Below, in pieces: positions 1 through 64,000 of a DNA stretch of 64,000 bases. How positions within the stretch are numbered: position 1 is the first letter of the stretch; the number at the start of each line of letters is the position of its first letter. The position numbers and the translations under genes were made by a program. Source of the stretch: Shigella phage Henu12. The notes below the pieces were generated by a model. The model saw nothing but the letters and a program-made list of their open reading frames with translations. It was not told the DNA's origin and did not search any database. The stretch lies in sequence record OQ834936. One strand, 5' to 3'.

Positions 1-145
1 GGCTGATTGTAAGCTCTGGACAGTCAGACGCTGTAGCTAAATGTGCTGTAAAGAATAAGCACAAACCTAAAACAAATTTCTTCATTTGCACTCCTATTTT
101 GTTAAACATGCAGATAATTATACACTAACCTGCACATTTTTCAAA

Positions 146-170
146 TAAAAAAGGCTGCCGAAGCAGCCCC
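146..170 (-). terminator. intrinsic terminator (GGCTGC-UUCG-GCAGCC hairpin plus U-tract on the minus transcript)
   Basis: Perfect 6-bp GC inverted repeat at 153-168 with tetraloop, followed on the minus strand by a T-run; sits just 3' of the rIIB-like stop. Confidence 0.6.
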
Positions 171-186
171 TTTAGGAATTTACTTA

Positions 187-1308
187 TTAAACTTCACGTT
201 TACGCTGAGAAATCAGTTCACCAGCAGTACCTACAACTACGTGAAGTGCTTCTGAACCATCCCACTCTTTGATGATTTCACGGCGACTATTTACAATCGC
301 TGCAACTTCATAACGGGAAGCTCGCATTTTCATGTCGTTGTAGTCAGTTGGTACTGAAACAACATCACGAGGATGAACACGAACTTTCAGGATAGTGTCA
401 CCAGAGAAGCTAGTTACATAATCCCAAGCACCAACGTGCAGACCCTGAGAGCAGGTTACATGGCGGTTATTATCAACCATCCAACGTGGCATCTCTACAA
501 TGTTACCCAAATCATTTGGAACTTTGCAGGTACGAGAGTCAAACAGTTTACCACCACGAGTTGTGACTTTCTTCCAACCGATGATATAACCTTCTTCATC
601 AATTTCAACATCGAGGTGTGATACGAAGCCCCAAAGTTGTTCTACAGAGTCTTTTGATGGGTTTTCCATCAGTTTTTCAAAGAATGCAATCAGTCGAACA
701 AAGCCATTATCACCTTTCTTCATCATATCCAGAATACGGTCTACCAGAGTTGAGCGCATCTGAACAGCACCGTAATACAGGTTGTCACCTTTGATGGTTA
801 CAGCACCTTGAGTGAAGTTCTCAATAGACTTGCGAATGTTCATCAGTTCAAAAGCTTTCTTGTACTCACCTGAAACAACAGCCATTACAATATCAGTGTA
901 GTTAGGGTGAGTTGACTCAACAATCTCAGACTCTGCACCGAAAGTCATGATAACAGAATCACCAGTAATCATGTATTCAATCTGGCTGTTATTCTGCATT
1001 GCTTCATGCAGAGCATTTACAGGTTCTGCTTTGACTGCTTCTTTAACAGCTTTTGCAACAGGTTTCTGCTTAGATACCTTCTTGGTCGCTTTAACTTTCT
1101 TAGCACTCTTTGCAATATCTTTCAGAGTCTTTGCAGGTTTTGCTTTGGTTTTCCCTGACAGCAGCGTTGCTTCATGGCGCTCTACAGCACGACCTACCGA
1201 ACGGGTTGAAGTGTTATACTTCAGAGCGATTGCAGTTTTGGTCAGTTTACCTTCTTTAACCAGTGCATAGATTTCTGCGTCGATTTGTGCTTTAGTCTTA
1301 GTAGTCAT
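187..1308 (-). CDS. rIIB: rIIB-like protein
   Basis: 373 aa ORF immediately downstream of and co-oriented with rIIA; Lys-rich N-terminal region; C-terminal motif VHPRDVVSVPTDYNDMKMR; assignment rests mainly on synteny. Confidence 0.55.
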   Translation of the reverse strand: MTTKTKAQIDAEIYALVKEGKLTKTAIALKYNTSTRSVGRAVERHEATLLSGKTKAKPAKTLKDIAKSAKKVKATKKVSKQKPVAKAVKEAVKAEPVNALHEAMQNNSQIEYMITGDSVIMTFGAESEIVESTHPNYTDIVMAVVSGEYKKAFELMNIRKSIENFTQGAVTIKGDNLYYGAVQMRSTLVDRILDMMKKGDNGFVRLIAFFEKLMENPSKDSVEQLWGFVSHLDVEIDEEGYIIGWKKVTTRGGKLFDSRTCKVPNDLGNIVEMPRWMVDNNRHVTCSQGLHVGAWDYVTSFSGDTILKVRVHPRDVVSVPTDYNDMKMRASRYEVAAIVNSRREIIKEWDGSEALHVVVGTAGELISQRKREV

Positions 1309-1358
1309 TTCAATATCTCTCTTTGTTGTTTAAAATTACTTAGTGGTTCGTATTCTAA

Positions 1359-1374
1359 GGGGCTTTTCAGCCCC
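1359..1374 (-). other. GC stem-loop GGGGCU-GAAA-AGCCCC (minus sense), no U-tract
   Basis: Perfect 6-bp inverted repeat between rIIA stop and rIIB start; identical copy at 6211-6226. Confidence 0.5.
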
Positions 1375-1388
1375 TGTCAAACTATTTT

Positions 1389-3761
1389 TTAATCCCAGCA
1401 TACAGTATCTTCTGGAATGCTCTTAGTGTCAAAACCTAAAAACTTACCAACTTCGACGGGTGATACTTTATTCCAATCCAGATTAGAAAGCAAGAAGTTT
1501 TCTTTACGGCGTTTCTCAAAGTAATCTTTGAACTTACTTTCAAGACGCTTCTTAGCGTTATCCAGAACCTTTCTTGGCTTACAAGAGCCTCTCATATTCC
1601 TGCGAATGGTATCAAGAGTGCTGGTAATATCTTTGTAAGCAACTGGTGCAGCAGTGTATGCCAAGCGTCCAAACATTGCTTCTATAGCCTCTTCATTCCC
1701 CTCTAAGAAAATAGTCTTCTTAAAGTCTTTACTGTAAATGTGGCCTCTGGACTTACGCTTATCAGCAAACATAAAGTTTCGAGAAATCACATTACAATCA
1801 GTAATATCATGATTATTAGTCATATATTGGTGAGTCAAGAAACGATGATACTCAATCCAATGTGTAGCATCAATGAAATCTTTCATCACTTGTTCATTGA
1901 CTTCTGTCCAGTCTTCAGGAATCTTTTTCCAGTTGGCTTTACGGAAGACATAAACTGACTGTCCAGTTAACTCTGTCATCAACGTTGCAGCACGTTCTGG
2001 TGAACATGAGAAGATTCCACCAATCACTTCATCACTCTGTGCTTTGATATACAGTTGTGGTTCTTCAATCTCATCAAAGTTCTCTTTAACCTCTGTATAA
2101 CGAATCATGTAAGTATTTGGACATATAAATGCTTTATACAGTTTTACAACACCACGTACAATAGTACGTTTTTCATAGTGGTGCTCTTTAGATGACATTG
2201 TATGCACACTTAACAGACTCTTGTCAAGCATATGCAAAGCTACAAACTCATCAAATTGCTGCTGACTGCTGAACAAGAAAGCAATACCATTGTAGCGACG
2301 GAAGTTAGAGTCTTCCTGTTCACGGTCACGGCAAGCTCCACGGATAATCTGGTTTTTACCAGTTGTCTTCTCAGACCCGTTCTTGTTTCGACGGTCATTA
2401 ATAAGGAACAAATAGTTGCTCAACTTGTCTTTACTCATTGCACCAAAGATACTAAACATTGCTGCATCTTGTGAATAAGTTGCTGAAGTTGCTCGAATAC
2501 GGTTCTCCAGACTGCTGTACTTGTAGTATGCTACAGGTTCATACAGATTACCAATATTAGGAACTGGATTACCATCTTTGTCAAGCCTCAAGTTACCTGC
2601 ATCATCTTTCAAGAATGACGGAGAACCATCTGCTTCAGTTAACTGACCACGACGGATACCTAACAGTTTTTGTTCAAGCTTTTTCAAGTTCTGGCCTTGC
2701 CATTCCAGAGAATCTTGGACGTGAATAAAGATTTCACGAGCCTCCTTCCTCATGGTATCATAGGCTTGAGCAGCATCAATCAGAGTTGGCTTGTTAGCAA
2801 TCTCTTTTACCACATCTTCTACGATTGTCTTAGTGATTTTCTTCACAGCTTCAACAATCTTGGTCTTAGTGGTCTCATTCATCTGCAATGCTTCACGAGA
2901 TGCAGCAATAGCCACTGAACCAATTGGCATGTAGATGTTAACAAGGTCTACAGCACTACGGAAGAACTGAGGCAGAATGTTTGTAAACTCTGAGCCAAGC
3001 AACTCACCCATTTCAACCGGATAAGCAATGTTACCCATGATTACATTGAAATGGACGCTGTTACTATTTGAGCGCCAGTTCTCTTTGTACTTCATTGCAT
3101 CATAGACACCATCTTCACGAGAAATGGAAGTCATTGCTTCAAGAATGTCATAGTACTCAACATTACACTCTGGCTTAACTTTAAAGTACGAGTATACATT
3201 GCTCGCTTCTTCATGAAACTTGTTGATACGGTTATCGGATACCGCTACTCGAACAGCTAAACCATTTGGCTCTGTAGTTGGGTTAGTAGTCAACTTAGTT
3301 ACTTGAGGGATACCATTCTCAAGGTAAACTGAGTATTTGTTAACTACACCATCAACATAGCTTGATACAGTGAATGACTGAGCAATTGCAAATGGGGACT
3401 TTGAACCGATACCCATAGCACCAATGTAGTCGTTTGAATCGTTCTTTGTAGATTCTCCATAGGTCATGTAAAGTTTCATAACTTTATCATGAGTCAGTCC
3501 TGTACCAAAGTCACGAACTTCAAAGAATGGCTCGAAACGAGTTGGTAAGTGAACCAAGAAAGGTTTATCAACGTTACCAGAATCAATGTGAGCATCTACT
3601 GCGTTACATGACAATTCACGAATTACAGCACGTTCTTTATATGTGTAAACACCTGAGCTTAGAAGACTGAACATTTCAGGTGTCATCTTAATCTGAGCCT
3701 GAGAGGTTTCCAGTGTACTTGAGCTTTTAATTACCGTTGCGTGGTCATTTACCATGCGCAT
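1389..3761 (-). CDS. rIIA: rIIA protein (GHKL/Bergerat-fold ATPase domain)
   Basis: 790 aa; N-terminal motifs ELSCNAVDAH, DFGTGL, GAMGIGSKS typical of GHKL ATPases as in T4 rIIA; followed by rIIB-like gene. Confidence 0.8.
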   Translation of the reverse strand: MRMVNDHATVIKSSSTLETSQAQIKMTPEMFSLLSSGVYTYKERAVIRELSCNAVDAHIDSGNVDKPFLVHLPTRFEPFFEVRDFGTGLTHDKVMKLYMTYGESTKNDSNDYIGAMGIGSKSPFAIAQSFTVSSYVDGVVNKYSVYLENGIPQVTKLTTNPTTEPNGLAVRVAVSDNRINKFHEEASNVYSYFKVKPECNVEYYDILEAMTSISREDGVYDAMKYKENWRSNSNSVHFNVIMGNIAYPVEMGELLGSEFTNILPQFFRSAVDLVNIYMPIGSVAIAASREALQMNETTKTKIVEAVKKITKTIVEDVVKEIANKPTLIDAAQAYDTMRKEAREIFIHVQDSLEWQGQNLKKLEQKLLGIRRGQLTEADGSPSFLKDDAGNLRLDKDGNPVPNIGNLYEPVAYYKYSSLENRIRATSATYSQDAAMFSIFGAMSKDKLSNYLFLINDRRNKNGSEKTTGKNQIIRGACRDREQEDSNFRRYNGIAFLFSSQQQFDEFVALHMLDKSLLSVHTMSSKEHHYEKRTIVRGVVKLYKAFICPNTYMIRYTEVKENFDEIEEPQLYIKAQSDEVIGGIFSCSPERAATLMTELTGQSVYVFRKANWKKIPEDWTEVNEQVMKDFIDATHWIEYHRFLTHQYMTNNHDITDCNVISRNFMFADKRKSRGHIYSKDFKKTIFLEGNEEAIEAMFGRLAYTAAPVAYKDITSTLDTIRRNMRGSCKPRKVLDNAKKRLESKFKDYFEKRRKENFLLSNLDWNKVSPVEVGKFLGFDTKSIPEDTVCWD

Positions 3762-3793
3762 AAGAATATCTCCTTAGTTGTCGATGTGGCAAA

Positions 3794-3822
3794 CTATATA
3801 ATTTTATAGATGCCACTGTCAA
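3794..3822 (-). promoter_or_regulatory. sigma70-like promoter upstream of rIIA
   Basis: Minus strand reads TTGACA, 16-17 nt spacer, TATATA, about 30 nt upstream of the rIIA RBS and ATG. Confidence 0.5.
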
Positions 3823-3823
3823 G

Positions 3824-4003
3824 TTACTTTTTAAATTTCTTTCCAGTTCCATTACAGTAAGGGCAACAATGACCTATACCAACTACCCCAGAACCTTCAC
3901 ACTCATCACAAGGTTCAGTCTCTGAGAAGTACTTGCATAGTAACATTGCAATAGCAACTATACAACCGAGTGAAAGAACAATTTCTAACCAATAACCTTG
4001 CAT
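3824..4003 (-). CDS. small membrane-anchored DnaJ-type zinc-finger protein (59 aa, below ORF-track cutoff)
   Basis: ATG at 4003 preceded by AGGAG 8 nt upstream; translation MQGYWLEIVLSLGCIVAIAMLLCKYFSETEPCDECEGSGVVGIGHCCPYCNGTGKKFKK has one hydrophobic helix and two CxxCxGxG repeats. Confidence 0.4.
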   Translation of the reverse strand: MQGYWLEIVLSLGCIVAIAMLLCKYFSETEPCDECEGSGVVGIGHCCPYCNGTGKKFKK

Positions 4004-4332
4004 ACCTTATCTCCTATAGTTCTGAATAGGACAAAACTTCTGTCATGAACAATACTCGAAGATACTGCAAAACTATTCTCAAGTATCTTTTTGTTTGGAT
4101 TGTAAAATTCTTCTTGAAACAAATCAAGAGCTTCTTGATGGTTCTGTGGAAGACCTTTGATATAGACCTTCAAAGTAACCGTTGTATAAATCTCAGAAGC
4201 TAACTCTGATTGTGCTGCTTGAAACAGTTCATTGATAAACTTATGACCATCTTCAGGACGCTTAATGTTTTCCCAACGTTCTTCAATGATTAAATTAACA
4301 TTCATCTGTTTAATTTTCATAGTAATCTCCAC
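3985..4332 (-). CDS. hypothetical protein
   Basis: 115 aa ORF, co-oriented, preceded by a terminator and followed by an overlapping small ORF. Confidence 0.45.
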   Translation of the reverse strand: MEITMKIKQMNVNLIIEERWENIKRPEDGHKFINELFQAAQSELASEIYTTVTLKVYIKGLPQNHQEALDLFQEEFYNPNKKILENSFAVSSSIVHDRSFVLFRTIGDKVCKVIG

Positions 4333-4333
4333 A

Positions 4334-4358
4334 AATTAAAAAGGCTCCCGTAGGAGCC
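4334..4358 (-). terminator. intrinsic terminator (GGCUCC-UACG-GGAGCC plus U-tract)
   Basis: 6-bp GC inverted repeat at 4343-4358 with tetraloop and T-run on the minus strand, directly 3' of the Nampt-family gene. Confidence 0.6.
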
Positions 4359-4373
4359 TCTTATCATACTGTT

Positions 4374-6200
4374 TTAAAGTTGCTTGTCAATAGTATTTCG
4401 AACATCACGCAGGTTAACGTAACCATAAGGTTGCGAGTTACTAAATACCAGTTTCAAAGCACTATGACAGTTGTCAATTGCACCTTCAAACTCTGCAAAG
4501 CCAAAACCATCTACAGCTACCAGCTTGTCACCATCCCACATAGGGACAACTCCACCAAAAGCAGACTTCTTAAGACCGCTGTCAGTTTTAGGGTCTTTAG
4601 CCAGCATAATTTCTTGACCATCCATCTGTGCAAGAGTTGCTTTAACAGCAAATGCAAAGGTGTCACGAGTCAGGTACTGATAGGTGTATGAGCCTACACC
4701 AAACACTACGTTAGAACTTGCAAAACCTTTATCAGCAAGACGTGACAGAATCTCATTAGCCCTTTCCAGAGTGATAGAATCACCGTAGATTAGCCCAATG
4801 TGCTCATCCAGTACTTTGTACCCTTTGGAGTTAACAGTGCCACCAAAGATGTTATACAGCGTGTGTATAGCTCCATCAATTTCTGCTGTTAACATACGCT
4901 TCACAGTAAACTGTCCAGTTTTCTGAGCGGTAATCAGGTTGATTGTGTCAATATAATCAAAATCTTCATTTTCAACAACCATCTCATAACCTTCAGAGAT
5001 TAACCAAGCAGAGAACCCAAAACCAATATCAGACATTTCACAATTCAAGATTGTGTCATGCAGATGGGTATTATCTGGTGCAAGACCTTTCATGTGCTTG
5101 TAGAACATTGACTTAGCAGTTTCCCATTCAACGGCTTTGTAACCTGTAACAATGTGAACAGGGTCTCCAGAGTCTGGACGAATTACCAACTTACCATCAC
5201 GATTCAGAATTACATTACGTAGCTCTGGCAGAATCTGTGTAACAGTACGCCAGAAGTTGTAAGTATCTGATACGGCACTTGCAATACCAGTTGGGTAAAC
5301 TTCTGTCAGAAGGCGATGGAAAGTTTCTACCTCACCACGCCAACGTTTGGCATCTAGTAATCCTTCAGACTGCATAATGTACTGTGAGTGAATATCCTCT
5401 TCTGTCAGGTCTTTCATATTCCATGAAATGTTTGCACACATCACAGAGTGTTCAGTTGCTGGTACAGAGTTGCCAATATCACTGATTGTCATAAACTGAC
5501 CATAAGCACGTTTAGCAGTATACACAGCAGGGAAGCTGTCAGTACCTTTAAAGCTGGTCAAGTGACCTACAGCATTAAAAGCATCATCTGTGAAGCCAGA
5601 CATACCACGCATTGCAAAATCATGACACTGCCAAGGTAAATGGAAGTCATTGTCACAGGTCTTGTCAGCCCATTGTTTACAGATACGTTTGTAATGCAGT
5701 GCAATAGTTGCAATCGTACAAGCCTTCCAGATTTCAGCAGAGAAAGCATCTTCAAGGTAACCAGCTACCCAATGGAATCCCTCTACAGTGTTTTTAAAGA
5801 CAATCATCGGGACACGCATAGGGACAATTGTACCTTCCTCTACAGAGTAGACTTCAACAGGTAGGTAACCCAAGTCATGAAGTTCTTCCCAATGTTGACG
5901 ACCAATAGCATCTGCACCAAGGACACCATTCATGATTTCCAAGATTTCGTCAATGGCTTCTTTCTTATCACGTTCAAAGAACGTTGCATTCCAGTGGTCT
6001 ACCAGATAGTCTTTTACAAAACGCTGAATACCAAAGGCTACAACACCATCAATCTCTAACGGAGAGTTAAACCATTTATCTCCACGAGGTGTTAAGTTCA
6101 GCATAAGATACTGTGTAGCATCTGGATACTGGTAGAAATGGCCAGATTTGTAGGCATCTGCATTAAGTGCTGCTGGTACTGCATAAAGTGATTTAGTCAT
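4374..6200 (-). CDS. nicotinamide phosphoribosyltransferase family protein (Nampt/NadV-like; could be a Namat-type NAD+-forming transferase)
   Basis: 608 aa; N-terminus ALNADAYKSGHFYQYP resembles the Nampt start (LLATDSYKVTHYKQYP); GVGSYTYQY-type motifs; about 100 aa longer than canonical Nampt. Confidence 0.8.
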   Translation of the reverse strand: MTKSLYAVPAALNADAYKSGHFYQYPDATQYLMLNLTPRGDKWFNSPLEIDGVVAFGIQRFVKDYLVDHWNATFFERDKKEAIDEILEIMNGVLGADAIGRQHWEELHDLGYLPVEVYSVEEGTIVPMRVPMIVFKNTVEGFHWVAGYLEDAFSAEIWKACTIATIALHYKRICKQWADKTCDNDFHLPWQCHDFAMRGMSGFTDDAFNAVGHLTSFKGTDSFPAVYTAKRAYGQFMTISDIGNSVPATEHSVMCANISWNMKDLTEEDIHSQYIMQSEGLLDAKRWRGEVETFHRLLTEVYPTGIASAVSDTYNFWRTVTQILPELRNVILNRDGKLVIRPDSGDPVHIVTGYKAVEWETAKSMFYKHMKGLAPDNTHLHDTILNCEMSDIGFGFSAWLISEGYEMVVENEDFDYIDTINLITAQKTGQFTVKRMLTAEIDGAIHTLYNIFGGTVNSKGYKVLDEHIGLIYGDSITLERANEILSRLADKGFASSNVVFGVGSYTYQYLTRDTFAFAVKATLAQMDGQEIMLAKDPKTDSGLKKSAFGGVVPMWDGDKLVAVDGFGFAEFEGAIDNCHSALKLVFSNSQPYGYVNLRDVRNTIDKQL

Positions 6201-6210
6201 CTTTTTATCT

Positions 6211-6226
6211 CTCTCAAAGTGGGGCT
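6211..6226 (-). other. GC stem-loop GGGGCU-GAAA-AGCCCC (minus sense), no U-tract
   Basis: Identical to the 1359-1374 hairpin; lies between the Prs-family stop and the Nampt-family RBS. Confidence 0.5.
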
Positions 6227-6244
6227 TTTCAGCCCCTAAAGTTG

Positions 6245-7144
6245 TTATTCAATATTTGCTACGGTCACTTGTGAGAAGTGGGAAAGACCACGGTCTTTTT
6301 CATCCCCTAGTGAGTTTGTAGTGTAGATATGGTCGATACCATTGTCAAGGAGATTTTCAACACCTTTAGAGAAAATCCCATGAGTGACATACAGTTCCAC
6401 ACGTTCTGCTCCAGCTTCACGAAGATACTTTGCAGCCTCGATAAAGGTTCGACCACCGTCACAGATATCATCCAGAATCATGACAGTCTTACCTGTCAAG
6501 TCTACATCATCAAGGATTCGCATACCAGTGATTTCACCAGTTTTCAGGTTTCGTACCTTAGCCATTGTAATATAAGGTTTATCAACCTCTTTAGCAGCCT
6601 CTTCAGTCTTCTTAGCTGCACCTGCATCTGGAGCCACTAAGTAATCAATGCGTGGGTCACTTGCAAAGTGGACTGCTGCCTCTTTTTGAGGGAGGTTGTA
6701 GAAGCTCTTAAACAAATTCTCTGCAACATTACTGTGAGTATCCAGAGCACATACTGCATCGAACTCCATAGCATTTACAAGATTTGCAAAGACTTTAAGT
6801 GCTGCTGCATCACCTTTAAACATGTGACGGTCATAGCGAGCATTTGGTAAGAATCCAAAGACAACAGTTTTCAGAGTTGCTTTCTGAGGAATCAAACGGT
6901 CAATTGCTTCTTTAGCCATAGCTAATGCAAAGAGTGTGTCTTTGTCATAACCTTGTACTGTGAAGACTACGTTTTCAATCTTACCAGCAGCATGTTCAGC
7001 AAAGTCTACTAAGTCTTCTGAGAAGTTACCACCAATCTCCCCAGAAGGGAACTGGATAATGTTGAAGGTCTCTTGATGAGAACCTTTGGAATTTGAATTA
7101 AGTAGAACTCGAATAGTAGTTTTCATAATATTTCTCTCAGTCAA
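6245..7144 (-). CDS. ribose-phosphate pyrophosphokinase family protein (Prs-like; could be an ADP-ribose pyrophosphokinase)
   Basis: 299 aa; Prs-like motifs FPSGEIGGNF (cf. RFSDGE), FGFLPNARYDR (cf. GYARQDRR) and the PRPP-binding loop MILDDICDGGRT. Confidence 0.8.
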   Translation of the reverse strand: MTERNIMKTTIRVLLNSNSKGSHQETFNIIQFPSGEIGGNFSEDLVDFAEHAAGKIENVVFTVQGYDKDTLFALAMAKEAIDRLIPQKATLKTVVFGFLPNARYDRHMFKGDAAALKVFANLVNAMEFDAVCALDTHSNVAENLFKSFYNLPQKEAAVHFASDPRIDYLVAPDAGAAKKTEEAAKEVDKPYITMAKVRNLKTGEITGMRILDDVDLTGKTVMILDDICDGGRTFIEAAKYLREAGAERVELYVTHGIFSKGVENLLDNGIDHIYTTNSLGDEKDRGLSHFSQVTVANIE

Positions 7145-7442
7145 AAGTTACAAATGTTACAGCCATAGCTGATTTACATTTCTTTGGGTCTACAATGTGG
7201 TAGATAACTGAACAGTTTCCTGTTCCGTCTGGTACTGGTTTTGTCCAAGTACGTTCAATATTTGGCTCTCCAAACTCTTTATAGAATCCGTTGGAATAGT
7301 GGTTTACCATCTCAATAGCAAGTGCATCTGGAACGTGACCACGTATCATATACATCTCACAACCATTTCCACCATCACTCACTAGTGGTATAATATCCCA
7401 TTGTTCTCTAGCCATGATAAGTTGCCTCATAAACTGTCTCAA
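7137..7442 (-). CDS. hypothetical protein
   Basis: 101 aa ORF, co-oriented, overlaps neighbours by a few nt. Confidence 0.4.
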   Translation of the reverse strand: MRQFMRQLIMAREQWDIIPLVSDGGNGCEMYMIRGHVPDALAIEMVNHYSNGFYKEFGEPNIERTWTKPVPDGTGNCSVIYHIVDPKKCKSAMAVTFVTFD

Positions 7443-7923
7443 GCTTCAACAAGAGAGATATTGCCAGAAATGCGTATTCCCTGTCAAGCATTGGTGGCAT
7501 ATTATTTATAAGATATGCTTCCTGTTCTTCCCAAGTCATCTTAGGAGCTTCTGGAAGCTTCTCTCCCTGCTTCTGGTTATCTTCTTGAGTCTGGATAAAC
7601 CAGTTCGAGCAATGGTGCTCTCCACCTTTTGTCACGGGCTTATGGTGGCCTAATGTGAAAGCTTTCTTTCCAGAATATCTACAAAGCTTATTAAGAGTTG
7701 CAATAGTGTTCTTGACAACACAGTATTCATAGAGGTTGTCAATAGTATAGTGAGGGTAGTACTGGAACAAGGCACTATCACGAAACTTACCACGGTTCCA
7801 AAGTACCATGTGGTTAGAATTTGAAGGGTCATACTGATGTGAATCGATGAACTCTTGACGCTCATCAAAATCAAGACGAAGAACAGACATTGCAGCAGCA
7901 CGTTTCAGATTTGAATGGTACAT
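7408..7923 (-). CDS. hypothetical protein
   Basis: 171 aa ORF; no motif recognised. Confidence 0.45.
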   Translation of the reverse strand: MYHSNLKRAAAMSVLRLDFDERQEFIDSHQYDPSNSNHMVLWNRGKFRDSALFQYYPHYTIDNLYEYCVVKNTIATLNKLCRYSGKKAFTLGHHKPVTKGGEHHCSNWFIQTQEDNQKQGEKLPEAPKMTWEEQEAYLINNMPPMLDREYAFLAISLLLKLETVYEATYHG

Positions 7924-7931
7924 GATTTCTC

Positions 7932-7962
7932 CAAAATAAAAAGGGAACCTTTTACAGTTCCC
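7932..7962 (-). terminator. intrinsic terminator (GGGAAC hairpin plus U-tract)
   Basis: Inverted repeat GGGAAC/GTTCCC at 7943-7962 with T-rich run on the minus strand. Confidence 0.5.
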
Positions 7963-7975
7963 TAATCATATACGT

Positions 7976-8287
7976 TTACTGAGCTATTTTCAAGACTTTT
8001 AAGAAACCTTCCTCACCAATTGCATCATAAACGTTTTCAGTTGGCTTGATAAGGTTATTCAAGCATACAATTTTCTTACGCTTCTTGTCATAAGTAAGCT
8101 TCAGTTGTTTCAACTCTTTGTCATCTTCAGGGTGCTCATTGTACATCTTCACAGCTTCTTTAAAGCTAATGTAGCCACCACCTAGAGTAAGGAAACCTGT
8201 ACCACAATAGTGGGAGTTGTGTTTATCAGCCATAAACTGGCACAGGATAGAAATCTGAATTTTACGAGTGTTATAAACCTTTTCCAT
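7976..8287 (-). CDS. hypothetical protein
   Basis: 103 aa ORF. Confidence 0.45.
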   Translation of the reverse strand: MEKVYNTRKIQISILCQFMADKHNSHYCGTGFLTLGGGYISFKEAVKMYNEHPEDDKELKQLKLTYDKKRKKIVCLNNLIKPTENVYDAIGEEGFLKVLKIAQ

Positions 8288-8298
8288 TTTAATAATCC

Positions 8299-8556
8299 TT
8301 ACTTGCTACGTTTACGGTTGCGAGCTTTTTTAGCTGCACGTTTAATTGCTGCTGCACCAGTTTGGCGATGAGCTTGCTTCTTACCACCTTTACCACGTCC
8401 AACATGGATGTAAGGTTGCTGTTCAATCTGGCTTGCAAGAACCTGTGCAACTGCTGAAGCGTCTACTCCAACCTGCTTACCAGTCATTGAAACGATAGCT
8501 GCTGCTTTTGCCAGAGCTGCTAAGAAACCTGCTTTCATGTTTGAAAAAATTCCCAT
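8299..8556 (-). CDS. hypothetical small protein with Ala-rich N-terminus and highly basic C-terminus
   Basis: 85 aa; C-terminal KRAAKKARNRKRSK. Confidence 0.4.
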   Translation of the reverse strand: MGIFSNMKAGFLAALAKAAAIVSMTGKQVGVDASAVAQVLASQIEQQPYIHVGRGKGGKKQAHRQTGAAAIKRAAKKARNRKRSK

Positions 8557-8571
8557 TTTAATATCTCTCTG

Positions 8572-8892
8572 TTAAAGTTTAATACAGAACTGCTTCAGTT
8601 CTTCTTCTGTTACTGCGACAACTTTATCATCAACTCTCAAGTTTGTCGCGTAAAAGTTTGAGAAATGTGCTTTGTATTTTACTTTAAATACTCCGGCGTC
8701 CTCAATCTGCTTCAAGGCTGTCATTCCAGTGGAATCAAATAGGCTTTTTGTGTAGTTTCTCCACTCTTCAAGAGTTTCTGGATTGACTTTATAGCTACCA
8801 AACAGTGACATGTTACAAGCTACCATAACAATCTCACCACGTTTGAATCCACCATTACTCTGTACGCCATTGACAGTCGCCTTGCCAGCCAT
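8572..8892 (-). CDS. hypothetical protein
   Basis: Start chosen at the internal ATG (8892) that has a GGAG RBS; the longer ORF-track version would overlap nrdG by about 120 nt. Confidence 0.4.
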   Translation of the reverse strand: MAGKATVNGVQSNGGFKRGEIVMVACNMSLFGSYKVNPETLEEWRNYTKSLFDSTGMTALKQIEDAGVFKVKYKAHFSNFYATNLRVDDKVVAVTEEELKQFCIKL

Positions 8893-9346
8893 ATTCTTTT
8901 CTCCACAAGTTTTGGTTATCTGAACCACGATATGGTTTGTTCGTTGGTTTAGAAGCATCATACTTACCATCAATCACTACGTCAACATATTTCATCACTT
9001 CTTTGTTAATTTTTTCATGAAGCTGAAATCCTGTCCACAGCCAGATAGTCTTGTCTGGATAGATAGACTTAACCTTCTGACAAATCTTGGTGACTTCCTC
9101 AATATTACGGTCATCAAGTGGTTCTCCACCAAGAATTGACAGACCACTTATAGAGTCATCTTCCAAGAGTCTTATAATGCCATAAAGGTTTGCATAAGTA
9201 AACTCTTTACCAGCATTAAACTTCCAAGATTCCTTGTTAAAACAACCTTCACAGTGATGTTTGCAGCCAGCTACAAAAAGACTGACACGAGCACCTTCAC
9301 CGTTCGCTGTATCGAATTTTCGTATTTCCATGTAGTTCATTAGCAC
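8855..9346 (-). CDS. nrdG: anaerobic ribonucleotide reductase activating protein (radical SAM)
   Basis: 163 aa; CKHHCEGC radical-SAM cysteine motif near the N-terminus; adjacent to nrdD. Confidence 0.8.
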   Translation of the reverse strand: MLMNYMEIRKFDTANGEGARVSLFVAGCKHHCEGCFNKESWKFNAGKEFTYANLYGIIRLLEDDSISGLSILGGEPLDDRNIEEVTKICQKVKSIYPDKTIWLWTGFQLHEKINKEVMKYVDVVIDGKYDASKPTNKPYRGSDNQNLWRKEYGWQGDCQWRTE

Positions 9347-9732
9347 ACCTCAACTTCAAAACTTACATGTTTTGTGACGTACTCTTCACAATGCTCTTTA
9401 ATAAATTCCTGAAGCAGTTCATCTTCCTGAGCACGAGTCATCAAAGCAACATACTTTGGATTTATTGTTTGCTGAATACTGTAGAAAGACATGTCACCAA
9501 TTTCTGTACCATATGAATCTGACCATGTTCCAGTTACTACTAAGACTTTATCACTCAACTCCGTAGGGAGTTCAATGTCATCATCCTTTGCGTCATCAAT
9601 AACAGAGTCAGTTATTAAAAGAGTACATGCTATGTAAAACTCTGAGTATTTTCTGTGAGTTTTCTCACAAGAGCCACACTCTAAAGCATAGTCTTTAAGC
9701 CAGTTCATTTGATTTTTATTTAATTTAGTCAT
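9340..9732 (-). CDS. hypothetical protein
   Basis: 130 aa acidic ORF. Confidence 0.45.
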   Translation of the reverse strand: MTKLNKNQMNWLKDYALECGSCEKTHRKYSEFYIACTLLITDSVIDDAKDDDIELPTELSDKVLVVTGTWSDSYGTEIGDMSFYSIQQTINPKYVALMTRAQEDELLQEFIKEHCEEYVTKHVSFEVEVC

Positions 9733-9828
9733 TTCTCTTTCCTTTCAATGTGTTGTATAAAAGCCCTAACAAGAAACCTAGTAAGACAGAGCCTACTAAG
9801 GTGACTAACAAGAATGTCTTAATCATCA

Positions 9829-10113
9829 TCAATACCACCATATTGTTTGGTTGTTATCACAAACATACAGGTACTCTGTCCCGATTTGTGGGACGATGAT
9901 TGTAGTGTTGCCTGATATGACTGTCATATAGTATATGTATTCCCTGCTTTGTGATGTTTGCTGACAATTGTTTGCATTCATCCAAATTCTTGTTTGATAA
10001 GTGTCATATATTAGTAACCCTACTAGTATTGCTAATGCAATTCCAAGGAACCATAACCAGAATTTAGGCCAAAAGTCATAACTCATACTGTGACCTCTTG
10101 ATAAACTTTCCAA
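9829..10113 (-). CDS. hypothetical membrane protein
   Basis: 94 aa with hydrophobic segment FWLWFLGIALAILVGLLIY. Confidence 0.4.
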   Translation of the reverse strand: MESLSRGHSMSYDFWPKFWLWFLGIALAILVGLLIYDTYQTRIWMNANNCQQTSQSREYIYYMTVISGNTTIIVPQIGTEYLYVCDNNQTIWWY

Positions 10114-10265
10114 ACATTCTTTGTAAACTCTTCATCGTACCAAACACCGTTAGCAGCTTGCCAAGACACAGTGTATTTGTCTTCAGACACATGCTTGAGA
10201 ACAGCCTCAAAAGTTCGATTAGATTTTCCTGCAACGAAAAGATAGACCTTACCAATTTCCAGCAT
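10083..10265 (-). CDS. hypothetical small protein
   Basis: 60 aa ORF; a competing overlapping frame exists. Confidence 0.3.
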   Translation of the reverse strand: MLEIGKVYLFVAGKSNRTFEAVLKHVSEDKYTVSWQAANGVWYDEEFTKNVWKVYQEVTV

Positions 10266-10329
10266 TGTGGTATCTTCAATAAAAAAGGTGATGCAAGCCT
10301 ATCAAGACCTACACCACCTTGTCAACTAC

Positions 10330-12471
10330 TTACATAGATTTTCTATCCTGAATCTCAGCAATTTTTGCATCGTTCATTCTGGAAGTGCCTTTAATCTTAG
10401 TCCAGCCAAGATAACCACAAACACGGTTAATCACAGAGATATCATGTGAGTTGCACTTAGGACATAATTCAACATCTGCACTTGGACGGTGACCACAATT
10501 TTCACAGATTGCTAAATCAAAGTTAACACCTTGGTAGAAACCTTTACCCATACCTCTTGTCACACAAGCTCTGATAGCTTTATGGTTCTCTGGGTTAGCA
10601 ATACGAACATATTGGATATGACCACCATTACAAGAGTGGAAGAAAGGTTCTTCTAGGTCTTGCTTTTCAAATGGTGTAATATCTGCACCAACATTCATAT
10701 GGAAGCTGTTTGTGAAGTATTCTTTATCAGAAACACCTTTAACAACCCCGAACATATTTCTAAACTGCTTCAATTGCGTACCACAAAGACTCTCAGCAGG
10801 TGTACCATAAAGTGCATACAGGAAGCCGTCTTCCTGCTTAAACTGCTCCAGCTTGCTATTCAGATAGCTTAAAACCTTGCTTGCAATATCACCATCAGAC
10901 TCATGCAATCTTCTACCTTGAGCAAGCACTGTTAATTCATCTAATGCGGTCACACCAAAAGATGCTGTAAAAGACTTAACAGTGTCCCAACCAATCTTAT
11001 CAGTTGGCTTCTTATGACCTTTATACAATCCACCTTGTGTAAATGCTAAAGGGTTAGAACTTGCTGGCATATTAGCAATCATCTCATAACGCTTCTTATG
11101 GAAGCTTCGAATCATTTCAAGGTATTTGTCAAGCTCTTTCCAGAAGTCTAAATCATTCTCTTCAGAGTACTTGTAAATCATCGGCAGATTAAGAGATACT
11201 GCACCAATGTTTGCTCTACCTGTGTAGAACTCTTTACCTTCCTCATCATAGTAAGGAGATAAGAAAGCCCTACAACCCATTGGAGAGATAACTGCACCTG
11301 AACGTTCAAAAGCTTCTGCAACAGAACCATGACCAGACACACTTAAGAAGTCTGGATACATAGCTTTAGAGCAACACTCAATAGCCTTATCATAAAGCTG
11401 CCCCTGCCAAGGGTCTAACATATGTCTTGTTTCATCATAGATATAAACCAGTTTAGGGAACACAACAGGCTTCTTAGATTTACCTTGACCATTCATCCTA
11501 ACATCTAGAATAGTCTTAGCAACCATAAATTGCAAACGGTTATCTTCACTAGCCATGTCTGGTTCAAGTAAACCAAATGTTAATGTTGTGAATGCAAAGT
11601 CACCACGACTGCAAGGAACAGTGTTCAGTTTCATTTCCAAAGATTGGAATCCTTGAGTTAGTTCAATCTGGAGTTGCTCTTTAGCGTAGTGGTATACTTC
11701 CTTGCTTGGAATATTATATTGCTTTGCTTTTTCCAGATGATACTCAAAAGACTTCTTAGCATATGGCACAAGAACCTTGTCAATCTCTGGGATGGTGAAT
11801 CCTCCAAACTGCTGTGCAGTTGCTGAAAGTACAACATCACCGATAACCTGTAAAGCTGAGAGTACAGACTTAGGTTCACAGTACTCAATGCCGGACATTT
11901 CAAAGCCACCTTTCAGGACACTTCCAATGTCAAACAAGCAGCAGTTAATACCCCCGAAGATTAAATCTCTTAAGTCATGGATATAAATAAATCCATCCTC
12001 AATAGCTCTTGTTTCTTCTGGTGTTAAGTGGTACTGCTTAAAGATTTCTTTTGTCAGATACCCACGAATGATTGAACCTTTTGTAGAGATTAAGCTGCTG
12101 TCAAAGTTAGCATTCTCACGGTCACCTAAGAAGAGTGTGTCTTTAGTTTTCTGGTAAAGTTCATCCCAATTCTGTGCAACCTCTTTACGATAGTTTCTGT
12201 AGGTTGAGTATGACTCATAGATTTCATGGTTTACCTCTGCCAGAGTTCCCTCTACAATACTGTGAACATCATCTACAGAGATGAGCATAGCATTCTGATT
12301 AGTTGCTCTGACAAGCAATCTCATAAAGGCTGATTCAAGAGCGTGAATAACTTCTAGTGGTAACTCTTTGTAGCCAACTCTATTAGCTGACTTGGTAACT
12401 GCTTCGACGATTTTATTTACATTTGGTTTTTCCAGTGAACCGTCTTTCTTAATAATTTGTACTTTAACCAT
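10330..12471 (-). CDS. nrdD: anaerobic ribonucleoside-triphosphate reductase (class III)
   Basis: Start set at MVKVQ (GGAG RBS); N-terminal ATP-cone; C-terminal Zn-ribbon cysteines and glycyl-radical motif RVCGYLG. Confidence 0.85.
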   Translation of the reverse strand: MVKVQIIKKDGSLEKPNVNKIVEAVTKSANRVGYKELPLEVIHALESAFMRLLVRATNQNAMLISVDDVHSIVEGTLAEVNHEIYESYSTYRNYRKEVAQNWDELYQKTKDTLFLGDRENANFDSSLISTKGSIIRGYLTKEIFKQYHLTPEETRAIEDGFIYIHDLRDLIFGGINCCLFDIGSVLKGGFEMSGIEYCEPKSVLSALQVIGDVVLSATAQQFGGFTIPEIDKVLVPYAKKSFEYHLEKAKQYNIPSKEVYHYAKEQLQIELTQGFQSLEMKLNTVPCSRGDFAFTTLTFGLLEPDMASEDNRLQFMVAKTILDVRMNGQGKSKKPVVFPKLVYIYDETRHMLDPWQGQLYDKAIECCSKAMYPDFLSVSGHGSVAEAFERSGAVISPMGCRAFLSPYYDEEGKEFYTGRANIGAVSLNLPMIYKYSEENDLDFWKELDKYLEMIRSFHKKRYEMIANMPASSNPLAFTQGGLYKGHKKPTDKIGWDTVKSFTASFGVTALDELTVLAQGRRLHESDGDIASKVLSYLNSKLEQFKQEDGFLYALYGTPAESLCGTQLKQFRNMFGVVKGVSDKEYFTNSFHMNVGADITPFEKQDLEEPFFHSCNGGHIQYVRIANPENHKAIRACVTRGMGKGFYQGVNFDLAICENCGHRPSADVELCPKCNSHDISVINRVCGYLGWTKIKGTSRMNDAKIAEIQDRKSM

Positions 12472-12484
12472 TCTGACTCCTAAT

Positions 12485-12508
12485 GCAAAAAAGGTCTCCG
12501 AAGAGACC
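12485..12508 (-). terminator. intrinsic terminator (GGUCUC-UUCG-GAGACC plus U-tract)
   Basis: 6-bp inverted repeat at 12493-12508 with tetraloop and T-run on the minus strand, upstream of the nrdD RBS. Confidence 0.6.
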
Positions 12509-12520
12509 CTTATATTAATT

Positions 12521-12721
12521 CTACTTAGAAAACTTTTCAATAAGCTTTTTAAGCTTTCCGCTCAAATCATGTTTGATATCTAATATCTCAAAGATAACCC
12601 ATACTAACATAGCTCCAAACAGAGCACCTTGTTTTAAATCAGTAAATAGGCTAGTAACCATGAATGCCAGAGCAATCATCGGAGCATCTTCAACAAAACC
12701 ATCCCATAAACGTTTAAGCAT
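12521..12721 (-). CDS. hypothetical small hydrophobic protein
   Basis: 66 aa with hydrophobic core. Confidence 0.35.
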   Translation of the reverse strand: MLKRLWDGFVEDAPMIALAFMVTSLFTDLKQGALFGAMLVWVIFEILDIKHDLSGKLKKLIEKFSK

Positions 12722-12956
12722 TATTCACCTCTGCCATAAAGTTTTGTAGTGTTCCAACAGGTTTCATTTCATTATCTTCAACCTTCATAATGAAAGGCAT
12801 CTGACGAACAGGTATCTTTGCAATATCCATCAGGTCACTTAGCTCATAATCTTTCCCAAGCATTCTAACAACATGGTCTAAGCCACGAGCCTGAGCAAAG
12901 TTCTTAGCAGTCACACACTGTGGGCATCCATCTTTTGAGTAAATTACATAAGTCAT
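12714..12956 (-). CDS. glutaredoxin-like protein (NrdH/NrdC-type RNR redoxin)
   Basis: 80 aa with CPQC active-site motif near the N-terminus; sits between nrdB and nrdD. Confidence 0.7.
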   Translation of the reverse strand: MTYVIYSKDGCPQCVTAKNFAQARGLDHVVRMLGKDYELSDLMDIAKIPVRQMPFIMKVEDNEMKPVGTLQNFMAEVNNA

Positions 12957-14029
12957 TAAGGAACCTCTAAAAATCCTGAATTTAAATCATCAACAACAGT
13001 ATTCAAAAGATACGCACCATTTTGTTGTTCTTGGTTAGCGTTTTGCTCTTTATCAATTTCCATCTTCTTAATCATATATTTCAAAGGTGGTTCTTTAGGA
13101 GCTACGAAGTCTCTTGGAATACCAAACATATCATACAATGGAGCAGCGTTGTAGTAAACCCATTCGTGAAGAAGTTTTGTATTTAAACCTACAACAGCAC
13201 GTCCTTCAGAGAAAATATAATAAGACCATTTCTCTTCACTTTCAACTACCTCATCCAGAATTACTTTAATTTCTGGGAGTACTTGACGGAAAGCTTCTTG
13301 CCACTCTTCATCTTTCAAAGTTTCTTTTAATGCTTCGATATCAATCTTTGTGTGAATGATTTCGTCAAGCATAATTTTCTGTACTGCTTGTGCAATCCCT
13401 TGGAACTTATCTTGTGCATCAAGTGCAAAGGTACATGCAAAGGATGCCATGAAGGAAATACCCTCAAGTGCTGTTACTGCAAAGAGACCTTTTAAGATTA
13501 CTTTGTGGAAGTGTAAAGGGTCTTTCTCCATTAGCTCTTGACGAACATATCTTAAACGATAGTTAATACCTTCGTCAAGAAGTTCTGCCAGTGCTCTGTT
13601 CACAGTCTTCAATCTGTCCTGAACAGCAGCGTTCTGGTTAATCTCATCAAGGATTGTTTCAGGGTTCTTGATACACTGACGAACAATCTCTGAATAAGTT
13701 AGTGCATGAAGGTTCTCAATTTCTGATTGCTTCATGATAGCAGTTGCATAGATATCATCAGAGATGAATGGTGCAAATGCAAAAGCTAAACTCTTAGCAA
13801 CCTGTGTATCTGCTTCCCATTGCCATTTCAGAATCTCAAGCATTACACCAGACATTGATTGAGGGACACTCTCAAAGTCTAAACGTGACTGTTCAAATGG
13901 GAACTCATCTTCAGACCAGTCTTGTGCTTTCTGCTGCTTATACAGTTCAAAGATTTTTGGATAGTGTTTATTCAGTGAGTCGAAAGTTTTTCGTTCACCG
14001 CCTAAGAAAATTGGATGTGGATTAATCAT
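12956..14029 (-). CDS. nrdB: ribonucleotide reductase class I beta subunit
   Basis: 357 aa, length and diiron-carboxylate-type content, immediately downstream of nrdA. Confidence 0.85.
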   Translation of the reverse strand: MINPHPIFLGGERKTFDSLNKHYPKIFELYKQQKAQDWSEDEFPFEQSRLDFESVPQSMSGVMLEILKWQWEADTQVAKSLAFAFAPFISDDIYATAIMKQSEIENLHALTYSEIVRQCIKNPETILDEINQNAAVQDRLKTVNRALAELLDEGINYRLRYVRQELMEKDPLHFHKVILKGLFAVTALEGISFMASFACTFALDAQDKFQGIAQAVQKIMLDEIIHTKIDIEALKETLKDEEWQEAFRQVLPEIKVILDEVVESEEKWSYYIFSEGRAVVGLNTKLLHEWVYYNAAPLYDMFGIPRDFVAPKEPPLKYMIKKMEIDKEQNANQEQQNGAYLLNTVVDDLNSGFLEVP

Positions 14030-14409
14030 TCTGGTAAGATTCCTGTATCTAGAAAGTTTCTGGCTTCAGTTGTTGTCATAACAACCCATTTGTCCTTGTT
14101 GAACATATCAAGTGGTCTTGCATATGTTTGCTTTGGATTAAAACAATCAACATATCGTATATGTTCTTTCCAAGAACCATCTGGCATCTTAACTTTTAAG
14201 TCTAAGTCTGCAATATAATACAAAGACCGTCTTGGAATATAAAATAAATATAGTGAGTTATCTTTGCTACGTATTCTCGCATTGCGAATTAAATCTAGCA
14301 TACCTTTCTCCAAGTTAATTTTAGAGGGTCTTTTACGACCCTCATAGTTATTCAAACTAAACGCCACAACCCTCACAGTAGGCATCTTGTAGTGCTGATT
14401 TACCAACAC
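14026..14409 (-). CDS. hypothetical protein between nrdA and nrdB
   Basis: 127 aa basic ORF overlapping the nrdA 3' end; start uncertain. Confidence 0.35.
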   Translation of the reverse strand: MLVNQHYKMPTVRVVAFSLNNYEGRKRPSKINLEKGMLDLIRNARIRSKDNSLYLFYIPRRSLYYIADLDLKVKMPDGSWKEHIRYVDCFNPKQTYARPLDMFNKDKWVVMTTTEARNFLDTGILPE

Positions 14410-16591
14410 CGATACGACTGTTAAGGTAGTACATAGTTTTCAAACCAACAAGGTTTGCATAAATCATGTACTTCAAAGCTTGCTCTAATGATACCTTCTT
14501 AGACTTCGAGTAGTCAACATAGAAATCTGAAGAGATAGCTTGACCAGTGAATTTTTGAACAATTGCATAGCAATCAATCATATCAAATGTGTCAATACCC
14601 CAAGCAATTTCATATACATACTTCAACTCTTCATAATCAGGTACAATAAACAGAACGTTACCAGTTGCAGACTTCTTAGTTAAGATGAAGTCACGAATAG
14701 GGTACAGACCGTTTGTTGTGTTAGTTGCCAGAGAAGAACTCTCATTAGGCATGTAAGCCTCTAACACAGAGTTACGGATTCCTCCATTTTCTTTGATTCG
14801 CTGTGACAGGTCGTCCCAATCATAACGAAGTTTTGCATCGTGCTTTTCATCAATTTTCTTGTTAGCAGTCTTAGGTGGAACCCAACCATCAGGGTACTTA
14901 GTAAACTGCATGTACTCTGGTACACCACGCTCTTTTGCGAGTCTTAAAGATGCTTCATGCAAGAAGTAAGAGTGCATCTCAGCCAACTCATGAAGTTTAG
15001 TTTTACCAGCCCTTGATGAGTAGTTCACATAGTTCTTCGCAAGGTAGTGAGCCACATTAGTAAGGCCAATACCAACAGAACGACGCTTCTGAACATGGTT
15101 ACGCATCGACGGATACGGATAATCCATAAGGTCAATAACGGAGTCAACCATTGCCAGAGCATAATAAGCAACGTCAGCGTATTCATCTTCTGAGATTCTC
15201 CCTGCAACCAAACTAGCTAGGAAGCAAAGAGCAACTTCACCGTCTTCTTTCTTGGCTGTGTAGCTATACAGGTCTCTTTCATCCTCAAAACCGTGAACTG
15301 GTAAGACAATCTCCATACACAGGTTTGACATTTTCAAAGGCTCTTTGAAAGGTGTATGATAGTTTGCGTTGTTAGTAAAGAACGGGTAAACACGTCCTGT
15401 AGCATAACGTTGTTGAATAAACAACTTGGCAACTTCACGAGCCTTTACACGTTTATGTTTAACACCTGTATGAACTGCGTGACCTACTGCCATAGCAAAT
15501 TCATCAGCACTTGCTGTGTAGAACATGTCATACAGTCTTGGTGCATCTTTGTAAGAGAATAGCAACCAATCTGTATCGTACTGTACACATTGCCAGAAGT
15601 AATCATTTGCACCAAATGAGTAATCCATTTCATTAATACGCTTTGCAGGAACCGTTGTAGGGTGCTTCAAGCGTAGCAAATCCTCAATCTGTGGGTCTAA
15701 TGCAGTGAAGAAGTTATTAGCTGAACCACCACGACTCTTCTGCTTATTAGCCTCTACAGCAGCACGTACAAGCTTATAATAAGGGAGTTTTCCCATATGC
15801 TCAATAGTGTTTTGTCGGATTCCATCACCAATTGTTCTGGTCTCCATCAGCATACCAATACCTGCTTGCTTAGTGGTCATGTCATAAGCTACTTTTGTAG
15901 CAATGCCAAGAGATTCAGCAGTATCATTTGCTTTAATTAGGCAGCAAGAAGCATAGCCAGATTTTGTAGCTCTCAGACCGTTCAGGTACGGTGTAGGAGC
16001 ATTAATCTTCAGGTCAGATAGATATGTGTAGAGCTTAATAACATCATCTAAACGACGCTGTTTAGGCTGTCTTTCAAAGGCTTTCATAGCCATACCCATG
16101 AACATAAACTGTGGAGACTCAAACAGTTTACCACTTTTAATATCACGAATGCCGTATTTATCACGGAACTGTTTCAGTACTGCATAACCGTATGAGATAT
16201 CTTTTGAGTGAACGATGTGACCTTGTAAATAGTCAATTTCTTCAGGTGTATAATCCATGTGCTCCCAAAGTCCCATCTGTTCCATCTTCATCACGAATGG
16301 AAGTAGCTGAGGAACCTTTGTAAATCCACCAAAAGCTTCTTTGTAGATAATGCCAAGAAGTAGTCTCCCAGCCATATCAGAGTACTCTTGAGTTTGTTTA
16401 TCAATACAAACGTCAATCATAGCTTGGTGCATTTCTTTTGTTGTGCAACCTTCATAGACACGCTTCATAGCTTCCATTACAACCTCTGACCAGATAATTC
16501 CTCTCTTGTCAGCCCATGAAGCCCATTTATTTAAACGTTCTGGTTCGAATGGTACGATTGTACCGTCTGATTTGCGAATAGTAGTAATCAT
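14357..16591 (-). CDS. nrdA: ribonucleotide reductase class Ia alpha subunit
   Basis: 744 aa; N-terminal ATP-cone (VIKRDGTIVPF-type); C-terminal CEGC redox pair. Confidence 0.9.
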   Translation of the reverse strand: MITTIRKSDGTIVPFEPERLNKWASWADKRGIIWSEVVMEAMKRVYEGCTTKEMHQAMIDVCIDKQTQEYSDMAGRLLLGIIYKEAFGGFTKVPQLLPFVMKMEQMGLWEHMDYTPEEIDYLQGHIVHSKDISYGYAVLKQFRDKYGIRDIKSGKLFESPQFMFMGMAMKAFERQPKQRRLDDVIKLYTYLSDLKINAPTPYLNGLRATKSGYASCCLIKANDTAESLGIATKVAYDMTTKQAGIGMLMETRTIGDGIRQNTIEHMGKLPYYKLVRAAVEANKQKSRGGSANNFFTALDPQIEDLLRLKHPTTVPAKRINEMDYSFGANDYFWQCVQYDTDWLLFSYKDAPRLYDMFYTASADEFAMAVGHAVHTGVKHKRVKAREVAKLFIQQRYATGRVYPFFTNNANYHTPFKEPLKMSNLCMEIVLPVHGFEDERDLYSYTAKKEDGEVALCFLASLVAGRISEDEYADVAYYALAMVDSVIDLMDYPYPSMRNHVQKRRSVGIGLTNVAHYLAKNYVNYSSRAGKTKLHELAEMHSYFLHEASLRLAKERGVPEYMQFTKYPDGWVPPKTANKKIDEKHDAKLRYDWDDLSQRIKENGGIRNSVLEAYMPNESSSLATNTTNGLYPIRDFILTKKSATGNVLFIVPDYEELKYVYEIAWGIDTFDMIDCYAIVQKFTGQAISSDFYVDYSKSKKVSLEQALKYMIYANLVGLKTMYYLNSRIGVGKSALQDAYCEGCGV

Positions 16592-16608
16592 TATATTAAA
16601 TCCTACAG

Positions 16609-16634
16609 GTGAAAAAGGGTCTCCGAAGAGACCC
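16609..16634 (-). terminator. intrinsic terminator (GGGUCUC-UUCG-GAGACCC plus U-tract)
   Basis: 7-bp inverted repeat at 16617-16634 with tetraloop, T-run on the minus strand. Confidence 0.6.
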
Positions 16635-16642
16635 CTTAGAGA

Positions 16643-16978
16643 TTAAATGCTAAAAATCTTTTTACTTACCCAGAGTTCAACGAACTTCTGTGATACTTTT
16701 GTCAGTGAACCTTTAGACATTGCATTCATGTACCAGTAACGTTTACCTTCATCGAATGCCATGTCAAGTTTTTCACTAACATCATCTTCAAGTCGTGCAA
16801 TTGAGAAGTTGCCACGTACTTTGCAGACAACACGACCAAATTTGATATCACTGCGACCTTTGCAATCTTCAGTGTACATTACAAAGTCACCATGACGGAG
16901 TGTCTCACCAAACTTATCAGTGCCTAATTCTTCGCCAGATTTAATTTCTTCTTTAGTTAACTTTTTAGCTTTAGACAT
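16643..16978 (-). CDS. hypothetical protein
   Basis: 111 aa ORF. Confidence 0.45.
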   Translation of the reverse strand: MSKAKKLTKEEIKSGEELGTDKFGETLRHGDFVMYTEDCKGRSDIKFGRVVCKVRGNFSIARLEDDVSEKLDMAFDEGKRYWYMNAMSKGSLTKVSQKFVELWVSKKIFSI

Positions 16979-17297
16979 GGTATCTATCCAAGTTTCGTTT
17001 CAAGTAAATCCACTGGTCATCTGTGCGCTCTACACCCATGAACAGGGGGGCTACAACAACTTTACCAAAAGTATTTCTGTGCTGGCAAATCTCGTAAGAG
17101 TACGGTTTATCAATATTCAGCCCATACTTATACAACACTGCTGCTAATACTTGTTCATTATCCAGAATCGTTTCTGGCTTCTCTCCGTACTTGTCTAACA
17201 GTGAATCATTCATAAACACTGTCATAGAGAGGTTGTAGTTGGAGAAGTGGCTTTTTGCCACCACTTCTTCACCTTTATTAATGTTCTGTGAATCCAT
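16971..17297 (-). CDS. hypothetical protein
   Basis: 108 aa ORF. Confidence 0.45.
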   Translation of the reverse strand: MDSQNINKGEEVVAKSHFSNYNLSMTVFMNDSLLDKYGEKPETILDNEQVLAAVLYKYGLNIDKPYSYEICQHRNTFGKVVVAPLFMGVERTDDQWIYLKRNLDRYHV

Positions 17298-18033
17298 TAT
17301 AACCGACTCCTTTCAACCACTGCTTGAGGTTGATTGCATCATAATTCAATTTCGGATATGAGGTTACATGGAACTTCTCACCATCATAGTACACAATATC
17401 CGCAAGCCATAATCCATTCTCACGGCAGAAATCTTTATCTGCTTTTGAAGAGATTGGTTCAACTTTAGAAAAGTTTTTAATGCCAAGACTACCAAGACTT
17501 CCAATCAGTCCTTGGCAGATAACGCATGTGTCAGATGTTACCACAAATAATTCTTTTGCGTCAACTTCTGCAATAAAACTTTCAAGTTGAACTTTTGGAA
17601 GATTAGACTGTTTCATAATCTTACCATCAGACTTGCGAATAATTGCAAACCACTCTTTACCTTCAATAATTGATTGACGCAGGTAACATTCATCACCAGT
17701 ACGTTTTTCAATATCAAACATTCGCTGTACAGCTTCTTGATAGTCGTCTGTGTATTTGAGGTTGTTGTTTTCACAAACAGCCTTAATAGCACCATCATGG
17801 TCATGCTGTGTCAGGAAAATTAAACCGTCAAGTACATACTGCAAATCAGCTTGAGCATCAAGGGTCTCAACAGGGTCTTTGGCTTCTACTGCTGCGACTA
17901 ACTCTCTAGCTTCTTCAAGCATACACAGGGATTGACTTTTCAGTGATTCCCAATACTCTGTGCTGTATGGCTCTTTTGGATTATTGCCACAACGTAGATT
18001 CCAATCTCTTACGGATTCTCTGGAATTAAACAT
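17278..18033 (-). CDS. MazG-like nucleoside triphosphate pyrophosphohydrolase domain protein with extra C-terminal domain
   Basis: 251 aa; N-terminal LEEARELVAAVEAKD resembles the all-alpha NTP-PPase EExxE motif; the C-terminal half is unassigned. Confidence 0.45.
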   Translation of the reverse strand: MFNSRESVRDWNLRCGNNPKEPYSTEYWESLKSQSLCMLEEARELVAAVEAKDPVETLDAQADLQYVLDGLIFLTQHDHDGAIKAVCENNNLKYTDDYQEAVQRMFDIEKRTGDECYLRQSIIEGKEWFAIIRKSDGKIMKQSNLPKVQLESFIAEVDAKELFVVTSDTCVICQGLIGSLGSLGIKNFSKVEPISSKADKDFCRENGLWLADIVYYDGEKFHVTSYPKLNYDAINLKQWLKGVGYNGFTEH

Positions 18034-18263
18034 TAAGCCTCCTTATCTTCAAACAACTTTTGTTGAGACTCAATATAGTCCATTCGTTCTTTGAGTTCAA
18101 CACGTTTGCTTAACAGATGTTGAATTTGTGATTCCAGAGCATCCATCTCAGCTTCTGTAGCTGACTTAGCTTTATTGATAGTCTCCTTCAGTGCTGCTAC
18201 GCCGCTCTGGATTTTAGAAACATGGTCATTTTTGATTTTATTAAACATTTTAAACTCTCTCAT
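18033..18263 (-). CDS. hypothetical coiled-coil protein
   Basis: 76 aa, heptad-like charged pattern. Confidence 0.4.
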   Translation of the reverse strand: MREFKMFNKIKNDHVSKIQSGVAALKETINKAKSATEAEMDALESQIQHLLSKRVELKERMDYIESQQKLFEDKEA

Positions 18264-18750
18264 TAAGTTTCATGATTTTAGTGATTCTCTTCTCAGCTTC
18301 ATCATAAGTCTCTTTTGTAAGAAACTTGATTGCTGCAATGTTTGCATTGTAGAAGAGTCGAAGCTTAGAGTCAATCCTTTTTGTCATGACGTCAAACTTA
18401 TGTTGTAGGTTAGCTTCGCCGTAAACTAAGCCACCTCGCGTATAGTAAGTCTGGATAATGTAGAAGTCAAATTCTTTTTCACCAAATGCTTCAATATCTT
18501 TCTTGATGTACTCAGAAGAAGTTTGGTAGACCATCCAATCACTTTCTTTTGTCACTACTTTACGTCTGGTCTTTCCAGCAACCTTCTTCTTAGTGATACT
18601 GTTAAACTGCTTTTTACCCAAATAATATTGACCAGTCTTTTTACAGTATACTAAGTAGACAAATCCGAAGTACTTAGCGGGGTCAATCTCCCCGCATAGT
18701 GAAATCCAGTGACCATAAGTAGGGCAATTGCCAAAACCTTTAATCTTCAT
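18250..18750 (-). CDS. GIY-YIG domain nuclease (seg/EndoII-like)
   Basis: 166 aa; GFVYLVYCKKTGQYYLGKK fits the GIY-(x9-11)-YIG pattern. Confidence 0.45.
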   Translation of the reverse strand: MKIKGFGNCPTYGHWISLCGEIDPAKYFGFVYLVYCKKTGQYYLGKKQFNSITKKKVAGKTRRKVVTKESDWMVYQTSSEYIKKDIEAFGEKEFDFYIIQTYYTRGGLVYGEANLQHKFDVMTKRIDSKLRLFYNANIAAIKFLTKETYDEAEKRITKIMKLNERV

Positions 18751-19247
18751 TCATAAGTTTCTCCGTGATTTGCAAACTCTCTGTGGAGTTCTTCTCTTTT
18801 CTTTCTAATTGCTTCTTTGGCATCATCAACGTTATCAAACAGACCAAGGAAATGTGTTACACCGTGAACCATAATCCTTGCTCTCCACTTCTGTGAAGCT
18901 TTGTTGAATGATACACCTTTTACACCAGATGTATTGTTGGAGTGTATTTTTCTATTCCAACAATTTTCAGCTTGAGTGCAAACTCTCAAGTTCATTCTTC
19001 GGTTGTCATCAGTAATTCCGTTACGATGGTCTACACGGTCTGGTAAGAACCCCTCTGTGTAAAGAATGGCTAAATCATGAGCCATGTATGATTTTCTCTT
19101 TATGGTAATCCTGATATAACCCCTTTTATGGGGTGTTCCAGCAACTGAACCAATGACTGTCCTATTAGCCGATTTCTTCAACCAAGTAAAGACCCCTGTT
19201 TCGGGGTCATAGTGTAGATATTCTTTAAGAATCTGCCGAGTTAACAT
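18747..19247 (-). CDS. HNH homing endonuclease with AP2 DNA-binding domain
   Basis: HNH motif VDHRNGITDDNRRMNLRVCTQAENCWN and AP2-like GVSFNKASQKWRARI; paralogous to 28826-29341; the ORF could start as far upstream as 19283. Confidence 0.75.
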   Translation of the reverse strand: MLTRQILKEYLHYDPETGVFTWLKKSANRTVIGSVAGTPHKRGYIRITIKRKSYMAHDLAILYTEGFLPDRVDHRNGITDDNRRMNLRVCTQAENCWNRKIHSNNTSGVKGVSFNKASQKWRARIMVHGVTHFLGLFDNVDDAKEAIRKKREELHREFANHGETYE

Positions 19248-20298
19248 TTGGTGTCCACCCATACTTATCAAAAGTGAAATCATCTTTCTTATTTCTTTCC
19301 TGATAAGCTAAGAAAAAGTGTTGCTGCATTAACTCTAAAGGTGTTCTGGTAATTGTCTGACCATCCCATGAAACATAAGTGTAAGAGTCTTTCTTAGCAT
19401 ACAGTTCATAAATTGCATCAAGACATTCTTTGTAAGTAGTTTTACCTTCAAGAGCTTTCATTACTGCAACTTTACCAGCACCCTTTAAACCGAAGTAGTT
19501 ATCTGCGTTATCACCAGCTACGGCTTGGTAGCAGAGGAATTTAAATCCTACTCCAACTGTCTTCTTAGCTTTTGGTGTAGATTTTATTGGGCAATCCCAA
19601 ATTTCACCAACGTTATTATCAGCGATAAAAATCAATGGGGCTTTCTCATAAGTCATATCAATGCAGTAAGTACCTTCAGCTTGTCGAAGGTCTTTGTCAA
19701 TACTCATGAGGGCAGCTTTTTTACCCATCTTTTCAGCTTTTGCAATAACGATAGAGTCAGCTTCAAACCCATCAAGAATCAGCTTAAACTCTGGTCGTGA
19801 CAGAAGATACTCACGACAAGCAACTAGGTGTGTAGGTGTTACAGCTTCTTTTCTGTTACCTTGGTATTGGTGTTCAAGACCTTTGATATCCTTGTGTTTG
19901 TGAACACCTTTCTCAGTAAGGTAACCCATCCATTTGCGTTCTTTACCAACGACTTTCAACCACTCCTGAAGAACTTGCTGTGTAGCCATAATTGCTTCAG
20001 CTTCACTTTTAGCTTCTTTCCAAGTCTGTCTTTCCCATTCATCTTCATCAAAGTCAAGTCCTAACTCTTCAGTTAAAACTCTTTGGTCAGACAACCATTG
20101 TGCTGCCAGTTTTGCACTATCAAAAGCATCGGATTCTTCAGCAGTGATTTTATTCACATACTTGTACTTTGCTTTTTCAACTACACAAGCACCTTTGTAA
20201 GCAATGCTATCAGAGTCAATAAAGACGTGTGTAACGCTCTCTGGGAGCTTTGTTAAGGTGTATTGTTCCATTGTACTCTCCATACGAAAAAGCCCCAT
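19225..20298 (-). CDS. 5'-3' exonuclease (FEN/RNase H family)
   Basis: 357 aa; VFIDSDSIAYKG (cf. Pol I 5' nuclease LILVDGSSYLYRA), GFEADSIV acidic cluster, GLKGAGKVAVMKAL helix-hairpin-helix-like segment. Confidence 0.55.
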   Translation of the reverse strand: MGLFRMESTMEQYTLTKLPESVTHVFIDSDSIAYKGACVVEKAKYKYVNKITAEESDAFDSAKLAAQWLSDQRVLTEELGLDFDEDEWERQTWKEAKSEAEAIMATQQVLQEWLKVVGKERKWMGYLTEKGVHKHKDIKGLEHQYQGNRKEAVTPTHLVACREYLLSRPEFKLILDGFEADSIVIAKAEKMGKKAALMSIDKDLRQAEGTYCIDMTYEKAPLIFIADNNVGEIWDCPIKSTPKAKKTVGVGFKFLCYQAVAGDNADNYFGLKGAGKVAVMKALEGKTTYKECLDAIYELYAKKDSYTYVSWDGQTITRTPLELMQQHFFLAYQERNKKDDFTFDKYGWTPNVNSADS

Positions 20299-20333
20299 AC
20301 GTCTGTACAGGGCTTTGTAGTAGTTACTGACTA

Positions 20334-21194
20334 TTACTCGTCGTCAGTTTCGAAATCATCTTCGTCGTCATCATCTGGGTTTGGCAGGTCGTCGTCATCG
20401 TCATCACCACCTTTACCTTCATCACCAGAATCTTTTGCATCTTCTTCAGTGATTTCACCGTTGTCTTCAACACCTGCAAGACCAAGCATTGCCAGTTCAT
20501 CTTCATCCAGTTCAGTCTCAGTAGCACCACCAGTACCACCAGTGTAAGGAACCAGAGTATCAATGATAAATTGTTCCTGAATTGGCTTGGTCAGAACGTT
20601 ACCTTCAAATGTGTAGAAGTGAGTCGCCAGAATCACACTACCAAATGAACCGTTACCAACTGCAATATCTGGATGAATTACATCGTAAGTCTTATCATCA
20701 TCGTGCTTATCAGATTTTGCTGCCTTGATTTTCTTCATAGGCTGCTTAACTGCAACACGCTTACCGTTGATTTCTTCAACCAGCATTACAGGGAAACTCT
20801 GTTTTGCTGACCACACAGCACCGTCTTTATATGCTGCTGAACGGCTAACCTTCAGGATGTGATAGGTGTCAGCTTCAAACGGAGGCTCACAACCAAACTT
20901 CTCTTCGAAGTCATCTGCATCAACAGCCTCTGTAGTAACTTTATCCCAACCTTCAGGACTCTTTTTAGACTTGGTGAACTCTTTAAAGAGCTTGTTACCA
21001 TCTTTTGCCAGAATTGAAACGCTGTAGTTACAATCTTTGCCCGGAAAATGCTTATCCACAGATTTACCCTTTTGAGGACGTGGAATAGTGTTCAGGTAAT
21101 AGAACCAAACATCTTTCAGCAGGTAACGAAGAGTCTCACGTTCTTGACCATTGTACTTCTCTACCGGAGCTTTCATTTTAACAACTTTAGACAT
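20334..21194 (-). CDS. putative ssDNA-binding protein with acidic C-terminal tail (T7 gp2.5-like)
   Basis: 286 aa ending GDDDDDDLPNPDDDDEDDFETDDE; sits in the replication block; assignment is by analogy. Confidence 0.4.
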   Translation of the reverse strand: MSKVVKMKAPVEKYNGQERETLRYLLKDVWFYYLNTIPRPQKGKSVDKHFPGKDCNYSVSILAKDGNKLFKEFTKSKKSPEGWDKVTTEAVDADDFEEKFGCEPPFEADTYHILKVSRSAAYKDGAVWSAKQSFPVMLVEEINGKRVAVKQPMKKIKAAKSDKHDDDKTYDVIHPDIAVGNGSFGSVILATHFYTFEGNVLTKPIQEQFIIDTLVPYTGGTGGATETELDEDELAMLGLAGVEDNGEITEEDAKDSGDEGKGGDDDDDDLPNPDDDDEDDFETDDE

Positions 21195-21245
21195 TTTAAT
21201 ACCTCTTTCTCAAATTAACTTTCAACTCAACTATCAAGGAGTACA

Positions 21246-21274
21246 ATCTTACAGACTTCGTACTCCCTTGTCAA
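21246..21274 (-). promoter_or_regulatory. sigma70-like promoter upstream of the SSB-like gene
   Basis: Minus strand TTGACA, 17 nt spacer, TAAGAT, then AAGAGG RBS and the ATG at 21194. Confidence 0.45.
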
Positions 21275-21279
21275 ACACT

Positions 21280-21417
21280 TTAAGCAGATTTCTTAGCTGC
21301 TTTACGAGCCGTCTTACCTGTACGAACTCGCTTCTGTACATAGTGTTCAGCAGATTTACCAGCAGTTGCTTTCATGGAATCGCCAAATACTTTCTCGAAT
21401 GCTTTAGAATGTTTCAT
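21280..21417 (-). CDS. small basic protein (45 aa, below ORF-track cutoff)
   Basis: ATG overlaps the stop of the upstream ORF in an ATGA arrangement; translation MKHSKAFEKVFGDSMKATAGKSAEHYVQKRVRTGKTARKAAKKSA. Confidence 0.3.
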   Translation of the reverse strand: MKHSKAFEKVFGDSMKATAGKSAEHYVQKRVRTGKTARKAAKKSA

Positions 21418-21695
21418 GAATCTCTCCGATATATTTCATATTCAAAATGTTTATTAGTCAAGGTAAAGGTGTAAACTGTAGATAACCCATCAATCGCTAA
21501 TGCAAATTGCTCAACATTATCTTTTGATAAGTGTTCAAACTTTACTTCATGTCCCTTGTTGATGAGTACTTTACCGAACTGCTCTATCTTAGTCAAGCAC
21601 TCTTTTACAAATTTTTCTCTGCTTTTTTCTGAATAGAAGGGTTCAAAACCCTCCTTCAGATAACTATCAATCAGTTTCGAACGGACAGTCATCAT
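21414..21695 (-). CDS. hypothetical protein
   Basis: 93 aa ORF downstream of the primase-helicase. Confidence 0.45.
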   Translation of the reverse strand: MMTVRSKLIDSYLKEGFEPFYSEKSREKFVKECLTKIEQFGKVLINKGHEVKFEHLSKDNVEQFALAIDGLSTVYTFTLTNKHFEYEIYRRDS

Positions 21696-23658
21696 TATCC
21701 TCGTTAATCACAGGTGGAATGGTGGAACTTTCACGTTGTTCTTGTGTGTAAATCTCTCCAGATTCACGGTCAAAATCAACATCTTCATAGTGTGGCATAG
21801 AGTCATCGTAATGGTCTTCAGCCTCACCAATACCAAACTGCTGACGAATATTCTCTGCTGCACCATCAATATCAACACCACATCCAGCAGCCTTTACAAG
21901 ACGACCTGTATCTGGATTATACCAAGTGTGACCAGCAATACCAGTTGACTTACCATGACGGCGACATTTTGTTAGCTTGATTTTTGTCAAGTTCTTTTTA
22001 ACAGGGTCTGGGTCAACCTTGTTACGCATAAGCAAAATGTTGTTCATGGAAATCTGGAAGTATGCACCAGAACCCTTGATATCTTCTTCAGAAATATCAC
22101 CACCTTCAGAGTTGGCCTTTTGACCACCTGCACTCTTACGAACGTGACATACGTTTACCTGAGCATACTGATAACGCTTACAGCGACGAAGTAACTCAGA
22201 CAGAACTTCTTCTTCATCTGTATCAGAGCGTGACAGTGCCAATGTAATAGGGTCAAGGATGATAATCTTACAATCGAGACTGTTAACCAGATAGTCAACA
22301 AACTCCAGCAGGTTATCTTGGTCAATTGCCCCTTGGTGGTCTACGATGTGAATACGACGACCTTTTGACAACTCAGCATGTGCAACCTTAATCTCATCCC
22401 AATTACGCTCATCGTAAGGAATCTCTGAAATCTGCTTACTAAGATGGATTGCACAGAGCATTTCCATAAGTTCTTCGTAAGTATCTTCTACAGGAATTAC
22501 ACCGATGTTGTACTCAGTATCTTTCCATGCTTTGTAAATCATCTCACGAGTATATGCAGATTTACCTACAGATGAAGGTGCAGCAAGGGTTGTAATCTCA
22601 CCTAAACCATACCCGCCATAAGTCAGCTTATTCAAATCCCCGAAAGAATCTGGGAAAGGAATTAAAGGAATCTGACCACGATTCTTCATAGCATCGAAAC
22701 CATCTGCAAAGTTCTTGATACCAGCAGGGCAGTAACGAGGTGCATTGTAGATTCGTTGTTTAAATCCTTCTAAGACTGTATCTTTGTCTTTGAAGAACTT
22801 AGTCCACCACTCACTAAGGTCTTTAATACCTTCAGGATACTGGAATAGTCTTACTTTCTCAATAGGTAAGATACCAGCAGCTTCCTTAGTTGCTTTAGCC
22901 CCTGCTTCATCATTATCAAAGCATAGGTAAATCTCATCAAAGGAAGTAATATACTGATAGTTCTCTTTGATAGACTTAACATTAGCACCAGATGGTACAG
23001 AAACGTGGCAGTAATTCTTACGTCTAGACTTATCTTTAATTGCTAAAGAAGTCATGTAGATTGCTGTAGCACATTCCATCTCACCTTCCCAGATGAAAAG
23101 ACGGTTACCACCTTCTGGAGCAATCCATGAACCGAACATAGCCAGTTCACCTTTAATATCTCCGACACCACCAGAAAAGTCTTTCAACTTCCCACGTAAG
23201 TGCTCTTTGTGATAGTCATCTGGATATTTGTGACGAACACGATAACCTACATGTTGCAACTTACCATCTTCATCCTTTTTGTATGTTGGATAGAAATGTG
23301 CATCAATATCACCGTTATCATCAATATCAACTTTAATACCGAGACGCTCAAGGACTTTTGCAGGAATCTTCCTATCTTTTAAATCCATTGCTTCTAGGTT
23401 TTCTTTCACATCATCCAAATCCATACCACGAAATGTACGGTTTTTATTCTCTGAACCTGAAGTATGAGTACTCACAATCTGCCCTTTATCAAAATCCCAC
23501 TCTGGAAAACCTTTTCCACAACTGAAACATGTCATTGAATATGAACCGTCATCATGACGATATATAGAACCTGCATCTGAAGATAAACATTGAGGGCGTG
23601 GACATGCACAGTGGCCTACAAATGTTCCAGCATCTTTCAGTTTTCTCTGTTTAGCCAT
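21667..23658 (-). CDS. bifunctional DNA primase-helicase (T7 gp4-like)
   Basis: 663 aa; N-terminal Cys4 zinc ribbon; TOPRIM-type DNDEAG; Walker A AAPSSVGKSAYT in a DnaB-like C-terminal half. Confidence 0.85.
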   Translation of the reverse strand: MAKQRKLKDAGTFVGHCACPRPQCLSSDAGSIYRHDDGSYSMTCFSCGKGFPEWDFDKGQIVSTHTSGSENKNRTFRGMDLDDVKENLEAMDLKDRKIPAKVLERLGIKVDIDDNGDIDAHFYPTYKKDEDGKLQHVGYRVRHKYPDDYHKEHLRGKLKDFSGGVGDIKGELAMFGSWIAPEGGNRLFIWEGEMECATAIYMTSLAIKDKSRRKNYCHVSVPSGANVKSIKENYQYITSFDEIYLCFDNDEAGAKATKEAAGILPIEKVRLFQYPEGIKDLSEWWTKFFKDKDTVLEGFKQRIYNAPRYCPAGIKNFADGFDAMKNRGQIPLIPFPDSFGDLNKLTYGGYGLGEITTLAAPSSVGKSAYTREMIYKAWKDTEYNIGVIPVEDTYEELMEMLCAIHLSKQISEIPYDERNWDEIKVAHAELSKGRRIHIVDHQGAIDQDNLLEFVDYLVNSLDCKIIILDPITLALSRSDTDEEEVLSELLRRCKRYQYAQVNVCHVRKSAGGQKANSEGGDISEEDIKGSGAYFQISMNNILLMRNKVDPDPVKKNLTKIKLTKCRRHGKSTGIAGHTWYNPDTGRLVKAAGCGVDIDGAAENIRQQFGIGEAEDHYDDSMPHYEDVDFDRESGEIYTQEQRESSTIPPVINEDNDDCPFETD

Positions 23659-23851
23659 TCACACCTCTTCGTTGTAGTTCTGCCTTAAGACCGTTTTCAA
23701 TCTTATCAAGCTCATGGATTTCTTCTGCAATCTCTTTCCTTCTTGAAGCGACCCTTTCAAGTCGCTCCATCATAACTTCTTTGGAAAGAGATGAGAGTTC
23801 CACTGTACGGTGGTCAATTACTTTAAAGTTATTATCTCTCATCTTCAACAC
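23651..23851 (-). CDS. hypothetical protein
   Basis: 66 aa charged/coiled-coil ORF. Confidence 0.4.
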   Translation of the reverse strand: MLKMRDNNFKVIDHRTVELSSLSKEVMMERLERVASRRKEIAEEIHELDKIENGLKAELQRRGVNG

Positions 23852-23854
23852 CTT

Positions 23855-24595
23855 TTATAGATTGATAATGGTTTTAAGTTTACTCTCTAACTCTTCCATC
23901 GTTCCGTTATTCTGGATAATATCACGGGAGAAGTTAGTGGAGATACCTTTTTCAGAACTGTGTGACGCAACCTGAATAGCATTGTTTCTGGTCACCTCAA
24001 TTATCTGACTATCATAACTCTGAAGAAACTCTGCTTCAAGGTCAAATCGTAAATCACATATTAGAGCAATACCTATATGAGACTTGTTATGACATTCTCC
24101 AAAGAATGATTCCATTCTCTCAGCAAGGTCTCTTATCCAGAACTTCTCACCTAACACTTTACGGACAACTTCACTACCCCATATCTGCTGGATTTGGCGT
24201 GATGAGAATATGTACTCTTCTTTTAAACCGAGCCTTGTTTTGAAAGTCGGTTTAGCCACCTTCTTAATTTCAGTGATAAGTTTATCTGCAATTTCACCAC
24301 ACAATTTATCATCACTGTGGATACCTTTGTCTTTCATAATTTTGTAGAAAGCCCACTTAACTTTTTGTAATACTTCTGAGAATGTCAAGTCAAACTTTTT
24401 AGGAGTTTCCTTTGTTGCCCCATACAGGTCTTGCCAATCCAAATCAAAGATGAATCCAGCAGTTGCTTTTAAGTTGTCTGCAAACGCAAAAACTTTAACA
24501 GTATAGCCAGAGTCAATCAAGAGGTTTTTCACAAGTGTGCATGATGTATCTTTTCCAGAGCGAGCCTTTCCAGTGAATGCAATTACTGATTTCAT
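23855..24595 (-). CDS. deoxynucleoside monophosphate kinase-like protein
   Basis: 246 aa; P-loop FTGKARSGKDT resembles T4 gp1 dNMP kinase (GVKRSGKDT). Confidence 0.55.
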   Translation of the reverse strand: MKSVIAFTGKARSGKDTSCTLVKNLLIDSGYTVKVFAFADNLKATAGFIFDLDWQDLYGATKETPKKFDLTFSEVLQKVKWAFYKIMKDKGIHSDDKLCGEIADKLITEIKKVAKPTFKTRLGLKEEYIFSSRQIQQIWGSEVVRKVLGEKFWIRDLAERMESFFGECHNKSHIGIALICDLRFDLEAEFLQSYDSQIIEVTRNNAIQVASHSSEKGISTNFSRDIIQNNGTMEELESKLKTIINL

Positions 24596-24609
24596 TGTGT
24601 ATCTCCATA

Positions 24610-24645
24610 ATAAAAAGCCCCCAATTAAGGAGGCTTAAAAGTTAA
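24610..24645 (-). terminator. putative intrinsic terminator
   Basis: GCCUCC/GGGGGC imperfect hairpin followed by T-run on the minus strand. Confidence 0.4.
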
Positions 24646-24651
24646 TAACTG

Positions 24652-25446
24652 TTACTGCAAGCGAGCACCAGACAGTTCACGTTCAGCCATGCTGTCTAAC
24701 TGTTCAACAAACTCATCACCAAAGTTGATTGCCAGCTTAGTACTCAGTACTGCTGCACCAGTTTGCGTGAAGACTTCGTTAAGTGCTTTTGAGTGAGCAC
24801 CTTGAGAGATTTCTTCAACAAACGCAGGGTCTGCTTCAAGCATCTTAGAAACCTCTAAGAGAGCATGGATACCCATAATGCTGAAGATTGCATTGAGCAT
24901 TGAAGTTAATTGAACCTGAACAGGATTCATTTCAATATCTTCACTAATCTCAACAAGACGCTTCATAGTCTCTTCAGTGAGAGTCAGAACTCGTTCAGAG
25001 ATTTCTTCAAAGCCCCAATCCAGTTTTGCATAACGTGGAGCTTGGTCACTCATACGTTTTTCAAGTGAAGCCATTACAGATGCAACAGATGCACAGATAC
25101 ACTTCATGATTTCTGCATCAGACATGTTATCAAGTTCTTTGATACCAGCTTCAGTCATCTGGATATAACCACCAGAATACATCTCTGCAAATACGTATGC
25201 AGCAAAGGCATCAACACCAATTGCAATGGTTTTCAAAGCAACTGTCTGGTTACTCAGAAGATATTCAACCTCTTTACGGAAATCTTCGTCATTCTCTACA
25301 GCGTTTTTTACAACACGCAGAGATTCAGGGATAAATTTTCCTGACAGTGAGTTGCTACGCATAATGATAGCAAGAGTCTCAACAGTGTTCAGCATGAATG
25401 CTTCGTCAATACCTTTTTCTTCCAGAATCTCATTTACAGTTTTCAT
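24652..25446 (-). CDS. hypothetical protein
   Basis: 264 aa acidic ORF. Confidence 0.5.
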   Translation of the reverse strand: MKTVNEILEEKGIDEAFMLNTVETLAIIMRSNSLSGKFIPESLRVVKNAVENDEDFRKEVEYLLSNQTVALKTIAIGVDAFAAYVFAEMYSGGYIQMTEAGIKELDNMSDAEIMKCICASVASVMASLEKRMSDQAPRYAKLDWGFEEISERVLTLTEETMKRLVEISEDIEMNPVQVQLTSMLNAIFSIMGIHALLEVSKMLEADPAFVEEISQGAHSKALNEVFTQTGAAVLSTKLAINFGDEFVEQLDSMAERELSGARLQ

Positions 25447-25870
25447 CTTTAATCTCTCTCATTTTGTTAATAGTAAGTCGTGATAATCTTAAGCTTTCTT
25501 GTGAAGAGAAGTCAAGTCCTTTTTCAGACCGTGGGAAGTAATTTCTGTCCCACGTATTCTCTGCATCCTGAAGCAGTTGGGATAGACTATCTAAGTCCGT
25601 TCCATTTTGCAACTTATTTTTTAAGGTATCTATCAAAAAGATTGTGTCTTTCGCTTTACGTCTTTCTGAAGATATCTCTTTCATGTGCTCAAATACAGAA
25701 CACTTTAAACCTTCGTCGTATCCACTTGATAGTTCTATCTCATGCTGAACATCAACCATTCGACGATGTTGATAAGCATACTCCTTCTGAGCCTCGATGT
25801 AAAGTGCTTCAACTCTTTCTAAAGCTTGGACAAGGTTATTGATATCTGGGTGAACGTACATCCTCTGCAT
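25430..25870 (-). CDS. hypothetical protein
   Basis: 146 aa ORF; first gene of the minus-strand block at the divergent region. Confidence 0.5.
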   Translation of the reverse strand: MQRMYVHPDINNLVQALERVEALYIEAQKEYAYQHRRMVDVQHEIELSSGYDEGLKCSVFEHMKEISSERRKAKDTIFLIDTLKNKLQNGTDLDSLSQLLQDAENTWDRNYFPRSEKGLDFSSQESLRLSRLTINKMREIKDENCK

Positions 25871-26129
25871 GATTGCCTCTGTTAAGTATCTATAAAGATT
25901 TTAATCTCTTATCTTTATGTATGTTATACATATAACTTTAAAGCTTTTTAAAAGCTATTAAAAATCTTTTAAGACTTTTAAAGAAACTGTATAGTTAATC
26001 TATAAAGGGAGTCTATTAAGATAAAACCCACTTCGAAAAGACTAACACCTTGTCAAGTAGTTTGTCAACTTGCTTTTTGCAGAAAATTGCTGTAGGGTAT
26101 TATCCAGAATGATTTGAGAGGGAGTAAAA
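25871..26129. promoter_or_regulatory. divergent AT-rich intergenic control region
   Basis: 260 bp between divergently transcribed blocks; repeated TATAAAG and CTTTTAAAG-like motifs and tandem TTGTCAA repeats at 26050-26069. Confidence 0.45.
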
Positions 26130-28829
26130 ATGGACAATGTAGATTTCGAAAAATTACATTTGGTTGGTGATACAGAAACTGATGGGTTGCTCCTTGAGTT
26201 TACAAAAGCACACGTAATGGCTTTCGCAGACTATAAAGATGACAGTGATGAACCTGCTGTGTGGGTTTTCACTGATGAGCCTATTCTTGGTCACAAGTAT
26301 ACAAAATACATCAAAGGTGGTCTGCGTGAAGGTGTTGAGTTTGCACTGAAAGCTAAACGTCTTTGTATCCACAATGGTCTTGGTTATGACTGGTGGGTGT
26401 TTAATCACATTGCACCTGACCTGTGGAACTTTGAGAATCCTAAGTGTAAGCCTTGGAGTGACTTCTTTCAGGATTCACTTATCCAATCTCGCGTACAGTG
26501 GATGGATAGACCTACACCAAAAGGTTACAAAGGTGCTCATGGTTTGGCTGCATGGGGTGCTCGTGTTGGTGTTCGTAAACCAGAGATTGAAGAGTGGGGT
26601 GTATGGAATGCAGAGATTCTTACTCGTGTTGTAGAAGATATTAAGATTAACGCCAAAACTAAACGTGCTCTTGATAATGAGTACCTTAAGCTTAAGAAGT
26701 GTGGTGTTGACACTTATGAAACCTATATGCGAGCTAAAGAAACATCTTTCTGGATGAGCCAGCAAGCTATCAACGGTTGGAAAGCTGATGTAGAACTTAT
26801 GCAGTTCCATGTTAAAGAACTTGACAAGTTAACTAATGAGTTAGCTGCTGAGGTTGAGCCACACCTGCCACCAACTATCAAGACAAAAGGTAAGGTCACA
26901 GGTGAAGAGTTTGCTAAGTCTTGGAATGAGTATGTGGATACATTTGGTCACGTTGACGGCTTAAAAAGGATTACCAAGTACCCTAAGACAAAGTATCGTG
27001 AACAGATGCGTGAAGGTGAGTTGAAGCAATACCCTATCAAGCCATATGGAAAGCCAACTACAAAGATTTTTAACGTTGAGAAACGTAACTGCTACACACC
27101 AACTAATACGGTTACCAAAGAAGAGTACCCTGAAGGTTTCGTAGCAATGAAAGATGCTCGTGCAGTTTGTAATGAACTGAATGAGAAGATTGGGAAGAAG
27201 TGTAAAGATTGGAAACCAGTTAAGACTGTGAAGATTGTGAAGTACTATAATGTGCATGTTGTAAATCACTTCGAGTTGGAGTCAAGTCGCTACACTGGTT
27301 TGATTGATGCACCATTCACACCAATTGAGTTTGAAGTTTCACGAATGACTCAGGTAGCTGTGGTGAAGGATTACTTAAAATCTGTTGGTTGGATTCCTGA
27401 TGATTGGAACTACAAAAAAGATTCTGATGGTCGTCCGGTTAAGGTTTGCAGATTCAAAGACAACAAAAAGATGATTCGCAAACATCCTAAGTGGGATGAG
27501 ATGGTTGAGCGTTGTGGGTTGAACTATATTGAGCATGAAGGTGTCTATTACATCGAGCATAACTGGTCTGTTAAGAAGTACACAGATGTGCTTGAGCCTT
27601 GCTTGATTAGGACTTCACCAAAGCTTACAGAGTCTTCTTATGATACAATCGAAGGTGAGCTTGGACAGAAGATTGCGAAGTACTATACTTTGATGCACCG
27701 ACGCAGGACTATTGAGAACTCAAAGGATGATGAGAAAGGTTGGCTGAACCAGATTCGTCCAGATGGTCGTTTGAGTGCAGGTGCAATGGTGTTTGGTACT
27801 TCTACTGGACGTATGACTCAGTATGGTATTGTAAACGTACCTTCTGGTGCTGCTGTTTACGGTGAGCCAATGAGGGCAGTGTGGATTTGTGAAGAGGGAA
27901 CCAACGTAGTATCTGTTGATATGAACTCTGCACAGCTTGTACTACTCTGTAACTTCATGGGTGATAAAGACTTCACCAAAGCGGTAACAGAGGGTAAAGA
28001 AGAGATTGAGTTTGTTCGTCAAGAGGATGGAAGATACTACTGCAAACACTTTGACCAGTATCTGAATCCAGAGATTGACAAGTATCTGCGTTATGACTCT
28101 GAAAACGATTTGTACGTAGTTTACTCAGGGACTGATGCTCACACTCTGAACAGTATCTACTTCAGCCTTAATGATGAGCAAGATATCTTGACTTGTCGTG
28201 CTACTCAGGATGAGAATCTTCTTCATGAGATTAGCAAGGGACGTAAGAAAGCTAAGAATGGTATCTATGCCCTGTTGTTCGGTGCAGGTGATGAGAAGTT
28301 TGCTAAAACAATTAAAGCAGCAACTACTCAGGAAGGTGCATTGACTAAGCAGACTTACTTTGTGCGCTTGCCGAAGATTAAGAAACTGTTAGACAACTTG
28401 GAAGCTGATTTCAAAGCAACTAAGAAAGCACTTGAAGAGGTGTTTGGTAAAACTGCTGCGATAGCTAAAGGTGGTTTTGTGAAGGTTGCTGGAGCTTGGC
28501 TGTGGTGTAAGTCTCCACACAAGCTGTTAAATTACCTTTTGATGGGTTCAGAAAGTCAAGTCCAGAATGAAGCAATTAACCTTGCATGTCGTCGTATGAT
28601 TGATGAAGGTTTGATGAAGTTGAATGGTCGTAAACCAGCTATTGGCGCTCGCTTACTCTGTGCTTACCACGACGAAACAAGTTGGGAATGTCCAGAGCAC
28701 ATGACAGCAGATGTGAAAGCAGTAACTGACTGGTATTATGGTCAAGCATCTAAGAACCTTGGACTAAGGAAAGAAACCTTGGTAACAGGTACTGGTAAAG
28801 TTGGTAAGAGCTGGTATGAGGTACATTGA
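26130..28829 (+). CDS. DNA polymerase, family A, with 3'-5' exonuclease domain
   Basis: 899 aa; Exo I motif DTETDG near the N-terminus; motif C YHDE; terminal His characteristic of Pol I-type enzymes. Confidence 0.9.
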   Translation: MDNVDFEKLHLVGDTETDGLLLEFTKAHVMAFADYKDDSDEPAVWVFTDEPILGHKYTKYIKGGLREGVEFALKAKRLCIHNGLGYDWWVFNHIAPDLWNFENPKCKPWSDFFQDSLIQSRVQWMDRPTPKGYKGAHGLAAWGARVGVRKPEIEEWGVWNAEILTRVVEDIKINAKTKRALDNEYLKLKKCGVDTYETYMRAKETSFWMSQQAINGWKADVELMQFHVKELDKLTNELAAEVEPHLPPTIKTKGKVTGEEFAKSWNEYVDTFGHVDGLKRITKYPKTKYREQMREGELKQYPIKPYGKPTTKIFNVEKRNCYTPTNTVTKEEYPEGFVAMKDARAVCNELNEKIGKKCKDWKPVKTVKIVKYYNVHVVNHFELESSRYTGLIDAPFTPIEFEVSRMTQVAVVKDYLKSVGWIPDDWNYKKDSDGRPVKVCRFKDNKKMIRKHPKWDEMVERCGLNYIEHEGVYYIEHNWSVKKYTDVLEPCLIRTSPKLTESSYDTIEGELGQKIAKYYTLMHRRRTIENSKDDEKGWLNQIRPDGRLSAGAMVFGTSTGRMTQYGIVNVPSGAAVYGEPMRAVWICEEGTNVVSVDMNSAQLVLLCNFMGDKDFTKAVTEGKEEIEFVRQEDGRYYCKHFDQYLNPEIDKYLRYDSENDLYVVYSGTDAHTLNSIYFSLNDEQDILTCRATQDENLLHEISKGRKKAKNGIYALLFGAGDEKFAKTIKAATTQEGALTKQTYFVRLPKIKKLLDNLEADFKATKKALEEVFGKTAAIAKGGFVKVAGAWLWCKSPHKLLNYLLMGSESQVQNEAINLACRRMIDEGLMKLNGRKPAIGARLLCAYHDETSWECPEHMTADVKAVTDWYYGQASKNLGLRKETLVTGTGKVGKSWYEVH

Positions 28830-29341
28830 TGCGAGATTGTGGATTCACACATGAACAGTTAAAGTCTTGGTTAAACTATGACCCCGAAACAGGGGTCTTA
28901 ACGTGGATTGGCAGGCCTCCACATAGTAGTAGGGTGGTTATTGGGAGCCAAGCCGGAGCAATCAAGCGCACAAGGTCTGGTGTGTATATGCACACACAGA
29001 TTTTAGGATACAGGACAGGCAATCACCGAATTGCTTGGTTCTGGATGACAGGCAAGTGGCCTGATAAACACATTGACCACAAAGATGGAGATGGTTTGAA
29101 TAACGCTTGGGACAATCTCAGGGAGGCCACAAAAGAACAGAACATGTCTAATAGGAGACAACCCAGAACATCAAAAAACTTAAAAGGTACAAGTAGAAGC
29201 AAGTCTGGTAAGTGGATAGCCCAGATTAACCATAATGGCAAGACTATACATATAGGTACATACACAACAGAAGAAGAAGCCCATAAAGCTTACTGTGAAG
29301 CTGCTATTAAACTCCACGGAGAGTTTGCAAAACTAAGTTGA
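28826..29341 (+). CDS. HNH homing endonuclease with AP2 domain
   Basis: 171 aa; HNH motif IDHKDGDGLNNAWDNLREATKEQNMSN and AP2-like segment; shares YDPETGV(L/F)TW with 18747-19247; start overlaps the polymerase stop. Confidence 0.75.
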   Translation: MMRDCGFTHEQLKSWLNYDPETGVLTWIGRPPHSSRVVIGSQAGAIKRTRSGVYMHTQILGYRTGNHRIAWFWMTGKWPDKHIDHKDGDGLNNAWDNLREATKEQNMSNRRQPRTSKNLKGTSRSKSGKWIAQINHNGKTIHIGTYTTEEEAHKAYCEAAIKLHGEFAKLS

Positions 29342-29392
29342 CAAGGTGCTCATGGAAGAGTACCTTATACTATATCTTGTATAGGAGGTTAC

Positions 29393-29611
29393 ATGACACT
29401 TTCAGACGTTATCCAACAACTTCAGGTAAGTGGTTACACTCAAGAGCAAATTGATGAGCTAAACATCATATCCATGCCAAACCGTTTTGTTAAAGCTTTT
29501 GGGTTAGAAGTTGTAAGGATGGCACATATACTCATTGTGGATGGTCTTCTTATCAAAGACAGAACTGGTGCTTTGAAAGGTAAGAGAATCGATATCACGG
29601 AGATATTATGA
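29393..29611 (+). CDS. hypothetical protein
   Basis: 72 aa ORF with AGGAGG RBS. Confidence 0.45.
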   Translation: MTLSDVIQQLQVSGYTQEQIDELNIISMPNRFVKAFGLEVVRMAHILIVDGLLIKDRTGALKGKRIDITEIL

Positions 29612-29817
29612 GTCACCGTGGTAGAACTCATCTTGCCATGATGCAAGGGGCTTCAAAAGAGACTATCAAGAATCGTAAGAAAACTCTTTTTGACAGAATG
29701 AATAGACTCATTGACAATGCAAGTCTACCTAACTCTGAAAAGGTTTTCTTGAAAGGGAATCTGAAGAGTATTGCACAGGAACTTATTGACATTGAATTTT
29801 GGAGACACCAAAAATGA
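29608..29817 (+). CDS. hypothetical protein
   Basis: 69 aa basic ORF, translationally coupled to neighbours. Confidence 0.45.
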   Translation: MSHRGRTHLAMMQGASKETIKNRKKTLFDRMNRLIDNASLPNSEKVFLKGNLKSIAQELIDIEFWRHQK

Positions 29818-30017
29818 CTTATGAAGAAGCTATTGAAGCCATGAAGAGTGGTCACAAAGTACGTAATGAAAATTTCACATCTGATGAGTTCTTCGAAATG
29901 AAAGATGGGAAGATTGTCTGTGAAATGGGTTACCCAATGGCTACATGGTATAAGGGAGAACCTTGGCAGAAAACTGGATGGAGTATCTTTAATGAAATTT
30001 TACACCATTTGGGGTAG
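29814..30017 (+). CDS. DUF2829-like small protein (candidate Tad2-like anti-Thoeris sponge)
   Basis: 68 aa from the ATG in ATGA overlap with the upstream stop; MTYEEAIEAMKSGHKVRNENF...W pattern resembles the DUF2829 N-terminal signature. Confidence 0.4.
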   Translation: MTYEEAIEAMKSGHKVRNENFTSDEFFEMKDGKIVCEMGYPMATWYKGEPWQKTGWSIFNEILHHLG

Positions 30018-30135
30018 AGTCGGTAAAGGTTATGACTGGATTCTCCTTAAAACAAATGTTAAAAGTAATGAGATAGTTTACTACAAAGTCTATTACCATA
30101 AAACTTTTAGAGAGGTAGAGTATCGTGAGCAGTAG
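29992..30135 (+). CDS. hypothetical small protein
   Basis: 47 aa from an ATG with GGAG RBS; shares a W-R-G-x-GYDW-hydrophobic motif with the next ORF. Confidence 0.3.
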   Translation: MKFYTIWGRVGKGYDWILLKTNVKSNEIVYYKVYYHKTFREVEYREQ

Positions 30136-30376
30136 AGAAGAAGAAGCTTTAGCAATCTTCAAGAATGAAGATAAATCAATATCTTTTGTATCAGAGGCTT
30201 GGTGCAGGGGCTTAGGTTATGATTGGTATCTCTTCTTATGTGCTAAGAAAGATGTTAAACCAGTTGATGAAACCCGATTCAAAGAACTGTATACTGTCTG
30301 CCAAGAGGGTTATGAAGAACACTACGAAGGCTCTTTGAATCCTGTAAATTCAAAAGCTTCAGATTTATTTTATTGA
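30125..30376 (+). CDS. hypothetical protein (paralog-like to 29992-30135)
   Basis: 83 aa, GTG start in the ORF track; motif WCRGLGYDWYLFL. Confidence 0.4.
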   Translation: MSSREEEALAIFKNEDKSISFVSEAWCRGLGYDWYLFLCAKKDVKPVDETRFKELYTVCQEGYEEHYEGSLNPVNSKASDLFY

Positions 30377-30386
30377 GAGGTCTAAA

Positions 30387-30623
30387 ATGTTAAAATTATT
30401 GATACCAGCTTTAGTAGTTCTACTAGTTGGGTGTAACCCTTCTTACGAGAATAAGGATGCTTCTTACAGACTTCCTCCAGAAATGCAAGACTGCAAGATT
30501 TATAAGCTTAATGGTGATGCAACTAGCAGGGATGTTATTGTAGTTCGCTGTCCAAATTCTCAGACGACTACTTCTTACAAGTATGGAAAGAATAGTCAGT
30601 CACATACTACTGTTTTTGATTGA
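30387..30623 (+). CDS. putative lipoprotein
   Basis: 78 aa; signal peptide with lipobox LLVGC. Confidence 0.5.
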   Translation: MLKLLIPALVVLLVGCNPSYENKDASYRLPPEMQDCKIYKLNGDATSRDVIVVRCPNSQTTTSYKYGKNSQSHTTVFD

Positions 30624-30633
30624 GGATATTAAT

Positions 30634-30840
30634 ATGCAGGTTCTGGTAAATTTTATCTATAAGTATGAAAACATCTTCAGCACCATGACTGAAGGTCAAC
30701 GCAATCCAGTTATCCCACGGGAAGGGGAGATTGTTGAGATTAATGACTGGAACCACAGAGTTGCAGAGGTCAAGCATAAACTTAAAGATGGTTATGACCA
30801 CCAAGTTGTAAATGTGTATTTAGAAGGTAAGTGGCAATGA
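30634..30840 (+). CDS. hypothetical protein
   Basis: 68 aa from an ATG preceded by GAGG. Confidence 0.4.
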   Translation: MQVLVNFIYKYENIFSTMTEGQRNPVIPREGEIVEINDWNHRVAEVKHKLKDGYDHQVVNVYLEGKWQ

Positions 30841-30931
30841 GCATCTTACATATCATCTCTGAAGATTTTGGAGGGTGCTCTTGGCACTCATTTTTCACAA
30901 AAGGTTGTCTAGCTTGTGAGGCACGTAAAAA

Positions 30932-32032
30932 ATGACAATTCTGTACAAACAAAACAAAGATGGTTCTTTCAACGTTTGGTCATGTGTTGCTGTAGGTGAT
31001 AAAGTTGTTACAACCTACGGTAAAGAAAATGGCAAGATGATGTTCGAAGAGTACACAGCAGAACCAAAGAACATTGGTAAGAAGAATGAGCGTAATGCTG
31101 AACAGCAAGCTCTCTTTGAAGTTGCTGCTAAGTACAAGAAGCAGGTTGACCGTAAAGGGTATGCTTACACAAAGTCTGAAGCAGAGAATGTTGAGAAGGT
31201 TGGTGTACAGCTTGCTCAGGATGCTTCCAAGATAAGTCACAAGAAGTATCTGGTATTCCCTGCCGATGCTCAACCTAAACTTGATGGTGTTCGTTGCAGG
31301 ATTTCAAGAGATGCTGACTCAGAAAGTTTTACGGCATATTCTCGTGAGAACACGGTATACAACATTCCTGTAGAGTTGATTCCTGATGTTCTTCTTATGC
31401 TGAAACTGCACAAAGATGTTGAGGATTTCGATGGTGAGATTTATGCTCATGGTTGGGACTTGGAAGATATTGTATCTATGATTAAGAATGCTGACAATCC
31501 AGACCGTCACCTTCTTAAGTTCTACTGGTATGATATCTGTGACAAGACTAAATCTTGGCCTGAGCGTCGTGAAGTTATTGAGACTTCACCTTTAAATGAC
31601 CTGAGAAATGGCTGTAGAGTTGTCCCTGTTAAATCTCGTCGTGTTAACTCTTGGGAAGAATTTGACACTGCTCATGATAAGTGGGTTGAAGCGAAGTTTG
31701 AAGGGGCAATGTACCGTTCAATCTCCCCAGATTCATTCTATGAGTGTGGTCACCGTTCATACTTCTTGATTAAACATAAGAAGATGCACACCAAAGAGTT
31801 CACAGTAACGGGTGTGAAGACTGATAAGCGTGGTCATGGCAAGTTCGTTGTAGAGACTCTTCCTAACGTCTTTGTAGATGTTTCATGGAAAACTACACAC
31901 GAGAAGAAAAAGTATCTTGCTGAACATCCTGAAGAGTTTATCGGGAAGCCTTTAACGGTTCAGTTCCAGAAGATGACTCGTAAGGGTTCTTTACAGTTCC
32001 CTGTTGGGCTAGTAATTCGAGACTATGAATAG
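30932..32032 (+). CDS. ATP-dependent DNA ligase
   Basis: 366 aa; adenylation motif I KLDGVRC; size matches T7-type ligases. Confidence 0.8.
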   Translation: MTILYKQNKDGSFNVWSCVAVGDKVVTTYGKENGKMMFEEYTAEPKNIGKKNERNAEQQALFEVAAKYKKQVDRKGYAYTKSEAENVEKVGVQLAQDASKISHKKYLVFPADAQPKLDGVRCRISRDADSESFTAYSRENTVYNIPVELIPDVLLMLKLHKDVEDFDGEIYAHGWDLEDIVSMIKNADNPDRHLLKFYWYDICDKTKSWPERREVIETSPLNDLRNGCRVVPVKSRRVNSWEEFDTAHDKWVEAKFEGAMYRSISPDSFYECGHRSYFLIKHKKMHTKEFTVTGVKTDKRGHGKFVVETLPNVFVDVSWKTTHEKKKYLAEHPEEFIGKPLTVQFQKMTRKGSLQFPVGLVIRDYE

Positions 32033-32195
32033 AGGCCAGTATGTTTAGTGCAATTGTTCTGTTTATATTTGTTGTTTTATCATTGGCTTACTTCACAAGT
32101 AAACTCTTAAGTATAACATACAAAGCAGCCTTAGCCCTTACTCTGTTGTCATTTGCAGTAAATGCAGCAGTTAGAATGTATTTAGTATAAAATTG

Positions 32196-32223
32196 TTGAC
32201 ATGAGTAACCTGACGGGTATACT
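32196..32223 (+). promoter_or_regulatory. sigma70-like promoter overlapping a nested inverted repeat
   Basis: TTGACA, 16 nt spacer, TATACT; overlaps the outer palindrome arm CTGACGGGT (32210-32218), which pairs with ACCCGTCAG (32248-32256). Confidence 0.5.
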
Positions 32224-32267
32224 ACCTATATAGAAAATTATATAGGAACCCGTCAGAAACCTCGGGG

Positions 32268-32654
32268 GTGTTTATGAAAAAGTTACTTGTTGGTGTCATT
32301 GCTCTTGGTATGAGTTTTAGTGCAGCAGCTATGAAGATGCCTGAAGCAAACTTTAATGGTATCGCTTTAGAATCTTGTAAGATTGTACAGAAAATCGCTT
32401 CAAATGCTGGAGAGTTGACTAAACCGTTGTCTGCTCAGACTGTTCAAGAAATGACTGATAAGATGGTTGACTACAACTACCATTTTATGGGAGATTACTA
32501 TGACAGATTAGCAGATGAGATGGTCACTCAGAACGTTGACCTTCTTGATAGCAAAGGTATTGAGACTGTAGAAGATGTGAAAGACAACTTTATGCGTGAG
32601 TCTTTCAAAGGTGTTCAATACTTTATTGAAAATCGTCACTGCATGGGTTTATAA
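32268..32654 (+). CDS. putative secreted/periplasmic protein
   Basis: 128 aa; N-terminal signal peptide MKKLLVGVIALGMSFSAAA. Confidence 0.5.
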   Translation: MFMKKLLVGVIALGMSFSAAAMKMPEANFNGIALESCKIVQKIASNAGELTKPLSAQTVQEMTDKMVDYNYHFMGDYYDRLADEMVTQNVDLLDSKGIETVEDVKDNFMRESFKGVQYFIENRHCMGL

Positions 32655-32656
32655 TC

Positions 32657-32860
32657 ATGAAGAAGAACATCTGTAGAACAGACTATGGTGAAGTGGTCGA
32701 TGATGACGGAGTAGTTATTTACAGAGTTTGGGCTAATGATTTTGCAACCGTTGTAGAATCTTTAGATAACTACATTAATGGGACTCGTGAAAACGTCAGA
32801 GCAACTAATCTTGATTCGTTAATAGACACTTCTCGAAAACGGAGAAAGAAAGATGAATGA
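32657..32860 (+). CDS. hypothetical protein
   Basis: 67 aa ORF. Confidence 0.4.
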   Translation: MKKNICRTDYGEVVDDDGVVIYRVWANDFATVVESLDNYINGTRENVRATNLDSLIDTSRKRRKKDE

Positions 32861-33152
32861 AGTCTTTGACCCATATGCACCTCAAGATTCTTGGGAGGCT
32901 GATAGAGAGGCTGAAATGGAGAGTTATGTCTGTCCAATGGATATAGAAGAGATGAAAGACTTTGTATCTTTCAGATTCTTTAAAGAGATTGAGAAGCTAA
33001 AACTTTCTCAGGCTCAAGTAGCAACTGTTTGTGAAATCTCGCAGAGTCGTGTGTCAAATATCATTAACGACCCTCAAAAGATTTCTTTAGAGTACATGCT
33101 TAATGCTTGTACAAAACTTGGTGTAAATTTTAACTTAAGGCTGGCAGATTAA
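32853..33152 (+). CDS. HTH (XRE/Cro-type) DNA-binding protein
   Basis: 99 aa; C-terminal LSQAQVATVCEISQSRVSNIINDPQK resembles an XRE helix-turn-helix. Confidence 0.5.
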   Translation: MNEVFDPYAPQDSWEADREAEMESYVCPMDIEEMKDFVSFRFFKEIEKLKLSQAQVATVCEISQSRVSNIINDPQKISLEYMLNACTKLGVNFNLRLAD

Positions 33153-33153
33153 T

Positions 33154-33513
33154 ATGAAACGTGAAAATGCAATCTTTAATGATAACTTTGCAATTGGCTT
33201 CTATGGTAAACCAACTCCAGCAGAGAAACTTTATGGTAATGCAATTCTGGAGACCTTGAAAGAGGTTTACACAACTGGTGGTATGAAGCATACTGAAGCA
33301 AACCGTGTAAGAGGTTATATGGCAATTGGCTCTGCAATCTCTAACATCAAACTTGAAACTACAAGTGCTAAAAAGGTACGAGACCACTTCATCAAAGAGT
33401 TGTCAGATAACCTAGATGGTGTTGAAGTCAAGGCTGTCTGGTTAGATGTTGATGGTCACAACTACACAACTTTTGTGTTTAAAAATGAGGATATCAAATG
33501 TCTCTTCCCTTAA
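33154..33513 (+). CDS. hypothetical protein
   Basis: 119 aa ORF. Confidence 0.45.
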   Translation: MKRENAIFNDNFAIGFYGKPTPAEKLYGNAILETLKEVYTTGGMKHTEANRVRGYMAIGSAISNIKLETTSAKKVRDHFIKELSDNLDGVEVKAVWLDVDGHNYTTFVFKNEDIKCLFP

Positions 33514-34001
33514 AACTCGATTTATACTTTGGGTACAGTGTATTGCAAGGCAGCATACTATCACTACCAAAGTCAGATTATCGTTGTGATTTAGGTTCTG
33601 TGAAACGTGCATCACACTTTAACAACAACATCTTAGGCTTGCAGACACTTCACAGGTGGCTTGAGGAAGATGGACGGTTGAATGAATATCTTCACCAACT
33701 AGAACTAGCCAAAGAAGAAGGGCATATGGGTTGGGATTTACTACCCCATCTGTACAAGCCTGCAAGCCCTATGGAGATACGCTATAACGAACAAGCAATT
33801 GATAGTTATAACAAATATAATATAACTATTGGCTCCAGAGCTTGGAAGGAGTATATGAAACTCCGTGAAATCATCATACAGACTATTGGAAAGCGTGTAG
33901 CAAAAGGTCTTGCTTATGATGAAAAGGTTGACTGGAATACACAAAAGTGTATAAAATTCTTCAAGTACGATAATGACAAGGATACTTTTGTAGAGGTTTA
34001 A
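33498..34001 (+). CDS. hypothetical protein
   Basis: 167 aa ORF. Confidence 0.45.
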   Translation: MSLPLKLDLYFGYSVLQGSILSLPKSDYRCDLGSVKRASHFNNNILGLQTLHRWLEEDGRLNEYLHQLELAKEEGHMGWDLLPHLYKPASPMEIRYNEQAIDSYNKYNITIGSRAWKEYMKLREIIIQTIGKRVAKGLAYDEKVDWNTQKCIKFFKYDNDKDTFVEV

Positions 34002-34002
34002 C

Positions 34003-34518
34003 ATGAAAATTGGAATTACCTTTTGCCAGCCTGAAGCAGAGTTCTTGAAATCAATGTTGTCTGAGCATATGAAAGCTACAAATCATACTGAGAAGACATT
34101 CTTGATTGACACTAACTATGATGCAGGAACTATTGAGTTCATTGATGAAGACACTGCTGACTCTCTGTGTGTTCTTCCTGCTCACTTATTTACTCCAGAG
34201 CTACGTGACAGTCGTTCTATTGAAGTTAATCTGGAGCCAAGTATTGAACTCTACTCAGACATACAGTATCCAAGAAGCTTTAAAGCATTGCTAAACATCT
34301 TCATAGCTGATATTGTAGAGATTGTTAAGCAGACCGAAGGTGGTCATGTAGTAACTGCTGAGTATGAACAAGGGACTATCAAACTGACAGGTGACTTTGG
34401 TTCTATGAGTTTCTTAGACTTTGTTCCAAAACACTTTGAAGATTTCCTGTCAAGTGAAGTTGATGACCTTGATTTCATACTAAAATTTGAACGCACTTTT
34501 AAGGTAAACAAAAAATGA
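34003..34518 (+). CDS. hypothetical acidic protein
   Basis: 171 aa ORF. Confidence 0.45.
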   Translation: MKIGITFCQPEAEFLKSMLSEHMKATNHTEKTFLIDTNYDAGTIEFIDEDTADSLCVLPAHLFTPELRDSRSIEVNLEPSIELYSDIQYPRSFKALLNIFIADIVEIVKQTEGGHVVTAEYEQGTIKLTGDFGSMSFLDFVPKHFEDFLSSEVDDLDFILKFERTFKVNKK

Positions 34519-34787
34519 AAATCTTAAGCGGAGTATCACAGTGTTACATGAATGATGGTGAGCCAGTTAAATGCTGCCATTGTGGAGGTGAGAACTTCCA
34601 AGGTGAAGTTTCAGAGATTGTCTCTGGCAACATCGCTGAAGAGTACACCCGTTGCTGTGGATGTGGAAAGATTTTATCTTTTTGGGCTTATGGAAGTTAT
34701 GAACCACAACCTCACCTTATTTACCATCCGAACAGGATTGTGAAGCGTGTTCTGAACTGGTTCATTATCAAAGGATTTACAAAATGA
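34515..34787 (+). CDS. Cys-rich putative zinc-ribbon protein
   Basis: 90 aa with CCHCGG and CCGCG cysteine clusters. Confidence 0.45.
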   Translation: MKILSGVSQCYMNDGEPVKCCHCGGENFQGEVSEIVSGNIAEEYTRCCGCGKILSFWAYGSYEPQPHLIYHPNRIVKRVLNWFIIKGFTK

Positions 34788-35329
34788 TTAAGCTAATTTT
34801 TGCAAGTGGTATTAACGGGGAATTTGGCACAGCTACTGGAATGCCTTGGCCTCGTAATAAACAAGATATGGCAGAGTTTAAGAAGCAGACTATTAACCAG
34901 TTAGTCTTGGTGGGTAGCGAAACTTGGAAGACTCTTGGGAGCAAACCTTTGCCAAACCGTGAGAACCTTGTCTTGACAAACTCTCTTGACTTTTATGGTC
35001 TGGACTTTAAAGATGATTCTCATTGCAAAGCAAAAGTTAAGTCTGAAGCTTTTGGGGCTTTCCTAAAGTATATTGATAGTTCTATTGATGAAGATGTTTT
35101 AGTAATCGGTGGAGCCAATATCTTAATCTCAGCTTTGCCGTATGCTGACGTAGTTTTCCACAGTGTTATTAAGGAAGTTACTGAAGAGGCTACTGTCAAG
35201 CTACCTTATGAGGGTTTCTTCCAGTACTTGTATGACACAGAGTTATTTGCTAAAGTACAGTCCAAACCCTCAGAAGATAAGTCTGTGGTGTTTGATACCT
35301 ATGTTCCACAAGTAAGAGGACGTTTCTAA
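34784..35329 (+). CDS. frd: dihydrofolate reductase
   Basis: 181 aa; IFASGINGEFG...MPW N-terminal signature; directly upstream of thymidylate synthase. Confidence 0.8.
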   Translation: MIKLIFASGINGEFGTATGMPWPRNKQDMAEFKKQTINQLVLVGSETWKTLGSKPLPNRENLVLTNSLDFYGLDFKDDSHCKAKVKSEAFGAFLKYIDSSIDEDVLVIGGANILISALPYADVVFHSVIKEVTEEATVKLPYEGFFQYLYDTELFAKVQSKPSEDKSVVFDTYVPQVRGRF

Positions 35330-35330
35330 T

Positions 35331-36230
35331 ATGTCACAAGCAGATGTAAGCTACAAAGCTATTTTAAACCATGTTTTATCAGTTGGTGAGTTGCGTAAAA
35401 CCCGAACTGGCTCAGTGATTTCGACCTTTGCTCCACCTGAGTTCCGTTTTGATATGCGTAGTGGATTCCCATTAATCACCTCAAAACAAACATTTATGCG
35501 TCAAGTCCTCGGTGAAGCATTATGGTTTATGAACGGTGAAAACCAACTAGGCCATTTGCGTTACAGAACTTGGGGGGAGAACGACGGAGAGCGTTGGACT
35601 ATCTGGACAGATGATTTTAAACGTTGGTTGAAAACAACCTATGCTACAGAGAATGATTGGCTGGAGGACGCTGGAGGAAGAATCTACGGAGTACAATGGA
35701 GAGCCTACGAAGGTCATGGTGGCGTTGTTGTAGACCAGTTGAGTAATCTTGTAGAGAAGATGAGAAAGTCCCCTACAGACCGTTACATGCTCGTTAACGC
35801 ATGGAATGCAGCAGATATCTCAAGTAACTCTATGGCATTAGCACCTTGTCATGTACTTTTTCAGATTTATATCTCGAACACTAATGAGGTGGATTTGAAA
35901 TGGTATCAGCGTTCTTGTGATACGTTCTTAGGGTTACCGTTTAACATCGCTTCCTATGCCTTTATCTTGGAAGTGTTGTGTAAACTGACGGGATATACAC
36001 CGCGATATCTGATAGGGACTTATGGTGATACTCAAATATACCAGAACCATATGTCGCAGGTTTTTCAACTTCTTGGTAATGAAGAGTTTCCAGCACCTAA
36101 GTTTGAAATTCATCAAGATTTGAAGTCTCTTGAAGACTTGAGACATATGACAGCAGATGACTTTCTAGGTGGGTTGAAAGGGTATAAACATGCTGGTAAG
36201 ATTGAAGCACCTTTATCAGTAGGTAAGTAG
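35331..36230 (+). CDS. td: thymidylate synthase (ThyA type)
   Basis: 299 aa; active-site PCH; typical ThyA length. Confidence 0.9.
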   Translation: MSQADVSYKAILNHVLSVGELRKTRTGSVISTFAPPEFRFDMRSGFPLITSKQTFMRQVLGEALWFMNGENQLGHLRYRTWGENDGERWTIWTDDFKRWLKTTYATENDWLEDAGGRIYGVQWRAYEGHGGVVVDQLSNLVEKMRKSPTDRYMLVNAWNAADISSNSMALAPCHVLFQIYISNTNEVDLKWYQRSCDTFLGLPFNIASYAFILEVLCKLTGYTPRYLIGTYGDTQIYQNHMSQVFQLLGNEEFPAPKFEIHQDLKSLEDLRHMTADDFLGGLKGYKHAGKIEAPLSVGK

Positions 36231-36232
36231 AA

Positions 36233-36262
36233 ACAAAAAAGGCTCCCGTAAAAAGGAGCCTT
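36233..36262. terminator. bidirectional terminator between convergent genes
   Basis: GGCTCC/GGAGCC 6-bp inverted repeat with 8-nt loop, A-run on one side and T-rich run on the other; sits between the td stop and the stop of the minus-strand gene. Confidence 0.55.
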
Positions 36263-36266
36263 AGAA

Positions 36267-36641
36267 TTATTTCTTTTTAGTGCTTTGGGTATTTTGTTCT
36301 GTAATTGCTTGCAAAGCTGATACAGATTGTGCTAAGTTGTTAACACTGTCAGAGAACTTATCAAGGGTCTTAGTCAACTTAGCGTTTTCTCCCTTAACAT
36401 TCTCTAGCTGAACTTTCTGGTTCTCCATCCCTAATTGTAGGAGCTTCATATCAGACTGTAAATCACGAATAGCTGAATAGTTACCTTTTGAGTAACTATC
36501 CAACTGTTGTAACTTTGTGTTGATAGAAACTTCTTGCTTTCCATCAGAGACCTGCATCGTAGTGTACATGCCAATTACACTGAAAATACCTACAACAATT
36601 GCACCAATGTTGTTCTTAAAAGCCTCTTCAATCCACTTCAT
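36267..36641 (-). CDS. membrane-anchored coiled-coil protein (possible i-spanin-like or fiber-associated)
   Basis: 124 aa; N-terminal transmembrane helix IGAIVVGIFSVIGMYTT followed by a Gln/Leu-rich coiled coil. Confidence 0.4.
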   Translation of the reverse strand: MKWIEEAFKNNIGAIVVGIFSVIGMYTTMQVSDGKQEVSINTKLQQLDSYSKGNYSAIRDLQSDMKLLQLGMENQKVQLENVKGENAKLTKTLDKFSDSVNNLAQSVSALQAITEQNTQSTKKK

Positions 36642-36835
36642 TATTTTTCACCCTTAAAAGCCTTTTCCAAGGTATCTACAAATTCATCATCGATAGGTGT
36701 GTCTGTTTTACTCGCAAGGTATCTTGCAAGCTTAAAGAACACTTTTTCAATCATGTATTCGCTAAGAAGAGAAAGTAGAAGCTTCCAGAAGAATGCCCCA
36801 AGATTTTTCAAGAGGATTGCTAGAATGGTTGGCAT
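36641..36835 (-). CDS. small membrane protein (holin-like, speculative)
   Basis: 64 aa; hydrophobic N-terminus and charged C-terminus; ATGA overlap with the downstream gene. Confidence 0.35.
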   Translation of the reverse strand: MPTILAILLKNLGAFFWKLLLSLLSEYMIEKVFFKLARYLASKTDTPIDDEFVDTLEKAFKGEK

Positions 36836-36921
36836 TTAATCACCTTACTTCTTGAGCCAAGATGGTGAGAATACCTACTAAGAAATATTAACACCATCTT
36901 GACAGTTAGTCAACAAGGTAA

Positions 36922-39453
36922 TTATGCAGTTCTTACCCAAGCCATTAGTTTAATGTAAGTGTTAAGAACACTGAATGCTGCACCAGAACCAGTTGCCCCA
37001 GTGTTACCACTTAATGTGTGGGCATGAGCACCAATTGTCACAGTGTGTGTATGGTTACCATCGCCAGCAGCACTACCAGAGAATCCGTGAGCGTGGTCAC
37101 CTACAGCTTCTGTTGCTTGATAACCTGCAACACCAGCCCATTGACCAGCAGCACCGACATAAGCAAACTGCTGAGAAGTGTTCAGGTAACGAACTGCAAC
37201 ATTATGGGCGTGACCACCCGCACCAGCCGTTGAACCAGACACAGAGTGTCCATGCCAACCATTTAATGAAGTCCCAATCGTCCCGTGGTCATGTGTAGAT
37301 GTTGTTGCAGAGAAACTATGTGTATGACTTGGAAGATGACCTACAGCAATACTCTTAGAGTCTGAGCCACCTACAGAACCAACATCCTCACCAGTTGAAG
37401 AGGCAATTCTAATAGTTCTGAACTGACCATTTGATAGGTAAGCCCAAGTAGTTCCTGCAAATGCTGTATTAGGGTTTACATTCGATGCAAAGAACGTTAC
37501 CATACCAACTGGATAGATTTTGTTAAGGTCTGTTGAGTTAGAAATAGCTGTTGCAATCTTCTGGTCAGTCTCTGCTTTAGTGTAAGCTCCAACATCTCCA
37601 GCAGAAGGTTTCTGGAAAGTGTTGTAATCAATTACCACATAACCATCAACCGCATTAGCTGGCTTAGTAGATGACACAGTAGGAGCAGAATGGACAGTAA
37701 TAACTGCACCATTGACACCCTGAAACTCTACCAGAGTACCCATCGCATATGGCCCAACTTGTAAGTAAACATCATAGTTATCTCCACCAACTGAAACAGT
37801 ACATACATCAACACCAACACCACTATCTGTACTTCTGTAAAGAACAGCATTTAGACCCGATGGGTTTGCATTTCCACTTCTCAATACTAGTTCATTTTTA
37901 CCACACTGATTAAATGAACCAACGTTGAAACCTGTACCACCATAGAGTCTTAAAGTTGCTGTTGATGGTGTTTGTGGCATTGTTACAGTAGCAATTTTCA
38001 CCCAACCACTGTCATAAGTTGTTGCATTCATAGCAGTAGCTCTTGAGAATACAGTATTAGCAACACTTTGTGTGTAGTACCTTGCATCAAAGTTAGATAC
38101 ATCTGTAGGGATAACTTGACCTTCAACTCTTAAAGGTTTATTGAGATAAGCTACATCCCTTAACTCTAGATATGTATTCACCTTATAGTTGTGAAAGCGA
38201 ATAACATCAGAACTGTCGAAATTACCAATAAACCATCTACCAGCACCAGTACTATCTTTTGCAATAACCCCGTTGCTATTCATTGGCTGGGTATTCTGAA
38301 GAACTAGTGGAACTCCATCTGCAAGAATAGTTTGAGCACCTGTGAAAGTGTTTGCAGAGTTATTTCTTGCAAGACTACTTAATGTTGCAGCCGGAATATA
38401 TCTTGAGTCAAAGTTAGCAAAGTCAGATGGTTTAACCTGACCAGTCACATTCAGAGGCTTGCTGAAGAAGAACTCTGTAGAGAGTCTCATAGTTGCACCT
38501 GTCATCTGGTTAAACAAGTTAACATCCTGCTTAGTCCCATCAGGTTGACCAAGATACCAAGACTCTGAACCAGAACCTGCGTAGGCTTGAACAAATACTG
38601 CACCGTTTGCTGTAGCTGGTTTCAATCTAAGCAAAGACCCATCAGAAATAATTGTCTGATAGTTTGTGAAGTTGTTTGCACCTGAGAAGGTATTATTTTC
38701 AGTTAGTCTTGCAAATCTTTGGTCAGCAGCATTCTGAGTGAAGTATCTAGCATCTAAGTTAGAGAAGTCAGAAGGTTGAACTTGACCAGTGATTCTTAGT
38801 GTTTTATTGATAGCAATATCATTAGTGAGATTAACTAGGGAACCGGTCTTGTTGTTGTAGAAAATAACATCGTCACTTCCTGAATCATTACCTACATACC
38901 ACCTATTAGCTCCAGTACTATCCTGGCCTCTGATATACAACGGTGAGTTCTCAGAAGAGTTTTTTAACCTAATAGCTTCACCATTTGCTTGAATAACTTG
39001 TTGGGAGGTAAAGATGTTATTTGCAGCTAGTCTTGAGTATCTTGCATCATTTTCCTCATTTGTTCTCATACCCAAATCAGCAGGGCTTGGTTTATTTAGA
39101 GTATGGTAAACAAATGCTGTTCTTGTTGCATCAGAAACCTTCAAAGCTAACCCATTAGCGTTAATTTTAAAAGTCTTGGCAACATCCCCTAAAATAATCT
39201 CAGAAGAACCTGTTGGGTCTAATAAATCTTTTCCACCGTAAGTTAACTTAACAATACCCAGATTACCTGTCATATTCCCGCCAGCTAATTGCAAGAATCT
39301 TTCAAGTCTGAATGAAGCTAAGAAGTTTGCATAGGTCATTTTACGGTCTTCATCACCTAGCATATCTGACCTTTTAATTACTCTCAAATGTAATAGGTCG
39401 TCTGAGCGAACTGTATCAATTGTGTTTAGTTCACTTAGTTTGTATTCAGCCAT
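36922..39453 (-). CDS. tail fiber protein with internal repeats and C-terminal HxH-rich tip
   Basis: 843 aa; three roughly 110-aa repeats (GQVxPSDFxNxDxRY...); C-terminal His-x-His repeats ending AFSVLNTYIKLMAWVRTA. Confidence 0.75.
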   Translation of the reverse strand: MAEYKLSELNTIDTVRSDDLLHLRVIKRSDMLGDEDRKMTYANFLASFRLERFLQLAGGNMTGNLGIVKLTYGGKDLLDPTGSSEIILGDVAKTFKINANGLALKVSDATRTAFVYHTLNKPSPADLGMRTNEENDARYSRLAANNIFTSQQVIQANGEAIRLKNSSENSPLYIRGQDSTGANRWYVGNDSGSDDVIFYNNKTGSLVNLTNDIAINKTLRITGQVQPSDFSNLDARYFTQNAADQRFARLTENNTFSGANNFTNYQTIISDGSLLRLKPATANGAVFVQAYAGSGSESWYLGQPDGTKQDVNLFNQMTGATMRLSTEFFFSKPLNVTGQVKPSDFANFDSRYIPAATLSSLARNNSANTFTGAQTILADGVPLVLQNTQPMNSNGVIAKDSTGAGRWFIGNFDSSDVIRFHNYKVNTYLELRDVAYLNKPLRVEGQVIPTDVSNFDARYYTQSVANTVFSRATAMNATTYDSGWVKIATVTMPQTPSTATLRLYGGTGFNVGSFNQCGKNELVLRSGNANPSGLNAVLYRSTDSGVGVDVCTVSVGGDNYDVYLQVGPYAMGTLVEFQGVNGAVITVHSAPTVSSTKPANAVDGYVVIDYNTFQKPSAGDVGAYTKAETDQKIATAISNSTDLNKIYPVGMVTFFASNVNPNTAFAGTTWAYLSNGQFRTIRIASSTGEDVGSVGGSDSKSIAVGHLPSHTHSFSATTSTHDHGTIGTSLNGWHGHSVSGSTAGAGGHAHNVAVRYLNTSQQFAYVGAAGQWAGVAGYQATEAVGDHAHGFSGSAAGDGNHTHTVTIGAHAHTLSGNTGATGSGAAFSVLNTYIKLMAWVRTA

Positions 39454-39469
39454 TTATCAATCCTCTTTA

Positions 39470-39487
39470 TAGGGGCTGTGTAGCCCC
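39470..39487 (-). other. GC stem-loop GGGGCU-ACAC-AGCCCC directly upstream of the tail fiber RBS
   Basis: 7-bp inverted repeat between the two fiber genes, no U-tract. Confidence 0.4.
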
Positions 39488-39498
39488 TTTATAAATTT

Positions 39499-40707
39499 TT
39501 AAGCAACTCTCTTCCACACATAAACAACATAAGATGGTTGTTCAACACTGAAAGCTTGTCCACCACCAGTGCTACCAGAAGTACCAGAGTGAGTGTGGTC
39601 AGCATTAGCAATGTTAACCGTAATGTTGTGTGAGTGAGCACCAATAGCTACAGAGTGGCTATGTGAGCCAATTGCTACAGAGTGAGCGTGAGCACCAACA
39701 TACAAAGAGTGGTTGTGTGCTCCAATCGTCACAACGTGAGAGTGGTCACCTGCCCCATAAGTTGGTTGTGAAGTTGATGTTACACCACCATCACCACCTG
39801 CTGCAAAGTTGTTGTTACCACGTCCACCAACGTTCTGTACAAGAGCTTGGTGAGTGTGATTGCCAGAGTTGTTTGTATTCCTTGAACCATAGTCAAAAGT
39901 ACTGGTATACTTAGTTCCATAGTCAAAGTCACTTGTAGATTTTGTACCATAATCAAACACACTCGTTGTCTTATTTCCGTGGTCGAAACTTGAAGCTGAC
40001 GCACTATTACCATGCGTGTGAGTTCCACCAGTTAAATAAATAGAGTGGGTGTGTGGTGGTAAGTTATTCTGAGAAAGTGCTACAGATGCACTACCAAAAT
40101 TAGTTTCAACTGGTCTTGTGTCAGAATCATAACCAACTAATGCTCTACCTTTAGAGACAAGTTCCCAAGTCCCTCCGCACAGTAAATATGTAGCAGGGTT
40201 TGCAGGGTTAACTGACAAATGAATAGTACCAATTGGATAGCTATTCTGGATAGCTCTATATAAAGCATTCACAGCTTTTGCAGTAGCATACTTATCAGCA
40301 TCTTCAGAGTAAGAGTTTGAATATGTCCAGTTTTGAATATTAGACAAACCTACTTGAATCTTGTTAGTGTTGTGAGGGTTATTCTTGTCATTAATGTGAT
40401 TTTGAATAAGGGCATTAACTTCATCACTTGAAAGGATTCCAAGGTTTAATCTAGCCTCAGCAACATTTACCACGTCTGACAAGTTATTAGCAGCCACTAA
40501 TTGGAGTGCGTTAACAACATTACCAAGTTCTACGTGAACCTTTGTAACACCGTGTGGGTTATTTCTTAAAGATGCGTGTGGAGCAAGTAATTGCTCAAGT
40601 GTGCATCGTTTATCCTCAATACCTTGCTTAAGGTGAAAGATATCACTTAAATCAATAGGCAACGAGGCTTGAGGTAATGCACTAATTTGAATTTCACCTA
40701 CTGGCAT
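39499..40707 (-). CDS. tail fiber protein (second, HxH-rich C-terminus)
   Basis: 402 aa; C-terminal GAHNHSLYVGAHAHSVAIGSHSHSVAIGAHSH... ending QAFSVEQPSYVVYVWKRVA, paralogous to the tip of 36922-39453. Confidence 0.7.
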   Translation of the reverse strand: MPVGEIQISALPQASLPIDLSDIFHLKQGIEDKRCTLEQLLAPHASLRNNPHGVTKVHVELGNVVNALQLVAANNLSDVVNVAEARLNLGILSSDEVNALIQNHINDKNNPHNTNKIQVGLSNIQNWTYSNSYSEDADKYATAKAVNALYRAIQNSYPIGTIHLSVNPANPATYLLCGGTWELVSKGRALVGYDSDTRPVETNFGSASVALSQNNLPPHTHSIYLTGGTHTHGNSASASSFDHGNKTTSVFDYGTKSTSDFDYGTKYTSTFDYGSRNTNNSGNHTHQALVQNVGGRGNNNFAAGGDGGVTSTSQPTYGAGDHSHVVTIGAHNHSLYVGAHAHSVAIGSHSHSVAIGAHSHNITVNIANADHTHSGTSGSTGGGQAFSVEQPSYVVYVWKRVA

Positions 40708-40709
40708 TA

Positions 40710-41009
40710 TTAGCTCCCTTTATATTCGTATGTGTAAAGGTTAGTCGTGCTAGTGGGTGCAGTTCCTGTTACTGTGTCAATTAATTCCCAACCATTGGAA
40801 ACTAAATCAGGTTGCTCTGTAGCAAATGAACGAACCTCTCCAACCGTACCATTTACTTTGTTAAGCAAATAGTTGATAATATAGTTAAACCACTGACGAC
40901 CCATAGGCTCACCCCTTAATAGGCCAGTGGCTTGAATTTCTGGAGGTGGTAAAACTTTAAGCTGGTTACCATCAGCATCAACTGTGTCTGTAGACCATGA
41001 AAGAGACAT
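40710..41009 (-). CDS. hypothetical tail/baseplate protein
   Basis: 99 aa ORF within the baseplate-fiber block. Confidence 0.4.
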
Positions 41010-41905
41010 TATGAACTTCCTTCTTGTTGAGATTTATCTTTTCTGCCTTTGACGATTTGGGCGACTTCTGCCATAATCCCATAATCACCACCTGCTACTG
41101 TTTCTTTACCAGCAATGAAATAGTCGTTGCTATTGTTTGTTTTGCTGACTTTTAAATAATCTTTACTGGTACTTCCACCAGTTTTATCCACTCTTACATA
41201 ACCATCTCTTACACCTGCATCTGCAAAACTACCTAATTTATTTGCTTCTAGAGAGCCACCTGTGTTGTTCGTAATAAGACCCTTGTTAGTGTTTGTTACA
41301 AACCAGTTATTGTTCTCATCAGTAATTGCCAGAGATGAATCAGCAACCTCTACAGGAGTCCAAGCAGTACCATTTAAGGTAACATCTCTAAGGATAACTG
41401 CTGAACCAATAGTTGTTGCAGCAATCTTAGAAAGTGTGTATGCTGTATCTAACACGTTATTACGAGTGTTTACACGGATAACAATTCCACCAGTCATTGG
41501 TGTGATATGTTCAAAGATTTGACTAAACGTTGCATTGTAAAGGGTCATAACAGCCCTTTGTAAGAAGCTTGGTGTGGTATCAGAACGTCTTAAGAAAATT
41601 TGAATGTAGAGGATAGCTCTGTAAGTGTCATCATCAGCACCAATAGGTCTAGGGACTTTAATCAAAGCCCCAATGTTATCAAGTTGTGTGCCAACACCTA
41701 CACGAATATTTCTTTCAGTATATAACTGATTACTGATATCCTCTAATAATTGTAACTCATCTGTGATAGATTTCAATAGACTCGTGTAAATAAACTTATC
41801 TTTGAATTGAGTTACAGTTCTTTCGTCCAATGTTTTCTCATAAAAGTTTTCAATCTTTTTAAACATTGTTACTCCTTGGTAATTGTATACTGTGAGCTTT
41901 CCCAA
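41009..41905 (-). CDS. baseplate/tail fiber-associated protein (P2 gpI-like position)
   Basis: 298 aa; position after the J-like baseplate gene. Confidence 0.4.
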
Positions 41906-43338
41906 ACAGTGTACTGGTCACCATCAATAGTGATTCTTGAAGTTGTGTACTGCCCCTCAGCAGGTGGAATTGCTTGGTTATTTGAAAGTGCTACTTTGAT
42001 TTCATTAATCTCGATACCTTGAATCACATCATAGATATGTCCATAGATTCTGTTAGGGATTACATCGTTACCAACTTTCAAAGTTCTACCGTAGGCATTA
42101 ATACCTTGAACAATTCTGTCATGAATATCCTGTTCAGGGATGTTAAGAGTTTCTTCATCGTAAAGAGAGTAAGTAACCTTGACAAAAACGTATTTAGGCA
42201 TTGGTCTACTAAAGTAAACGTCGTGAGGTAATGAACCTAAGTCATATGCAGTACCAAAGATAGTACCAAATGCACGAATACCAGCAGGTTTCGTGTCCCA
42301 GATTGCCTGTGCAATATTATCATTCTGACCACCAACTACAACAATCTTAAAAGACTTCGGAGGAAGACCATCAGCGTTTGTTGTCTCAGTATCATTTTCT
42401 ACACCAGAAGCATCAGACACACCTTGAACCCTCTTGACAGCAGCCACAATAGCGTCTAAAGTACCTACACCAGTAACGGCTAAGGATTCTAGGTAACGCT
42501 GTCTAAGCTCTGTGTCAGTTTCTTCGTTACGACCAGTTACTAAATCATATCTGTTGAATACACTATCAAGACCATCTACAGTTGTCTCAATTTCAATAAG
42601 TGTCCCTGCTAAGGTCTGGATAGCTCCAGTTTCTTCAGCTACAACGTCACTAATTGACACAATCTTTGTAAATGTTAGGAAGGTTGTTGCAGTTACAACC
42701 ATAGGGTTTGTTCTTGCAATGATATCTCCAGTATCTTTGTAGATTCTTAATAGGGAGCCATCATTAATAACTTCAGCCTTTGCAACAATACCACCATTAA
42801 TAGCATCTGCTAAGTTTTGTAGCAGGGTTGTGATGGTGTCGGAACTTGTAGGGTGATAAGAGTACTCAACGTTATCAATGATAATAACATAGTTTGCATC
42901 AGTACGTAAAGAGTTAACTTCCAAATTTGCTTCAACACAGTAAGAAGGTGTCAATGTAAATGTATTCACAGGGTAAAAGATATTACCTGCTGTGCTTCTT
43001 AATCTTGTAGTGGCTGGTACAGGAGCACCAGAATTACCAGTGAACTCAGCTTGGCCTCTTGTAGCCTGTGCCACATATCTGTATACAGCATTCAAAGCTG
43101 TTACATCATCTAAACTGAATCCTTCAGCTTTGTCAATAGTACCACCGTCATAAATTTCTGACAAGATTTCATGAACGTCTGCAAGACCCCGGCAAACAGA
43201 AGCTAAGAATAACCCAAGTTCGCTATCTTCAGAAACATCAAGGTTTGGTGAGATATCTCTATACAGACTTGCTTTAACATCATCCAAGATTTCTTGATAT
43301 CTTTTTGTTTGTAAACCTGTAGTTGTTAATCCAGCCAT
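41869..43338 (-). CDS. baseplate J-like protein
   Basis: 489 aa; size and position (after the W-like gene) match P2 gpJ / T4 gp6-type baseplate wedge. Confidence 0.55.
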
Positions 43339-43753
43339 TAAATGTTTACCTCTGTATTAATTTCAACATCGTCAGCAGTTGTCGTTGCATTAAATCTTAC
43401 TGACACTTTCCTCATTGCATTATCCATTGTTGAAGAGTAGTTGTAGATGTTTGTTACATCTCTCGTTTCAACAAGGTAACCTTTCATATAATTATCAAAA
43501 ATAGAGGTCTTCTGCTTGAACTTAGCAAGCTGTAAATAAGGGAATCCAGCAGATGTATTAAAGAATACCTCTCCAGCCCTTAGAAGACACCTAATATGTA
43601 ATCTTTGAGCTACCTGAGTAGCTTTATCGTCTTCTGGGATAATTCTAATCTGATTACCCGTAATTTTTAAATCTCCGTGAGCAACGTATACAGAATCATT
43701 TCCTAATTTAGCTACGTAGTCACCACCAAGATTAATTGCAAAATCTGTTTTCA

Positions 43754-43754
<1 letters not shown>
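43338..43754 (-). CDS. baseplate W/gp25-like protein
   Basis: 138 aa; small protein between the V-like and J-like genes. Confidence 0.45.
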
Positions 43755-46515
<2,761 letters not shown>

Positions 46516-46516
<1 letters not shown>

Positions 46517-48753
46517 TATTCATCCTCTGGGTAGCTAGAGTTTAACAGAATATCTTCCTGACTCTTATCAGTGATATCCACCATCTTAGTAGCAATCTGC
46601 TTACCATCCAGATTAAAGGAAACGTTAAGCGTCTGCTTAGTTTGCAATGGTAGTCCAGAGGGAGTCATCATCATAGGTGTCTGGTTAAACTTGTTTGCAA
46701 AGTTATTTAGAGACTCAGACAGGTTGTTCATGATAATATCCCAATTTGACAAACCATTATCAACCCTCTGAATATTTCCAGAAGTGTCTGTGGTATATTG
46801 TGCAAACTGAAGTTGCCCATTCTGGTCAAAGAACATTGGACGTTTTGGATTAGTGATTCCTGAGATAGCTTCATTGAAAGGATTAGGTGTGTTAACCTCG
46901 TTAAATCTCTTTCCAGCATTCTTGTCAACTGAACCAGATAACATTAATGCAGAACCACCTACACCAAGAGCCATTCTGGTTGCTGATACACCAGCCGTTG
47001 TAGCTGCTGTTTCTGCTGCTGTAGTTAATCCAAACTTCTGTGCAATCTTAGCTAAGATACCTTCTTCAAAGATACTCTTGACAAATGCTACAGTACCACC
47101 AAAGATTTTAGCGACTTTTGTAATAGCTGCAATTGAGACACCAATAGCGGTGAACGTAGCAACTAACTCAGCAGAATCCTTGATTAGTTTCTGTTGACTA
47201 GCATCTAATTCCTTGAAATAGCCCATTGAGGTATAGTACAATGAAGAAATGCGGTACATGATATCTGTCACGAAGTCTAGAAGGTTACTAGCACCTTTTA
47301 AAAGGTAACCAATACCTGTACCAAGTGCTTCAGATGTACCAAGGGAACCTTGCAAGAACATTGCAACTGAGTTAGAGAGTTGTGAGATACCTTCGCTAGA
47401 GTTGTTAAACAAAGCTACAAGGGTGTTATCCCACATTGCCTTTGCTTGACCCATAGAGGTAGCTGTCTGCTTAGAAACTGCATTCATACCACCTGCTGCT
47501 TCAACAAGCTCTCTCATTTTTTCTGAGACTTTTGGTAGAACGTCTTTTGCAAGAAGCTGACCATCTTTCATCATCTTGTCAAGTTCTTGTGGAGTTTTAC
47601 CAATAGCATCAGCAAATAACTGAACCGCACCTGCCAAACGGTCACCTAACTGACCACGAAGTTCTTCAGCCTGAATCTTACCTTTAGATGCCATTTGCTG
47701 GAAAGCAACCATGATACCTTTCAAGTCTTCATCAGAAGCACCACGAATACGTGAGAACATAGCAGCATTTTTATAGAACTCTTGAGTTCCTTTAAAACCT
47801 AACTCTGGTTGAGCACCAGCAGCGAAGTTTGAGTACTGCTTCATAGTGTCTGTGTAGTTCTGACCAATCTGGTGAGAGAACGTAGCAGCGAACATTCTAG
47901 CTTGCTGTGTATCCCCTCCAAAGATAGCTGTTGAGGCTAACTGTGCAGACTGTCTCTTTACACCTGCATCAATAGTCTTCTGAGCTAATTCCAGCATAGC
48001 ATACGCTGAAACAAAACCACCTACAAGCTGTCTTAGTGAAGAGTTTGCTCTGTCTTGTAACCAAGCTGACTCTCTGACTGCCTTAAGTCTAGCATTTTCT
48101 GCAATAACCCAACGTTTGGTAGTGTCAATGAGTTTCTTGACTTCCATCTCATACTCACCAACTTTACCACTACCTTTGTACTTATTATAGATTCCTTGTA
48201 AGCTTCCTCTGAAGGAAGTAGCCATTTGGTTACCTTGTCCACCAATTGTTTCAAGACGACGAGTCAAACCAGAATAGAAGTTGTTGTTAAACATTCTTTC
48301 CATCTGTCTTTGAGCAATATCAGGTCTAACTCTAGGTGAACCACCACCTCCAACCGGAGGGATAGTGTTACCACGGCCTCTACCAACTCCACCACGAACA
48401 TTGACTTTACCTTCAACATTCATAGCTTGTCTTAGAGCCTTATTAATTTCTTTGGCTGTTTTCTTACCCTGTGTTTCTAATCTACGAAGTGATTTTACAC
48501 CTTGTGAATCTAAATTCATAGCATTGTTTAGGGATTTATTGATTCTGCCTGAAGCAGTCTGAGCGTTTTTTACAAGTCTGTTTAGAGCGTCTTGTGAACT
48601 TCTATTAGGCTTCACATCAAAGGCTTTATTGATATTGCGTTCAATACGTTGAGCAGACTGCATAGCCATTTTCTCAACTCTTTGCAAACCCTTAATAACC
48701 TTTTCACTGAATCCAAGTTCAACAATAAAACTATCAACTGTATATTGTGCCAT
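46516..48753 (-). CDS. tail tape measure protein
   Basis: 745 aa; Ala/Gly/Gln-rich, likely helical; sits between the chaperone genes and the baseplate genes. Confidence 0.7.
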
Positions 48754-48980
48754 TAAATTTTACCTGCTTTTCTGAGTTCGTTGTAAGCCATTTCTTCTTT
48801 ATATGACTTCTGGATTTCTAAATATTGACGTAGAGATAATAAATCAACGAAGGTCATATCAAAAAGTTGGTTGAGTGTTTCTTTACACCCATCCATACCA
48901 TAAATAGCAAGCACAAATTTCATCTCATCTGCTTCATCATAAGTTGCCTTTACAGCCCCGTCAGTCAGCGGGGTCTGCAT
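48753..48980 (-). CDS. tail assembly chaperone (putative)
   Basis: 75 aa ORF between tube and tape measure. Confidence 0.4.
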   Translation of the reverse strand: MQTPLTDGAVKATYDEADEMKFVLAIYGMDGCKETLNQLFDMTFVDLLSLRQYLEIQKSYKEEMAYNELRKAGKI

Positions 48981-48988
48981 AGAATAAC

Positions 48989-49390
48989 TTAAGCTTCCTG
49001 TTGAGAAGTTAGGCTTTTGAAAATGCTTGCCTCGAAAAAACTTCCGAAGTTTGCCTCCAAAGCAAAAGCTAAAAAGTCAATAAATTCACCGTAGTTCGCT
49101 TGGAAGTAACTATCAATTTTCAGTGGGAAGTCATTAACTGTTGCCCCCTGAAATAGTGTCTCTGCCATTGCATCAATATCTAGTTCATCAACCTTTTCAA
49201 AGCAAGCTTCAACGAGTTCTTTAAATGGGATTTTAGATTCCCCATCTTTAGAGGTTAAACCAGAGAACATCTGTGCAAATGCTGGTACAACTGCTTTACC
49301 AAGTTTCATAGAGATACGGATACCATCTCTTGCTCCAAGAAGAATAATAGTTACCTTCTTGCCATTAATCATTTTAGTTTCAGTCTTCAT
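48989..49390 (-). CDS. tail assembly chaperone (putative)
   Basis: 133 aa acidic ORF between tube and tape measure. Confidence 0.45.
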   Translation of the reverse strand: MKTETKMINGKKVTIILLGARDGIRISMKLGKAVVPAFAQMFSGLTSKDGESKIPFKELVEACFEKVDELDIDAMAETLFQGATVNDFPLKIDSYFQANYGEFIDFLAFALEANFGSFFEASIFKSLTSQQEA

Positions 49391-49416
49391 TGTGATTCCT
49401 TAAAAGTTATGCTATA

Positions 49417-49453
49417 AAAACACAAAAGGGGAAGACCTTTTACAGTCTCCCCC
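49417..49453 (-). terminator. intrinsic terminator after the tail tube gene
   Basis: GGGGAAGAC/GUCUCCCCC hairpin with T-rich run on the minus strand. Confidence 0.5.
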
Positions 49454-49466
49454 TTATTAGGATTTG

Positions 49467-49913
49467 TTAAACGCTTGACGCAGGGATTGTTGAAGTGTAG
49501 TCTAACTTCTCACAACCGAAAATCCAAGTTTTCGAGTTCTGGTCACGACCTAATTCAATCTGTGGAAGCTCTTGCAACCAAGCATTAATACCTGTTGCCA
49601 GAACTGAACCAGATGGGTCGTAAATTACAAAGTTAGATGAGATATCTTCTTCAAGTTCCATGTCATCTTGTTTAGCTTGAATTGCAGAAAGCATCTGGTT
49701 TGATAGAGAAGTCTGCATTAGCTCAATCTCAATCGTACCTGTCTTGTCTGCATTTCTTGTCAGAGCTACTTGACCACCTGCACCTACAACTGGCGTAACA
49801 AGTGGAGAAGTTCTCTGAAGACGCAAGAATGAGTCTGGTGCAAAACCTTCAATGGCAATGCCATTCCAGCTACAAACTACATCTTTAGGGGAATATTGCT
49901 GATACATAGCCAT
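49467..49913 (-). CDS. tail tube protein
   Basis: 148 aa; directly downstream of the sheath gene. Confidence 0.6.
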   Translation of the reverse strand: MAMYQQYSPKDVVCSWNGIAIEGFAPDSFLRLQRTSPLVTPVVGAGGQVALTRNADKTGTIEIELMQTSLSNQMLSAIQAKQDDMELEEDISSNFVIYDPSGSVLATGINAWLQELPQIELGRDQNSKTWIFGCEKLDYTSTIPASSV

Positions 49914-49927
49914 TCCTAATTACTCCT

Positions 49928-51280
49928 TTATTCGTAAGCCACTGTGCCTTTCAAGTCAACATCCAAGATAGCCCCTGCAAGAATACCGTGGAAGGTAACG
50001 TCTTTCAGGATACGTGCTTTCTTATCTGCCAATGCAACTTGTGAGGCTTTAGGAACAGTAACGGTGTAAGTTGACAAAAAGTTTCTGTTAACTGCTCGCT
50101 GAAGAGATGTTTCAATGACCTGACGAATACGGGTAATACCAGTATCATCATAAGTAATCTTACCACCCTTCTGATTAATTAGCAAGTCTCTCAGAGATGT
50201 TTTCAAATCAGATTCAAGCCAATCAACACCACGTACAATATCAATCCATTCACCACCAGAAGTGATACCTCTACGCACTACAGGAACCCCACCATCGAGG
50301 TCAATGAAATTACAGCTACGGGTATCCAAAGCTGACTTCTGAATGCTTGTCAGTGGTCTCTGGTTAGCAGGTTGTAGAGATGCTGCAACACCAGTTAATT
50401 GAGCGTTACCCCAAGCAATTGAACCTGCATCATATGGAGAACCATATGCGATGTAAGCCATTTCTGGGTAGTCATACTCGGCTGTGTGATGCCACAAGCA
50501 AACTGTACGAGTGTACTTGCTCTTAGCTAACTGTGCCGGAACGTCAGTAGCAGAAGCCAGTTCAGTTCCTTGCAGAGCTTTCACGTCATTGCTTGCTGTG
50601 AAGAAAATCTTTCTGCGAGCCTGAATCTCAGAAGCCATTGCAGTAACGAACTGTGAAGTTCTGTCTTCAGTTGCAATAAAGTACCAATCAGTTGAGTACG
50701 TTTCAATTGCAGCCAGAGCTACAGAAGCACTATCAGCAGTTGTTGCAGAGATTGAAAGAGTCTGTGCAGTTGTTGTAACTTTTACGAAATCATTCTCTCC
50801 AGCTTTTGTGATAATCATCGTAGCAGAACCAGCAGAACCGGAAACGCTAACTGTTACATTATCCTTCAAAGCAGGGTTTGCTTCAATCTGTGTCTTAAAC
50901 TGAGTCAGTACAACTTCAGCAGTGTCATCAGACTGAGCAGTGTACTGGAACGGTTGAGAAACACCGCCACCTACAGCAACTGTCAGAGAGTAATCTGTAC
51001 TTTCAGTAACTTCGTCAGGAATAGAAACAGTATATTGCATAGTTCTTCTACCAATATACAGTTGAGTTACTTTTGGAGTTTGGCTCCATAGCTGTTTTGC
51101 AGCTTTATACGCAGCAGTACTTTCATCAAAGTCTTCAGCTACTTCTGTTAATGAAGTATAACCACGGATTCTTTCTTCAAAGTTATCTGTTGAAGCAAGG
51201 AATAATGGTAAACCAAAACCTTCTCTTGTAGTTCCTGCTGTGTTCAATGTAATATCTACATTAACAATTGGATTCCACAT
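49928..51280 (-). CDS. contractile tail sheath protein
   Basis: 450 aa; canonical sheath-tube-chaperone-tape measure order. Confidence 0.7.
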   Translation of the reverse strand: MWNPIVNVDITLNTAGTTREGFGLPLFLASTDNFEERIRGYTSLTEVAEDFDESTAAYKAAKQLWSQTPKVTQLYIGRRTMQYTVSIPDEVTESTDYSLTVAVGGGVSQPFQYTAQSDDTAEVVLTQFKTQIEANPALKDNVTVSVSGSAGSATMIITKAGENDFVKVTTTAQTLSISATTADSASVALAAIETYSTDWYFIATEDRTSQFVTAMASEIQARRKIFFTASNDVKALQGTELASATDVPAQLAKSKYTRTVCLWHHTAEYDYPEMAYIAYGSPYDAGSIAWGNAQLTGVAASLQPANQRPLTSIQKSALDTRSCNFIDLDGGVPVVRRGITSGGEWIDIVRGVDWLESDLKTSLRDLLINQKGGKITYDDTGITRIRQVIETSLQRAVNRNFLSTYTVTVPKASQVALADKKARILKDVTFHGILAGAILDVDLKGTVAYE

Positions 51281-51880
51281 TTATTTTACCCCTTTGGAGT
51301 CTACATCTAGATGGATAGTATATTCTGGTGGCTCCTGTCCTTCCTCGTAAACCAATTCACCATCCACAATGACACGTTCAATAATACTTCCACGTTCATC
51401 TTTTAATACTGAATTTTTTACAAGGGTTACAACAAGAGGTGCAGAATTTTCAAAATCTGTGTTGAGATAAGTATAATCATTTGGGATAGCCCCTGTATCA
51501 AGTACTGAAGCACCTGTCATGTCAGCTAGATAATCTCTTGTAGTACTCATCTCTAATCTTTGTTTTAGCTCAAGCATAATACTGTGAGCACCTTTACCAT
51601 TTACAGTAATCAGTACAGGAATCTGAAAAGCAATTCTATAACAAACTACATCATCTTCCACGAACTTATCAAGAACCCAACCATAAGGTGTGGTAGCATC
51701 TTGACAGTATACTGTAATAAAAGGCTGGTCTGGTTTTAGACCTTTATCATTGGAATTATCTGAAGGGTAAGCCCTAATAACATTTGGTCTGTTATTCTTG
51801 TCTCTCGCTAAACGGTGACCAATAACATCAACCAAAACTCGGACAATACCTTTCTCAAGTTCTGCTGTTTCTAACTGCAT
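51281..51880 (-). CDS. hypothetical neck/tail-completion protein
   Basis: 199 aa; position between head and sheath genes. Confidence 0.4.
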   Translation of the reverse strand: MQLETAELEKGIVRVLVDVIGHRLARDKNNRPNVIRAYPSDNSNDKGLKPDQPFITVYCQDATTPYGWVLDKFVEDDVVCYRIAFQIPVLITVNGKGAHSIMLELKQRLEMSTTRDYLADMTGASVLDTGAIPNDYTYLNTDFENSAPLVVTLVKNSVLKDERGSIIERVIVDGELVYEEGQEPPEYTIHLDVDSKGVK

Positions 51881-52256
51881 TCATCTTATCCCTTCTAATA
51901 ATGATATACTCATAATGGGATGTGTGAGCTAATTGTTCAGACCAATCCATTGTCATAAAGACTTCGTATTCGTGTCCCTTAATCATGACAATATCCGCTT
52001 CAGTCCAATCAACATCATCAGACGTTCTTAACTCAGCTACAGTGAAAAGGATTCTTGTATCTGTCAATCTGATACCTTCAGGTAAAACAATCTGTGTACC
52101 ATTCTTTACAGAACCCTTAATATAAGGTTGAATATTACCTTTACAGTTAATTGATACAATATCCTGTGAAGCTACCCAATCACCATCTTCATTGTAATAA
52201 CCATCTTCAGATACCTTCCTTTTAACTACAAAGCTGTGTCTATTTAAGAGTCTCAT
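51855..52256 (-). CDS. hypothetical head-tail joining protein
   Basis: 133 aa ORF. Confidence 0.4.
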   Translation of the reverse strand: MRLLNRHSFVVKRKVSEDGYYNEDGDWVASQDIVSINCKGNIQPYIKGSVKNGTQIVLPEGIRLTDTRILFTVAELRTSDDVDWTEADIVMIKGHEYEVFMTMDWSEQLAHTSHYEYIIIRRDKMNAVRNSRT

Positions 52257-52735
52257 TTTTTAATACCTTTCTTAGTAGAGATTTTATAAACAAGGTTATC
52301 TCGTAAATCTCCAGTTTCCACAAGAGGGGCATTGAAACCTTTCTTTTTAACTGTAGATGGAGCGTTAGGAGGCAATATAGCCGTATTACCAAAACCTCTT
52401 TTAATTGCTTTCTGAGCACTCTTTGCAAATGCTTCTAAAGTATCTGAGGGGTCAGTATTAAGACTGTTTAATTGCTTATAGAGATTCTTCTTAGTCTGCT
52501 CTAACAAGGCCTGTCTGTGTAACATCATAGTAATTTCAAACAACCTACGATATACTTTGCCTGAAGCTGCTGGTACACCAATAACTTCATGCAAGTACAT
52601 TAAAGCAGAGTAAGAAAAACCAGAGCTATGTTGACCTTGTTCCTGAAAATACCCAACTTGAGCATTAGCCGTATGCAAGTTCTTCATAGCCCCGACTAAT
52701 TTAGCTCTAGCGGGGTGAATAACCCTTTTAACCAT
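52253..52735 (-). CDS. hypothetical head-tail joining protein
   Basis: 160 aa ORF. Confidence 0.4.
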   Translation of the reverse strand: MVKRVIHPARAKLVGAMKNLHTANAQVGYFQEQGQHSSGFSYSALMYLHEVIGVPAASGKVYRRLFEITMMLHRQALLEQTKKNLYKQLNSLNTDPSDTLEAFAKSAQKAIKRGFGNTAILPPNAPSTVKKKGFNAPLVETGDLRDNLVYKISTKKGIKK

Positions 52736-53184
52736 TATTCATCTCGCTCGATAATAAATACACCGTTGACACGTTCACAGTAATCTCTACCATAGTATCT
52801 AACAGCATCGCCATATTCAGTATATTTCTTGACAGAGCAAGGATTTTGACGACGCATGTCAATATCACACTGGTTAATACCACCCGCATAAGGGAGGCCA
52901 CTAACAGAGCTTTTAACTAGGTCGTCATAGACAGCTTTCAGAGATTTGAATCTGGAAGAGTTTCGTAAATAAACACCACCAACTTTCTCATCTCCCATCT
53001 TGGCTACTTGAAAGAGTAAATATTTAAGAGCTTTGATGGCTGCTTTCTTTTCATCCTTTCCAGATTCTTGGTAGAACCACTCTAGCACCGATTGGTCAAT
53101 GAGGATTTCATTGTTGTCAGTATCGGTGCAGAGGATTCGAACTCTATCAAGAGGGTTATTAGCGGGGTCGCCTGTATAACACAT
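52735..53184 (-). CDS. hypothetical head completion protein
   Basis: 149 aa ORF immediately after the capsid gene. Confidence 0.4.
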   Translation of the reverse strand: MCYTGDPANNPLDRVRILCTDTDNNEILIDQSVLEWFYQESGKDEKKAAIKALKYLLFQVAKMGDEKVGGVYLRNSSRFKSLKAVYDDLVKSSVSGLPYAGGINQCDIDMRRQNPCSVKKYTEYGDAVRYYGRDYCERVNGVFIIERDE

Positions 53185-53206
53185 TTATAACCCTCCTTTC
53201 AAGTTA

Positions 53207-54310
53207 TTACTCAGCGTCTGAACGAACGTCAACAAGCAGTTGAGGACGTGTGCAGTATGGCAGCATGTAAGAGTGGGCTTCGAAGTCAATACCTTCGTCA
53301 CGGTCTTTCTCATATTCGAACACATACAGTTCCTGACCCAGAGTGTTTGCATAACCCATCTTAGGACATGGAGCGTAAGCAACTTCGAAGATGTTGTTAG
53401 CTTCACCCAACATTGCTACGTTAGGGAATGCGTGACCTACACCAACATTAGTATCAGATACACCGTCAATGCTAACCAGAGTATGAGTCTTACCACGCTT
53501 ATCTTTGAACTTACCGTTGTACTGTACGAATACAACACCACCGTAGTAGAAGCGGTTCATGTGAGCCTGAACACCATCAGTACCACCAGTTCTCAGAGAA
53601 CCAGTAATCTGTTGCCAAGCCAGCGGAGTCTGCTGTGCAAGGTATGCGTCACGAATCTTAGGATGCTTGATAAGCTTGCTGAAGAAAGTTCTGTCAACAA
53701 CGATGTGAATTTCTTCACCGTTGATTACAGTACCTGTCTTAGCTTCATCTTCCATGTGCATACGCAGGTCTTCAATGTGCGCATCGATATCAGAGTTCGG
53801 GTTGTCCAAGTCGAAGTAGATAGTCTTCTTAGTTACATCGAACTGCTTGTACAGGTCTGCGTACAGAACACCGTTAGCGTCGATAACTTTACCCTTCAGG
53901 GCTTGCATAAACAAGAACTCACGAGTAATATCAAACTTGGTACGAATCTTCATCAGCTTCTTAGCACGTACAACTGCTTCAGTAGTCAGTTCATTTGCAG
54001 TGCCTGGCTGACGAACACCCTGAATCTCATCAGGAGTGATGCTCTCAACTTCCTTGAAGTACATCATCGGGAAGCTAATCTGACGAACACGCTCAGGAGC
54101 GCTAGTCTCAGCTTTACGGCTGGTACGGTCTACCGCATCCAGTAAGCTGATATCCCAATCAGTCAAGTCCATCAGGAAAGTAGTCTGTGTTTGTGGAGCA
54201 GAACGGAACAGTCCCAGACCAGAGATATATCCGTAAGTATTTGGAATAGACTGGACTTCACCAGTTAAGTCAGCAAGGAAAAATCTGCTTTTTTCAGAAT
54301 TAGTCAACAT
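53207..54310 (-). CDS. major capsid protein (lambda gpE-like arrangement)
   Basis: 367 aa; follows the decoration and protease genes in lambda-like order. Confidence 0.7.
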   Translation of the reverse strand: MLTNSEKSRFFLADLTGEVQSIPNTYGYISGLGLFRSAPQTQTTFLMDLTDWDISLLDAVDRTSRKAETSAPERVRQISFPMMYFKEVESITPDEIQGVRQPGTANELTTEAVVRAKKLMKIRTKFDITREFLFMQALKGKVIDANGVLYADLYKQFDVTKKTIYFDLDNPNSDIDAHIEDLRMHMEDEAKTGTVINGEEIHIVVDRTFFSKLIKHPKIRDAYLAQQTPLAWQQITGSLRTGGTDGVQAHMNRFYYGGVVFVQYNGKFKDKRGKTHTLVSIDGVSDTNVGVGHAFPNVAMLGEANNIFEVAYAPCPKMGYANTLGQELYVFEYEKDRDEGIDFEAHSYMLPYCTRPQLLVDVRSDAE

Positions 54311-54341
54311 TGTAAAATTCTCCAGAATGTCTTATTATTAA

Positions 54342-54719
54342 TTACAGGCCAGTTGGGACGAAATCAATACCTTTCGCCTTAAGAGCAGACTTGACAGCAG
54401 CAGCATCAACACTATCTGCCAGAGTTAGCATGTCTTTCAGTTCAGCGTCACGGTAAATACCAACAACTTTTAACTGACCGTGGTAAGACAGTTGTAGGTC
54501 TGCGTAGAAGTTAACGATACATACAGAATCTGCCTGAGCTTCTTCACCTGCTGCAACTTTAGTACCATCAGCTTTCAGAACTTCACCTACACGATACTCA
54601 GTGCTGGCTACTGGAGCGTACTCTTTACGAGAGTGACCAGTTGGTGTAATCTGTTCCCAAAGGATGATATCGTTCAGAGGTTCTCTGTTACCTAATTTAG
54701 TAAAACCTTGATATGCCAT
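54342..54719 (-). CDS. head decoration protein (gpD-like)
   Basis: 125 aa between protease and capsid genes. Confidence 0.5.
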   Translation of the reverse strand: MAYQGFTKLGNREPLNDIILWEQITPTGHSRKEYAPVASTEYRVGEVLKADGTKVAAGEEAQADSVCIVNFYADLQLSYHGQLKVVGIYRDAELKDMLTLADSVDAAAVKSALKAKGIDFVPTGL

Positions 54720-54731
54720 TATTTGTGTTCC

Positions 54732-56078
54732 TTATTTGATAAGAGTTTTCAAAGCATTCTGGAGAGCCAGTTTGCGTTGGTCAGCGTTAGCATTAGCATT
54801 TGCTTCTGGAGCGGTGTCTTTACCGTCATCCACTTCTGCTTCGCCGTCATTGCCAAGTTCTTCCATAGCGTTTGAGTGTTCCAGAACAGCACCAGCAGTT
54901 TCTTTCAGCTTAGTGATTTCAGAATCCTTCTCAGACATGGCAGAAGCATGGGACGCGATAGTTTCATTAAGTTTCTGGTTAGCACCTTCCATAGCATTCA
55001 TAAACAGAACACTCAGAGGGTTGTCAAGACCAGCACCTAAAATAGCTGTTGCAGCTTCTTTTGCATCAAACCCAAAAGCTTCAGCAGATGCAGAAATCTT
55101 ACCAGTTAAATCTGTAAGAACTGTTTCCTGTTCCTTAGCTTTCATTTGAGCAACCTGAAGACGCAGAGCTTCTAGTTCTTGCTTTTCTTGTTCAGTCATT
55201 TCTTCACCTGAATTGTTTGTGTTTAAACTTACAGGAGCTTCTTCAGAACCTTGTAAGTAATTTAAGAAATCATCTTGAGACATGATAGAGTTAATTAAAC
55301 CAAGTTCAAGAGCTTCCTGAGCAGAATAAACATTCGCCTCAGTATTCTTTACAGCTTCTTCAGAGATATTACGTGAGTCTGCAACAAAACTAGTAAAAGT
55401 CTTGTAAGTGTCATCAATTCTCTTTTGAAGTCTATTCTTGCTTTCTTCTGATAATGCTTGGAATGGGGAACCCATACCTTTAAATTCACCAGCTTTAATA
55501 ACGTTAATAGTTACGCCATTCTTTTCAAATGCTTTAGTTAATTCTTGGTGAACCATAATCACACCAATTGAACCAACATCTGCATCTGGTGATGCAATAA
55601 TTTCTTCAGCGGAAGATGCAAGAGCGTATGCAGCAGAGCAAGCAAACTCATCTACATAAGCAATAATTTTCTTTTGGCCTCTTGAAGCCATGATGTGACG
55701 TGCCAACTCAAAACAACCTGACGCTTCACCACCACCTGAATCAACGTGCAGCACGATAGTCTTAATAGACTCATCTGCTAGGGCTTCGTCAAAGCCTCTG
55801 CGTAAACCTTCATAAGAACTTAGTCCACCAGTACACATTGCATCCATGAAGGTCATACGATGTGTTAGGCCACCCATAATAGGGATGATAGCAATGTCTT
55901 CTTTAACTTTTAAAAGACTTCTTGCTTCACCTTTTGGCTTATCGAAGTTTACTGCTGCTTGTACCTCACCTAACAAGCGGTTATTAACATAAGTCGCTGC
56001 TGAGTGGGCTAATGATTCTGTAGCTAGTAAAGGTTGGTTGAATAATCTGTCAGCAAGTCTGAAGATATTCGAACTCAT
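54732..56078 (-). CDS. prohead protease / scaffold (S49 SppA-family, lambda gpC-like)
   Basis: 448 aa; ClpP/S49-like core (IVLHVDSGGGEASG...SAAYALASSAEEI...SIGVIMVHQ) plus Ala/Glu-rich coiled-coil C-terminal half. Confidence 0.7.
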   Translation of the reverse strand: MSSNIFRLADRLFNQPLLATESLAHSAATYVNNRLLGEVQAAVNFDKPKGEARSLLKVKEDIAIIPIMGGLTHRMTFMDAMCTGGLSSYEGLRRGFDEALADESIKTIVLHVDSGGGEASGCFELARHIMASRGQKKIIAYVDEFACSAAYALASSAEEIIASPDADVGSIGVIMVHQELTKAFEKNGVTINVIKAGEFKGMGSPFQALSEESKNRLQKRIDDTYKTFTSFVADSRNISEEAVKNTEANVYSAQEALELGLINSIMSQDDFLNYLQGSEEAPVSLNTNNSGEEMTEQEKQELEALRLQVAQMKAKEQETVLTDLTGKISASAEAFGFDAKEAATAILGAGLDNPLSVLFMNAMEGANQKLNETIASHASAMSEKDSEITKLKETAGAVLEHSNAMEELGNDGEAEVDDGKDTAPEANANANADQRKLALQNALKTLIK

Positions 56079-56089
56079 TTTTACTCACC

Positions 56090-56422
56090 CTATTTATTTA
56101 AGTCAATGGATACTGAAGAGATAACATAAATTCCTTCTTCAGCAAAGAACTGAGGGCTACTTAGAGCACCTGTTGCCACGCACTTAGAGTTGTCATCCCA
56201 TAAACTAAAATGAGAAACTGTAGCAGAAGCCGGAACAGTAATATTAACTGTGTCTTCTGAGGCAATTAATCCATTGTTAGGTTCTGAGAAGAAGATAGCC
56301 ACTGGCTGAGTAACCTTGTTTGCTGTAGGGTCTGCCGTTGGGTCTACATTGTGTAATACAATAGTTGTCGGGGTTAGTGTGGCTAGGATTTTATTCTTAC
56401 CATCAATCGTTAATGTTCCCAT
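56090..56422 (-). CDS. hypothetical protein
   Basis: 110 aa ORF between portal and protease. Confidence 0.4.
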   Translation of the reverse strand: MGTLTIDGKNKILATLTPTTIVLHNVDPTADPTANKVTQPVAIFFSEPNNGLIASEDTVNITVPASATVSHFSLWDDNSKCVATGALSSPQFFAEEGIYVISSVSIDLNK

Positions 56423-56922
56423 TAATTAAACCTTACTTTTTGTTTAAGGATTGTTGAATGGTTACCAGATTCATCTACCACATTTACAATCATATCATAA
56501 ACTTTACCTTTGACAAGTACTTTGTAATCATTTTGTGAAAAAATGTACTCAAGTCTGTTAGACTCTTTATTTACTGTCATTGGAGATTGAAATGCTGTAT
56601 CAATGGTAATGAATGCAGCTTCAACACTATTAACGTTAACACGTTTATTCTCACAGTTATATAACTTTACACCCAAAAGGCATGAACTGTCAAATGGAAT
56701 TTTAACAATTTCGTTACAATTGTTTGAAATAAACTGTTTTCCGCTCATTGGAGCATCAAGTAACCTGCAAATAGTGAAAACGTCAGAGGTTCCACCATCA
56801 CTAACATACCCTGAAAGGCTGACCCTTGAGCCAGCCTCTACAGTTAATTCATCAGTGATAATTAAGACACCTCTATAAGAATGCACTCGCGTAGCATTGG
56901 AAATAGAGATAACTTCTGCCAT
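56422..56922 (-). CDS. hypothetical protein
   Basis: 166 aa ORF between portal and protease. Confidence 0.4.
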   Translation of the reverse strand: MAEVISISNATRVHSYRGVLIITDELTVEAGSRVSLSGYVSDGGTSDVFTICRLLDAPMSGKQFISNNCNEIVKIPFDSSCLLGVKLYNCENKRVNVNSVEAAFITIDTAFQSPMTVNKESNRLEYIFSQNDYKVLVKGKVYDMIVNVVDESGNHSTILKQKVRFN

Positions 56923-58388
56923 TATTTGTTTGCCTTATTAGCCGTACTTGGGTCTTTAGCTGAAGGAGTTTTAGCAGTCCCTTCTCCAGCAGTTTGATAA
57001 CCATCACCAGAACGACTTTGAGTGTTTGGAGATAGCTTCTCAGATACTGGTTTAGACTCATCAGCAGGTTCAAGGTCAAGATATTCTCTAAGCTTGTTAG
57101 ACAATGGTTTGTCAACTTCCAGAGCACCAACTGCAACGGTCTTCTGAATAAAGGATGCAATAGCTTCCAAATCTGGAGTCTCAATATCATCATACACAAT
57201 TTCTACGTGTTCTTCATCATCCCACATATTCAGTGCATAAGTCTGAGCAACCAAATCACGGTTAATTACATTCTTCACTTGCTTCAGAAGAATATCAACT
57301 GACATTGCCAGTAAGCTTGTCTTAGAATCTGCCAGAGAGAATGAGCCATACTTTGACTGTCCCATAGCAAGAACATCAGACATAAACGCCATCATAATTT
57401 GCTTAGAGTATCTATCAATGATAGAACCTGTATCATAAGCTTTAGCACCCTGTCGAGAAACTAATGAGAACTCAAAGATATCTTCTTTAGTTTCTGGGTC
57501 GATAAATCTAGGCCAAATTAAACCTGCTCTGTCATTAGCAATTAAATCATTTACTACTTCTTGGCAGTATTTAACAAAAGCTTTCTTTTCAGGTTCTGCA
57601 TCTTCACCTAAGTAATCAGGTGGAAGACCAATCTTTGGCATACCTACTAAGTCTCTGGAAACACCAACTGCTTCAAACTCTTCAATTTGAACTTTGTATT
57701 TCCAAGGAACATAAGCATTAAGTAATGGTGAACGTCCCTCTGGGTTACCATATTCATCGTCATACTTGAACAATAAGAATTTACTTCTAGGAAGCTTTCT
57801 TGTCAATGGTTGTTCACCAAGATTAATTGCTCCTGCAATATGGGAAACATTACGCAGGTTCTGTCTAACACCAATGACTTTTCTATAGTCAGAGTCAAAG
57901 TACCATTTGTCTAATGTAGTCTGATTACGGATTGGTAATTTAGCCCAACCAATTAAACCATCATTATATTTTGAAGGGTACTTACCTTTCTTGCCTTGAC
58001 GTTTCTTATAAACTTTCTCGTTTACACAGAAACCGTAAGTACAGAATGACATTACAGAGTTAATAAAGTCAGCCCAATCGTGCTCCATGTCATTCATTAG
58101 TGAGTTAAAGAAATTAGCCCTTTCAATCATCTTGGCATCTTTCTCTTTTCCCTTCGGTGGTACGAATCTCCAGTTAACCTTTCTGACAAACATCTTAATA
58201 ATATTTACAGAGGCTGCTACTGAAGGGTCTCTCATCATAAGTTGGAAAGTCTTAATACTTTCTGGGAATCTTAAAGCCTGTCTAGGTTCTTCATAGATTC
58301 TTCCTGAGCGAACTTTAAGGCCAAGACTCCCAACCTCACCCATTCTGAATGGAGGAAGGCTTTCTTGTGTTTCTGTGATATCTGCCAT
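56922..58388 (-). CDS. portal protein
   Basis: 488 aa; immediately downstream of the large terminase. Confidence 0.7.
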   Translation of the reverse strand: MADITETQESLPPFRMGEVGSLGLKVRSGRIYEEPRQALRFPESIKTFQLMMRDPSVAASVNIIKMFVRKVNWRFVPPKGKEKDAKMIERANFFNSLMNDMEHDWADFINSVMSFCTYGFCVNEKVYKKRQGKKGKYPSKYNDGLIGWAKLPIRNQTTLDKWYFDSDYRKVIGVRQNLRNVSHIAGAINLGEQPLTRKLPRSKFLLFKYDDEYGNPEGRSPLLNAYVPWKYKVQIEEFEAVGVSRDLVGMPKIGLPPDYLGEDAEPEKKAFVKYCQEVVNDLIANDRAGLIWPRFIDPETKEDIFEFSLVSRQGAKAYDTGSIIDRYSKQIMMAFMSDVLAMGQSKYGSFSLADSKTSLLAMSVDILLKQVKNVINRDLVAQTYALNMWDDEEHVEIVYDDIETPDLEAIASFIQKTVAVGALEVDKPLSNKLREYLDLEPADESKPVSEKLSPNTQSRSGDGYQTAGEGTAKTPSAKDPSTANKANK

Positions 58389-58400
58389 TCTTTCTACCTA

Positions 58401-60017
58401 TTATCGTCTTAGCCCCTGATATGGATTACTCTTCATAATATCTGTATGAGCACCCATTGAAGGTGGCTTGAATAGTTTAACTTCGTTTAGACTGTTGAAA
58501 GCATCACTGGTAGCATCCACTTGGTCATCCTTAGTACGACCATCACCACAAAAACCTTCTAGTTCTTGGAAATATGCTTCATTCCAAGAGCCTCTAACAA
58601 TTTTGACAAGTCCTGCCTCAGAAGCAGCAGAGAAACCCGCAAAACGGGTGACTTTATCTTTATTTGTTGGTTTAGCTCTTGCTCGGAAACCTTTCTCAGC
58701 AAGTTTTCTAATAAGGGAGGTTGCGTAGGATTTACCAGCAGCGCCGGGGTCTTGAGGGATAAAAATACCTGTGCGCTTACCATCACCTTCAGCAGTTTGG
58801 TTAATTTGTGTTTCAACTCCAGAAGGTCTATCTCTAAATCTTACTACGTTAATCACATAATAGCAACCATCTTTTTTAGATTTACCCATTTTAACACCTG
58901 CTGTCCAGTCAGGGTTAGGGTTAACCTCAGAAGGTAATGTTGCTGCTAAGTCCCATGCTCTCACGTCAAATACGTCTGCTGGAACACTATCAACAATTTC
59001 ACACCATTGTCTTTGCCAGTAGTTTGAACCTTCAGCACGAGCTTTCCAGTTACCAAAACGTAAACGTGCAACGTTAACTGGTGTGTTGTTTTCTAATTTA
59101 CCACGATACTTAGGTTCAAGGAAATCTAGAATAGGGTTGTCATCGATTGTACCGGAAATAAAGGTATATGTTTGAGGAATCTCAAGAGGGAACATTTCAA
59201 GAATTTTATCTCTATCCCAATCAGAAACCATGACACCATCATTCATAACATACCAACGAATCCTACCGCACTTCTCTGGGTCTGGATATCCAGCATCATC
59301 TAGGAAAGGTTCTACCCAATCATAAATAAAGTGGTCTCTATCTGGGTTCATTGAGATTTTCATATATGAGTCGCCTTCAGCACCAGAACGTAAACGTGTC
59401 TGAAGATATGAAATCTGTGAAGCCGAGAAGTGTGTACCTTCGTCGAAATAAATAGCTGAGTATTCGATACCTTGGTGACCTTCTGAGTGTTTCTCAAGTT
59501 CCAAATAAGTAAACTTGATAGTTGCTCCAGAAGGGAAAGTGATAGTCATTTTCTGTTCATGTGGAACTCCACCAAACTTACCAAATAACTTCTTAGCCGC
59601 AGGCCACAAACCACCTTGTAACTGTGTTGTATTTCGACGGAAATAAACAGCATTATAGTTTGGGTCTTCAATGAACCTTAGTGAGTCCATTAATAGGGCA
59701 GCAGTCTTACCAGCACCAGCAGCACCACCATATAGTACCAAGTCAGCATTAGTGTTCAAGAATACCTCTTGAGAGCCAGGCTGTGGAGCTACATAGTTCT
59801 TGTCAGTCATCAATTTAAAGATGAGTCTTACTTGGTCTGGGGTGTACCTTAATAAAGTCAGAATTTGAGTTGGAAGGAATTTAGAGGGGTCTTTACCAAA
59901 GGATTTGATAATATCTTTTACTTCTTCAGAAAGCCCCAACTCACCTGCTAGGACTTTCCTTACATCTTCCACTCGCTTCTGCTTAATAACATTTAAGTCC
60001 ATTAAGCACCTCTGCAA
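58401..60017 (-). CDS. terminase large subunit
   Basis: 538 aa; Walker A VLYGGAAGAGKT; C-terminal acidic nuclease-like region. Confidence 0.8.
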   Translation of the reverse strand: MQRCLMDLNVIKQKRVEDVRKVLAGELGLSEEVKDIIKSFGKDPSKFLPTQILTLLRYTPDQVRLIFKLMTDKNYVAPQPGSQEVFLNTNADLVLYGGAAGAGKTAALLMDSLRFIEDPNYNAVYFRRNTTQLQGGLWPAAKKLFGKFGGVPHEQKMTITFPSGATIKFTYLELEKHSEGHQGIEYSAIYFDEGTHFSASQISYLQTRLRSGAEGDSYMKISMNPDRDHFIYDWVEPFLDDAGYPDPEKCGRIRWYVMNDGVMVSDWDRDKILEMFPLEIPQTYTFISGTIDDNPILDFLEPKYRGKLENNTPVNVARLRFGNWKARAEGSNYWQRQWCEIVDSVPADVFDVRAWDLAATLPSEVNPNPDWTAGVKMGKSKKDGCYYVINVVRFRDRPSGVETQINQTAEGDGKRTGIFIPQDPGAAGKSYATSLIRKLAEKGFRARAKPTNKDKVTRFAGFSAASEAGLVKIVRGSWNEAYFQELEGFCGDGRTKDDQVDATSDAFNSLNEVKLFKPPSMGAHTDIMKSNPYQGLRR

Positions 60018-60023
60018 ATAGAA

Positions 60024-60230
60024 TTATTCAGAAACTTCTTCAGATTCCTGTTTAGGTTCTACACCAAACTTTTCATCTACTAAATTAAGAAGTTTATCCA
60101 TCGTTGCTTCTTGTGGGTTAATACCAGTTGCAACAATTAAACGTTCAGCCACAGCCATTACAGTTGCTTGAAGCATCTGAGCCTGTTTCTGAGTTTCATA
60201 TAGTTCTTTGTAAACATTAGTCTCGTTCAT
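60024..60230 (-). CDS. hypothetical protein upstream of terminase
   Basis: 68 aa ORF. Confidence 0.4.
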   Translation of the reverse strand: MNETNVYKELYETQKQAQMLQATVMAVAERLIVATGINPQEATMDKLLNLVDEKFGVEPKQESEEVSE

Positions 60231-60359
60231 TGTATTTCTCCAAAATTAAAGTTATAGTGATTCCCCTGAAAAAAGACGGTGCAGAGACCGTCAAGGAGAA
60301 ACCACAATGTATGCCAGAGACATACTGTATAGGTCTGCCCATAAAGTATAACTCTATAA

Positions 60360-60420
60360 AAAAGCCCTGTCTAAAAATACTCTCCGGTAGCGAAAGGGAG
60401 AATACTCATAGCAGGGCATA
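60360..60420 (-). terminator. putative terminator at the 3' end of the tRNA array
   Basis: Long imperfect hairpin (GCCCTG...CAGGGC with internal CTCTCC/GGGAGA) followed by TTTTTTAT on the minus strand. Confidence 0.45.
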
Positions 60421-60447
60421 ATAACTTTGAGAGAGATATTAATAAAT

Positions 60448-60523
60448 TGGAGTATCGGAAGGGATTTGAACCCTCATAAACCTGTTTTGCAGACAGGCAC
60501 ATATCCATTTCTGTCACCGATAC
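60448..60523 (-). tRNA. tRNA-Cys (anticodon GCA)
   Basis: Manual fold: 7-bp acceptor stem, anticodon loop CUGCAAA, T-loop TTCAAAT, encoded CCA. Confidence 0.75.
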
Positions 60524-60530
60524 ATTAAAT

Positions 60531-60623
60531 TGGAGGAAGATACCAGACTTGAACTGGTACGCCGATTTCTCGGTTACTGGCAGTTTAGCAAACTGCTCCC
60601 TTACCTTTTAGGGTTAATCTTCC
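60531..60623 (-). tRNA. tRNA-Ser (anticodon GCU), long variable arm
   Basis: 93 nt; acceptor GGAAGAT/ATCTTCC; anticodon loop TTGCTAA; T-arm ACCAG-TTCAAGT-CTGGT. Confidence 0.7.
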
Positions 60624-60624
60624 A

Positions 60625-61359
60625 TTATTTGTTCAGAGCTTCTTTCATCTCTGGAGTTGCGATAGTATCAATCACACCAGTTTTACATGAATCGTCAAAC
60701 CAGCTTGGTAGAACATTCGCAAGGAAACCATTAATATTTGTTTTCAGGTATTCTGCAATCAGTGCTGCTTCATCTGCAATCATCTGAGTTACTTCATTAG
60801 CATATGCAGTAATCTTTGTAATACCCTCATTAATCGCTGTAACGGCCTGTGTAGCGAGTTCAGAGATTGTATCTAGTCCTTGGTCGATTGCATCTTGCAA
60901 ATCGCTTAGGACGCTATTTACAGCGTCTATGGAGGTATTAATCAAATCCATCGCTTTATTACCGTACTCGGTAGCTACGCCCATGATACCGCTAAACGGT
61001 GTACATCCAACCTGTTCACCTGCTGCTCCCATAACGTTAGAGTAACCTTTAGCTACTTGCATACGTTGTGAAAACTCATCTACAGACTTTTGTCCATACT
61101 CAGTGAGTGTACTTGTCGTTGAAGTTGTACTTCCAAGGCTTGTTGTGAAGCTTCCTAATAAGGCTGTTGTCAGTCCAGCAGCAACTAAAATCTGTTGTGT
61201 TGCAGGGTCTGTTACAGAACTAATTGAGTTCACTAATGATTGAGAAGCAGCTACAGTACCACCAAGAACTGCTGCACCAGTAATAAGAGGGTTAGAGAAC
61301 CCATTACCAGTTTTAAGGAGATTAAAAATCTCTTTACTTTGTTCTGTCATCTCTTTCAT
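60625..61359 (-). CDS. hypothetical Ser/Thr/Ala-rich protein inside the tRNA region
   Basis: About 244 aa from the internal Met; low-complexity S/T/A/G-rich sequence; the ORF-track start at 61422 would overlap a tRNA-like element. Confidence 0.4.
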   Translation of the reverse strand: MKEMTEQSKEIFNLLKTGNGFSNPLITGAAVLGGTVAASQSLVNSISSVTDPATQQILVAAGLTTALLGSFTTSLGSTTSTTSTLTEYGQKSVDEFSQRMQVAKGYSNVMGAAGEQVGCTPFSGIMGVATEYGNKAMDLINTSIDAVNSVLSDLQDAIDQGLDTISELATQAVTAINEGITKITAYANEVTQMIADEAALIAEYLKTNINGFLANVLPSWFDDSCKTGVIDTIATPEMKEALNK

Positions 61360-61377
61360 TATGCACCTATAAAGTTG

Positions 61378-61452
61378 GTAGCCCATCGGGATTTGAACCC
61401 TGTTCTCATGTTTTTCAGACACGCGCTTTAACCATATAAGCTAATTGAGCTA
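61378..61452 (-). tRNA. tRNA-like element, possibly tRNA-Phe (anticodon GAA), noncanonical
   Basis: T-loop TTCAAAT and acceptor pairing present, but the T-stem has only 3 clean pairs and the acceptor/D junction is irregular. Confidence 0.4.
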
Positions 61453-61458
61453 TTAAAT

Positions 61459-61535
61459 TGGGGTGACCTACGGGAATCGAACCCGTATAGACCATGTTCA
61501 CAGCATGGGTCATTATCCATTTATGATAAGGCCAC
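61459..61535 (-). tRNA. tRNA-His (anticodon GUG)
   Basis: Manual fold: D-stem TCAT/ATGA, anticodon stem CCATG/CATGG with loop CTGTGAA, T-arm ACGGG-TTCGATT-CCCGT, CCA encoded. Confidence 0.75.
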
Positions 61536-61566
61536 ATTTAAGGACTCTCGTAAGAACCCTTAGAAG

Positions 61567-61642
61567 TGGCAGCAGTATAAGGATTTGAACCTTAATCTTT
61601 CAGCTTCAGAGGCTGGAGCATTGCCAGTTATGCTATACTGCT
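61567..61642 (-). tRNA. tRNA-Gln (anticodon CUG)
   Basis: Acceptor AGCAGTA/TACTGCT, anticodon loop CTCTGAA, T-loop TTCAAAT. Confidence 0.6.
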
Positions 61643-61648
61643 AATATT

Positions 61649-61727
61649 TGGTACTCCATATCGGATTCGAACCGATACATAACACAGATTTTAAATCTGG
61701 CCTCTCTGCCAATTGGAGTAATGGAGC
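61649..61727 (-). tRNA. tRNA with Leu-type anticodon UAA (class I length)
   Basis: Acceptor and T-arm ATCGG-TTCGAAT-CCGAT are clear; anticodon loop TTTAAAA; D-loop CAATTGGCAGA; variable region only about 7 nt. Confidence 0.5.
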
Positions 61728-61729
61728 AT

Positions 61730-61805
61730 TGGCGGGGGATGATGGAATTGAACCATCTTCTTCGATTTCAAAGACCGAGGTTTTAACCTTGTAAACTAAT
61801 CCCCT
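61730..61805 (-). tRNA. tRNA-Gln (anticodon UUG)
   Basis: Anticodon stem TCGGT/ATCGA with loop CTTTGAA; T-arm GATGG-TTCAATT-CCATC. Confidence 0.6.
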
Positions 61806-61813
61806 ATTAAATT

Positions 61814-61890
61814 TGGTGCAGAATAGAGGATTCGAACCCCTAACTAACAACTTCGTAGGTTGCTGCTCTATCCATTTGAACTAATTCTGC
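61814..61890 (-). tRNA. tRNA-Arg (anticodon ACG)
   Basis: Perfect acceptor GCAGAAT/ATTCTGC; D-stem GTTC/GAGC; anticodon loop CTACGAA; T-loop TTCGAAT. Confidence 0.75.
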
Positions 61891-62052
61891 AATATCCTTT
61901 TGAGATTCCTGTCTAGCTCTCTTCTTATCTCTTCTGAGAAAGCGTTTACGATGGTCTGTACGCCATTTGTAATAATCTTCTTCACCATCATGTGCTGCAC
62001 AGCAGCCACAACTTGCAATTTCAACTTTACCATGTCTACCATAAGGCTTCAT
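61840..62052 (-). CDS. hypothetical Cys-rich basic small protein embedded in the tRNA array
   Basis: 70 aa ORF with GGAG RBS 7 nt upstream of the ATG; its 3' 50 nt overlap tRNA-Arg(ACG). Confidence 0.3.
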   Translation of the reverse strand: MKPYGRHGKVEIASCGCCAAHDGEEDYYKWRTDHRKRFLRRDKKRARQESQKDIAELVQMDRAATYEVVS

Positions 62053-62067
62053 AGGAATCTCCTAATT

Positions 62068-62145
62068 TGGTGTTCCAAGACGGATTCGAACCGTCACTAA
62101 TACAAGGTTTGAGCTTGCATCCTCTGCCAATTGGGATACTGGAAC
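62068..62145 (-). tRNA. tRNA with Leu-type anticodon CAA (class I length)
   Basis: Acceptor GTTCCAG/TTGGAAC; D-loop CAATTGGCAGA; anticodon stem GCAAG/CTTGT with loop CTCAAAC; T-arm GACGG-TTCGAAT-CCGTC. Confidence 0.5.
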
Positions 62146-62146
62146 T

Positions 62147-62221
62147 TGGTACTCGCTGAAGGACTTGAACCTTCTTCACCAACTTGTAAGGATGGGGCTT
62201 TACCGTATAAACTAAGCGAGC
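62147..62221 (-). tRNA. tRNA-Val (anticodon UAC), tentative
   Basis: T-arm GAAGG-TTCAAGT-CCTTC; anticodon loop CTTACAA; one mismatch in the anticodon stem. Confidence 0.5.
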
Positions 62222-62317
62222 TTTAAAAGAGGTCTGAAGTTGTGCCGCTAACTCAACTCCGTGGAATTTGTTACGGTCTTCAGTTGACTCAAGCGGTCTT
62301 TCACTTGACCTCAAAAT

Positions 62318-62394
62318 TGGTGCTGCTCACAGGACTCGAACCTGCATCTCCATCCTTACAAGGGATGTGCAATAGCCAATTATACGAAAGCAGC
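62318..62394 (-). tRNA. tRNA-Thr (anticodon UGU), tentative
   Basis: Anticodon stem CATCC/GGATG with loop CTTGTAA; T-loop TTCGAGT. Confidence 0.55.
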
Positions 62395-62400
62395 ATTATT

Positions 62401-62475
62401 TGGAGCATCCAGAGGGAATCGAACCCTCAACTTCAGTTTGGAAGACTGTAGTTTTCCCATTTAAACTATGGATGC
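62401..62475 (-). tRNA. tRNA-Gly (anticodon UCC)
   Basis: Acceptor GCATCCA/TGGATGC; D-stem GTTT/AAAC; anticodon loop CTTCCAA; T-arm GAGGG-TTCGATT-CCCTC. Confidence 0.7.
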
Positions 62476-62481
62476 ACTAAT

Positions 62482-62557
62482 TGGTGGAGAAGCAGGGAAT
62501 TGAACCCTGTACTTAAGTTTGCAAAACTTATGTTTTAACCATGTAAACTACATCCCC
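62482..62557 (-). tRNA. tRNA-Ala (anticodon UGC)
   Basis: G3-U70 wobble pair in the acceptor stem; anticodon stem TAAGT/ACTTA with loop TTTGCAA; T-arm CAGGG-TTCAATT-CCCTG. Confidence 0.7.
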
Positions 62558-62563
62558 GATATT

Positions 62564-62639
62564 TGGTACAGGTGGAGGGAATTGAACCCATCGTCTTACT
62601 GATTAAGAGTCAGCCGCATAACCATTTTGCTACACCTGC
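62564..62639 (-). tRNA. tRNA-Lys (anticodon CUU), tentative
   Basis: Anticodon loop CTCTTAA; T-stem partly mismatched. Confidence 0.45.
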
Positions 62640-62646
62640 ATTAATT

Positions 62647-62722
62647 TGGTACACCTAGAGAGAGTCGAACTCACACTGAACAGATTCTAAGTCTGCTGCC
62701 TCTTCCAATTGGGCTATAGGTG
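62647..62722 (-). tRNA. tRNA with Leu-type anticodon UAG (class I length)
   Basis: D-loop CAATTGGAAGA; anticodon stem GCAGA/TCTGT with loop CTTAGAA; T-loop TTCGACT. Confidence 0.5.
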
Positions 62723-62974
62723 CATTAAATCTTTGTAGAGAACTTCCAAGACCCCAAAGCAACAATGGTGTAGTTTGCCTCAGAAGTTCTCTAAAAAGAC
62801 CTAAACAGTCTTTGCATAGTCTTGTTTAATCCGGTGACTAGAACCTTTGGAGAGCTTGATACTATCTCTTCTCCGTGACACCTACTAGGTGCTTCATCAG
62901 TGCCGTGTACGCCAATACACGGAGGGAAACCTAACGCAACATTCGAACGGAGCGCGGCTTTAAATCTTATTAGG

Positions 62975-63062
62975 CGGTAAGTAAAGGAGTCGAACCCTCA
63001 CCGTATCTCTACAGTGGCAACAGTTTTCAAGACTGTTTGGCTGCCATTAGCCGCTACCTACC
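62975..63062 (-). tRNA. tRNA-Ser (anticodon UGA), long variable arm
   Basis: 88 nt; acceptor GGTAGGT/ACTTACC; anticodon stem ACAGT/ACTGT with loop CTTGAAA; T-loop TTCGACT. Confidence 0.65.
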
Positions 63063-63075
63063 CCTAATAAGACTT

Positions 63076-63158
63076 TGGCATGGGACGGAGGAATCGAACC
63101 CCTTTGAGTAAGTTTTGGAGGCTTACGCACATGCCTTAGTGTCTTAACATCGTCCCAT
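63076..63158 (-). tRNA. tRNA-Trp-like (anticodon CCA), atypical 83-nt length
   Basis: Perfect acceptor ATGGGAC/GTCCCAT; loop CTCCAAA; T-loop TTCGATT; about 7 extra nt in the D region. Confidence 0.45.
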
Positions 63159-63299
63159 ACTATAATTCGAAGCTTACCCTGTTATCTCAACACTGTCAAG
63201 CTTCTTCTCAGATTATTTACATGTTCTGGAAAACATGAGATACAGACCACCTCCTTACAGGAGACCCGTTAAGGTCGTCTAAGTAATCTGCTAACTATT

Positions 63300-63376
63300 T
63301 GGCACACCCTACAGGATTCGAACCTGTAACTCAATGATTAGAAGTCATTTGCTCTGTCCAGTTGAACTAAGGGTGC
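63300..63376 (-). tRNA. tRNA-Arg (anticodon UCU)
   Basis: D-stem GTTC/GAGC; perfect anticodon stem AATGA/TCATT with loop CTTCTAA; T-arm ACAGG-TTCGAAT-CCTGT. Confidence 0.75.
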
Positions 63377-63608
63377 ATTAACATTTTAAAGGGTACTCAT
63401 TGCATTTAAGCCAAGCCCCATAAGGGATACCCTTTAGAATGTTGCCCACTTTATTAATCATACCGTGGGCTAGTACGCCAAATTCTTTGATGAGGGTTTG
63501 GAAGACCTCACTGGTGTTTAGCCTATTAAGCTACTGCCAGAAAAACATTATCGTTTGCATTTATTTTAAGTTTGCAAAATAGACGCTACGCTAACGAAAA
63601 CTAAGGTT

Positions 63609-63637
63609 ACTATAAAGTAGTCACATCTCAATGTCAA
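63609..63637 (-). promoter_or_regulatory. sigma70-like promoter internal to the tRNA array
   Basis: Minus strand TTGACA, 17 nt spacer, TATAGT, directed toward the downstream tRNA genes. Confidence 0.45.
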
Positions 63638-63652
63638 CAACTTTATTGAAAT

Positions 63653-63728
63653 TGGTACTGTGAGAAGGATTCGAACCTTCTGCCTTTCGGTTATCAGCCG
63701 AATGCACATCCATATGTGCTTTCACAGC
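63653..63728 (-). tRNA. tRNA-Ile (anticodon GAU)
   Basis: D-stem GCAC/GTGC; perfect anticodon stem TTCGG/CCGAA with loop CTGATAA; T-arm GAAGG-TTCGAAT-CCTTC. Confidence 0.75.
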
Positions 63729-64000
63729 ATTGTTACTCCTTCGTGCACCTCTCTGTGACAATTTGCACACAGCAATACACACTTATCAACTTCAGACTTC
63801 ATTACCTCTATAGAGAAGTGTTTTTGTCCTACTGTAAAGTCCTTTGTATTAGGGTCTAAGTGGTGAAACTCTAAAGCCTTTATGCACTTATTGTATCCAC
63901 AAATTGAGCAACAACCACCTTTGTAATCAACTAAAACCCTCTTAAGTTTGTCACGAGACTTTTTAACGTGTTGTGACTTTGCTTTCTTTTCTTCGTCAGG
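63722..64000 (-). CDS. HNH nuclease (partial; 5' end beyond window)
   Basis: Minus-strand frame open to the window edge; C-terminal region LEFHHLDP...CVLLCANCHREVHEG has the HNH Cys/His pattern; stop overlaps the 5' end of tRNA-Ile by 7 nt. Confidence 0.55.
   Translation of the reverse strand, partial: PDEEKKAKSQHVKKSRDKLKRVLVDYKGGCCSICGYNKCIKALEFHHLDPNTKDFTVGQKHFSIEVMKSEVDKCVLLCANCHREVHEGVTML

Follow-up and report, generated by a model that had tools for sequence, protein, structure and literature searches.

The 64,000-nt stretch of OQ834936 analysed here (the window) belongs to a Mooglevirus, a Felix O1-like myovirus with 98% identity to Shigella phage Henu11. Short GC-rich hairpins lie in the gaps between its genes, some followed by a U-tract and some next to promoter-like sequences (Table 1). 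A preliminary description had reported short perfect GC stems recurring in intergenic sites, and the counts bear this out. The window contains 8 perfect hairpins (stem of 6 bp or more, a 4-nt loop and at least 4 G:C pairs) against 1.24 ± 1.20 expected, with a maximum of 6 in 200 dinucleotide shuffles, and 7 of the 8 are intergenic although intergenic DNA makes up only about 6% of the window. The motif GGGGCT-N4-AGCCCC was searched over the same window and gave 3 copies against 0.00 expected. Besides, a hairpin of -12 kcal/mol or lower follows 19 of the 91 gene ends versus 3% of random coding windows. The bare CTTCGG motif was not enriched in the window (13 versus 10.1 expected), and a generic terminator scan did not rise above the shuffles (16 versus 11.8; 11 versus 12.6). 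Intergenic hairpins beyond those already described were found at 7942, 10285, 14324, 20288, 21237, 24615, 29343 (plus strand), 36239, 49427 and 60275.

Table 1. Hairpins (written as RNA, 5' arm-loop-3' arm) and promoter-like sequences of the window; terminator and promoter assignments are predictions.
Position	Strand	Feature	Context
117-144	-	Sigma-70-like promoter TTGAAA-16-TATAAT	Immediately downstream of 153 terminator; 11/12 match; TATAAT conserved in relatives
153-168	-	GGCUGC-UUCG-GCAGCC, C(UUCG)G, then U6 (147-152)	Terminator after rIIB; Felix O1 t2
1352-1380	-	Promoter TTGACA-17-TAGAAT	Between rIIA and rIIB; 17-nt spacer filled by 1359-1374 hairpin
1359-1374	-	GGGGCU-GAAA-AGCCCC, no U-tract	Between rIIA and rIIB, in promoter spacer
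3786-3816	-	GUGGCA...UGCCAC, AT-rich interior	Upstream of rIIA; over spacer and -10 of TTGACA-18-TATAGT (3793-3822)
4343-4358	-	GGCUCC-UACG-GGAGCC, C(UACG)G, + U5	Site fully conserved in 9 relatives
4363-4390	-	Promoter TTGACA-16-TATGAT	Ends 4 nt upstream of 4343 hairpin; predicted start ~4356, inside 5' arm
6221-6236	-	GGGGCU-GAAA-AGCCCC, tail ACUUUG	prs upstream, nadV downstream; no promoter; d-score -33
7942-7963	-	AGGGAAC-UGUAAAAG-GUUCCCU + U5	Felix O1 t124
7965-7993	-	Promoter TTGAAA-17-TATGAT	Ends 1 nt upstream of 7942 hairpin
10285-10320	-	16-bp hairpin, several G·U pairs, + U6	Terminator upstream of nrdD's neighbour; annotated in wV8
10320-10325	-	TTGACA	Adjoins 5' arm of 10285 hairpin
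12493-12508	-	GGUCUC-UUCG-GAGACC, C(UUCG)G, + U6	Felix O1 t116; annotated terminator in wV8
12512-12540	-	Promoter-like TTGAAA-17-TAATAT	Ends 3 nt upstream of 12493 hairpin
14324-14343	-	GAGGGUC-GUAAAA-GACCCUC, no U-tract, tail UAAAAUU	Between nrdA and small ORF preceding nrdB
16617-16634	-	GGGUCUC-UUCG-GAGACCC, C(UUCG)G, + U5	Upstream of nrdA; Felix O1 t111
20288-20316	-	AAAGCCCUGUAC...GUAUGGGGCUUU + U-tract	Terminator after exonuclease gene; Felix O1 t104; annotated in wV8
21237-21267	-	GGGAGUAC...GUACUCC, no U-tract	Over spacer and -10 of promoter 21246-21274
21246-21274	-	Promoter TTGACA-17-TAAGAT	Spacer and -10 spanned by 21237 hairpin
24615-24636	-	AAGCCUCC-UUAAUU-GGGGGCUU + U5	Terminator annotated in wV8
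29343-29366	+	AAGGUGCUC-AUGGAA-GAGUACCUU, no U-tract	Plus-strand gene block; TTGACA 29338-29343 directly adjoins
36239-36262		Terminator hairpin, U-tract on minus strand	Plus- and minus-strand gene blocks converge; Felix O1 t79/t80; annotated in wV8
39472-39487	-	GGGGCU-ACAC-AGCCCC, tail UAUAAAGAGG	Between 402-aa and 843-aa tail-fibre genes; Felix O1 t76; annotated terminator in wV8
49427-49455	-	AGGGGGAGACU-GUAAAA-GGUCUUCCCCU + U-tract	Terminator after tail-tube gene; Felix O1 t64
60275-60292	-	GACGGU-CUCUGC-ACCGUC + U6	Between tRNA cluster and first packaging gene

The GC hairpins of the window are real and conserved, and they are best read as the usual signals with which a Felix O1-like phage ends transcription, most of which have already been published for its relatives. 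For Felix O1, Whichard et al. (2010, Table 2; PMC3185647) list the predicted Rho-independent terminators t2, t124, t116, t111, t104, t79/80, t64 and t76, each with a counterpart in the same gap of the window (Table 1), and equivalent annotations are found in wV8 (NC_012749) and phiEa21-4 (EU710883), all of them computational predictions. In contrast, the rIIA/rIIB and prs/nadV hairpins are missing from the published tables. The preliminary description had placed minus-strand UUCG hairpins at 153-168, 12493-12508 and 16617-16634 and a UACG hairpin at 4343-4358, which were found as described, and had read the copies followed by T-runs as intrinsic terminators of the minus-strand transcript. The published orthologues agree with that reading, as do the conservation of position, the positive hairpin/T-tract scores of most of these sites and the Felixounavirus orthologue of the copy at 16617 (GAGCCUC-UUCG-GAGGCUC), in which two compensatory pair changes leave UUCG in place. 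The copies at 153, 4343, 7942, 10285, 12493, 16617, 20288, 24615, 36239, 49427 and 60275 are putative intrinsic terminators. Negative scores within this class were obtained at 60275 (-1.5) and at 10285 (-10.6) and 49427 (-17.1), the last two scored with a stem that was probably cut a base too short, displacing the tail; the sites lacking a U-tract scored between -16 and -52.

The hairpin at 153 (d-score +32) is conserved in 30 IMG/VR loci, with variants in which GCAGCC becomes GCGGCC (a U·G wobble) or UUCG becomes UCCG, and at 7942 the change to GGGGAC leaves a G·U pair in the sense-strand RNA. ORF insertions were seen just downstream of the 4343 site in SUSP1, S.Kent and LF82P2. Hairpins of the type (X)nCUUCGG(Y)n are described as abundant and mostly intergenic in T4 and other phages, and are tied to termination and mRNA stability (Tuerk et al. 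1988 PNAS 85:1364, as cited in PMC8948821). Four copies of the window have C(UNCG)G and the relatives keep this loop class as UUCG or UCCG, but the likeness is limited to the U-tract subset, the GGGGCU/AGCCCC subfamily having no conserved loop class.

Strong sigma-70-like promoters adjoin or overlap at least 8 of the hairpins, a systematic overlap that the preliminary description had missed, together with the TTGACA/TAGAAT promoter around 1359-1374. The best four sigma-70 matches within 1-20 kb (11/12) each touch a hairpin, and a hairpin of -10 kcal/mol or lower adjoins 8% of the TTGACA sites versus 1.3% of random positions. Of the six TTGACA sites with such a hairpin, five are intergenic (1380, 3822, 10325, 21274 and 29338). 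As a class, promoter-like matches were barely above the shuffles (68 versus 50.5 ± 6.6; 51 versus 46.8 ± 7.1), and the promoter signal is significant only in its positional coincidence with hairpins. Across about 29 loci the 1359 site keeps both hexamers and the stem unchanged, while its loop and post -10 segment vary. The 21237 site in Felixounavirus has TTGACA-17-TAGAAT and a hairpin with a G-C to A-U compensatory change. At the 3786 site SUSP2 has a different hairpin around TTGACA-17-TAAAGT, and the cassette is absent from Felixounavirus.

Many of the hairpins overlap predicted sigma-70-type early promoters in composite terminator/promoter cassettes, which come in three layouts. In the first, the hairpin fills the -35/-10 spacer or wraps the -10 (1359, 3786, 10285, 21237, 29343). 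In the second, it begins 1-4 nt past the -10 (4343, 7942, 12493), with the predicted start inside the 5' arm, so that transcripts from that promoter would carry an incomplete terminator. In the third, it stands ahead of the promoter (153). Transcription arriving from upstream would be stopped or attenuated and then restarted inside a gap of 40-80 nt. A convincing promoter was not found at 6221, 14324, 16617, 20288, 24615, 39472 and 49427, and the cassette reading consequently fits only part of the family.

Hairpins overlapping host-type promoters are a layout already known from T4-type phages. Promoter-early stem-loops (PeSLs) occur in RB49 and phi1 and also in PST and nt-1 (Arbiol et al. 2010, PMC2839356; Comeau et al. 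2014, PMC4122927); in lacZ fusions the stem-loops terminated transcription effectively (PMC2839356). PeSLs share with the copies described here the order of AT-rich sequence with a stop codon, consensus sigma-70 promoter, G/C-rich stem-loop, and Shine-Dalgarno with ATG, the position of the stem-loop in the -35/-10 interval, on top of the -10 or just past it, a stem-loop thought to terminate or attenuate upstream transcription, and ORF insertions or deletions nearby. However, this phage belongs to a different subfamily, its copies resemble one another only over a short stretch (TTGACA(A)GG and the stem) instead of about 100 bp, a promoter is missing from many of them, and they are found between core genes too, not just in hyperplastic regions.

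Among the hairpins lacking a U-tract, the two GAAA copies are identical 16-mers as had been described, the first at 1359-1374 but the second at 6221-6236, not 6211-6226, and the ACAC copy exists at 39472-39487 (18-mer 39471-39488) instead of 39470-39487. Their location a few nt upstream of a ribosome-binding site is correct for 6221 and 39472, whose Shine-Dalgarno starts about 5 nt past the stem, but not for 1359, which is inside a promoter with the Shine-Dalgarno about 37 nt downstream. The GNRA class assigned to the GAAA loops proved incidental, because loops vary freely on stems that are kept across genera: GAAA, GCAA, UUGA, UCAA, UAAA, UGAC, UUAU, AUAA and ACAC all occur on GGGGCU/AGCCCC. 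Within each site this stem is nearly constant, so that the subfamily offers little true covariation. Distant relatives keep a hairpin at rIIA/rIIB with other stem sequences, GGGCUG/CAGCCC in phiEa21-4 and AAGUGGUC/GGCCACUU in the locus L040, and two loci have an uncompensated C·A mismatch there. At 6221 the stem is conserved with at least 9 different loops, damaged in two loci and replaced by an HNH gene in at least 6 of 28, which makes this copy dispensable. Downstream of nrdA three different stems are used: Felixounavirus and SUSP1 have the 14324 hairpin without change, SUSP2 has GGGGGCUGAAAAGCCCC plus UUUU, and phiEa21-4 has GGGUCGG/CCGACCC in its place. At the tail-fibre site Felixounavirus has GGGGCU-N4-AGCCCC-UUUU(A/U)AGAGG, with a G·U wobble in one sub-clade, and phiEa21-4 a full UUCG terminator. 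Compared with the Felixounavirus hairpins and their UUUU tails (AUUUUG at prs/nadV; UUUUAAG at the tail-fibre site, the published t76), the Mooglevirus copies at 6221 and 39472 appear to be local versions whose short U-tract has been eroded.

The copies without a U-tract do not have the tail by which intrinsic terminators are recognised, and we read them, plausibly, as leaky terminators or as hairpins protecting 3' ends. The preliminary suggestion of attenuators or stability elements is likewise plausible for them. Intercistronic mRNA-stabilising hairpins, such as the REP elements in malEFG, are stable GC hairpins without a U-tract between co-transcribed genes, expected to block 3' exonucleases and to shift the balance between upstream and downstream products. 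The phage hairpins are much shorter (6-7 bp) and have no sequence relation to them. The role of the copies without a U-tract could be purely post-transcriptional, with full read-through by RNA polymerase: once a downstream 3' end had been made by Rho-dependent termination or RNase E cleavage, they would block 3'-to-5' exonucleases or mark a processing site, and the upstream cistron would gain stability and yield relative to the downstream one. The strongly negative terminator scores would fit, as would the AU-rich single-stranded tails (ACUUUG, UAAAAUU), the conserved stem with a free loop, and the position 8-14 nt past the upstream stop codon and 18-20 nt before the next ATG, between partner genes needing co-transcription; CUUCGG-type hairpins have also been reported to stabilise T4 gene 32 mRNA (PMC8948821). 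Yet the Felixounavirus and phiEa21-4 orthologues have U-tracts, one of them being the full UUCG terminator, which argues for termination as the ancestral or alternative state, and the 1359 copy is inside a promoter. We consider a purely post-transcriptional role possible but rather doubtful.

Among the imperfect hairpins, folding is much stronger on the sense strand. At 10285 the minus strand gives -23.3 kcal/mol (z -6.8) and the plus strand -6.6 (z -0.9), at 49427 the values are -20.0 and -14.4 kcal/mol, and a third pair gives -17.6 versus -14.7 kcal/mol. At 153, at 7942 and at the tail-fibre site, variants with G·U pairs likewise keep pairing only on this strand. Such data bear on whether GGGGCT-N4-AGCCCC and similar palindromes act in DNA, as the operator of a dimeric phage regulator or as a recombination or homing-endonuclease target. 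The perfect palindrome with an invariant stem, a free 4-bp centre and half-site centres 10 bp apart would suit such a role, one copy stands exactly between -35 and -10 of the rIIB promoter, SUSP2 carries the same 16-mer at a different site, and HNH genes replace the prs/nadV copy. Against this, variants pair only as sense-strand RNA (G·U in the L077-L080 clade, at 153 and at 7942), the longer family members are strongly strand-asymmetric, distant genera retain the hairpin and not the half-site sequence, and 2 of the 3 copies have no promoter to regulate, so that action in DNA seems improbable to us. We give even less credit to a service in translation, in which hairpins upstream of ribosome-binding sites would keep an AU-rich Shine-Dalgarno single-stranded or act in ribosome standby or insulation between cistrons. 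At most sites, whether a U-tract follows or not, the stem ends a constant 18-25 nt before the ATG, and the Shine-Dalgarno is unpaired in the minimum-free-energy folds at 6221; but a short gap that has to fit both a terminator and a ribosome-binding site gives the same spacing anyway, the 1359 copy is far from its own Shine-Dalgarno, and genomes without the 6221 hairpin have the same ribosome-binding site.

A literature search found no 3'- or 5'-end mapping for any Ounavirinae phage, and termination, promoter use and start sites are accordingly all inferred. The explanation that we consider probable is that the stem-loops form one series of intergenic transcription punctuation, made up of terminators, terminator/promoter cassettes and leaky copies, acting in sense-strand RNA, which for most of the window would be that of the minus strand. 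The U-tract hairpins would work as Rho-independent terminators; in four of them an extra-stable C(UNCG)G tetraloop closes the stem. Those lacking a U-tract (1359, 6221, 14324 and 39472, and also 21237 and 29343) would be the leaky end of the same series, where either a promoter hexamer stands in the place of the U-tract or the flanking partner genes (rIIA/rIIB, prs/nadV, the nrdA/nrdB region, the two tail-fibre genes) would need to be co-transcribed. Most likely these copies would act by weak termination, by a 3'-terminal hairpin shielding the upstream cistron from 3' exonucleases, or by both.

The first 25 kb of the window are 98% identical to Shigella phage Henu11, a Mooglevirus of the Ounavirinae (Felix O1-like myoviruses), and about 300 further records of this subfamily also match the window. 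The strands of the gene blocks (see the table) make the minus-strand transcript the right frame for all seven hairpins listed in the preliminary description, which are named here by their start coordinate and lie on the minus strand unless marked (+). All seven are present, i.e. 153, 4343, 12493 and 16617 (UNCG loops), 1359 and 6221 (GAAA) and 39472 (ACAC), and the two GAAA 16-mers are identical as described. Two positions had to be corrected: the second GAAA copy is located at 6221-6236 and not at 6211-6226, and the ACAC copy at 39472-39487. The list was also incomplete, since comparable intergenic hairpins were found at 7942, 10285, 14324, 20288, 21237, 24615, 29343 (+), 36239, 49427 and 60275. 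The Henu11 locus (L001, 18001-30792) is about 790 nt longer than window 1-12000, and the difference is found around small ORFs at 7.1-8.3 kb.

Features of the window discussed in the text (promoters are predicted from consensus matches)
Feature	Position	Strand	Remarks
Gene block	25.9 kb down to 1	minus	nucleotide metabolism, rIIA/rIIB, replication
Gene block	26.1 to 36.2 kb	plus	
Gene block	~62 down to 36.3 kb	minus	tRNAs, then structural genes
GGGGCU/AGCCCC stem	1359	minus	rIIA/rIIB
GGGGCU/AGCCCC stem	6221	minus	prs/nadV
GGGGCU/AGCCCC stem	39472	minus	between two tail-fibre genes
Promoter match	144-117	minus	11/12; directly past 153 terminator
Promoter match	1380-1352	minus	11/12; hairpin within spacer
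Promoter match	3822-3793	minus	11/12; hairpin spans spacer and -10
Promoter match	4390-4363	minus	11/12; ends 4 nt before 4343 hairpin
Promoter match	7993-7965	minus	10/12; ends 1 nt before 7942 hairpin
Promoter match	12540-12512	minus	9/12; ends 3 nt before 12493 hairpin
Promoter match	21274-21246	minus	10/12, TTGACA-17-TAAGAT; TTGACA abuts hairpin
TTGACA abutting hairpin	10325	minus	
TTGACA abutting hairpin	29338	plus	
HNH/NUMOD4-type homing-endonuclease ORF	18747-19283	minus	
HNH/NUMOD4-type homing-endonuclease ORF	28826-29341	plus	
GIY-YIG-like ORF	18250-18750		holds GCGGGG...CCCCGC hairpin at 18677-18695 (minus)

These hairpins had been described as a recurrent intergenic family, and the numbers bear this out. 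The motif GGGGCT-N4-AGCCCC was found three times against 0.00 expected, and perfect hairpins (a stem of at least 6 bp with at least 4 G:C pairs and a 4-nt loop) eight times against 1.24 +/- 1.20 in dinucleotide shuffles. Seven of these eight are intergenic, while intergenic sequence makes up only about 6% of the window. A hairpin of -12 kcal/mol or better follows within 60 nt of 19 out of 91 gene ends (3% for random coding windows). All the listed sites fold on the sense strand with energies of -8 to -23 kcal/mol, 1-27 nt past a stop codon. A Rfam covariance-model gathering scan of the whole window gave 17 tRNA matches only (60451-63728), none of them at any hairpin. The 17 tRNA genes form a cluster (minus strand) that precedes the packaging and structural genes, an arrangement shared with Felix O1 and wV8. 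Our literature search did not find transcript-end maps (Term-seq, RNA ends) for Felixounavirus or Ounavirinae. Altogether, the comparison of sequences indicates a hairpin family that is real and functional but ordinary.

Five perfect GC hairpins were excluded as coding (18677-18695, 19191-19208, 28880-28897, 10819 and 46276), the first three of which have the look of the family and are preceded by ACTAT. The perfect palindrome GACCCCGAAACAGGGGTC appears twice within coding sequence, at 19191-19208 (minus) and 28880-28897 (plus), where it encodes DPETGV inside a YDPETGVF(T/N)W motif that lies close to the N-terminus of each of the two HNH/NUMOD4-type ORFs. Together with the GIY-YIG-like ORF, the window therefore holds at least three free-standing homing-endonuclease genes.

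We have taken about 5 U or more within the first 8 nt after the stem as the criterion for an intrinsic terminator. Hairpins 153, 4343, 7942, 10285, 12493, 16617, 20288, 24615, 36239 (minus strand), 49427 and 60275 carry such a tract, with 5-7 U. Most of them scored positive in a hairpin/T-tract discriminant (the d'Aubenton-Carafa formula with modern energy parameters, which gives a ranking without a calibrated threshold). Negative values were obtained for 10285 (-10.6), 49427 (-17.1) and 60275 (-1.5), the first two probably because the stem was trimmed one base short. The orthologues of the U-tract hairpins include the predicted Rho-independent terminators t2, t124, t116, t111, t104, t79/80 and t64 of Felix O1 (PMC3185647), and orthologues are also annotated as terminators in wV8 and phiEa21-4 (for 10285, the comparison was with the wV8 annotated terminator only). 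Their conservation extends to nine relatives and to as many as 30 IMG/VR contigs. In Felixounavirus, the copy of 16617, like that of 14324 discussed below, was located through motif search and re-anchoring.

The stem changes that do occur in the U-tract hairpins preserve the pairing of the sense-strand RNA. At the site upstream of nrdA, GGGUCUC/GAGACCC in the window corresponds to GAGCCUC/GAGGCUC in Felixounavirus, i.e. two compensatory double changes with an unaltered UUCG loop. In the variants of 153 (GCAGCC to GCGGCC) and 7942 (GGGAAC to GGGGAC) the changes produce U·G and G·U pairs. The long 10285 hairpin, with several G·U pairs, reaches -23.3 kcal/mol (z -6.8) as minus-strand RNA versus -6.6 (z -0.9) for the plus strand, and 49427 and 20288 have the same bias. 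The proposal that the hairpins followed by T-runs are intrinsic terminators is thus supported, orthologues having been published as predicted terminators and sense-strand pairing being kept, and these are most probably the terminators already predicted for this phage group. The UNCG tetraloops also stood up: the loop is C(UUCG)G at 153, 12493 and 16617 and C(UACG)G at 4343, and the orthologues keep the class as UUCG or UCCG. C(UNCG)G hairpins are a long-established feature of the intergenic regions of T4 (Tuerk et al. 1988, as cited in PMC8948821). Directly downstream of the 4343 terminator and its RBS (window 4333-4373), different extra ORFs of about 210-350 nt are found in SUSP1, S.Kent and LF82P2 (L003, L006 and L007), with the Shine-Dalgarno/ATG context reused.

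A second set of hairpins has tails with just 2-4 U in the first 8 nt, namely 1359 (UUAGAAUA), 6221 (ACUUUGAG), 14324 (UAAAAUUA), 39472 (UAUAAAGA), 21237 and 29343. This agrees with the preliminary description as to the GAAA and ACAC copies. Their discriminant scores were also negative (-16 to -52) and we have therefore not filed them as canonical terminators. At the rIIA/rIIB site, TTGAC(A/T)-[A]GGGGCT-N4-AGCCCC-T-TA(G/A)AAT was found in every contig of Mooglevirus, Suspvirus and Felixounavirus. Neither the stem nor the two hexamers beside it vary, in contrast to the loop (GAAA, GCAA, TTGA or TCAA) and the 8 nt past TAGAAT. These hexamers match the sigma-70 consensus at 11/12 positions with a 17-nt spacing, and the hairpin fills the spacer, so that 1359 lacks a U-tract because the -10 hexamer takes its position. 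The more distant phiEa21-4 keeps a hairpin here with the stem GGGCUG-GAAA-CAGCCC, and in contig L040 a AAGUGGUC/GGCCACUU hairpin wraps the -10 of TTGACA-17-TCTAAT.

At prs/nadV (6221) the stem is retained across at least nine different loops, and the tail reads ACUUUG in Mooglevirus but AUUUUG in Felixounavirus. In at least 6 of 28 contigs, an HNH endonuclease gene takes the place of this hairpin. In SUSP1, S.Kent 1-2-1 and at least five IMG/VR contigs, a gene of about 490 nt exactly replaces GGGGCU-N4-AGCCCC (window 6201-6244) between prs and nadV (L003 6889-7441, L006 6887-7439, L044, L045, L047, L048 and L050), and this palindrome may be at or near a homing site. The orthologue of 39472 in Felixounavirus reads GGGGCU-N4-AGCCCC-UUUU(A/U)AGAGG; the wV8 annotation labels it a terminator, and it is t76 in the Felix O1 list (PMC3185647). 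One clade has GGGGGCU/AGCCCUC with a G·U pair, phiEa21-4 a full UUCG terminator and Mooglevirus the tails UAUAAAG or UAGAAAG. The fourth hairpin of this kind, 14324, after nrdA (GAGGGUC/GACCCUC, tail UAAAAUU), has its place taken by GGGGGCUGAAAAGCCCC followed by UUUU in SUSP2 and by GGGUCGG/CCGACCC in phiEa21-4. Orthologous hairpins thus gain or lose the U-tract between genera while the stem is retained. The hairpins without a U-tract appear to belong to one evolutionary series with weak terminators, and in Mooglevirus the U-tract has been eroded or displaced by a promoter hexamer.

The GNRA loops named in the preliminary description did not hold as a class. Orthologues with the same stem have loops GCAA, UUGA, UCAA, UAAA, UGAC, UACA, UUUA, UUCA and GCAU, and at the 39472 site they are ACAC, UUAU, AUAA or UGAU. 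This variation rules out GNRA specificity; the GNRA sequence is incidental, since in these position-conserved hairpins the stem matters and the loop does not. The GGGGCU/AGCCCC stems show almost no covariation, with uncompensated mismatches in a few contigs. Other explanations have been considered. A role as DNA, for instance as an operator or a recombination site, we disfavour because the sense-strand pattern speaks against it, with about 6 G·U versus 2 A·C stem substitutions. Antisense termination was rejected for the hairpins lacking a U-tract: T-rich tails on the plus strand are not the rule among them, and wV8 does not conserve the sole one, that of 39472. A T4-type late promoter beside the ACAC hairpin was discarded as well: TATAAATA appears at just two positions of the window, each of them coding, and no motif of this type is common to the late intergenic gaps. 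Considered as RNase III sites, the hairpins have stems of just 6-7 bp, and RNase E motifs past the stems are too degenerate for scoring. Returning to weak termination, 1359, 6221, 14324 and 39472 each seem to lie between genes whose functions are coupled, a place where complete termination would do harm. Such copies may provide leaky termination, or alternatively pure 3'-end protection.

Putative promoters, called as consensus matches only, coincide with many of these structures. Within the first 20 kb, each of the four top-scoring sigma-70-like matches (11/12) touches a hairpin. A hairpin of -10 kcal/mol or better lies directly against 8% of the 75 TTGACA hexamers versus 1.3% of random positions, and five of the six abutted sites are intergenic. 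In three of eight terminators a -10 ends 1-4 nt upstream, for which a rough Poisson estimate resting on about 40 minus-strand promoter-like matches in 20 kb gives a chance of about 4e-5. As a class, promoter-like matches are barely above shuffles. The hairpin/promoter pairs are conserved in relatives, including a G-C to A-U compensatory change at 21237. At 32196-32253 (+), the -10 of a further 11/12 match (TTGACA-16-TATACT) is spanned by a hairpin (CGGGU...ACCCG, -13 kcal/mol) that continues beyond it and holds an AT-rich inner palindrome CTATATAGAAAATTATATAGG, which resembles CTATAAAATTATATAG within the 3786-3816 hairpin. Assuming the usual 7 nt from -10 to start, transcription from the promoters at 4390, 7993 and 12540 is predicted to begin at ~4356, ~7958 and ~12505, within the 5' arm of the respective stem, which would leave these transcripts without a complete terminator. 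No convincing promoter was found at 16617, 20288, 24615 and 49427, and read-through must therefore also occur.

There is a precedent in the T4-type phages RB49 and phi1. Their promoter-early stem-loops (PeSLs) consist of a stop codon in AT-rich sequence, a consensus sigma-70 promoter, a G/C-rich stem-loop that is an effective terminator in lacZ fusions, and then a Shine-Dalgarno and ATG (PMC2839356). These cassettes mediate ORF shuffling (PMC2839356, PMC4122927). The window sites share with them a near-consensus predicted sigma-70 promoter, the AT-rich sequence with a stop codon upstream, the Shine-Dalgarno and ATG downstream, and a hairpin in the -35/-10 spacer, across the -10 or immediately past it. 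PeSL copies share about 100 bp of similarity and recombine, giving ORF shuffling and mini-circles. Among the window copies, the shared strings seen were all short (TTGACA(A)GG, the identical 16-mers), and we therefore call them PeSL-like and not PeSL homologues. Judging from sequence, the hairpins and their predicted promoters are PeSL-like terminator/promoter cassettes and graded terminators in Ounavirinae.

Insertions, deletions or swaps were found among relatives at 4343, 6221, 3786 and 14324. The whole genome of Erwinia phage phiEa21-4 (L011 and L097) has 12 identical copies of GGACTCTTCGGAGTCC followed by T4-6 as predicted terminators, also at sites whose window orthologues carry different stems. 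The paralogous copies within a genome are thus identical, while from one genus to another the orthologous sites differ, which points to a 'house' terminator that is homogenised or replaced repeatedly.

For the most part these results change nothing, since the U-tract hairpins were already predicted terminators of the group. Two points have some modest value, the promoter overlap, which carries the PeSL cassette design known from T4-type phages over to Ounavirinae, and the gain and loss of U-tracts. The latter yields a series of terminators ranging from full to leaky, of use in annotation and in tests of the weight of the U-tract in vivo, and the evident tolerance of insertions beside the cassettes is relevant to the engineering of Felix O1-like therapeutic phages. 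According to the Felix O1 genome paper (PMC3185647), it is not known how transcription gets beyond the numerous (~20) terminators of this phage, which has no known RNA-polymerase modifiers. The overlap of promoters with terminator stems suggests how Ounavirinae phages restart transcription after each terminator, a partial answer to that question. Tentatively, and with more doubt than confidence, we propose that Felix O1-like phages use self-insulating PeSL-type terminator/promoter cassettes that are homogenised and exchanged by recombination within the genome. Each early promoter would fire inside or beside its own shielding terminator, with predicted starts in the 5' arm of the stem, and the identical 16-mers at unrelated sites, the phiEa21-4 copies and the SUSP2 hairpin swap would be hints of the exchange. 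If this is true, the cassettes would be the linkers for the insertion of gene cassettes and homing endonucleases, and the question of how ~20 terminators are passed would be answered.

Follow-up and report, generated by a model that had tools for sequence, protein, structure and literature searches.

NAD+ reconstitution pathway 1 (NARP1), formed by the two enzymes Adps and Namat, was discovered in vivo in the operon comprising genes 79-80 of Escherichia phage JohannRWettstein (Bas63, MZ501086; Osterman et al., bioRxiv 10.1101/2024.02.11.579819). Bas63 lacking these two genes is sensitised to SIR2-HerA, ADPR-PP is found only when the wild-type phage and the defence system are present together, and the host NMN routes PncC and NadR are not needed for counter-defence. 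Bas63 Adps purified poorly, and no Ounavirinae-type enzyme has been characterised in vitro; the biochemistry and structure are known for Adps and Namat of SPbetaL1 (PDB 9W5W/9W5X; PMC12774641). Pyrophosphorylation of ADPR in vitro has been shown for SPbetaL1 Adps alone, which gave no product in a Prs assay (ribose-5-phosphate plus ATP according to the legend, PRPP plus ATP according to the text). Namat given both substrates makes NAD+ only and, when ADPR-PP is left out, makes NMN from PRPP in vitro. Protection of phages from NAD+-depleting defence has been shown for the Bas63 ortholog, FADO and SPbetaL1 knock-ins, and 97% of Adps-clade genes adjoin a Namat, which bacterial prs rarely does.

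Two further pathways are relevant for comparison. NARP1-AP (Adps-Adpp-Namat, of the Vibrio phage Gary type; bioRxiv 10.64898/2026.01.28.702374) has the same two core enzymes as the locus described here, but carries a Macro gene (Adpp) with the pair. The NARP2 pathway of KVP40 has an NMNAT partner; the Nampts of NARP2 belong to a clade of their own, in phages without Adps, and no phage with both pathways has been found. Here we analysed 64,000 nucleotides of Shigella phage Henu12 (OQ834936; hereafter the window), in which a sequence-only reading had pointed out a candidate phage NAD+ reconstitution module.

A Prs-family and Nampt-family gene pair in Henu12

The source phage belongs to the Ounavirinae and is Mooglevirus-like. 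As the sequence-only reading had described, it has two neighbouring, co-directional genes of the Nampt and Prs families, both on the minus strand and with family scores far beyond chance. The Prs-like gene (adps, 6245..7126) comes first and is followed, after a 44-nt spacer, by the Nampt-like gene (namat, 4374..6200), which starts with ATG and encodes 608 aa. The mechanically listed ORF of the Prs-like protein starts at a TTG at 7144 (6245..7144, minus strand, 299 aa); most likely, however, translation begins at the ATG at 7126, which has a ribosome-binding site (GAGAGA) 7 nt before it and gives a protein of 293 aa, the length of the annotated Bas63 and Henu11 orthologs. The family assigned to this protein by the sequence-only reading thus stands, while its length of 299 aa probably does not.

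The same arrangement, adps then namat in the same orientation, is found in Bas63, with 81% identity for Adps over 293 aa (bas63_0079) and 75% for Namat (bas63_0080). In both phages the intergenic spacer measures 44-45 nt and contains a conserved hairpin, and the genes on either side agree, in the order NrdD ... NrdG ... orf171-orf~100-adps-namat-orf115 ... rIIA-rIIB, although Bas63 is a Felixounavirus. This orthology and synteny with the type NARP1 operon bear out the proposed NAD+ reconstitution module. In Henu11 (OM953433), gp31 and gp32 are 100% identical to Henu12 Adps and Namat, and nucleotide identity over the region is 98.8%; Henu11 differs in having about 1 kb extra directly upstream of adps, with two paralogous 149-aa ORFs. 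These ORFs were considered as Macro domains and rejected, as neither had a significant Pfam match. Henu11 gp31 is listed in the Adps table and gp32 in the 'Adps-associated' Namat table of the published catalogue (Osterman et al., bioRxiv 10.1101/2024.02.11.579819). Henu11 is grouped with Sf13- and Mordin-like Mooglevirus phages, and Sf13, Mordin and Bas63 also appear in the published NARP1 tables, so that the earlier remark that this module class was already described in other phages proved correct. The Henu12 pair is accordingly an ordinary, already known case, its exact proteins being in the published NARP1 catalogue. Deposited annotations carry Prs/Nampt-type names ('ribose-phosphate pyrophosphokinase', 'nicotinamide phosphoribosyltransferase').

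Gene structure, orthology, synteny and identity to catalogued members are established for the Henu12 pair, as are its fold and its catalytic and specificity residues. We consider it very probable that the pair is a two-gene NARP1 module composed of Adps and Namat.

Two hairpins accompany the genes. One lies between adps and namat (6221..6236, minus strand; GGGGCU-GAAA-AGCCCC, -12.8 kcal/mol, z -3.2); it has no U-run and was not called as a terminator, and Bas63 and Henu11 share its stem without change, the loop being different in Bas63. The other, after namat (4339..4362, minus strand), is terminator-like, with a 10-bp stem, a UACG loop and a U-run (-18.2 kcal/mol, z -5.1), and does not vary between Henu12, Bas63 and Henu11. 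No hairpin was found immediately upstream of adps, the nearest (7942..7963) having a 6-nt loop. Of the tetraloop hairpins said to flank the pair, then, one does follow namat, but the other is intergenic. As structured RNA elements both were rejected, being conserved but essentially invariant and therefore providing no covariation evidence.

Fold, catalytic residues and adenine clamp

The Prs-like protein contains the Pfam domains Pribosyltran and Pribosyl_synth. Among the NCBIfam Prs models it passed only the broad TIGR01251 (131 bits, cut-off 113) and missed the equivalog and subfamily cut-offs (NF002095, 107.5 versus 296; NF002320, 100 versus 297; others lower), and it scored 90 bits against SPbetaL1 Adps and 67 bits against E. 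coli Prs. Its AF2 model (pLDDT 92.9) has a Prs fold, with a TM of about 0.75. By identity, bit scores, cut-offs and the published table, the protein appears to belong to the phage Adps clade and not to cellular Prs.

The lysine K190 of Adps (6557..6559, minus strand; motif AKVRN) is invariant across a 56-sequence homolog alignment and aligned with both K162 of SPbetaL1 Adps and the K of the E. coli Prs KRR motif, which we take to be the known catalytic Lys194. The substitution K162A in SPbetaL1 Adps abolished NARP1 activity. The PRPP-binding loop picked out by the sequence-only reading, MILDDICDGGRT, was found at 6446..6481 (minus strand) as the phosphoribosyl-binding loop, with its DD pair retained. 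In this loop DTGGT of E. coli Prs is replaced by DGGRT in Henu12 and by SFGGT in SPbetaL1 Adps, a change that we infer may be tied to the switch to ADPR as substrate.

The Nampt-like protein matched Pfam NAPRTase (E 7e-31) and NAMPT_N, and scored 465 bits against the Nampt/NAPRTase 'equivalog' NF006629. This Namat passes the cut-off of that model (405), which therefore cannot tell Namat and Nampt apart. Among PDB entries, SPbetaL1 Namat (9W5W/9W5X; E 2e-125, TMt 0.95) was the top match in both sequence and fold, while the match of human Nampt was weaker (E 4e-41). The AF2 model of Namat had a pLDDT of 92.5, and Foldseek with the whole model returned only Namat and Nampt. The profile and structure comparison that had been put forward as a check thus places Namat nearest, among solved structures, to SPbetaL1 Namat and the Prs-like protein below all housekeeping-Prs equivalog cut-offs.

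All catalytic core residues of SPbetaL1 Namat (D13, Y15, F189, R192, D215, A242, the aligned catalytic His, R306, D308, G360 and D361) have counterparts in Henu12. The conserved histidine, H251, lies in a PATEHS motif (5445..5462, minus strand) and aligned with the Nampt/Namat catalytic histidine; the others are D15, Y17, F195, R198, D221, A248, R341, D343, G473 and D474. The selectivity-clamp helix (SCH) of Namat is defined by the motif GS-X-Phi-X-Phi-X-Phi-TRD (PMC12774641), and the Henu12 protein matches it with GSYTYQYLTRD (residues 503-513; 4662..4694, minus strand), in which Y505 and Y509 would be the aromatic residues stacking on adenine. Genuine Nampts differ at this position and have no aromatic clamp (Xcc, GMGGALLQKVDRD, with the SCH-equivalent GGALLQKV; HdNadV, GVGAQTYQRNTRD, with GAQTYQRN). 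In the selectivity-clamp loop (SCL) position three is occupied by R, K or Y; where K or Y occurs there, stacking is provided by the residue at position four. The Henu12 loop, TPRGDKWFNSPLEID (residues 37-51; 6048..6092, minus strand), contains G40-D41-K42-W43, with K-W as in Bas63, and W43 after K42 is the predicted stacking residue. A PRPP-specific Nampt or NadV is characterised by the lack of an adenine-stacking aromatic pair and by a short or non-stacking SCL; judging from its residues, Henu12 Namat probably departs from both.

SPbetaL1 is therefore like Henu12 in its Adps catalytic lysine, its whole Namat catalytic core and its SCH signature, and its Namat fold matches with a TM-score of 0.95 over the SPbetaL1 chain. 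The identity, however, is only 33% for Adps and 46% for Namat, the Adps loops differ, and the SCL of SPbetaL1 uses R40 directly, whereas that of Henu12 has K42 and then W43.

Proposed pathway and its alternatives

By analogy with the characterised systems, the Henu12 enzymes would act after host SIR2-, TIR- or SEFIR-type effectors (Thoeris, DSR1/2, SIR2-HerA) have cleaved NAD+ to ADP-ribose and nicotinamide. With ATP as donor, Adps (6245..7126) would transfer a pyrophosphoryl group to ADP-ribose at its free ribose 1'' position, giving ADPR-PP, and Namat (4374..6200) would exchange the pyrophosphate for nicotinamide to give NAD+ directly, with neither NMN nor NMNAT involved. A counter-defence role would follow from the same analogy. 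The housekeeping enzymes Prs and Nampt/NadV, as well as KVP40 NARP2, share with Henu12 the two protein folds and this type of chemistry, in which a pyrophosphoryl group is taken from ATP and the PPi is then displaced by nicotinamide.

Partners that would indicate another pathway were looked for by domain. Pfam gave no CTP_transf_like, NUDIX or Macro domain in the neighbours of the pair, among the small and unassigned ORFs between 7976 and 36230, or in two further ORFs at 60-64 kb, and the neighbours at 3824-4332 and 7137-8556 had no Macro domain by Pfam and PHROGs. For the large enzymes of replication and nucleotide metabolism, as for the structural module (36-60 kb), assignment was by Bas63 synteny or by length and position instead of by this domain scan. 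In the part of the near-identical Henu11 genome outside the window, where ORFs of at least 50 aa were scanned, there was no NMNAT or NUDIX and only one Macro-domain gene, and no NMNAT or NUDIX is annotated in Bas63. The earlier statement that no NMNAT motif occurs in the neighbours is hence borne out, and extends to the scanned window ORFs and the rest of Henu11. No RyR domain was matched by Pfam in the scanned ORFs, and a RyDEP partner was rejected on this ground; NARP1-AP beside the pair was likewise rejected, since no Macro gene lies inside the pair, beside it or at a distance of up to two genes.

Two readings had been offered for the pair from its sequence: Prs and Nampt making PRPP and NMN for a subsequent NMNAT, or NARP1. 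In its classical form the former would have the Prs-like protein convert ribose-5-phosphate to PRPP, the Nampt-like protein make NMN, and host NadR, or PncC and then NadD/NadE, complete NAD+. Such salvage is what the Pfam and NCBIfam family names and the deposited annotations would suggest, and Namat keeps PRPP-to-NMN activity in vitro, but Bas63 needs neither pncC nor nadR for counter-defence, and cells infected with it accumulate ADPR-PP. Moreover, SPbetaL1 Adps yielded nothing in the Prs assay and Namat supplied with both substrates produced only NAD+, while in Henu12 the adenine clamp is present in Namat and the Prs-like protein falls below every Prs equivalog cut-off. We therefore rejected this reading on the Bas63 genetics, the clamp motif and the Prs cut-offs, and regard it as improbable. 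If instead the pair supplied extra PRPP for purine and pyrimidine synthesis during replication, unrelated to defence, its place near nrd, thyA and frd genes would be readily understood (NrdD and NrdG were assigned by Pfam or synteny, NrdA and NrdB by length and position relative to Bas63). The evidence against classical salvage applies equally here, an obligate pairing with Namat would not be expected of a PRPP supplier, and the phenotype of the Bas63 deletion is specific to NAD+-depleting defence, which makes nucleotide supply very improbable.

A NARP2-type module, in which a PRPP-using Nampt is combined with a phage-encoded NMNAT as in KVP40, has Nampt-family membership in its favour. Against it stand the lack of CTP_transf_like/NMNAT and NUDIX domains in the scanned window ORFs and in the rest of Henu11, and the separate clade of NARP2 Nampts, whereas the Henu11 copy identical to Henu12 Namat is catalogued as 'Adps-associated'. 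With no NMNAT found in the scanned ORFs, NARP2 is effectively refuted and its likelihood close to nil. The orthology, the Namat signatures, the missed Prs cut-offs and the failure to find an NMNAT in the scanned ORFs support the NARP1 reading and not the classical one with Prs, Nampt and NMNAT; the clamp motif, the Bas63 synteny and the identity to the catalogued Henu11 entries all agree with NARP1.

Namat insertions, an unlinked Macro gene and significance

The length of Namat, noted from the sequence as about 100 aa over canonical Nampt, was confirmed, and the excess lies in two internal insertions and not in a terminal extension. Mapped against the 491-aa SPbetaL1 Namat, which is without both, they span residues 258-289 and 354-442, about 121 aa in total, and adjoin, in sequence, two catalytic motifs, PATEHS with the His and RPDSGD with the Arg and Asp. 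Insertion 1 (5334..5429, minus strand) has 32 aa, whereas Bas63 has 18 aa and short Namats have 4 aa at this place; insertion 2 (4875..5141, minus strand) has 89 aa, compared to 16 aa in short forms. Bas63 Namat shares both insertions, the K-W of the SCL and the SCH motif, but the insertions are far more diverged (22% and 44% identity, respectively) than the core (85%). Insertion 2 is predicted to form a compact alpha/beta subdomain with defined helices and strands (pLDDT about 85-96). In the comparison with SPbetaL1 Namat the TMq was 0.76, versus the TMt of 0.95. Insertion 2 alone had no Pfam match at E<=1, and none of the solved Namat and Nampt structures contains its predicted subdomain. 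Both insertions are specific to the lineage (Ounavirinae-type), fast-evolving and without a characterised counterpart.

A Poa1p-like Macro gene that is not linked to the pair (Henu11 gp41/bas63_0095) also occurs in the relatives, at a place just beyond the window; it is homologous to the Macro gene that separates Adps from Namat in Vibrio phage Morian. It lies beyond namat by 8 annotated genes (about 7.6 kb) in Henu11 and by 14 in Bas63; the published search, limited to genes no more than two away from NARP1, would have missed it.

Tentatively, and with more doubt than confidence, NARP1 in this lineage may have parts beyond the two genes, namely the Namat insertion subdomain and the unlinked Macro protein. 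Insertion 2 could dock Adps and so channel the labile ADPR-PP, could bind a regulator, or could be a decoy surface, and with the Macro protein these phages might have NARP1-AP operating in trans and, with it, resistance to aRES.

As the exact proteins are already catalogued, the Henu12 pair adds nothing new to biology; the openings for new work are the Ounavirinae Namat insertion subdomain and the possible unlinked Adpp, and no others. Routine annotation names still hide NARP1 in deposited genomes. For Henu12, the module would mean that the phage carries a counter-defence system against NAD+-depleting immunity (Thoeris, DSR, SIR2-HerA, SEFIR and similar), and NARP1 carriage bears on host-range prediction and on the choice of therapeutic phages.

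Gene pair and its relatives

We recovered both ORFs predicted from the sequence on the minus strand, the Nampt-like one at 4374..6200 (namat; 608 aa, ATG start) and the Prs-like one at 6245..7144 (adps; 299 aa, TTG start). Judging from the sequence, the true start of adps is almost certainly ATG 7126, which follows the ribosome-binding site GAGAGA; the resulting 293-aa protein is as long as those annotated in the related phages Bas63 and Henu11. Profile searches bore out the family assignments: the Nampt-like protein matched NAPRTase (E 7e-31) and NAMPT_N in Pfam and NF006629 (465 bits) in NCBIfam, and the Prs-like protein matched Pribosyltran and Pribosyl_synth in Pfam and the broad Prs model TIGR01251 (131 bits) in NCBIfam. 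The expected PRPP-binding loop MILDDICDGGRT was found in the latter at 6446..6481 (minus strand). Of the tetraloop hairpins said to flank the genes, one lies between adps and namat (6221..6236, GAAA loop, without a U-run) and a terminator-like one follows namat (4339..4362, UACG loop with a U-run); both are kept in relatives, and none was found directly upstream of adps.

NARP1, in which Adps makes ADPR-PP from ADPR and Namat adds nicotinamide to yield NAD+, was discovered in Felixounavirus Bas63 (JohannRWettstein, MZ501086), genes 79-80; Bas63 lacking these genes showed ~20-fold higher SIR2-HerA sensitivity and deeper NAD+ depletion, and ADPR-pyrophosphate was seen only when wild-type Bas63 and the defence system were combined (Osterman et al.). 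In vitro, SPbetaL1 Adps converted ADPR and ATP to ADPR-PP; no product formed in its Prs control assay, for which the figure legend names ribose-5-phosphate. SPbetaL1 Namat converted ADPR-PP and nicotinamide to NAD+, preferring ADPR-PP over PRPP (Osterman et al.). The window Adps is 81% identical to bas63_0079 (293/293 aa aligned) and the Namat 75% identical to bas63_0080, within a shared gene order of NrdD, NrdG, small ORFs, orf171, orf~100, adps, namat and orf115, beyond which the window has rIIA- and rIIB-length ORFs at corresponding positions.

The pair region shares 98.8% identity with that of Henu11, a Shigella phage of the genus Mooglevirus (Ounavirinae). In all, 258 phage records match it; most are Felix O1-like phages of Escherichia, Salmonella, Shigella and Citrobacter, and every record labels the pair 'ribose-phosphate pyrophosphokinase' and 'nicotinamide phosphoribosyltransferase'. 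Adps and Namat match Henu11 gp31 and gp32 at every residue (100% identity), and Osterman et al. list Henu11, Sf13, Mordin and Bas63 in their supplementary tables among the Adps and 'Adps-associated' Namat proteins. The module, rightly taken by the sequence-only reading to belong to a described class, is therefore already known, down to its exact sequence. Henu11 differs in carrying, immediately upstream of adps, two uncharacterised 149-aa ORFs that are paralogs of each other (gp30 and gp29; L005:4665-5114 and L005:5144-5593 of a fetched Henu11 locus), which are absent from the window (~1 kb indel), have no significant Pfam match and are not Macro domains. Among the homologs P0063-P0120 and P0193-P0239, records from Enterobacteriaceae, several of them on multi-megabase contigs (Klebsiella, Phytobacter, Kosakonia, Cronobacter, Kluyvera), include 495-496-aa Namat-type proteins with a GS(F/Y)TYQYNTRD clamp and 284-286-aa Adps-like proteins; by sequence, they would fit the reported bacterial NARP1 homologs.

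Substrate-selective residues and the search for an NMNAT

Namat is separated from Nampt by a selectivity clamp, described with the SPbetaL1 Namat structures 9W5W/9W5X. The clamp pairs the helix motif GS-X-Phi-X-Phi-X-Phi-TRD, whose aromatics at positions 3 and 7 stack on adenine, with a variable loop contributing one more stacking residue (Lan et al., PMC12774641). The window Namat has the helix GSYTYQYLTRD (residues 503-513) and the loop TPRGDKWF, with K42-W43 arranged as described for Bas63, whereas the helix position differs in genuine Nampts (GMGGALLQKVDRD in Xcc Nampt, GVGAQTYQRNTRD in H. ducreyi NadV). Its catalytic core is complete (D15, Y17, F195, R198, D221, A248, H251, R341, D343, G473, D474). 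The top solved-structure match by sequence was SPbetaL1 Namat (E 2e-125, versus 4e-41 for mammalian Nampt), which was also the best superposition (target-normalised TM 0.95) of the AF2 model (pLDDT 92.5).

The Adps scored 90 bits against SPbetaL1 Adps and 67 bits against E. coli Prs. Its K190, invariant in 56 homologs, aligns with SPbetaL1 K162, mutation of which abolishes the pathway (Osterman et al.). The model has a Prs fold (pLDDT 92.9, TM ~0.75, identity 22-24%), and the PDB copy searched held no Adps structure. The phosphoribosyl loop reads DTGGT in E. coli Prs, DGGRT in the window Adps and SFGGT in SPbetaL1 Adps, a change that may reflect the larger ADPR substrate.

Two other readings, a classical route in which PRPP leads to NMN and an NMNAT finishes, and NARP2 (Nampt plus NMNAT), each need an NMNAT. 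As the sequence-only reading had noted, none was seen near the pair: the Pfam scan of the neighbouring ORFs turned up neither CTP_transf_like nor NUDIX domains. The wider search it had proposed likewise found none among small and unassigned ORFs lying between 7976 and 36230, two ORFs of 60-64 kb, or those ORFs of 50 aa or longer that were scanned from Henu11 sequence beyond the window; for the large enzymes and the structural module, the assignments came from synteny or from length and position, not from domain scans. Bas63 has no annotated NMNAT either. The classical route is further disfavoured by the Prs-like protein scoring far under the cut-offs of all Prs equivalog models (e.g. 107.5 versus 296 in NCBIfam), and NARP2 by its Nampts forming a separate clade, with no phage reported to have both pathways. 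Namat keeps residual PRPP activity in vitro, and a minor NMN side-reaction may thus occur. Orthology and synteny with Bas63, the clamp motif, the catalytic residues and the catalogued identity instead support the assignment of the pair to NARP1 (Adps plus Namat), already known and catalogued.

Two insertions in Namat

The unusual length of the Nampt-like protein proved real, its source being two internal insertions and not a terminal extension. Insertion 1 (5334-5429, minus strand; residues 258-289) has 32 residues and insertion 2 (4875-5141, minus strand; residues 354-442) has 89, where short Namat forms (~495 aa) have 4 and 16; in the sequence they come after the PATEHS and RPDSGD catalytic motifs, respectively. 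The long form (~560-610 aa) is shared with various phages and phage-sized contigs, at identities down to ~41%. Judged by sequence comparison, the insertions are lineage-specific to Ounavirinae-like phage Namats and lie outside the published NARP1 description. Together they make up the portion of the model without a counterpart in any solved Namat or Nampt structure (TMq 0.76); insertion 2, for which Pfam gave no match, is confidently predicted to form a compact alpha/beta subdomain. Identity to Bas63 is 22% for insertion 1, 44% for insertion 2 and 85% for the core, indicating that the insertions diverge much faster than the core. Since Bas63 bears them too, they are compatible with NARP1 function.

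Genomic surroundings and an unlinked Macro protein in relatives

Strong sigma-70-like hexamer pairs occur on the minus strand at 7942-7993 and 4339-4390 (TTGAAA-17-TATGAT; TTGACA-16-TATGAT, 11/12), each with a stable hairpin directly after it. These combinations of putative promoter and stem-loop possibly bracket a four-gene unit of orf171, orf101, adps and namat. The conserved orf171 (7408-7923, minus strand, 171 aa) and orf101 (7137-7442, minus strand, 101 aa), upstream of adps, belong to families of unknown function (phrog_3500, phrog_4726) and have Bas63 counterparts in the same positions, 0077 (171 aa) and 0078 (92 aa); the 171-aa protein shows weak HNH-endonuclease similarity (phrog_2214, E 2.6e-5). 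Both may be co-transcribed with the NARP1 pair. Elsewhere, a 251-aa ORF (17278-18033, minus strand) has an N-terminal MazG-like PRA-PH (NTP pyrophosphohydrolase) domain (PF01503, 26.1 bits versus a cut-off of 21.3), and three homing-endonuclease-like genes, GIY-YIG SegE-like (18250-18750), HNH_3 (18747-19283) and HNH_3 plus AP2 (28826-29341), represent typical mobile cargo amid replication genes. Eighteen tRNA genes cluster at 60448-63728 (minus strand), likewise in Bas63 and Henu11.

NARP1-AP, which adds the Macro-domain phosphatase Adpp, was considered for the window pair and rejected: no Macro gene lies within two genes of it, and it is therefore not NARP1-AP as defined. The published NARP1-AP screen covered only genes within two of NARP1. 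Just beyond window position 1, Henu11 encodes a Macro-domain protein, gp41 (L008:4890-5684 of a fetched locus; Pfam Macro 24.7 bits, cut-off 22), eight annotated genes (~7.6 kb) past namat. Its top solved-structure match is yeast Poa1p, an ADP-ribose 1''-phosphatase; it is 64% identical to bas63_0095, annotated 'putative phosphatase' (L002:33279-34064 of the Bas63 locus), and 30% identical to the Macro protein of Vibrio phage Morian, whose gene sits between Adps and Namat (L009:1437-1913). This unlinked Poa1p-like protein of the relatives could act as Adpp in trans; gp41-type Macro proteins are common in phages (2772 records), and its tie to NARP1 is therefore only hypothetical.

By analogy with the characterised orthologs, the pair very probably has the Adps and Namat activities and a counter-defence role in Henu12.

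Follow-up and report, generated by a model that had tools for sequence, protein, structure and literature searches.

Small accessory genes beside the NAD+ module of Shigella phage Henu12: two predicted transcription units and a putative HNH-fold protein that most likely counters a retron

Introduction

Small genes lying next to a phage counter-defence module raise the question of whether they belong to it. A first-pass annotation of Shigella phage Henu12 (record OQ834936; the window analysed is a stretch of 64,000 nucleotides) placed four such ORFs directly upstream of a Prs-like gene of a putative NAD+ module and, from that position, proposed them as candidates for accessory or anti-defence functions. 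The module is NARP1, with the enzymes Adps and Namat, and NARP1 operons are known to carry extras, namely the Macro-domain phosphatase Adpp (NARP1-AP) and the RyR-domain glycosidase RyDEP. The best overall explanation of the evidence, to which we assign a probability of roughly 0.7, is that the four are dispensable accessory genes split between two transcription units, that one of them (ORF B) encodes an HNH-fold protein with a likely role against retron Eco2, and that NARP1 is independent of all four.

Identity of the phage and of the genes

Henu12 is a Felix O1-like (Mooglevirus-like) phage. The window has 94-95.5% identity to Mooglevirus phages (94-95% for Citrobacter phages Moogle and KMM2), and its gene order matches Moogle gp8-gp12. 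The four minus-strand ORFs of 85-171 aa, here called A to D (Table 1), are real genes, as the first-pass annotation had supposed. Each matches a PHROG family over its full length (E 1e-48 to 1e-93), and dN/dS, computed with Moogle, Bas63 and a metagenomic relative, lies at 0.07-0.37, which indicates genes under purifying selection and not chance ORFs. Counts of Felix/Moogle-type phage records with these genes are 230-263, against ~252 with a close Adps; D was detected in 141, a count made with its basic tail left out of the alignment.

The most informative relative is Escherichia phage JohannRWettstein (Bas63), which belongs to another genus but is syntenic with the Mooglevirus-like Henu12, with identical gene order and overlaps and the same promoter and hairpin between C and B. 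Bas63 genes 75-78 are the orthologues of D, C, B and A, with amino-acid identities of 92%, 52%, 77% and 72%, respectively, and the gene numbers used in the PhageMaP study of Bas63 were checked to be those of the GenBank locus tags.

PADLOC models gave no match to the small ORFs, and the sole NCBIfam match was a weak one of an IscB HNH region to B (E 3e-3). The ORFs had been described as lacking recognisable motifs, which does not hold for B, with its HNH-type motif, or for C, which matches DUF7390 above the Pfam gathering threshold. A fifth small ORF, E, sits between D and nrdG and is absent from the first-pass annotation; relatives differ widely in its length and allele, and several carry a truncated form.

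Table 1. Features of the Henu12 locus (positions in the window)
Feature	Coordinates	Strand	Remarks
Second composite promoter (TTGACA-16-TATGAT) + hairpin + T-run	4340..4390	-	would close the B-A-Adps-Namat unit
Namat (NAMPT-like), second NARP1 enzyme	4374..6200	-	75% identity to Bas63_0080
Adps (Prs-like), first NARP1 enzyme	6245..7126	-	81% identity to Bas63_0079
ORF A, 92 aa (= Moogle gp8, Bas63_0078)	7137..7415	-	phrog_4726, E 3e-59
ORF B, 171 aa (= Moogle gp9, Bas63_0077 / PhageMaP g77)	7408..7923	-	phrog_3500, E 5e-93
HNH-like core of B, residues 85-120 FTLGHHKPVTKGGEHHCSNWFIQTQEDNQKQG	7564..7671	-	conserved motif
Candidate catalytic residues of B	H93 7645-7647, N107 7603-7605, N116 7576-7578	-	
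Hairpin + T-run (intrinsic-terminator-like), 8-bp stem	7932..7963 (stem + T-run 7963-7942)	-	1 nt past -10 hexamer
Sigma70-like promoter TTGAAA-17-TATGAT	7965..7993	-	overlaps end of C
ORF C, 103 aa (= Moogle gp10, Bas63_0076)	7976..8287	-	Pfam DUF7390
ORF D, 85 aa (= Moogle gp11, Bas63_0075)	8299..8556	-	phrog_4425, E 2e-48
Invariant basic C-terminal tail of D, residues 53-85 GRGKGGKKQAHRQTGAAAIKRAAKKARNRKRSK	8302..8400	-	14 K/R, no D/E, pI 12
ORF E, 106 aa (= Moogle gp12)	8572..8892	-	phrog_5082, E 1.5e-44; overlaps nrdG 3' end

Two predicted transcription units

The first-pass annotation had the four genes bounded by a terminator at about 7932-7962. The terminator-like sequence is indeed present, and its hairpin is kept in 29 of 29 IMG/VR relatives and in an Erwinia phage, but it does not bound the group: it splits the genes into the pairs D/C and B/A. 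The hexamers of the adjoining promoter are conserved in every aligned relative, including the Erwinia phage (TTGCAA-17-TACTAT), and promoter and hairpin together form a composite promoter/terminator cassette between C and B. The minus strand of the window has three such cassettes, where shuffled sequence would be expected to give 0.05. Because the hairpin lies between C and B, D and C are predicted to end the nrdD-nrdG unit, and B and A to open a unit that leads into NARP1. The stop of B and the start ATG of A overlap by 8 nt (ATGGCTAG) and the A-Adps spacing is tight; the B-A unit would run on through Adps and Namat and end at the second cassette. Two transcription units are thus suggested by the predicted promoter and terminator.

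Composite promoter/terminator motifs termed PeSLs are known from T4-like phages (Arbiol et al. 2010, PMC2839356; Comeau et al. 2014, PMC4122927). The Henu12 cassette is likewise a short intergenic element with an early sigma70-type promoter and a stem-loop, is repeated in the genome, and lies at the borders of gene modules in which indels and allele swaps are seen. By these sequence features (sigma70-type promoter with stem-loop, repeated between genes at the borders of shuffled modules) it would qualify as PeSL-like. The likeness described here is one of architecture, and Henu12 is a member of the Ounavirinae and not a T4-like phage. A further difference is that the Henu12 hairpin begins 1 nt after the -10 hexamer, so transcripts from the cassette promoter would probably start inside the stem.

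Dispensability and variability

In Bas63, knock-outs of all four orthologues (75-78) are viable, genes 75, 77 and 78 have positive fitness in the knock-out screen, and its authors describe the whole 46-66 kb segment as non-essential (bioRxiv 10.1101/2024.10.10.617714). The four genes are non-essential and without core function. Their proposed accessory status is borne out, and a core function, which would have spoken against it, was found for none of the four. Comparative genomics also confirmed that the locus varies among relatives: the alleles of D and of C are mosaics, and natural losses affect A, C, E and NARP1, those of NARP1, A and C being independent of one another.

ORF B has an HNH-like core

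ORF B is a single-copy gene at a fixed position, with dN/dS of 0.07-0.08 and a length of 171 aa in all relatives examined except L034, where the B stop codon went with the deleted A and the product has 177 aa. Pfam has no family for B even at E <= 10, so that the HNH gathering score is not reached, and only one of eight B homologues matches Pfam HNH even at 8.5e-3. Profile comparisons reach further. B matches HNH PHROGs at E 2.6e-5 and 6e-4, and its family profile retrieved only 18 clusters among 1.84 billion representatives, including one protein (1.3e-6) that carries Pfam HNH_5 (8e-13) and HNH (9e-12). In hhalign the B motif aligned onto the EH..GG..N..NN of the HNH protein (E 9e-4). In 13 members of the family, the most distant at 24% identity, H93, G100, G101 and N107 are invariant and P96, H103, W108, Q111 and N116 near-invariant; B thus has a His, then an Asn, then a metal-ligand His/Asn in H-N-H/N spacing. 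AF2 predicts beta strands at 89-93 and 108-112 and a helix at 113-119. About 17 of 30 Foldseek PDB matches are HNH nucleases, none individually significant.

These features resemble those of known beta-beta-alpha-metal nucleases of the Pfam His-Me finger clan, such as the Gme HNH nickase (4H9D) and the HNH domains of Cas9 and IscB: the H...GG...N...N pattern has the expected spacing, a predicted beta-hairpin is followed by a helix, and the profile search ties B to Pfam-HNH-positive proteins. B differs in having no CxxC zinc-binding pairs, in using Asn as the last metal ligand (an HNN variant), and in bearing conserved N-terminal (~80 aa) and C-terminal helical extensions without known relatives. 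We infer that B, which always occupies one place in the genome, has a divergent HNH (beta-beta-alpha-metal) nuclease fold that lacks a zinc finger; its nuclease activity is putative.

Two other assignments were rejected. The PhageMaP label of g77 as a GIY-YIG catalytic domain protein is unsupported, and the evidence points to HNH: neither PF01541 nor its relatives match B or Bas63_0077 at E <= 10, and no GIY-YIG domain was found in eight B family members, ten distant members or the PHROG matches. A profile match (2e-5) of the N-terminal region of B to staphylococcal protein A is the sum of five repeats with E values of 10-50 each and is due to chance.

ORF B and retron Eco2 (Ec67)

Deletion of g77 in Bas63 causes a 10-fold loss of plating efficiency on Ec67 that is restored by complementation, and PhageMaP fitness of g77 on Ec67 is -0.29, -0.63 and -0.51 vs about +1 on other hosts (preprint, bioRxiv 10.1101/2024.10.10.617714). 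The effect is modest and was measured in Bas63. B is 77% identical to Bas63_0077 over 171/171 aa, with the same neighbours and the same PHROG, and by this orthology it most likely protects Henu12 from retron Eco2. It would probably act by cleaving or binding nucleic acid, requiring H93, N107 and N116. The suggestion that the genes might be anti-defence genes therefore gains support for B, whose orthologue counters Ec67, and fails for the other three: there is no evidence of an anti-defence role for A, C or D.

In keeping with this role of B, most Felixounavirus species resist Eco2. Two sets of observations speak against a simple picture. The Stephanstirmvirinae, a group restricted by Eco2, carry B homologues with 42-46% identity, and the general role of the family may therefore not be anti-retron. 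Eco2 is, moreover, switched on and not off by msDNA degradation, with nuclease-driven msDNA decay as what it senses, which makes it doubtful that B works simply as a nuclease destroying the retron DNA. B might instead bind or trim the branched msDNA cage against phage nucleases, or remove a phage-made trigger.

Both observations also suit a different account, in which B is a general nuclease of DNA metabolism acting on branched DNA, in repair or on host DNA, and the retron effect is indirect, with loss of B leaving more of the Eco2 activator. The B family is also strongly constrained (dN/dS 0.08) and keeps one genomic place in both Ounavirinae and Stephanstirmvirinae. The Phapecoctavirus homologue sits immediately upstream of a UvrD-type helicase, with nrd genes close by, and B itself has a weak match to an endonuclease VII PHROG (E 0.0096). 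The phenotypes argue the other way: Bas63 g77 knock-outs are as fit as other non-essential ones on four laboratory hosts, the sole reported g77 phenotype is specific to one defence system, and no DNA-repair domain accompanies the HNH core. We regard this account as unlikely, though a serious competitor, and retain a role of B against Eco2 as the preferred reading.

Independence from NARP1

The positional link to the NAD+ module did not survive comparison with function or with evolution. On Sir2-HerA, where Bas63 requires NARP1, knock-outs of g75-g78 keep positive fitness, and those of g79/g80 fall to -2 to -3.3 (bioRxiv 10.1101/2024.10.10.617714). Among natural relatives, L004-6 and L021 are without NARP1 yet retain D, C, B and A or part of A (A persists in L021); L034 has NARP1 and no A. 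Searches of A-D at E <= 1 found no Macro, RyR (PF02026), NUDIX or other nucleotide-binding domain, and Macro and RyR were also not found in E. None of the four genes is needed for NARP1 to work, and a functional link between them and NARP1 is not supported.

These results bear on the idea that B and A, perhaps with C and D, are accessories of NAD+ reconstitution that, like Adpp and RyDEP, turn modified ADP-ribose into substrates of Adps and Namat. The idea has precedent in the extras known from NARP1 operons, and the resemblance is real in that these are small genes inside or beside a phage Adps-Namat operon: B and A fall within the promoter/terminator-bounded unit of Adps and Namat, and Kolesnikvirus and Yersinia phage P778 likewise have B, then a small ORF, then Adps and Namat. 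The likeness ends there, however. A-D are unrelated in sequence to Adpp and RyDEP, they are kept when NARP1 is lost, and their Bas63 orthologues can be knocked out neutrally on Sir2-HerA; in addition, the Phapecoctavirus B homologue adjoins the helicase and not NARP1, and the Erwinia phage has, in place of A, an unrelated small ORF. An accessory role in NAD+ reconstitution is consequently improbable, and NARP1 is best regarded as working independently of its small neighbours.

ORFs A, C and D

ORF A belongs to a narrow family (dN/dS 0.15-0.25). Its longest reading is 101 aa from a TTG (7137-7442), and all homologues start at the ATG at 7415 (92 aa). The AF2 model is poor (pLDDT 58). Three assignments of A were rejected. 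A ribosomal protein bS6-like fold was suggested by the top three PDB sequence matches, all S6 but at E ~0.9, and hhalign against an approximate E. coli S6 query sequence gave nothing. A paralogous relationship between A and the 111-aa gene downstream of Namat, with the two flanking NARP1, appeared at E 4.8e-6 in a first hhalign alignment that included P0036, a natural A/o115 hybrid; without this hybrid, E rose to 0.32 and the probability was 0.2%. The PhageMaP label 'ribose-phosphate pyrophosphokinase' for g78, the A orthologue, is BLASTp-derived and unsupported.

ORF C matches PF24116 (DUF7390) with E 1.9e-16 and 60.9 bits, vs a gathering threshold of 28.4, over profile positions 1-118, and PF24116 is found in all its close homologues. 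The 'HNH endonuclease' label given to C homologues in GenBank and, from BLASTp, to g76 in PhageMaP is unsupported: an alignment of 10 homologues has no invariant or near-invariant His in C, and no HNH family matches. C alleles are mosaic, with an internal deletion in L025. C and B are adjacent also in phage P778, but they are not an obligate pair, C being missing upstream of B in Erwinia and Phapecoctavirus phages besides its internal deletion in L025. An apparent natural C-B fusion (P0014), from a single 1.3-kb metagenomic contig, is the product of a deletion: the terminator/RBS region is translated and links a shortened C to B. It does not speak for a working fusion protein.

That B, C or both are selfish homing endonucleases or their remnants, as 'HNH (homing) endonuclease' labels on GenBank relatives imply, would fit the HNH-like motif of B, the several records that annotate C as an HNH endonuclease, and the true homing endonucleases nearby (in the Adps/Namat gap of Moogle and of 6/29 loci, and inside nrdD in Bas63), but is very improbable, given that B is single-copy in a fixed place without presence/absence polymorphism (dN/dS 0.08) and without NUMOD or other DNA-binding modules or a Pfam match, that C has no conserved histidine and matches DUF7390 only, and that the real homing endonuclease at 6/29 loci is patchy and B and C are not.

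ORF D has dN/dS of 0-0.09 vs Moogle and Bas63 and is intact in 29/29 IMG/VR loci and in L004; it has no PDB sequence relative at E <= 10. The Ala-rich N-terminus and very basic C-terminus noted at first pass are those of D. Two alternative N-terminal alleles are joined to one 33-residue tail, whose protein sequence is near-identical in both alleles and whose codons differ synonymously. This tail would bind nucleic acid or another polyanionic, conserved target. A, C and D are accessory proteins, any more specific role for them being putative.

Implications

Taken further, the observations on B and D might be joined in a wider and more tentative proposal, which we consider possible and doubtful as a whole: B would found a narrow HNH-fold anti-retron family that blocks Eco2 by other means than destruction of its msDNA; B-A-Adps-Namat, as one early operon between promoter/terminator cassettes, would be an early 'counter-defence operon'; and D, whose heads can be exchanged while the basic tail stays invariant, would be a further player in the arms race, directed at a conserved polyanionic target of the host.

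The preferred reading of four dispensable genes has consequences of its own. It limits guilt by association, in that predicted co-transcription with NARP1 is unmatched by functional or evolutionary dependence. The mechanism proposed for g77, in which cutting of msDNA disarms Ec67, clashes with later work on Eco2, and the route by which the gene protects the phage becomes a specific, testable question. Several hundred Felix O1-like genomes label these genes inconsistently, as hypothetical, HNH endonuclease (on the wrong gene), GIY-YIG or ribose-phosphate pyrophosphokinase. Felix O1-like phages serve phage therapy and biocontrol, and knowing which accessory gene counters which defence is of practical value.

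Conservation and organization of the locus

The four small minus-strand ORFs that the first-pass annotation flagged upstream of the Prs-like gene (A–D) are present where it placed them. The minus-strand gene order around them (nrdD, a 130-aa ORF, nrdG, E, D, C, a hairpin, B, A, Prs-like, NAMPT-like, a 111-aa ORF, a 59-aa ORF and rIIA) agrees with that of phage Moogle from gp15 down to gp1 and includes a fifth ORF, E, between D and nrdG, which was missing from the original list. Across the 2-kb stretch around the four ORFs, Mooglevirus phages (Citrobacter phages BSwM KMM2, Moogle and Mijalis and several Shigella Sf phages) are 94–95.5% identical to the window and Felixounavirus phages 60–80%. 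Identity to the products of genes 79 and 80 of Bas63 (Escherichia phage JohannRWettstein), which are Adps and Namat of NAD+ reconstitution pathway 1 (NARP1; Osterman et al.), is 81% for the Prs-like and 75% for the NAMPT-like protein. Each of the four ORFs has an end-to-end match to a phage protein family, and dN/dS values against Moogle, Bas63 and the metagenomic contig L004 are 0.07–0.08 for B, 0–0.24 for D, 0.15–0.25 for A and 0.19–0.37 for C, the fastest evolving (yardsticks: Adps 0.12, nrdG 0.05–0.16). Purifying selection acts on all four. The start codon of A is most likely the ATG at 7415 used by all homologues, which would give 92 aa and an 8-nt overlap with the B stop.

Coordinates of genes, inserts, natural deletions and predicted cassettes (L numbers are loci or contigs of relatives)
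Feature	Window position	Strand	Position in relatives	Bas63 gene
nrdG				73
E (106 aa, phrog_5082)	8572–8892	minus		74
D	8299–8556	minus		75
Tail shared by D types	8302–8400	minus		
C	7976–8287	minus		76
Hairpin and T-run, C/B gap	7963–7942	minus		
B	7408–7923	minus		77
A	7137–7415	minus		78
Tandem 149-aa paralogues (phrog_29478)	equivalent 7127–7136		L009 1764–2692 (Mordin_7/8); L008 1765–2693 (Henu11 gp30/gp29)	
Adps	6245–7126	minus		79
HNH homing endonuclease	equivalent ~6201–6244		L001 2846–3337 (Moogle gp6)	
Short GC hairpin	6221–6236	minus		
Namat	4374–6200	minus		80
Segment swapped in L004–6	4115–7326	minus		
Hybrid protein P0036			L004 8001–8243	
Locus lacking Adps and Namat			L021 5509–6134	
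B homologue and UvrD-type helicase			L002 5047–6477 (Phapecoctavirus Schickermooser)	
Predicted cassette upstream of nrdD	12491–12540	minus		
Predicted cassette upstream of B	7942–7993	minus		
Predicted cassette upstream of 111-aa ORF, after Namat	4340–4390	minus		

ORF B and retron Eco2

The proteins had been described as lacking recognisable motifs, which fails for B, with its HNH-type signal, and for C, which exceeds the Pfam threshold for DUF7390. B has no Pfam match in a single-sequence search; PHROG HNH families match its residues 59–123 (2.6e-5 and 6e-4) and the HNH region of the NCBIfam IscB model matches at 3e-3. Against 1.84 billion representatives, a B family profile reached only 18 clusters, all of 160–190-aa phage-type proteins except one 363-aa protein (E 1.3e-6), which passes Pfam HNH_5 (8e-13) and HNH (9e-12) precisely at the B-aligned region; hhalign places FTLGHHKPVTKGGEHHCSNWFIQTQEDNQ of B onto VTIEHIKPVSKGGKTRINNIALATWENNH. 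Among 13 family members, down to 24% identity, H93, G100, G101 and N107 are invariant and P96, H103, W108, Q111 and N116 nearly so. These alignments lead us to predict that B has a divergent HNH (“HNN”) nuclease fold, lacks zinc-binding cysteines and carries family-specific N- and C-terminal flanks. A homing endonuclease is ruled out by its constant place and constant 171-aa length (the exception, 177 aa in the 87.6-kb genome L034, lost its stop codon with the deletion of A). Phage records with B number 428; Kolesnikvirus, Yersinia phage P778 and Phapecoctavirus are among them, and in Phapecoctavirus B adjoins a UvrD-type helicase. In phAPEC8-like phages the homologue lies immediately upstream of that helicase, is preceded by a LAGLIDADG/HTH-like 180-aa gene, and is several kb from nrdD/nrdG with no adjacent Prs-like gene. 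A deletion seen in a single ENA metagenomic contig (1355 bp) yields a 259-aa protein (P0014) in which translation across the terminator/RBS region fuses a truncated C (DUF7390) to the whole of B.

Barcoded Bas63 knock-outs in the PhageMaP preprint (Chen et al., bioRxiv 10.1101/2024.10.10.617714), whose gene numbers are the GenBank locus tags, give functional data for this locus. On laboratory hosts, fitness scores are positive for genes 75, 77 and 78; the authors termed the 46–66 kb segment uniformly non-essential. On the strain with Ec67, which is retron Eco2, g77 (B) drops to scores of −0.29, −0.63 and −0.51, against about +1 for g75 and g78; a clean g77 deletion plates 10-fold less efficiently and is complemented (bioRxiv 10.1101/2024.10.10.617714). 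The authors' BLASTp-derived label for g77, “GIY-YIG catalytic domain protein”, accompanies their proposal that it cuts msDNA (bioRxiv 10.1101/2024.10.10.617714). Profile searches gave no GIY-YIG signal in window B, Bas63_0077 or any relative, nor did any support the supplementary-table labels for genes 74, 76, 77 and 78 (E, C, B and A), which were probably carried over from other records with mis-annotated or merged ORFs. The proposed mechanism also conflicts with what is now known of Eco2. Two later studies found that its msDNA cages a TOPRIM nuclease and that phage DenB starts msDNA decay, which switches on tRNA cutting, so a plain msDNA-destroying nuclease should trigger Eco2, not disarm it. 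Eco2 leaves most Felixounavirus species unrestricted and restricts Stephanstirmvirinae and Vequintavirinae. Since Stephanstirmvirinae are restricted despite carrying B homologues (42–46% identical), we retain the alternative of a general nuclease of DNA metabolism whose effect on the retron would be indirect, alongside the published counter-retron activity of its family.

Relation to NARP1

Accessory genes are known from NARP1 operons (a Macro-domain Adpp in 15%, a RyR-domain RyDEP in a mycobacteriophage), which made the prior case for the four ORFs as NARP1 accessories reasonable. Three findings speak against a link to the NAD+ module: the proteins lack such accessory domains, their Bas63 knock-outs score positively on Sir2-HerA, and natural variants separate the genes from NARP1. 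Pfam finds no Macro or RyR domain in them. On Sir2-HerA, g79 and g80 score −2.1 to −3.3, g75 +1.4 to +1.6, g76 +1.25 to +1.28, g77 +0.75 to +0.87 and g78 +0.10 to +0.38 (bioRxiv 10.1101/2024.10.10.617714). Three metagenomic contigs (L004–6) have swapped 3.2 kb for ~25 bp and keep E, D, C and B; the product is a hybrid (P0036) in which A(1–34) is joined in frame to the last 48 residues of the 111-aa ORF. Locus L021 precisely lacks Adps and Namat and has intact copies of the flanking A and 111-aa ORF, and L034 has NARP1 without A, so that B runs directly into Adps. Among relatives, NARP1 is an indel.

ORFs A, C and D and local variability

The N-terminus of D is Ala-rich and its C-terminus very basic, as first described; D is restricted to the Felix/Moogle group and the L004 lineage. 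Two unrelated-looking N-terminal halves, D1 (the window type) and D2 (10 of 29 IMG/VR loci), share one 33-residue tail, GRGKGGKKQAHRxxGAAAIKRAAKKARNRKRxK, whose codons vary synonymously between alleles, so constraint is at the protein level. D is intact in all loci examined, and we found no PDB relative. D may be a small adaptor whose tail would bind a conserved polyanionic target such as nucleic acid and whose head would be exchangeable. The tail starts with GRGKGGK, which we take to be the same heptapeptide as in the histone H4 N-terminal tail, probably a coincidence between basic, glycine-rich nucleic-acid-binding tails. The Bas63 knock-out of D (g75) is fully fit (bioRxiv 10.1101/2024.10.10.617714).

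All relatives of C likewise exceed the threshold for DUF7390, of which we found no mention in the literature searched. Several GenBank records label C an HNH endonuclease; its alignment has no conserved histidine. C alleles are mosaic: Moogle-type C (92–93% identical to the window) occurs in Felixounavirus backbones with B only 75–76% identical, and an in-frame deletion in L025 leaves a 37-aa remnant. A belongs to a narrow family whose 15 clusters are all Felix-like; the AlphaFold2 model of A is poor (pLDDT 58), and A has no interpretable family or structure match. An Erwinia phage has an unrelated ORF in its position.

Inserts and E alleles vary among relatives, which makes the region a plastic accessory zone. 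Its constant members are B and D; each of C, A, E and NARP1 can be lost on its own. E, which overlaps the nrdG 3′ end, occurs in versions of 83, 91, 106, 118 or 151 aa with differing C-terminal halves, and is truncated to ≤47 aa in several genomes. Moogle and 6 of 29 IMG/VR loci carry an HNH homing endonuclease between Adps and Namat; the window has there a short GC hairpin, GGGGCTGAAAAGCCCC, without a T-run. Mordin, Henu11 and KMM2 have two tandem 149-aa paralogues between A and Adps, absent from the window and without a Pfam match. These are truly variable genes inside the NARP1 unit and, by position, better anti-defence candidates than the four flagged ORFs.

Predicted transcription units

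The hairpin and T-run proposed as a terminator are real; rather than bounding the four genes, they split them, since they lie in the C/B gap. All aligned relatives have TTGAAA, 17 nt and TATGAT or TACTAT at the end of C, followed after 1 nt by the hairpin, T-run, GGAG and B start codon, a layout also found in a Kolesnikvirus Erwinia phage with an unrelated upstream gene. The invariant C-terminal residues L99, K100 and Q103 of C overlie the −35 hexamer and stop region, so part of this conservation may be regulatory. A scan of the window minus strand for sigma70-like promoters with a terminator-like hairpin immediately after them found three cassettes (mean 0.05 in 20 shuffles), in each of which the hairpin starts 1 nt after the promoter and is followed by a T-run, an RBS and a start codon. 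The cassettes are similar to PeSL motifs, composite promoter/terminator elements of T4-like phages. Cassette positions coincide with mosaic-segment borders. With the −10 hexamer ending 1 nt ahead of the stem, the predicted B promoter would probably initiate transcripts within the stem that evade the terminator. We read D and C as the putative tail of the nrdD–nrdG unit and B–A–Adps–Namat as a separate predicted unit.

Implications

The first-pass observation is largely right and its interpretation half right: the genes are accessory and dispensable, and one belongs to a family with published anti-retron activity, directed against a retron and not against NAD+ depletion. New here are the assignment of B to HNH rather than GIY-YIG, the clash between the proposed g77 mechanism and the now-known Eco2 mechanism, the two-head, one-tail architecture of D, and the promoter/terminator cassettes predicted to mark out transcription units.
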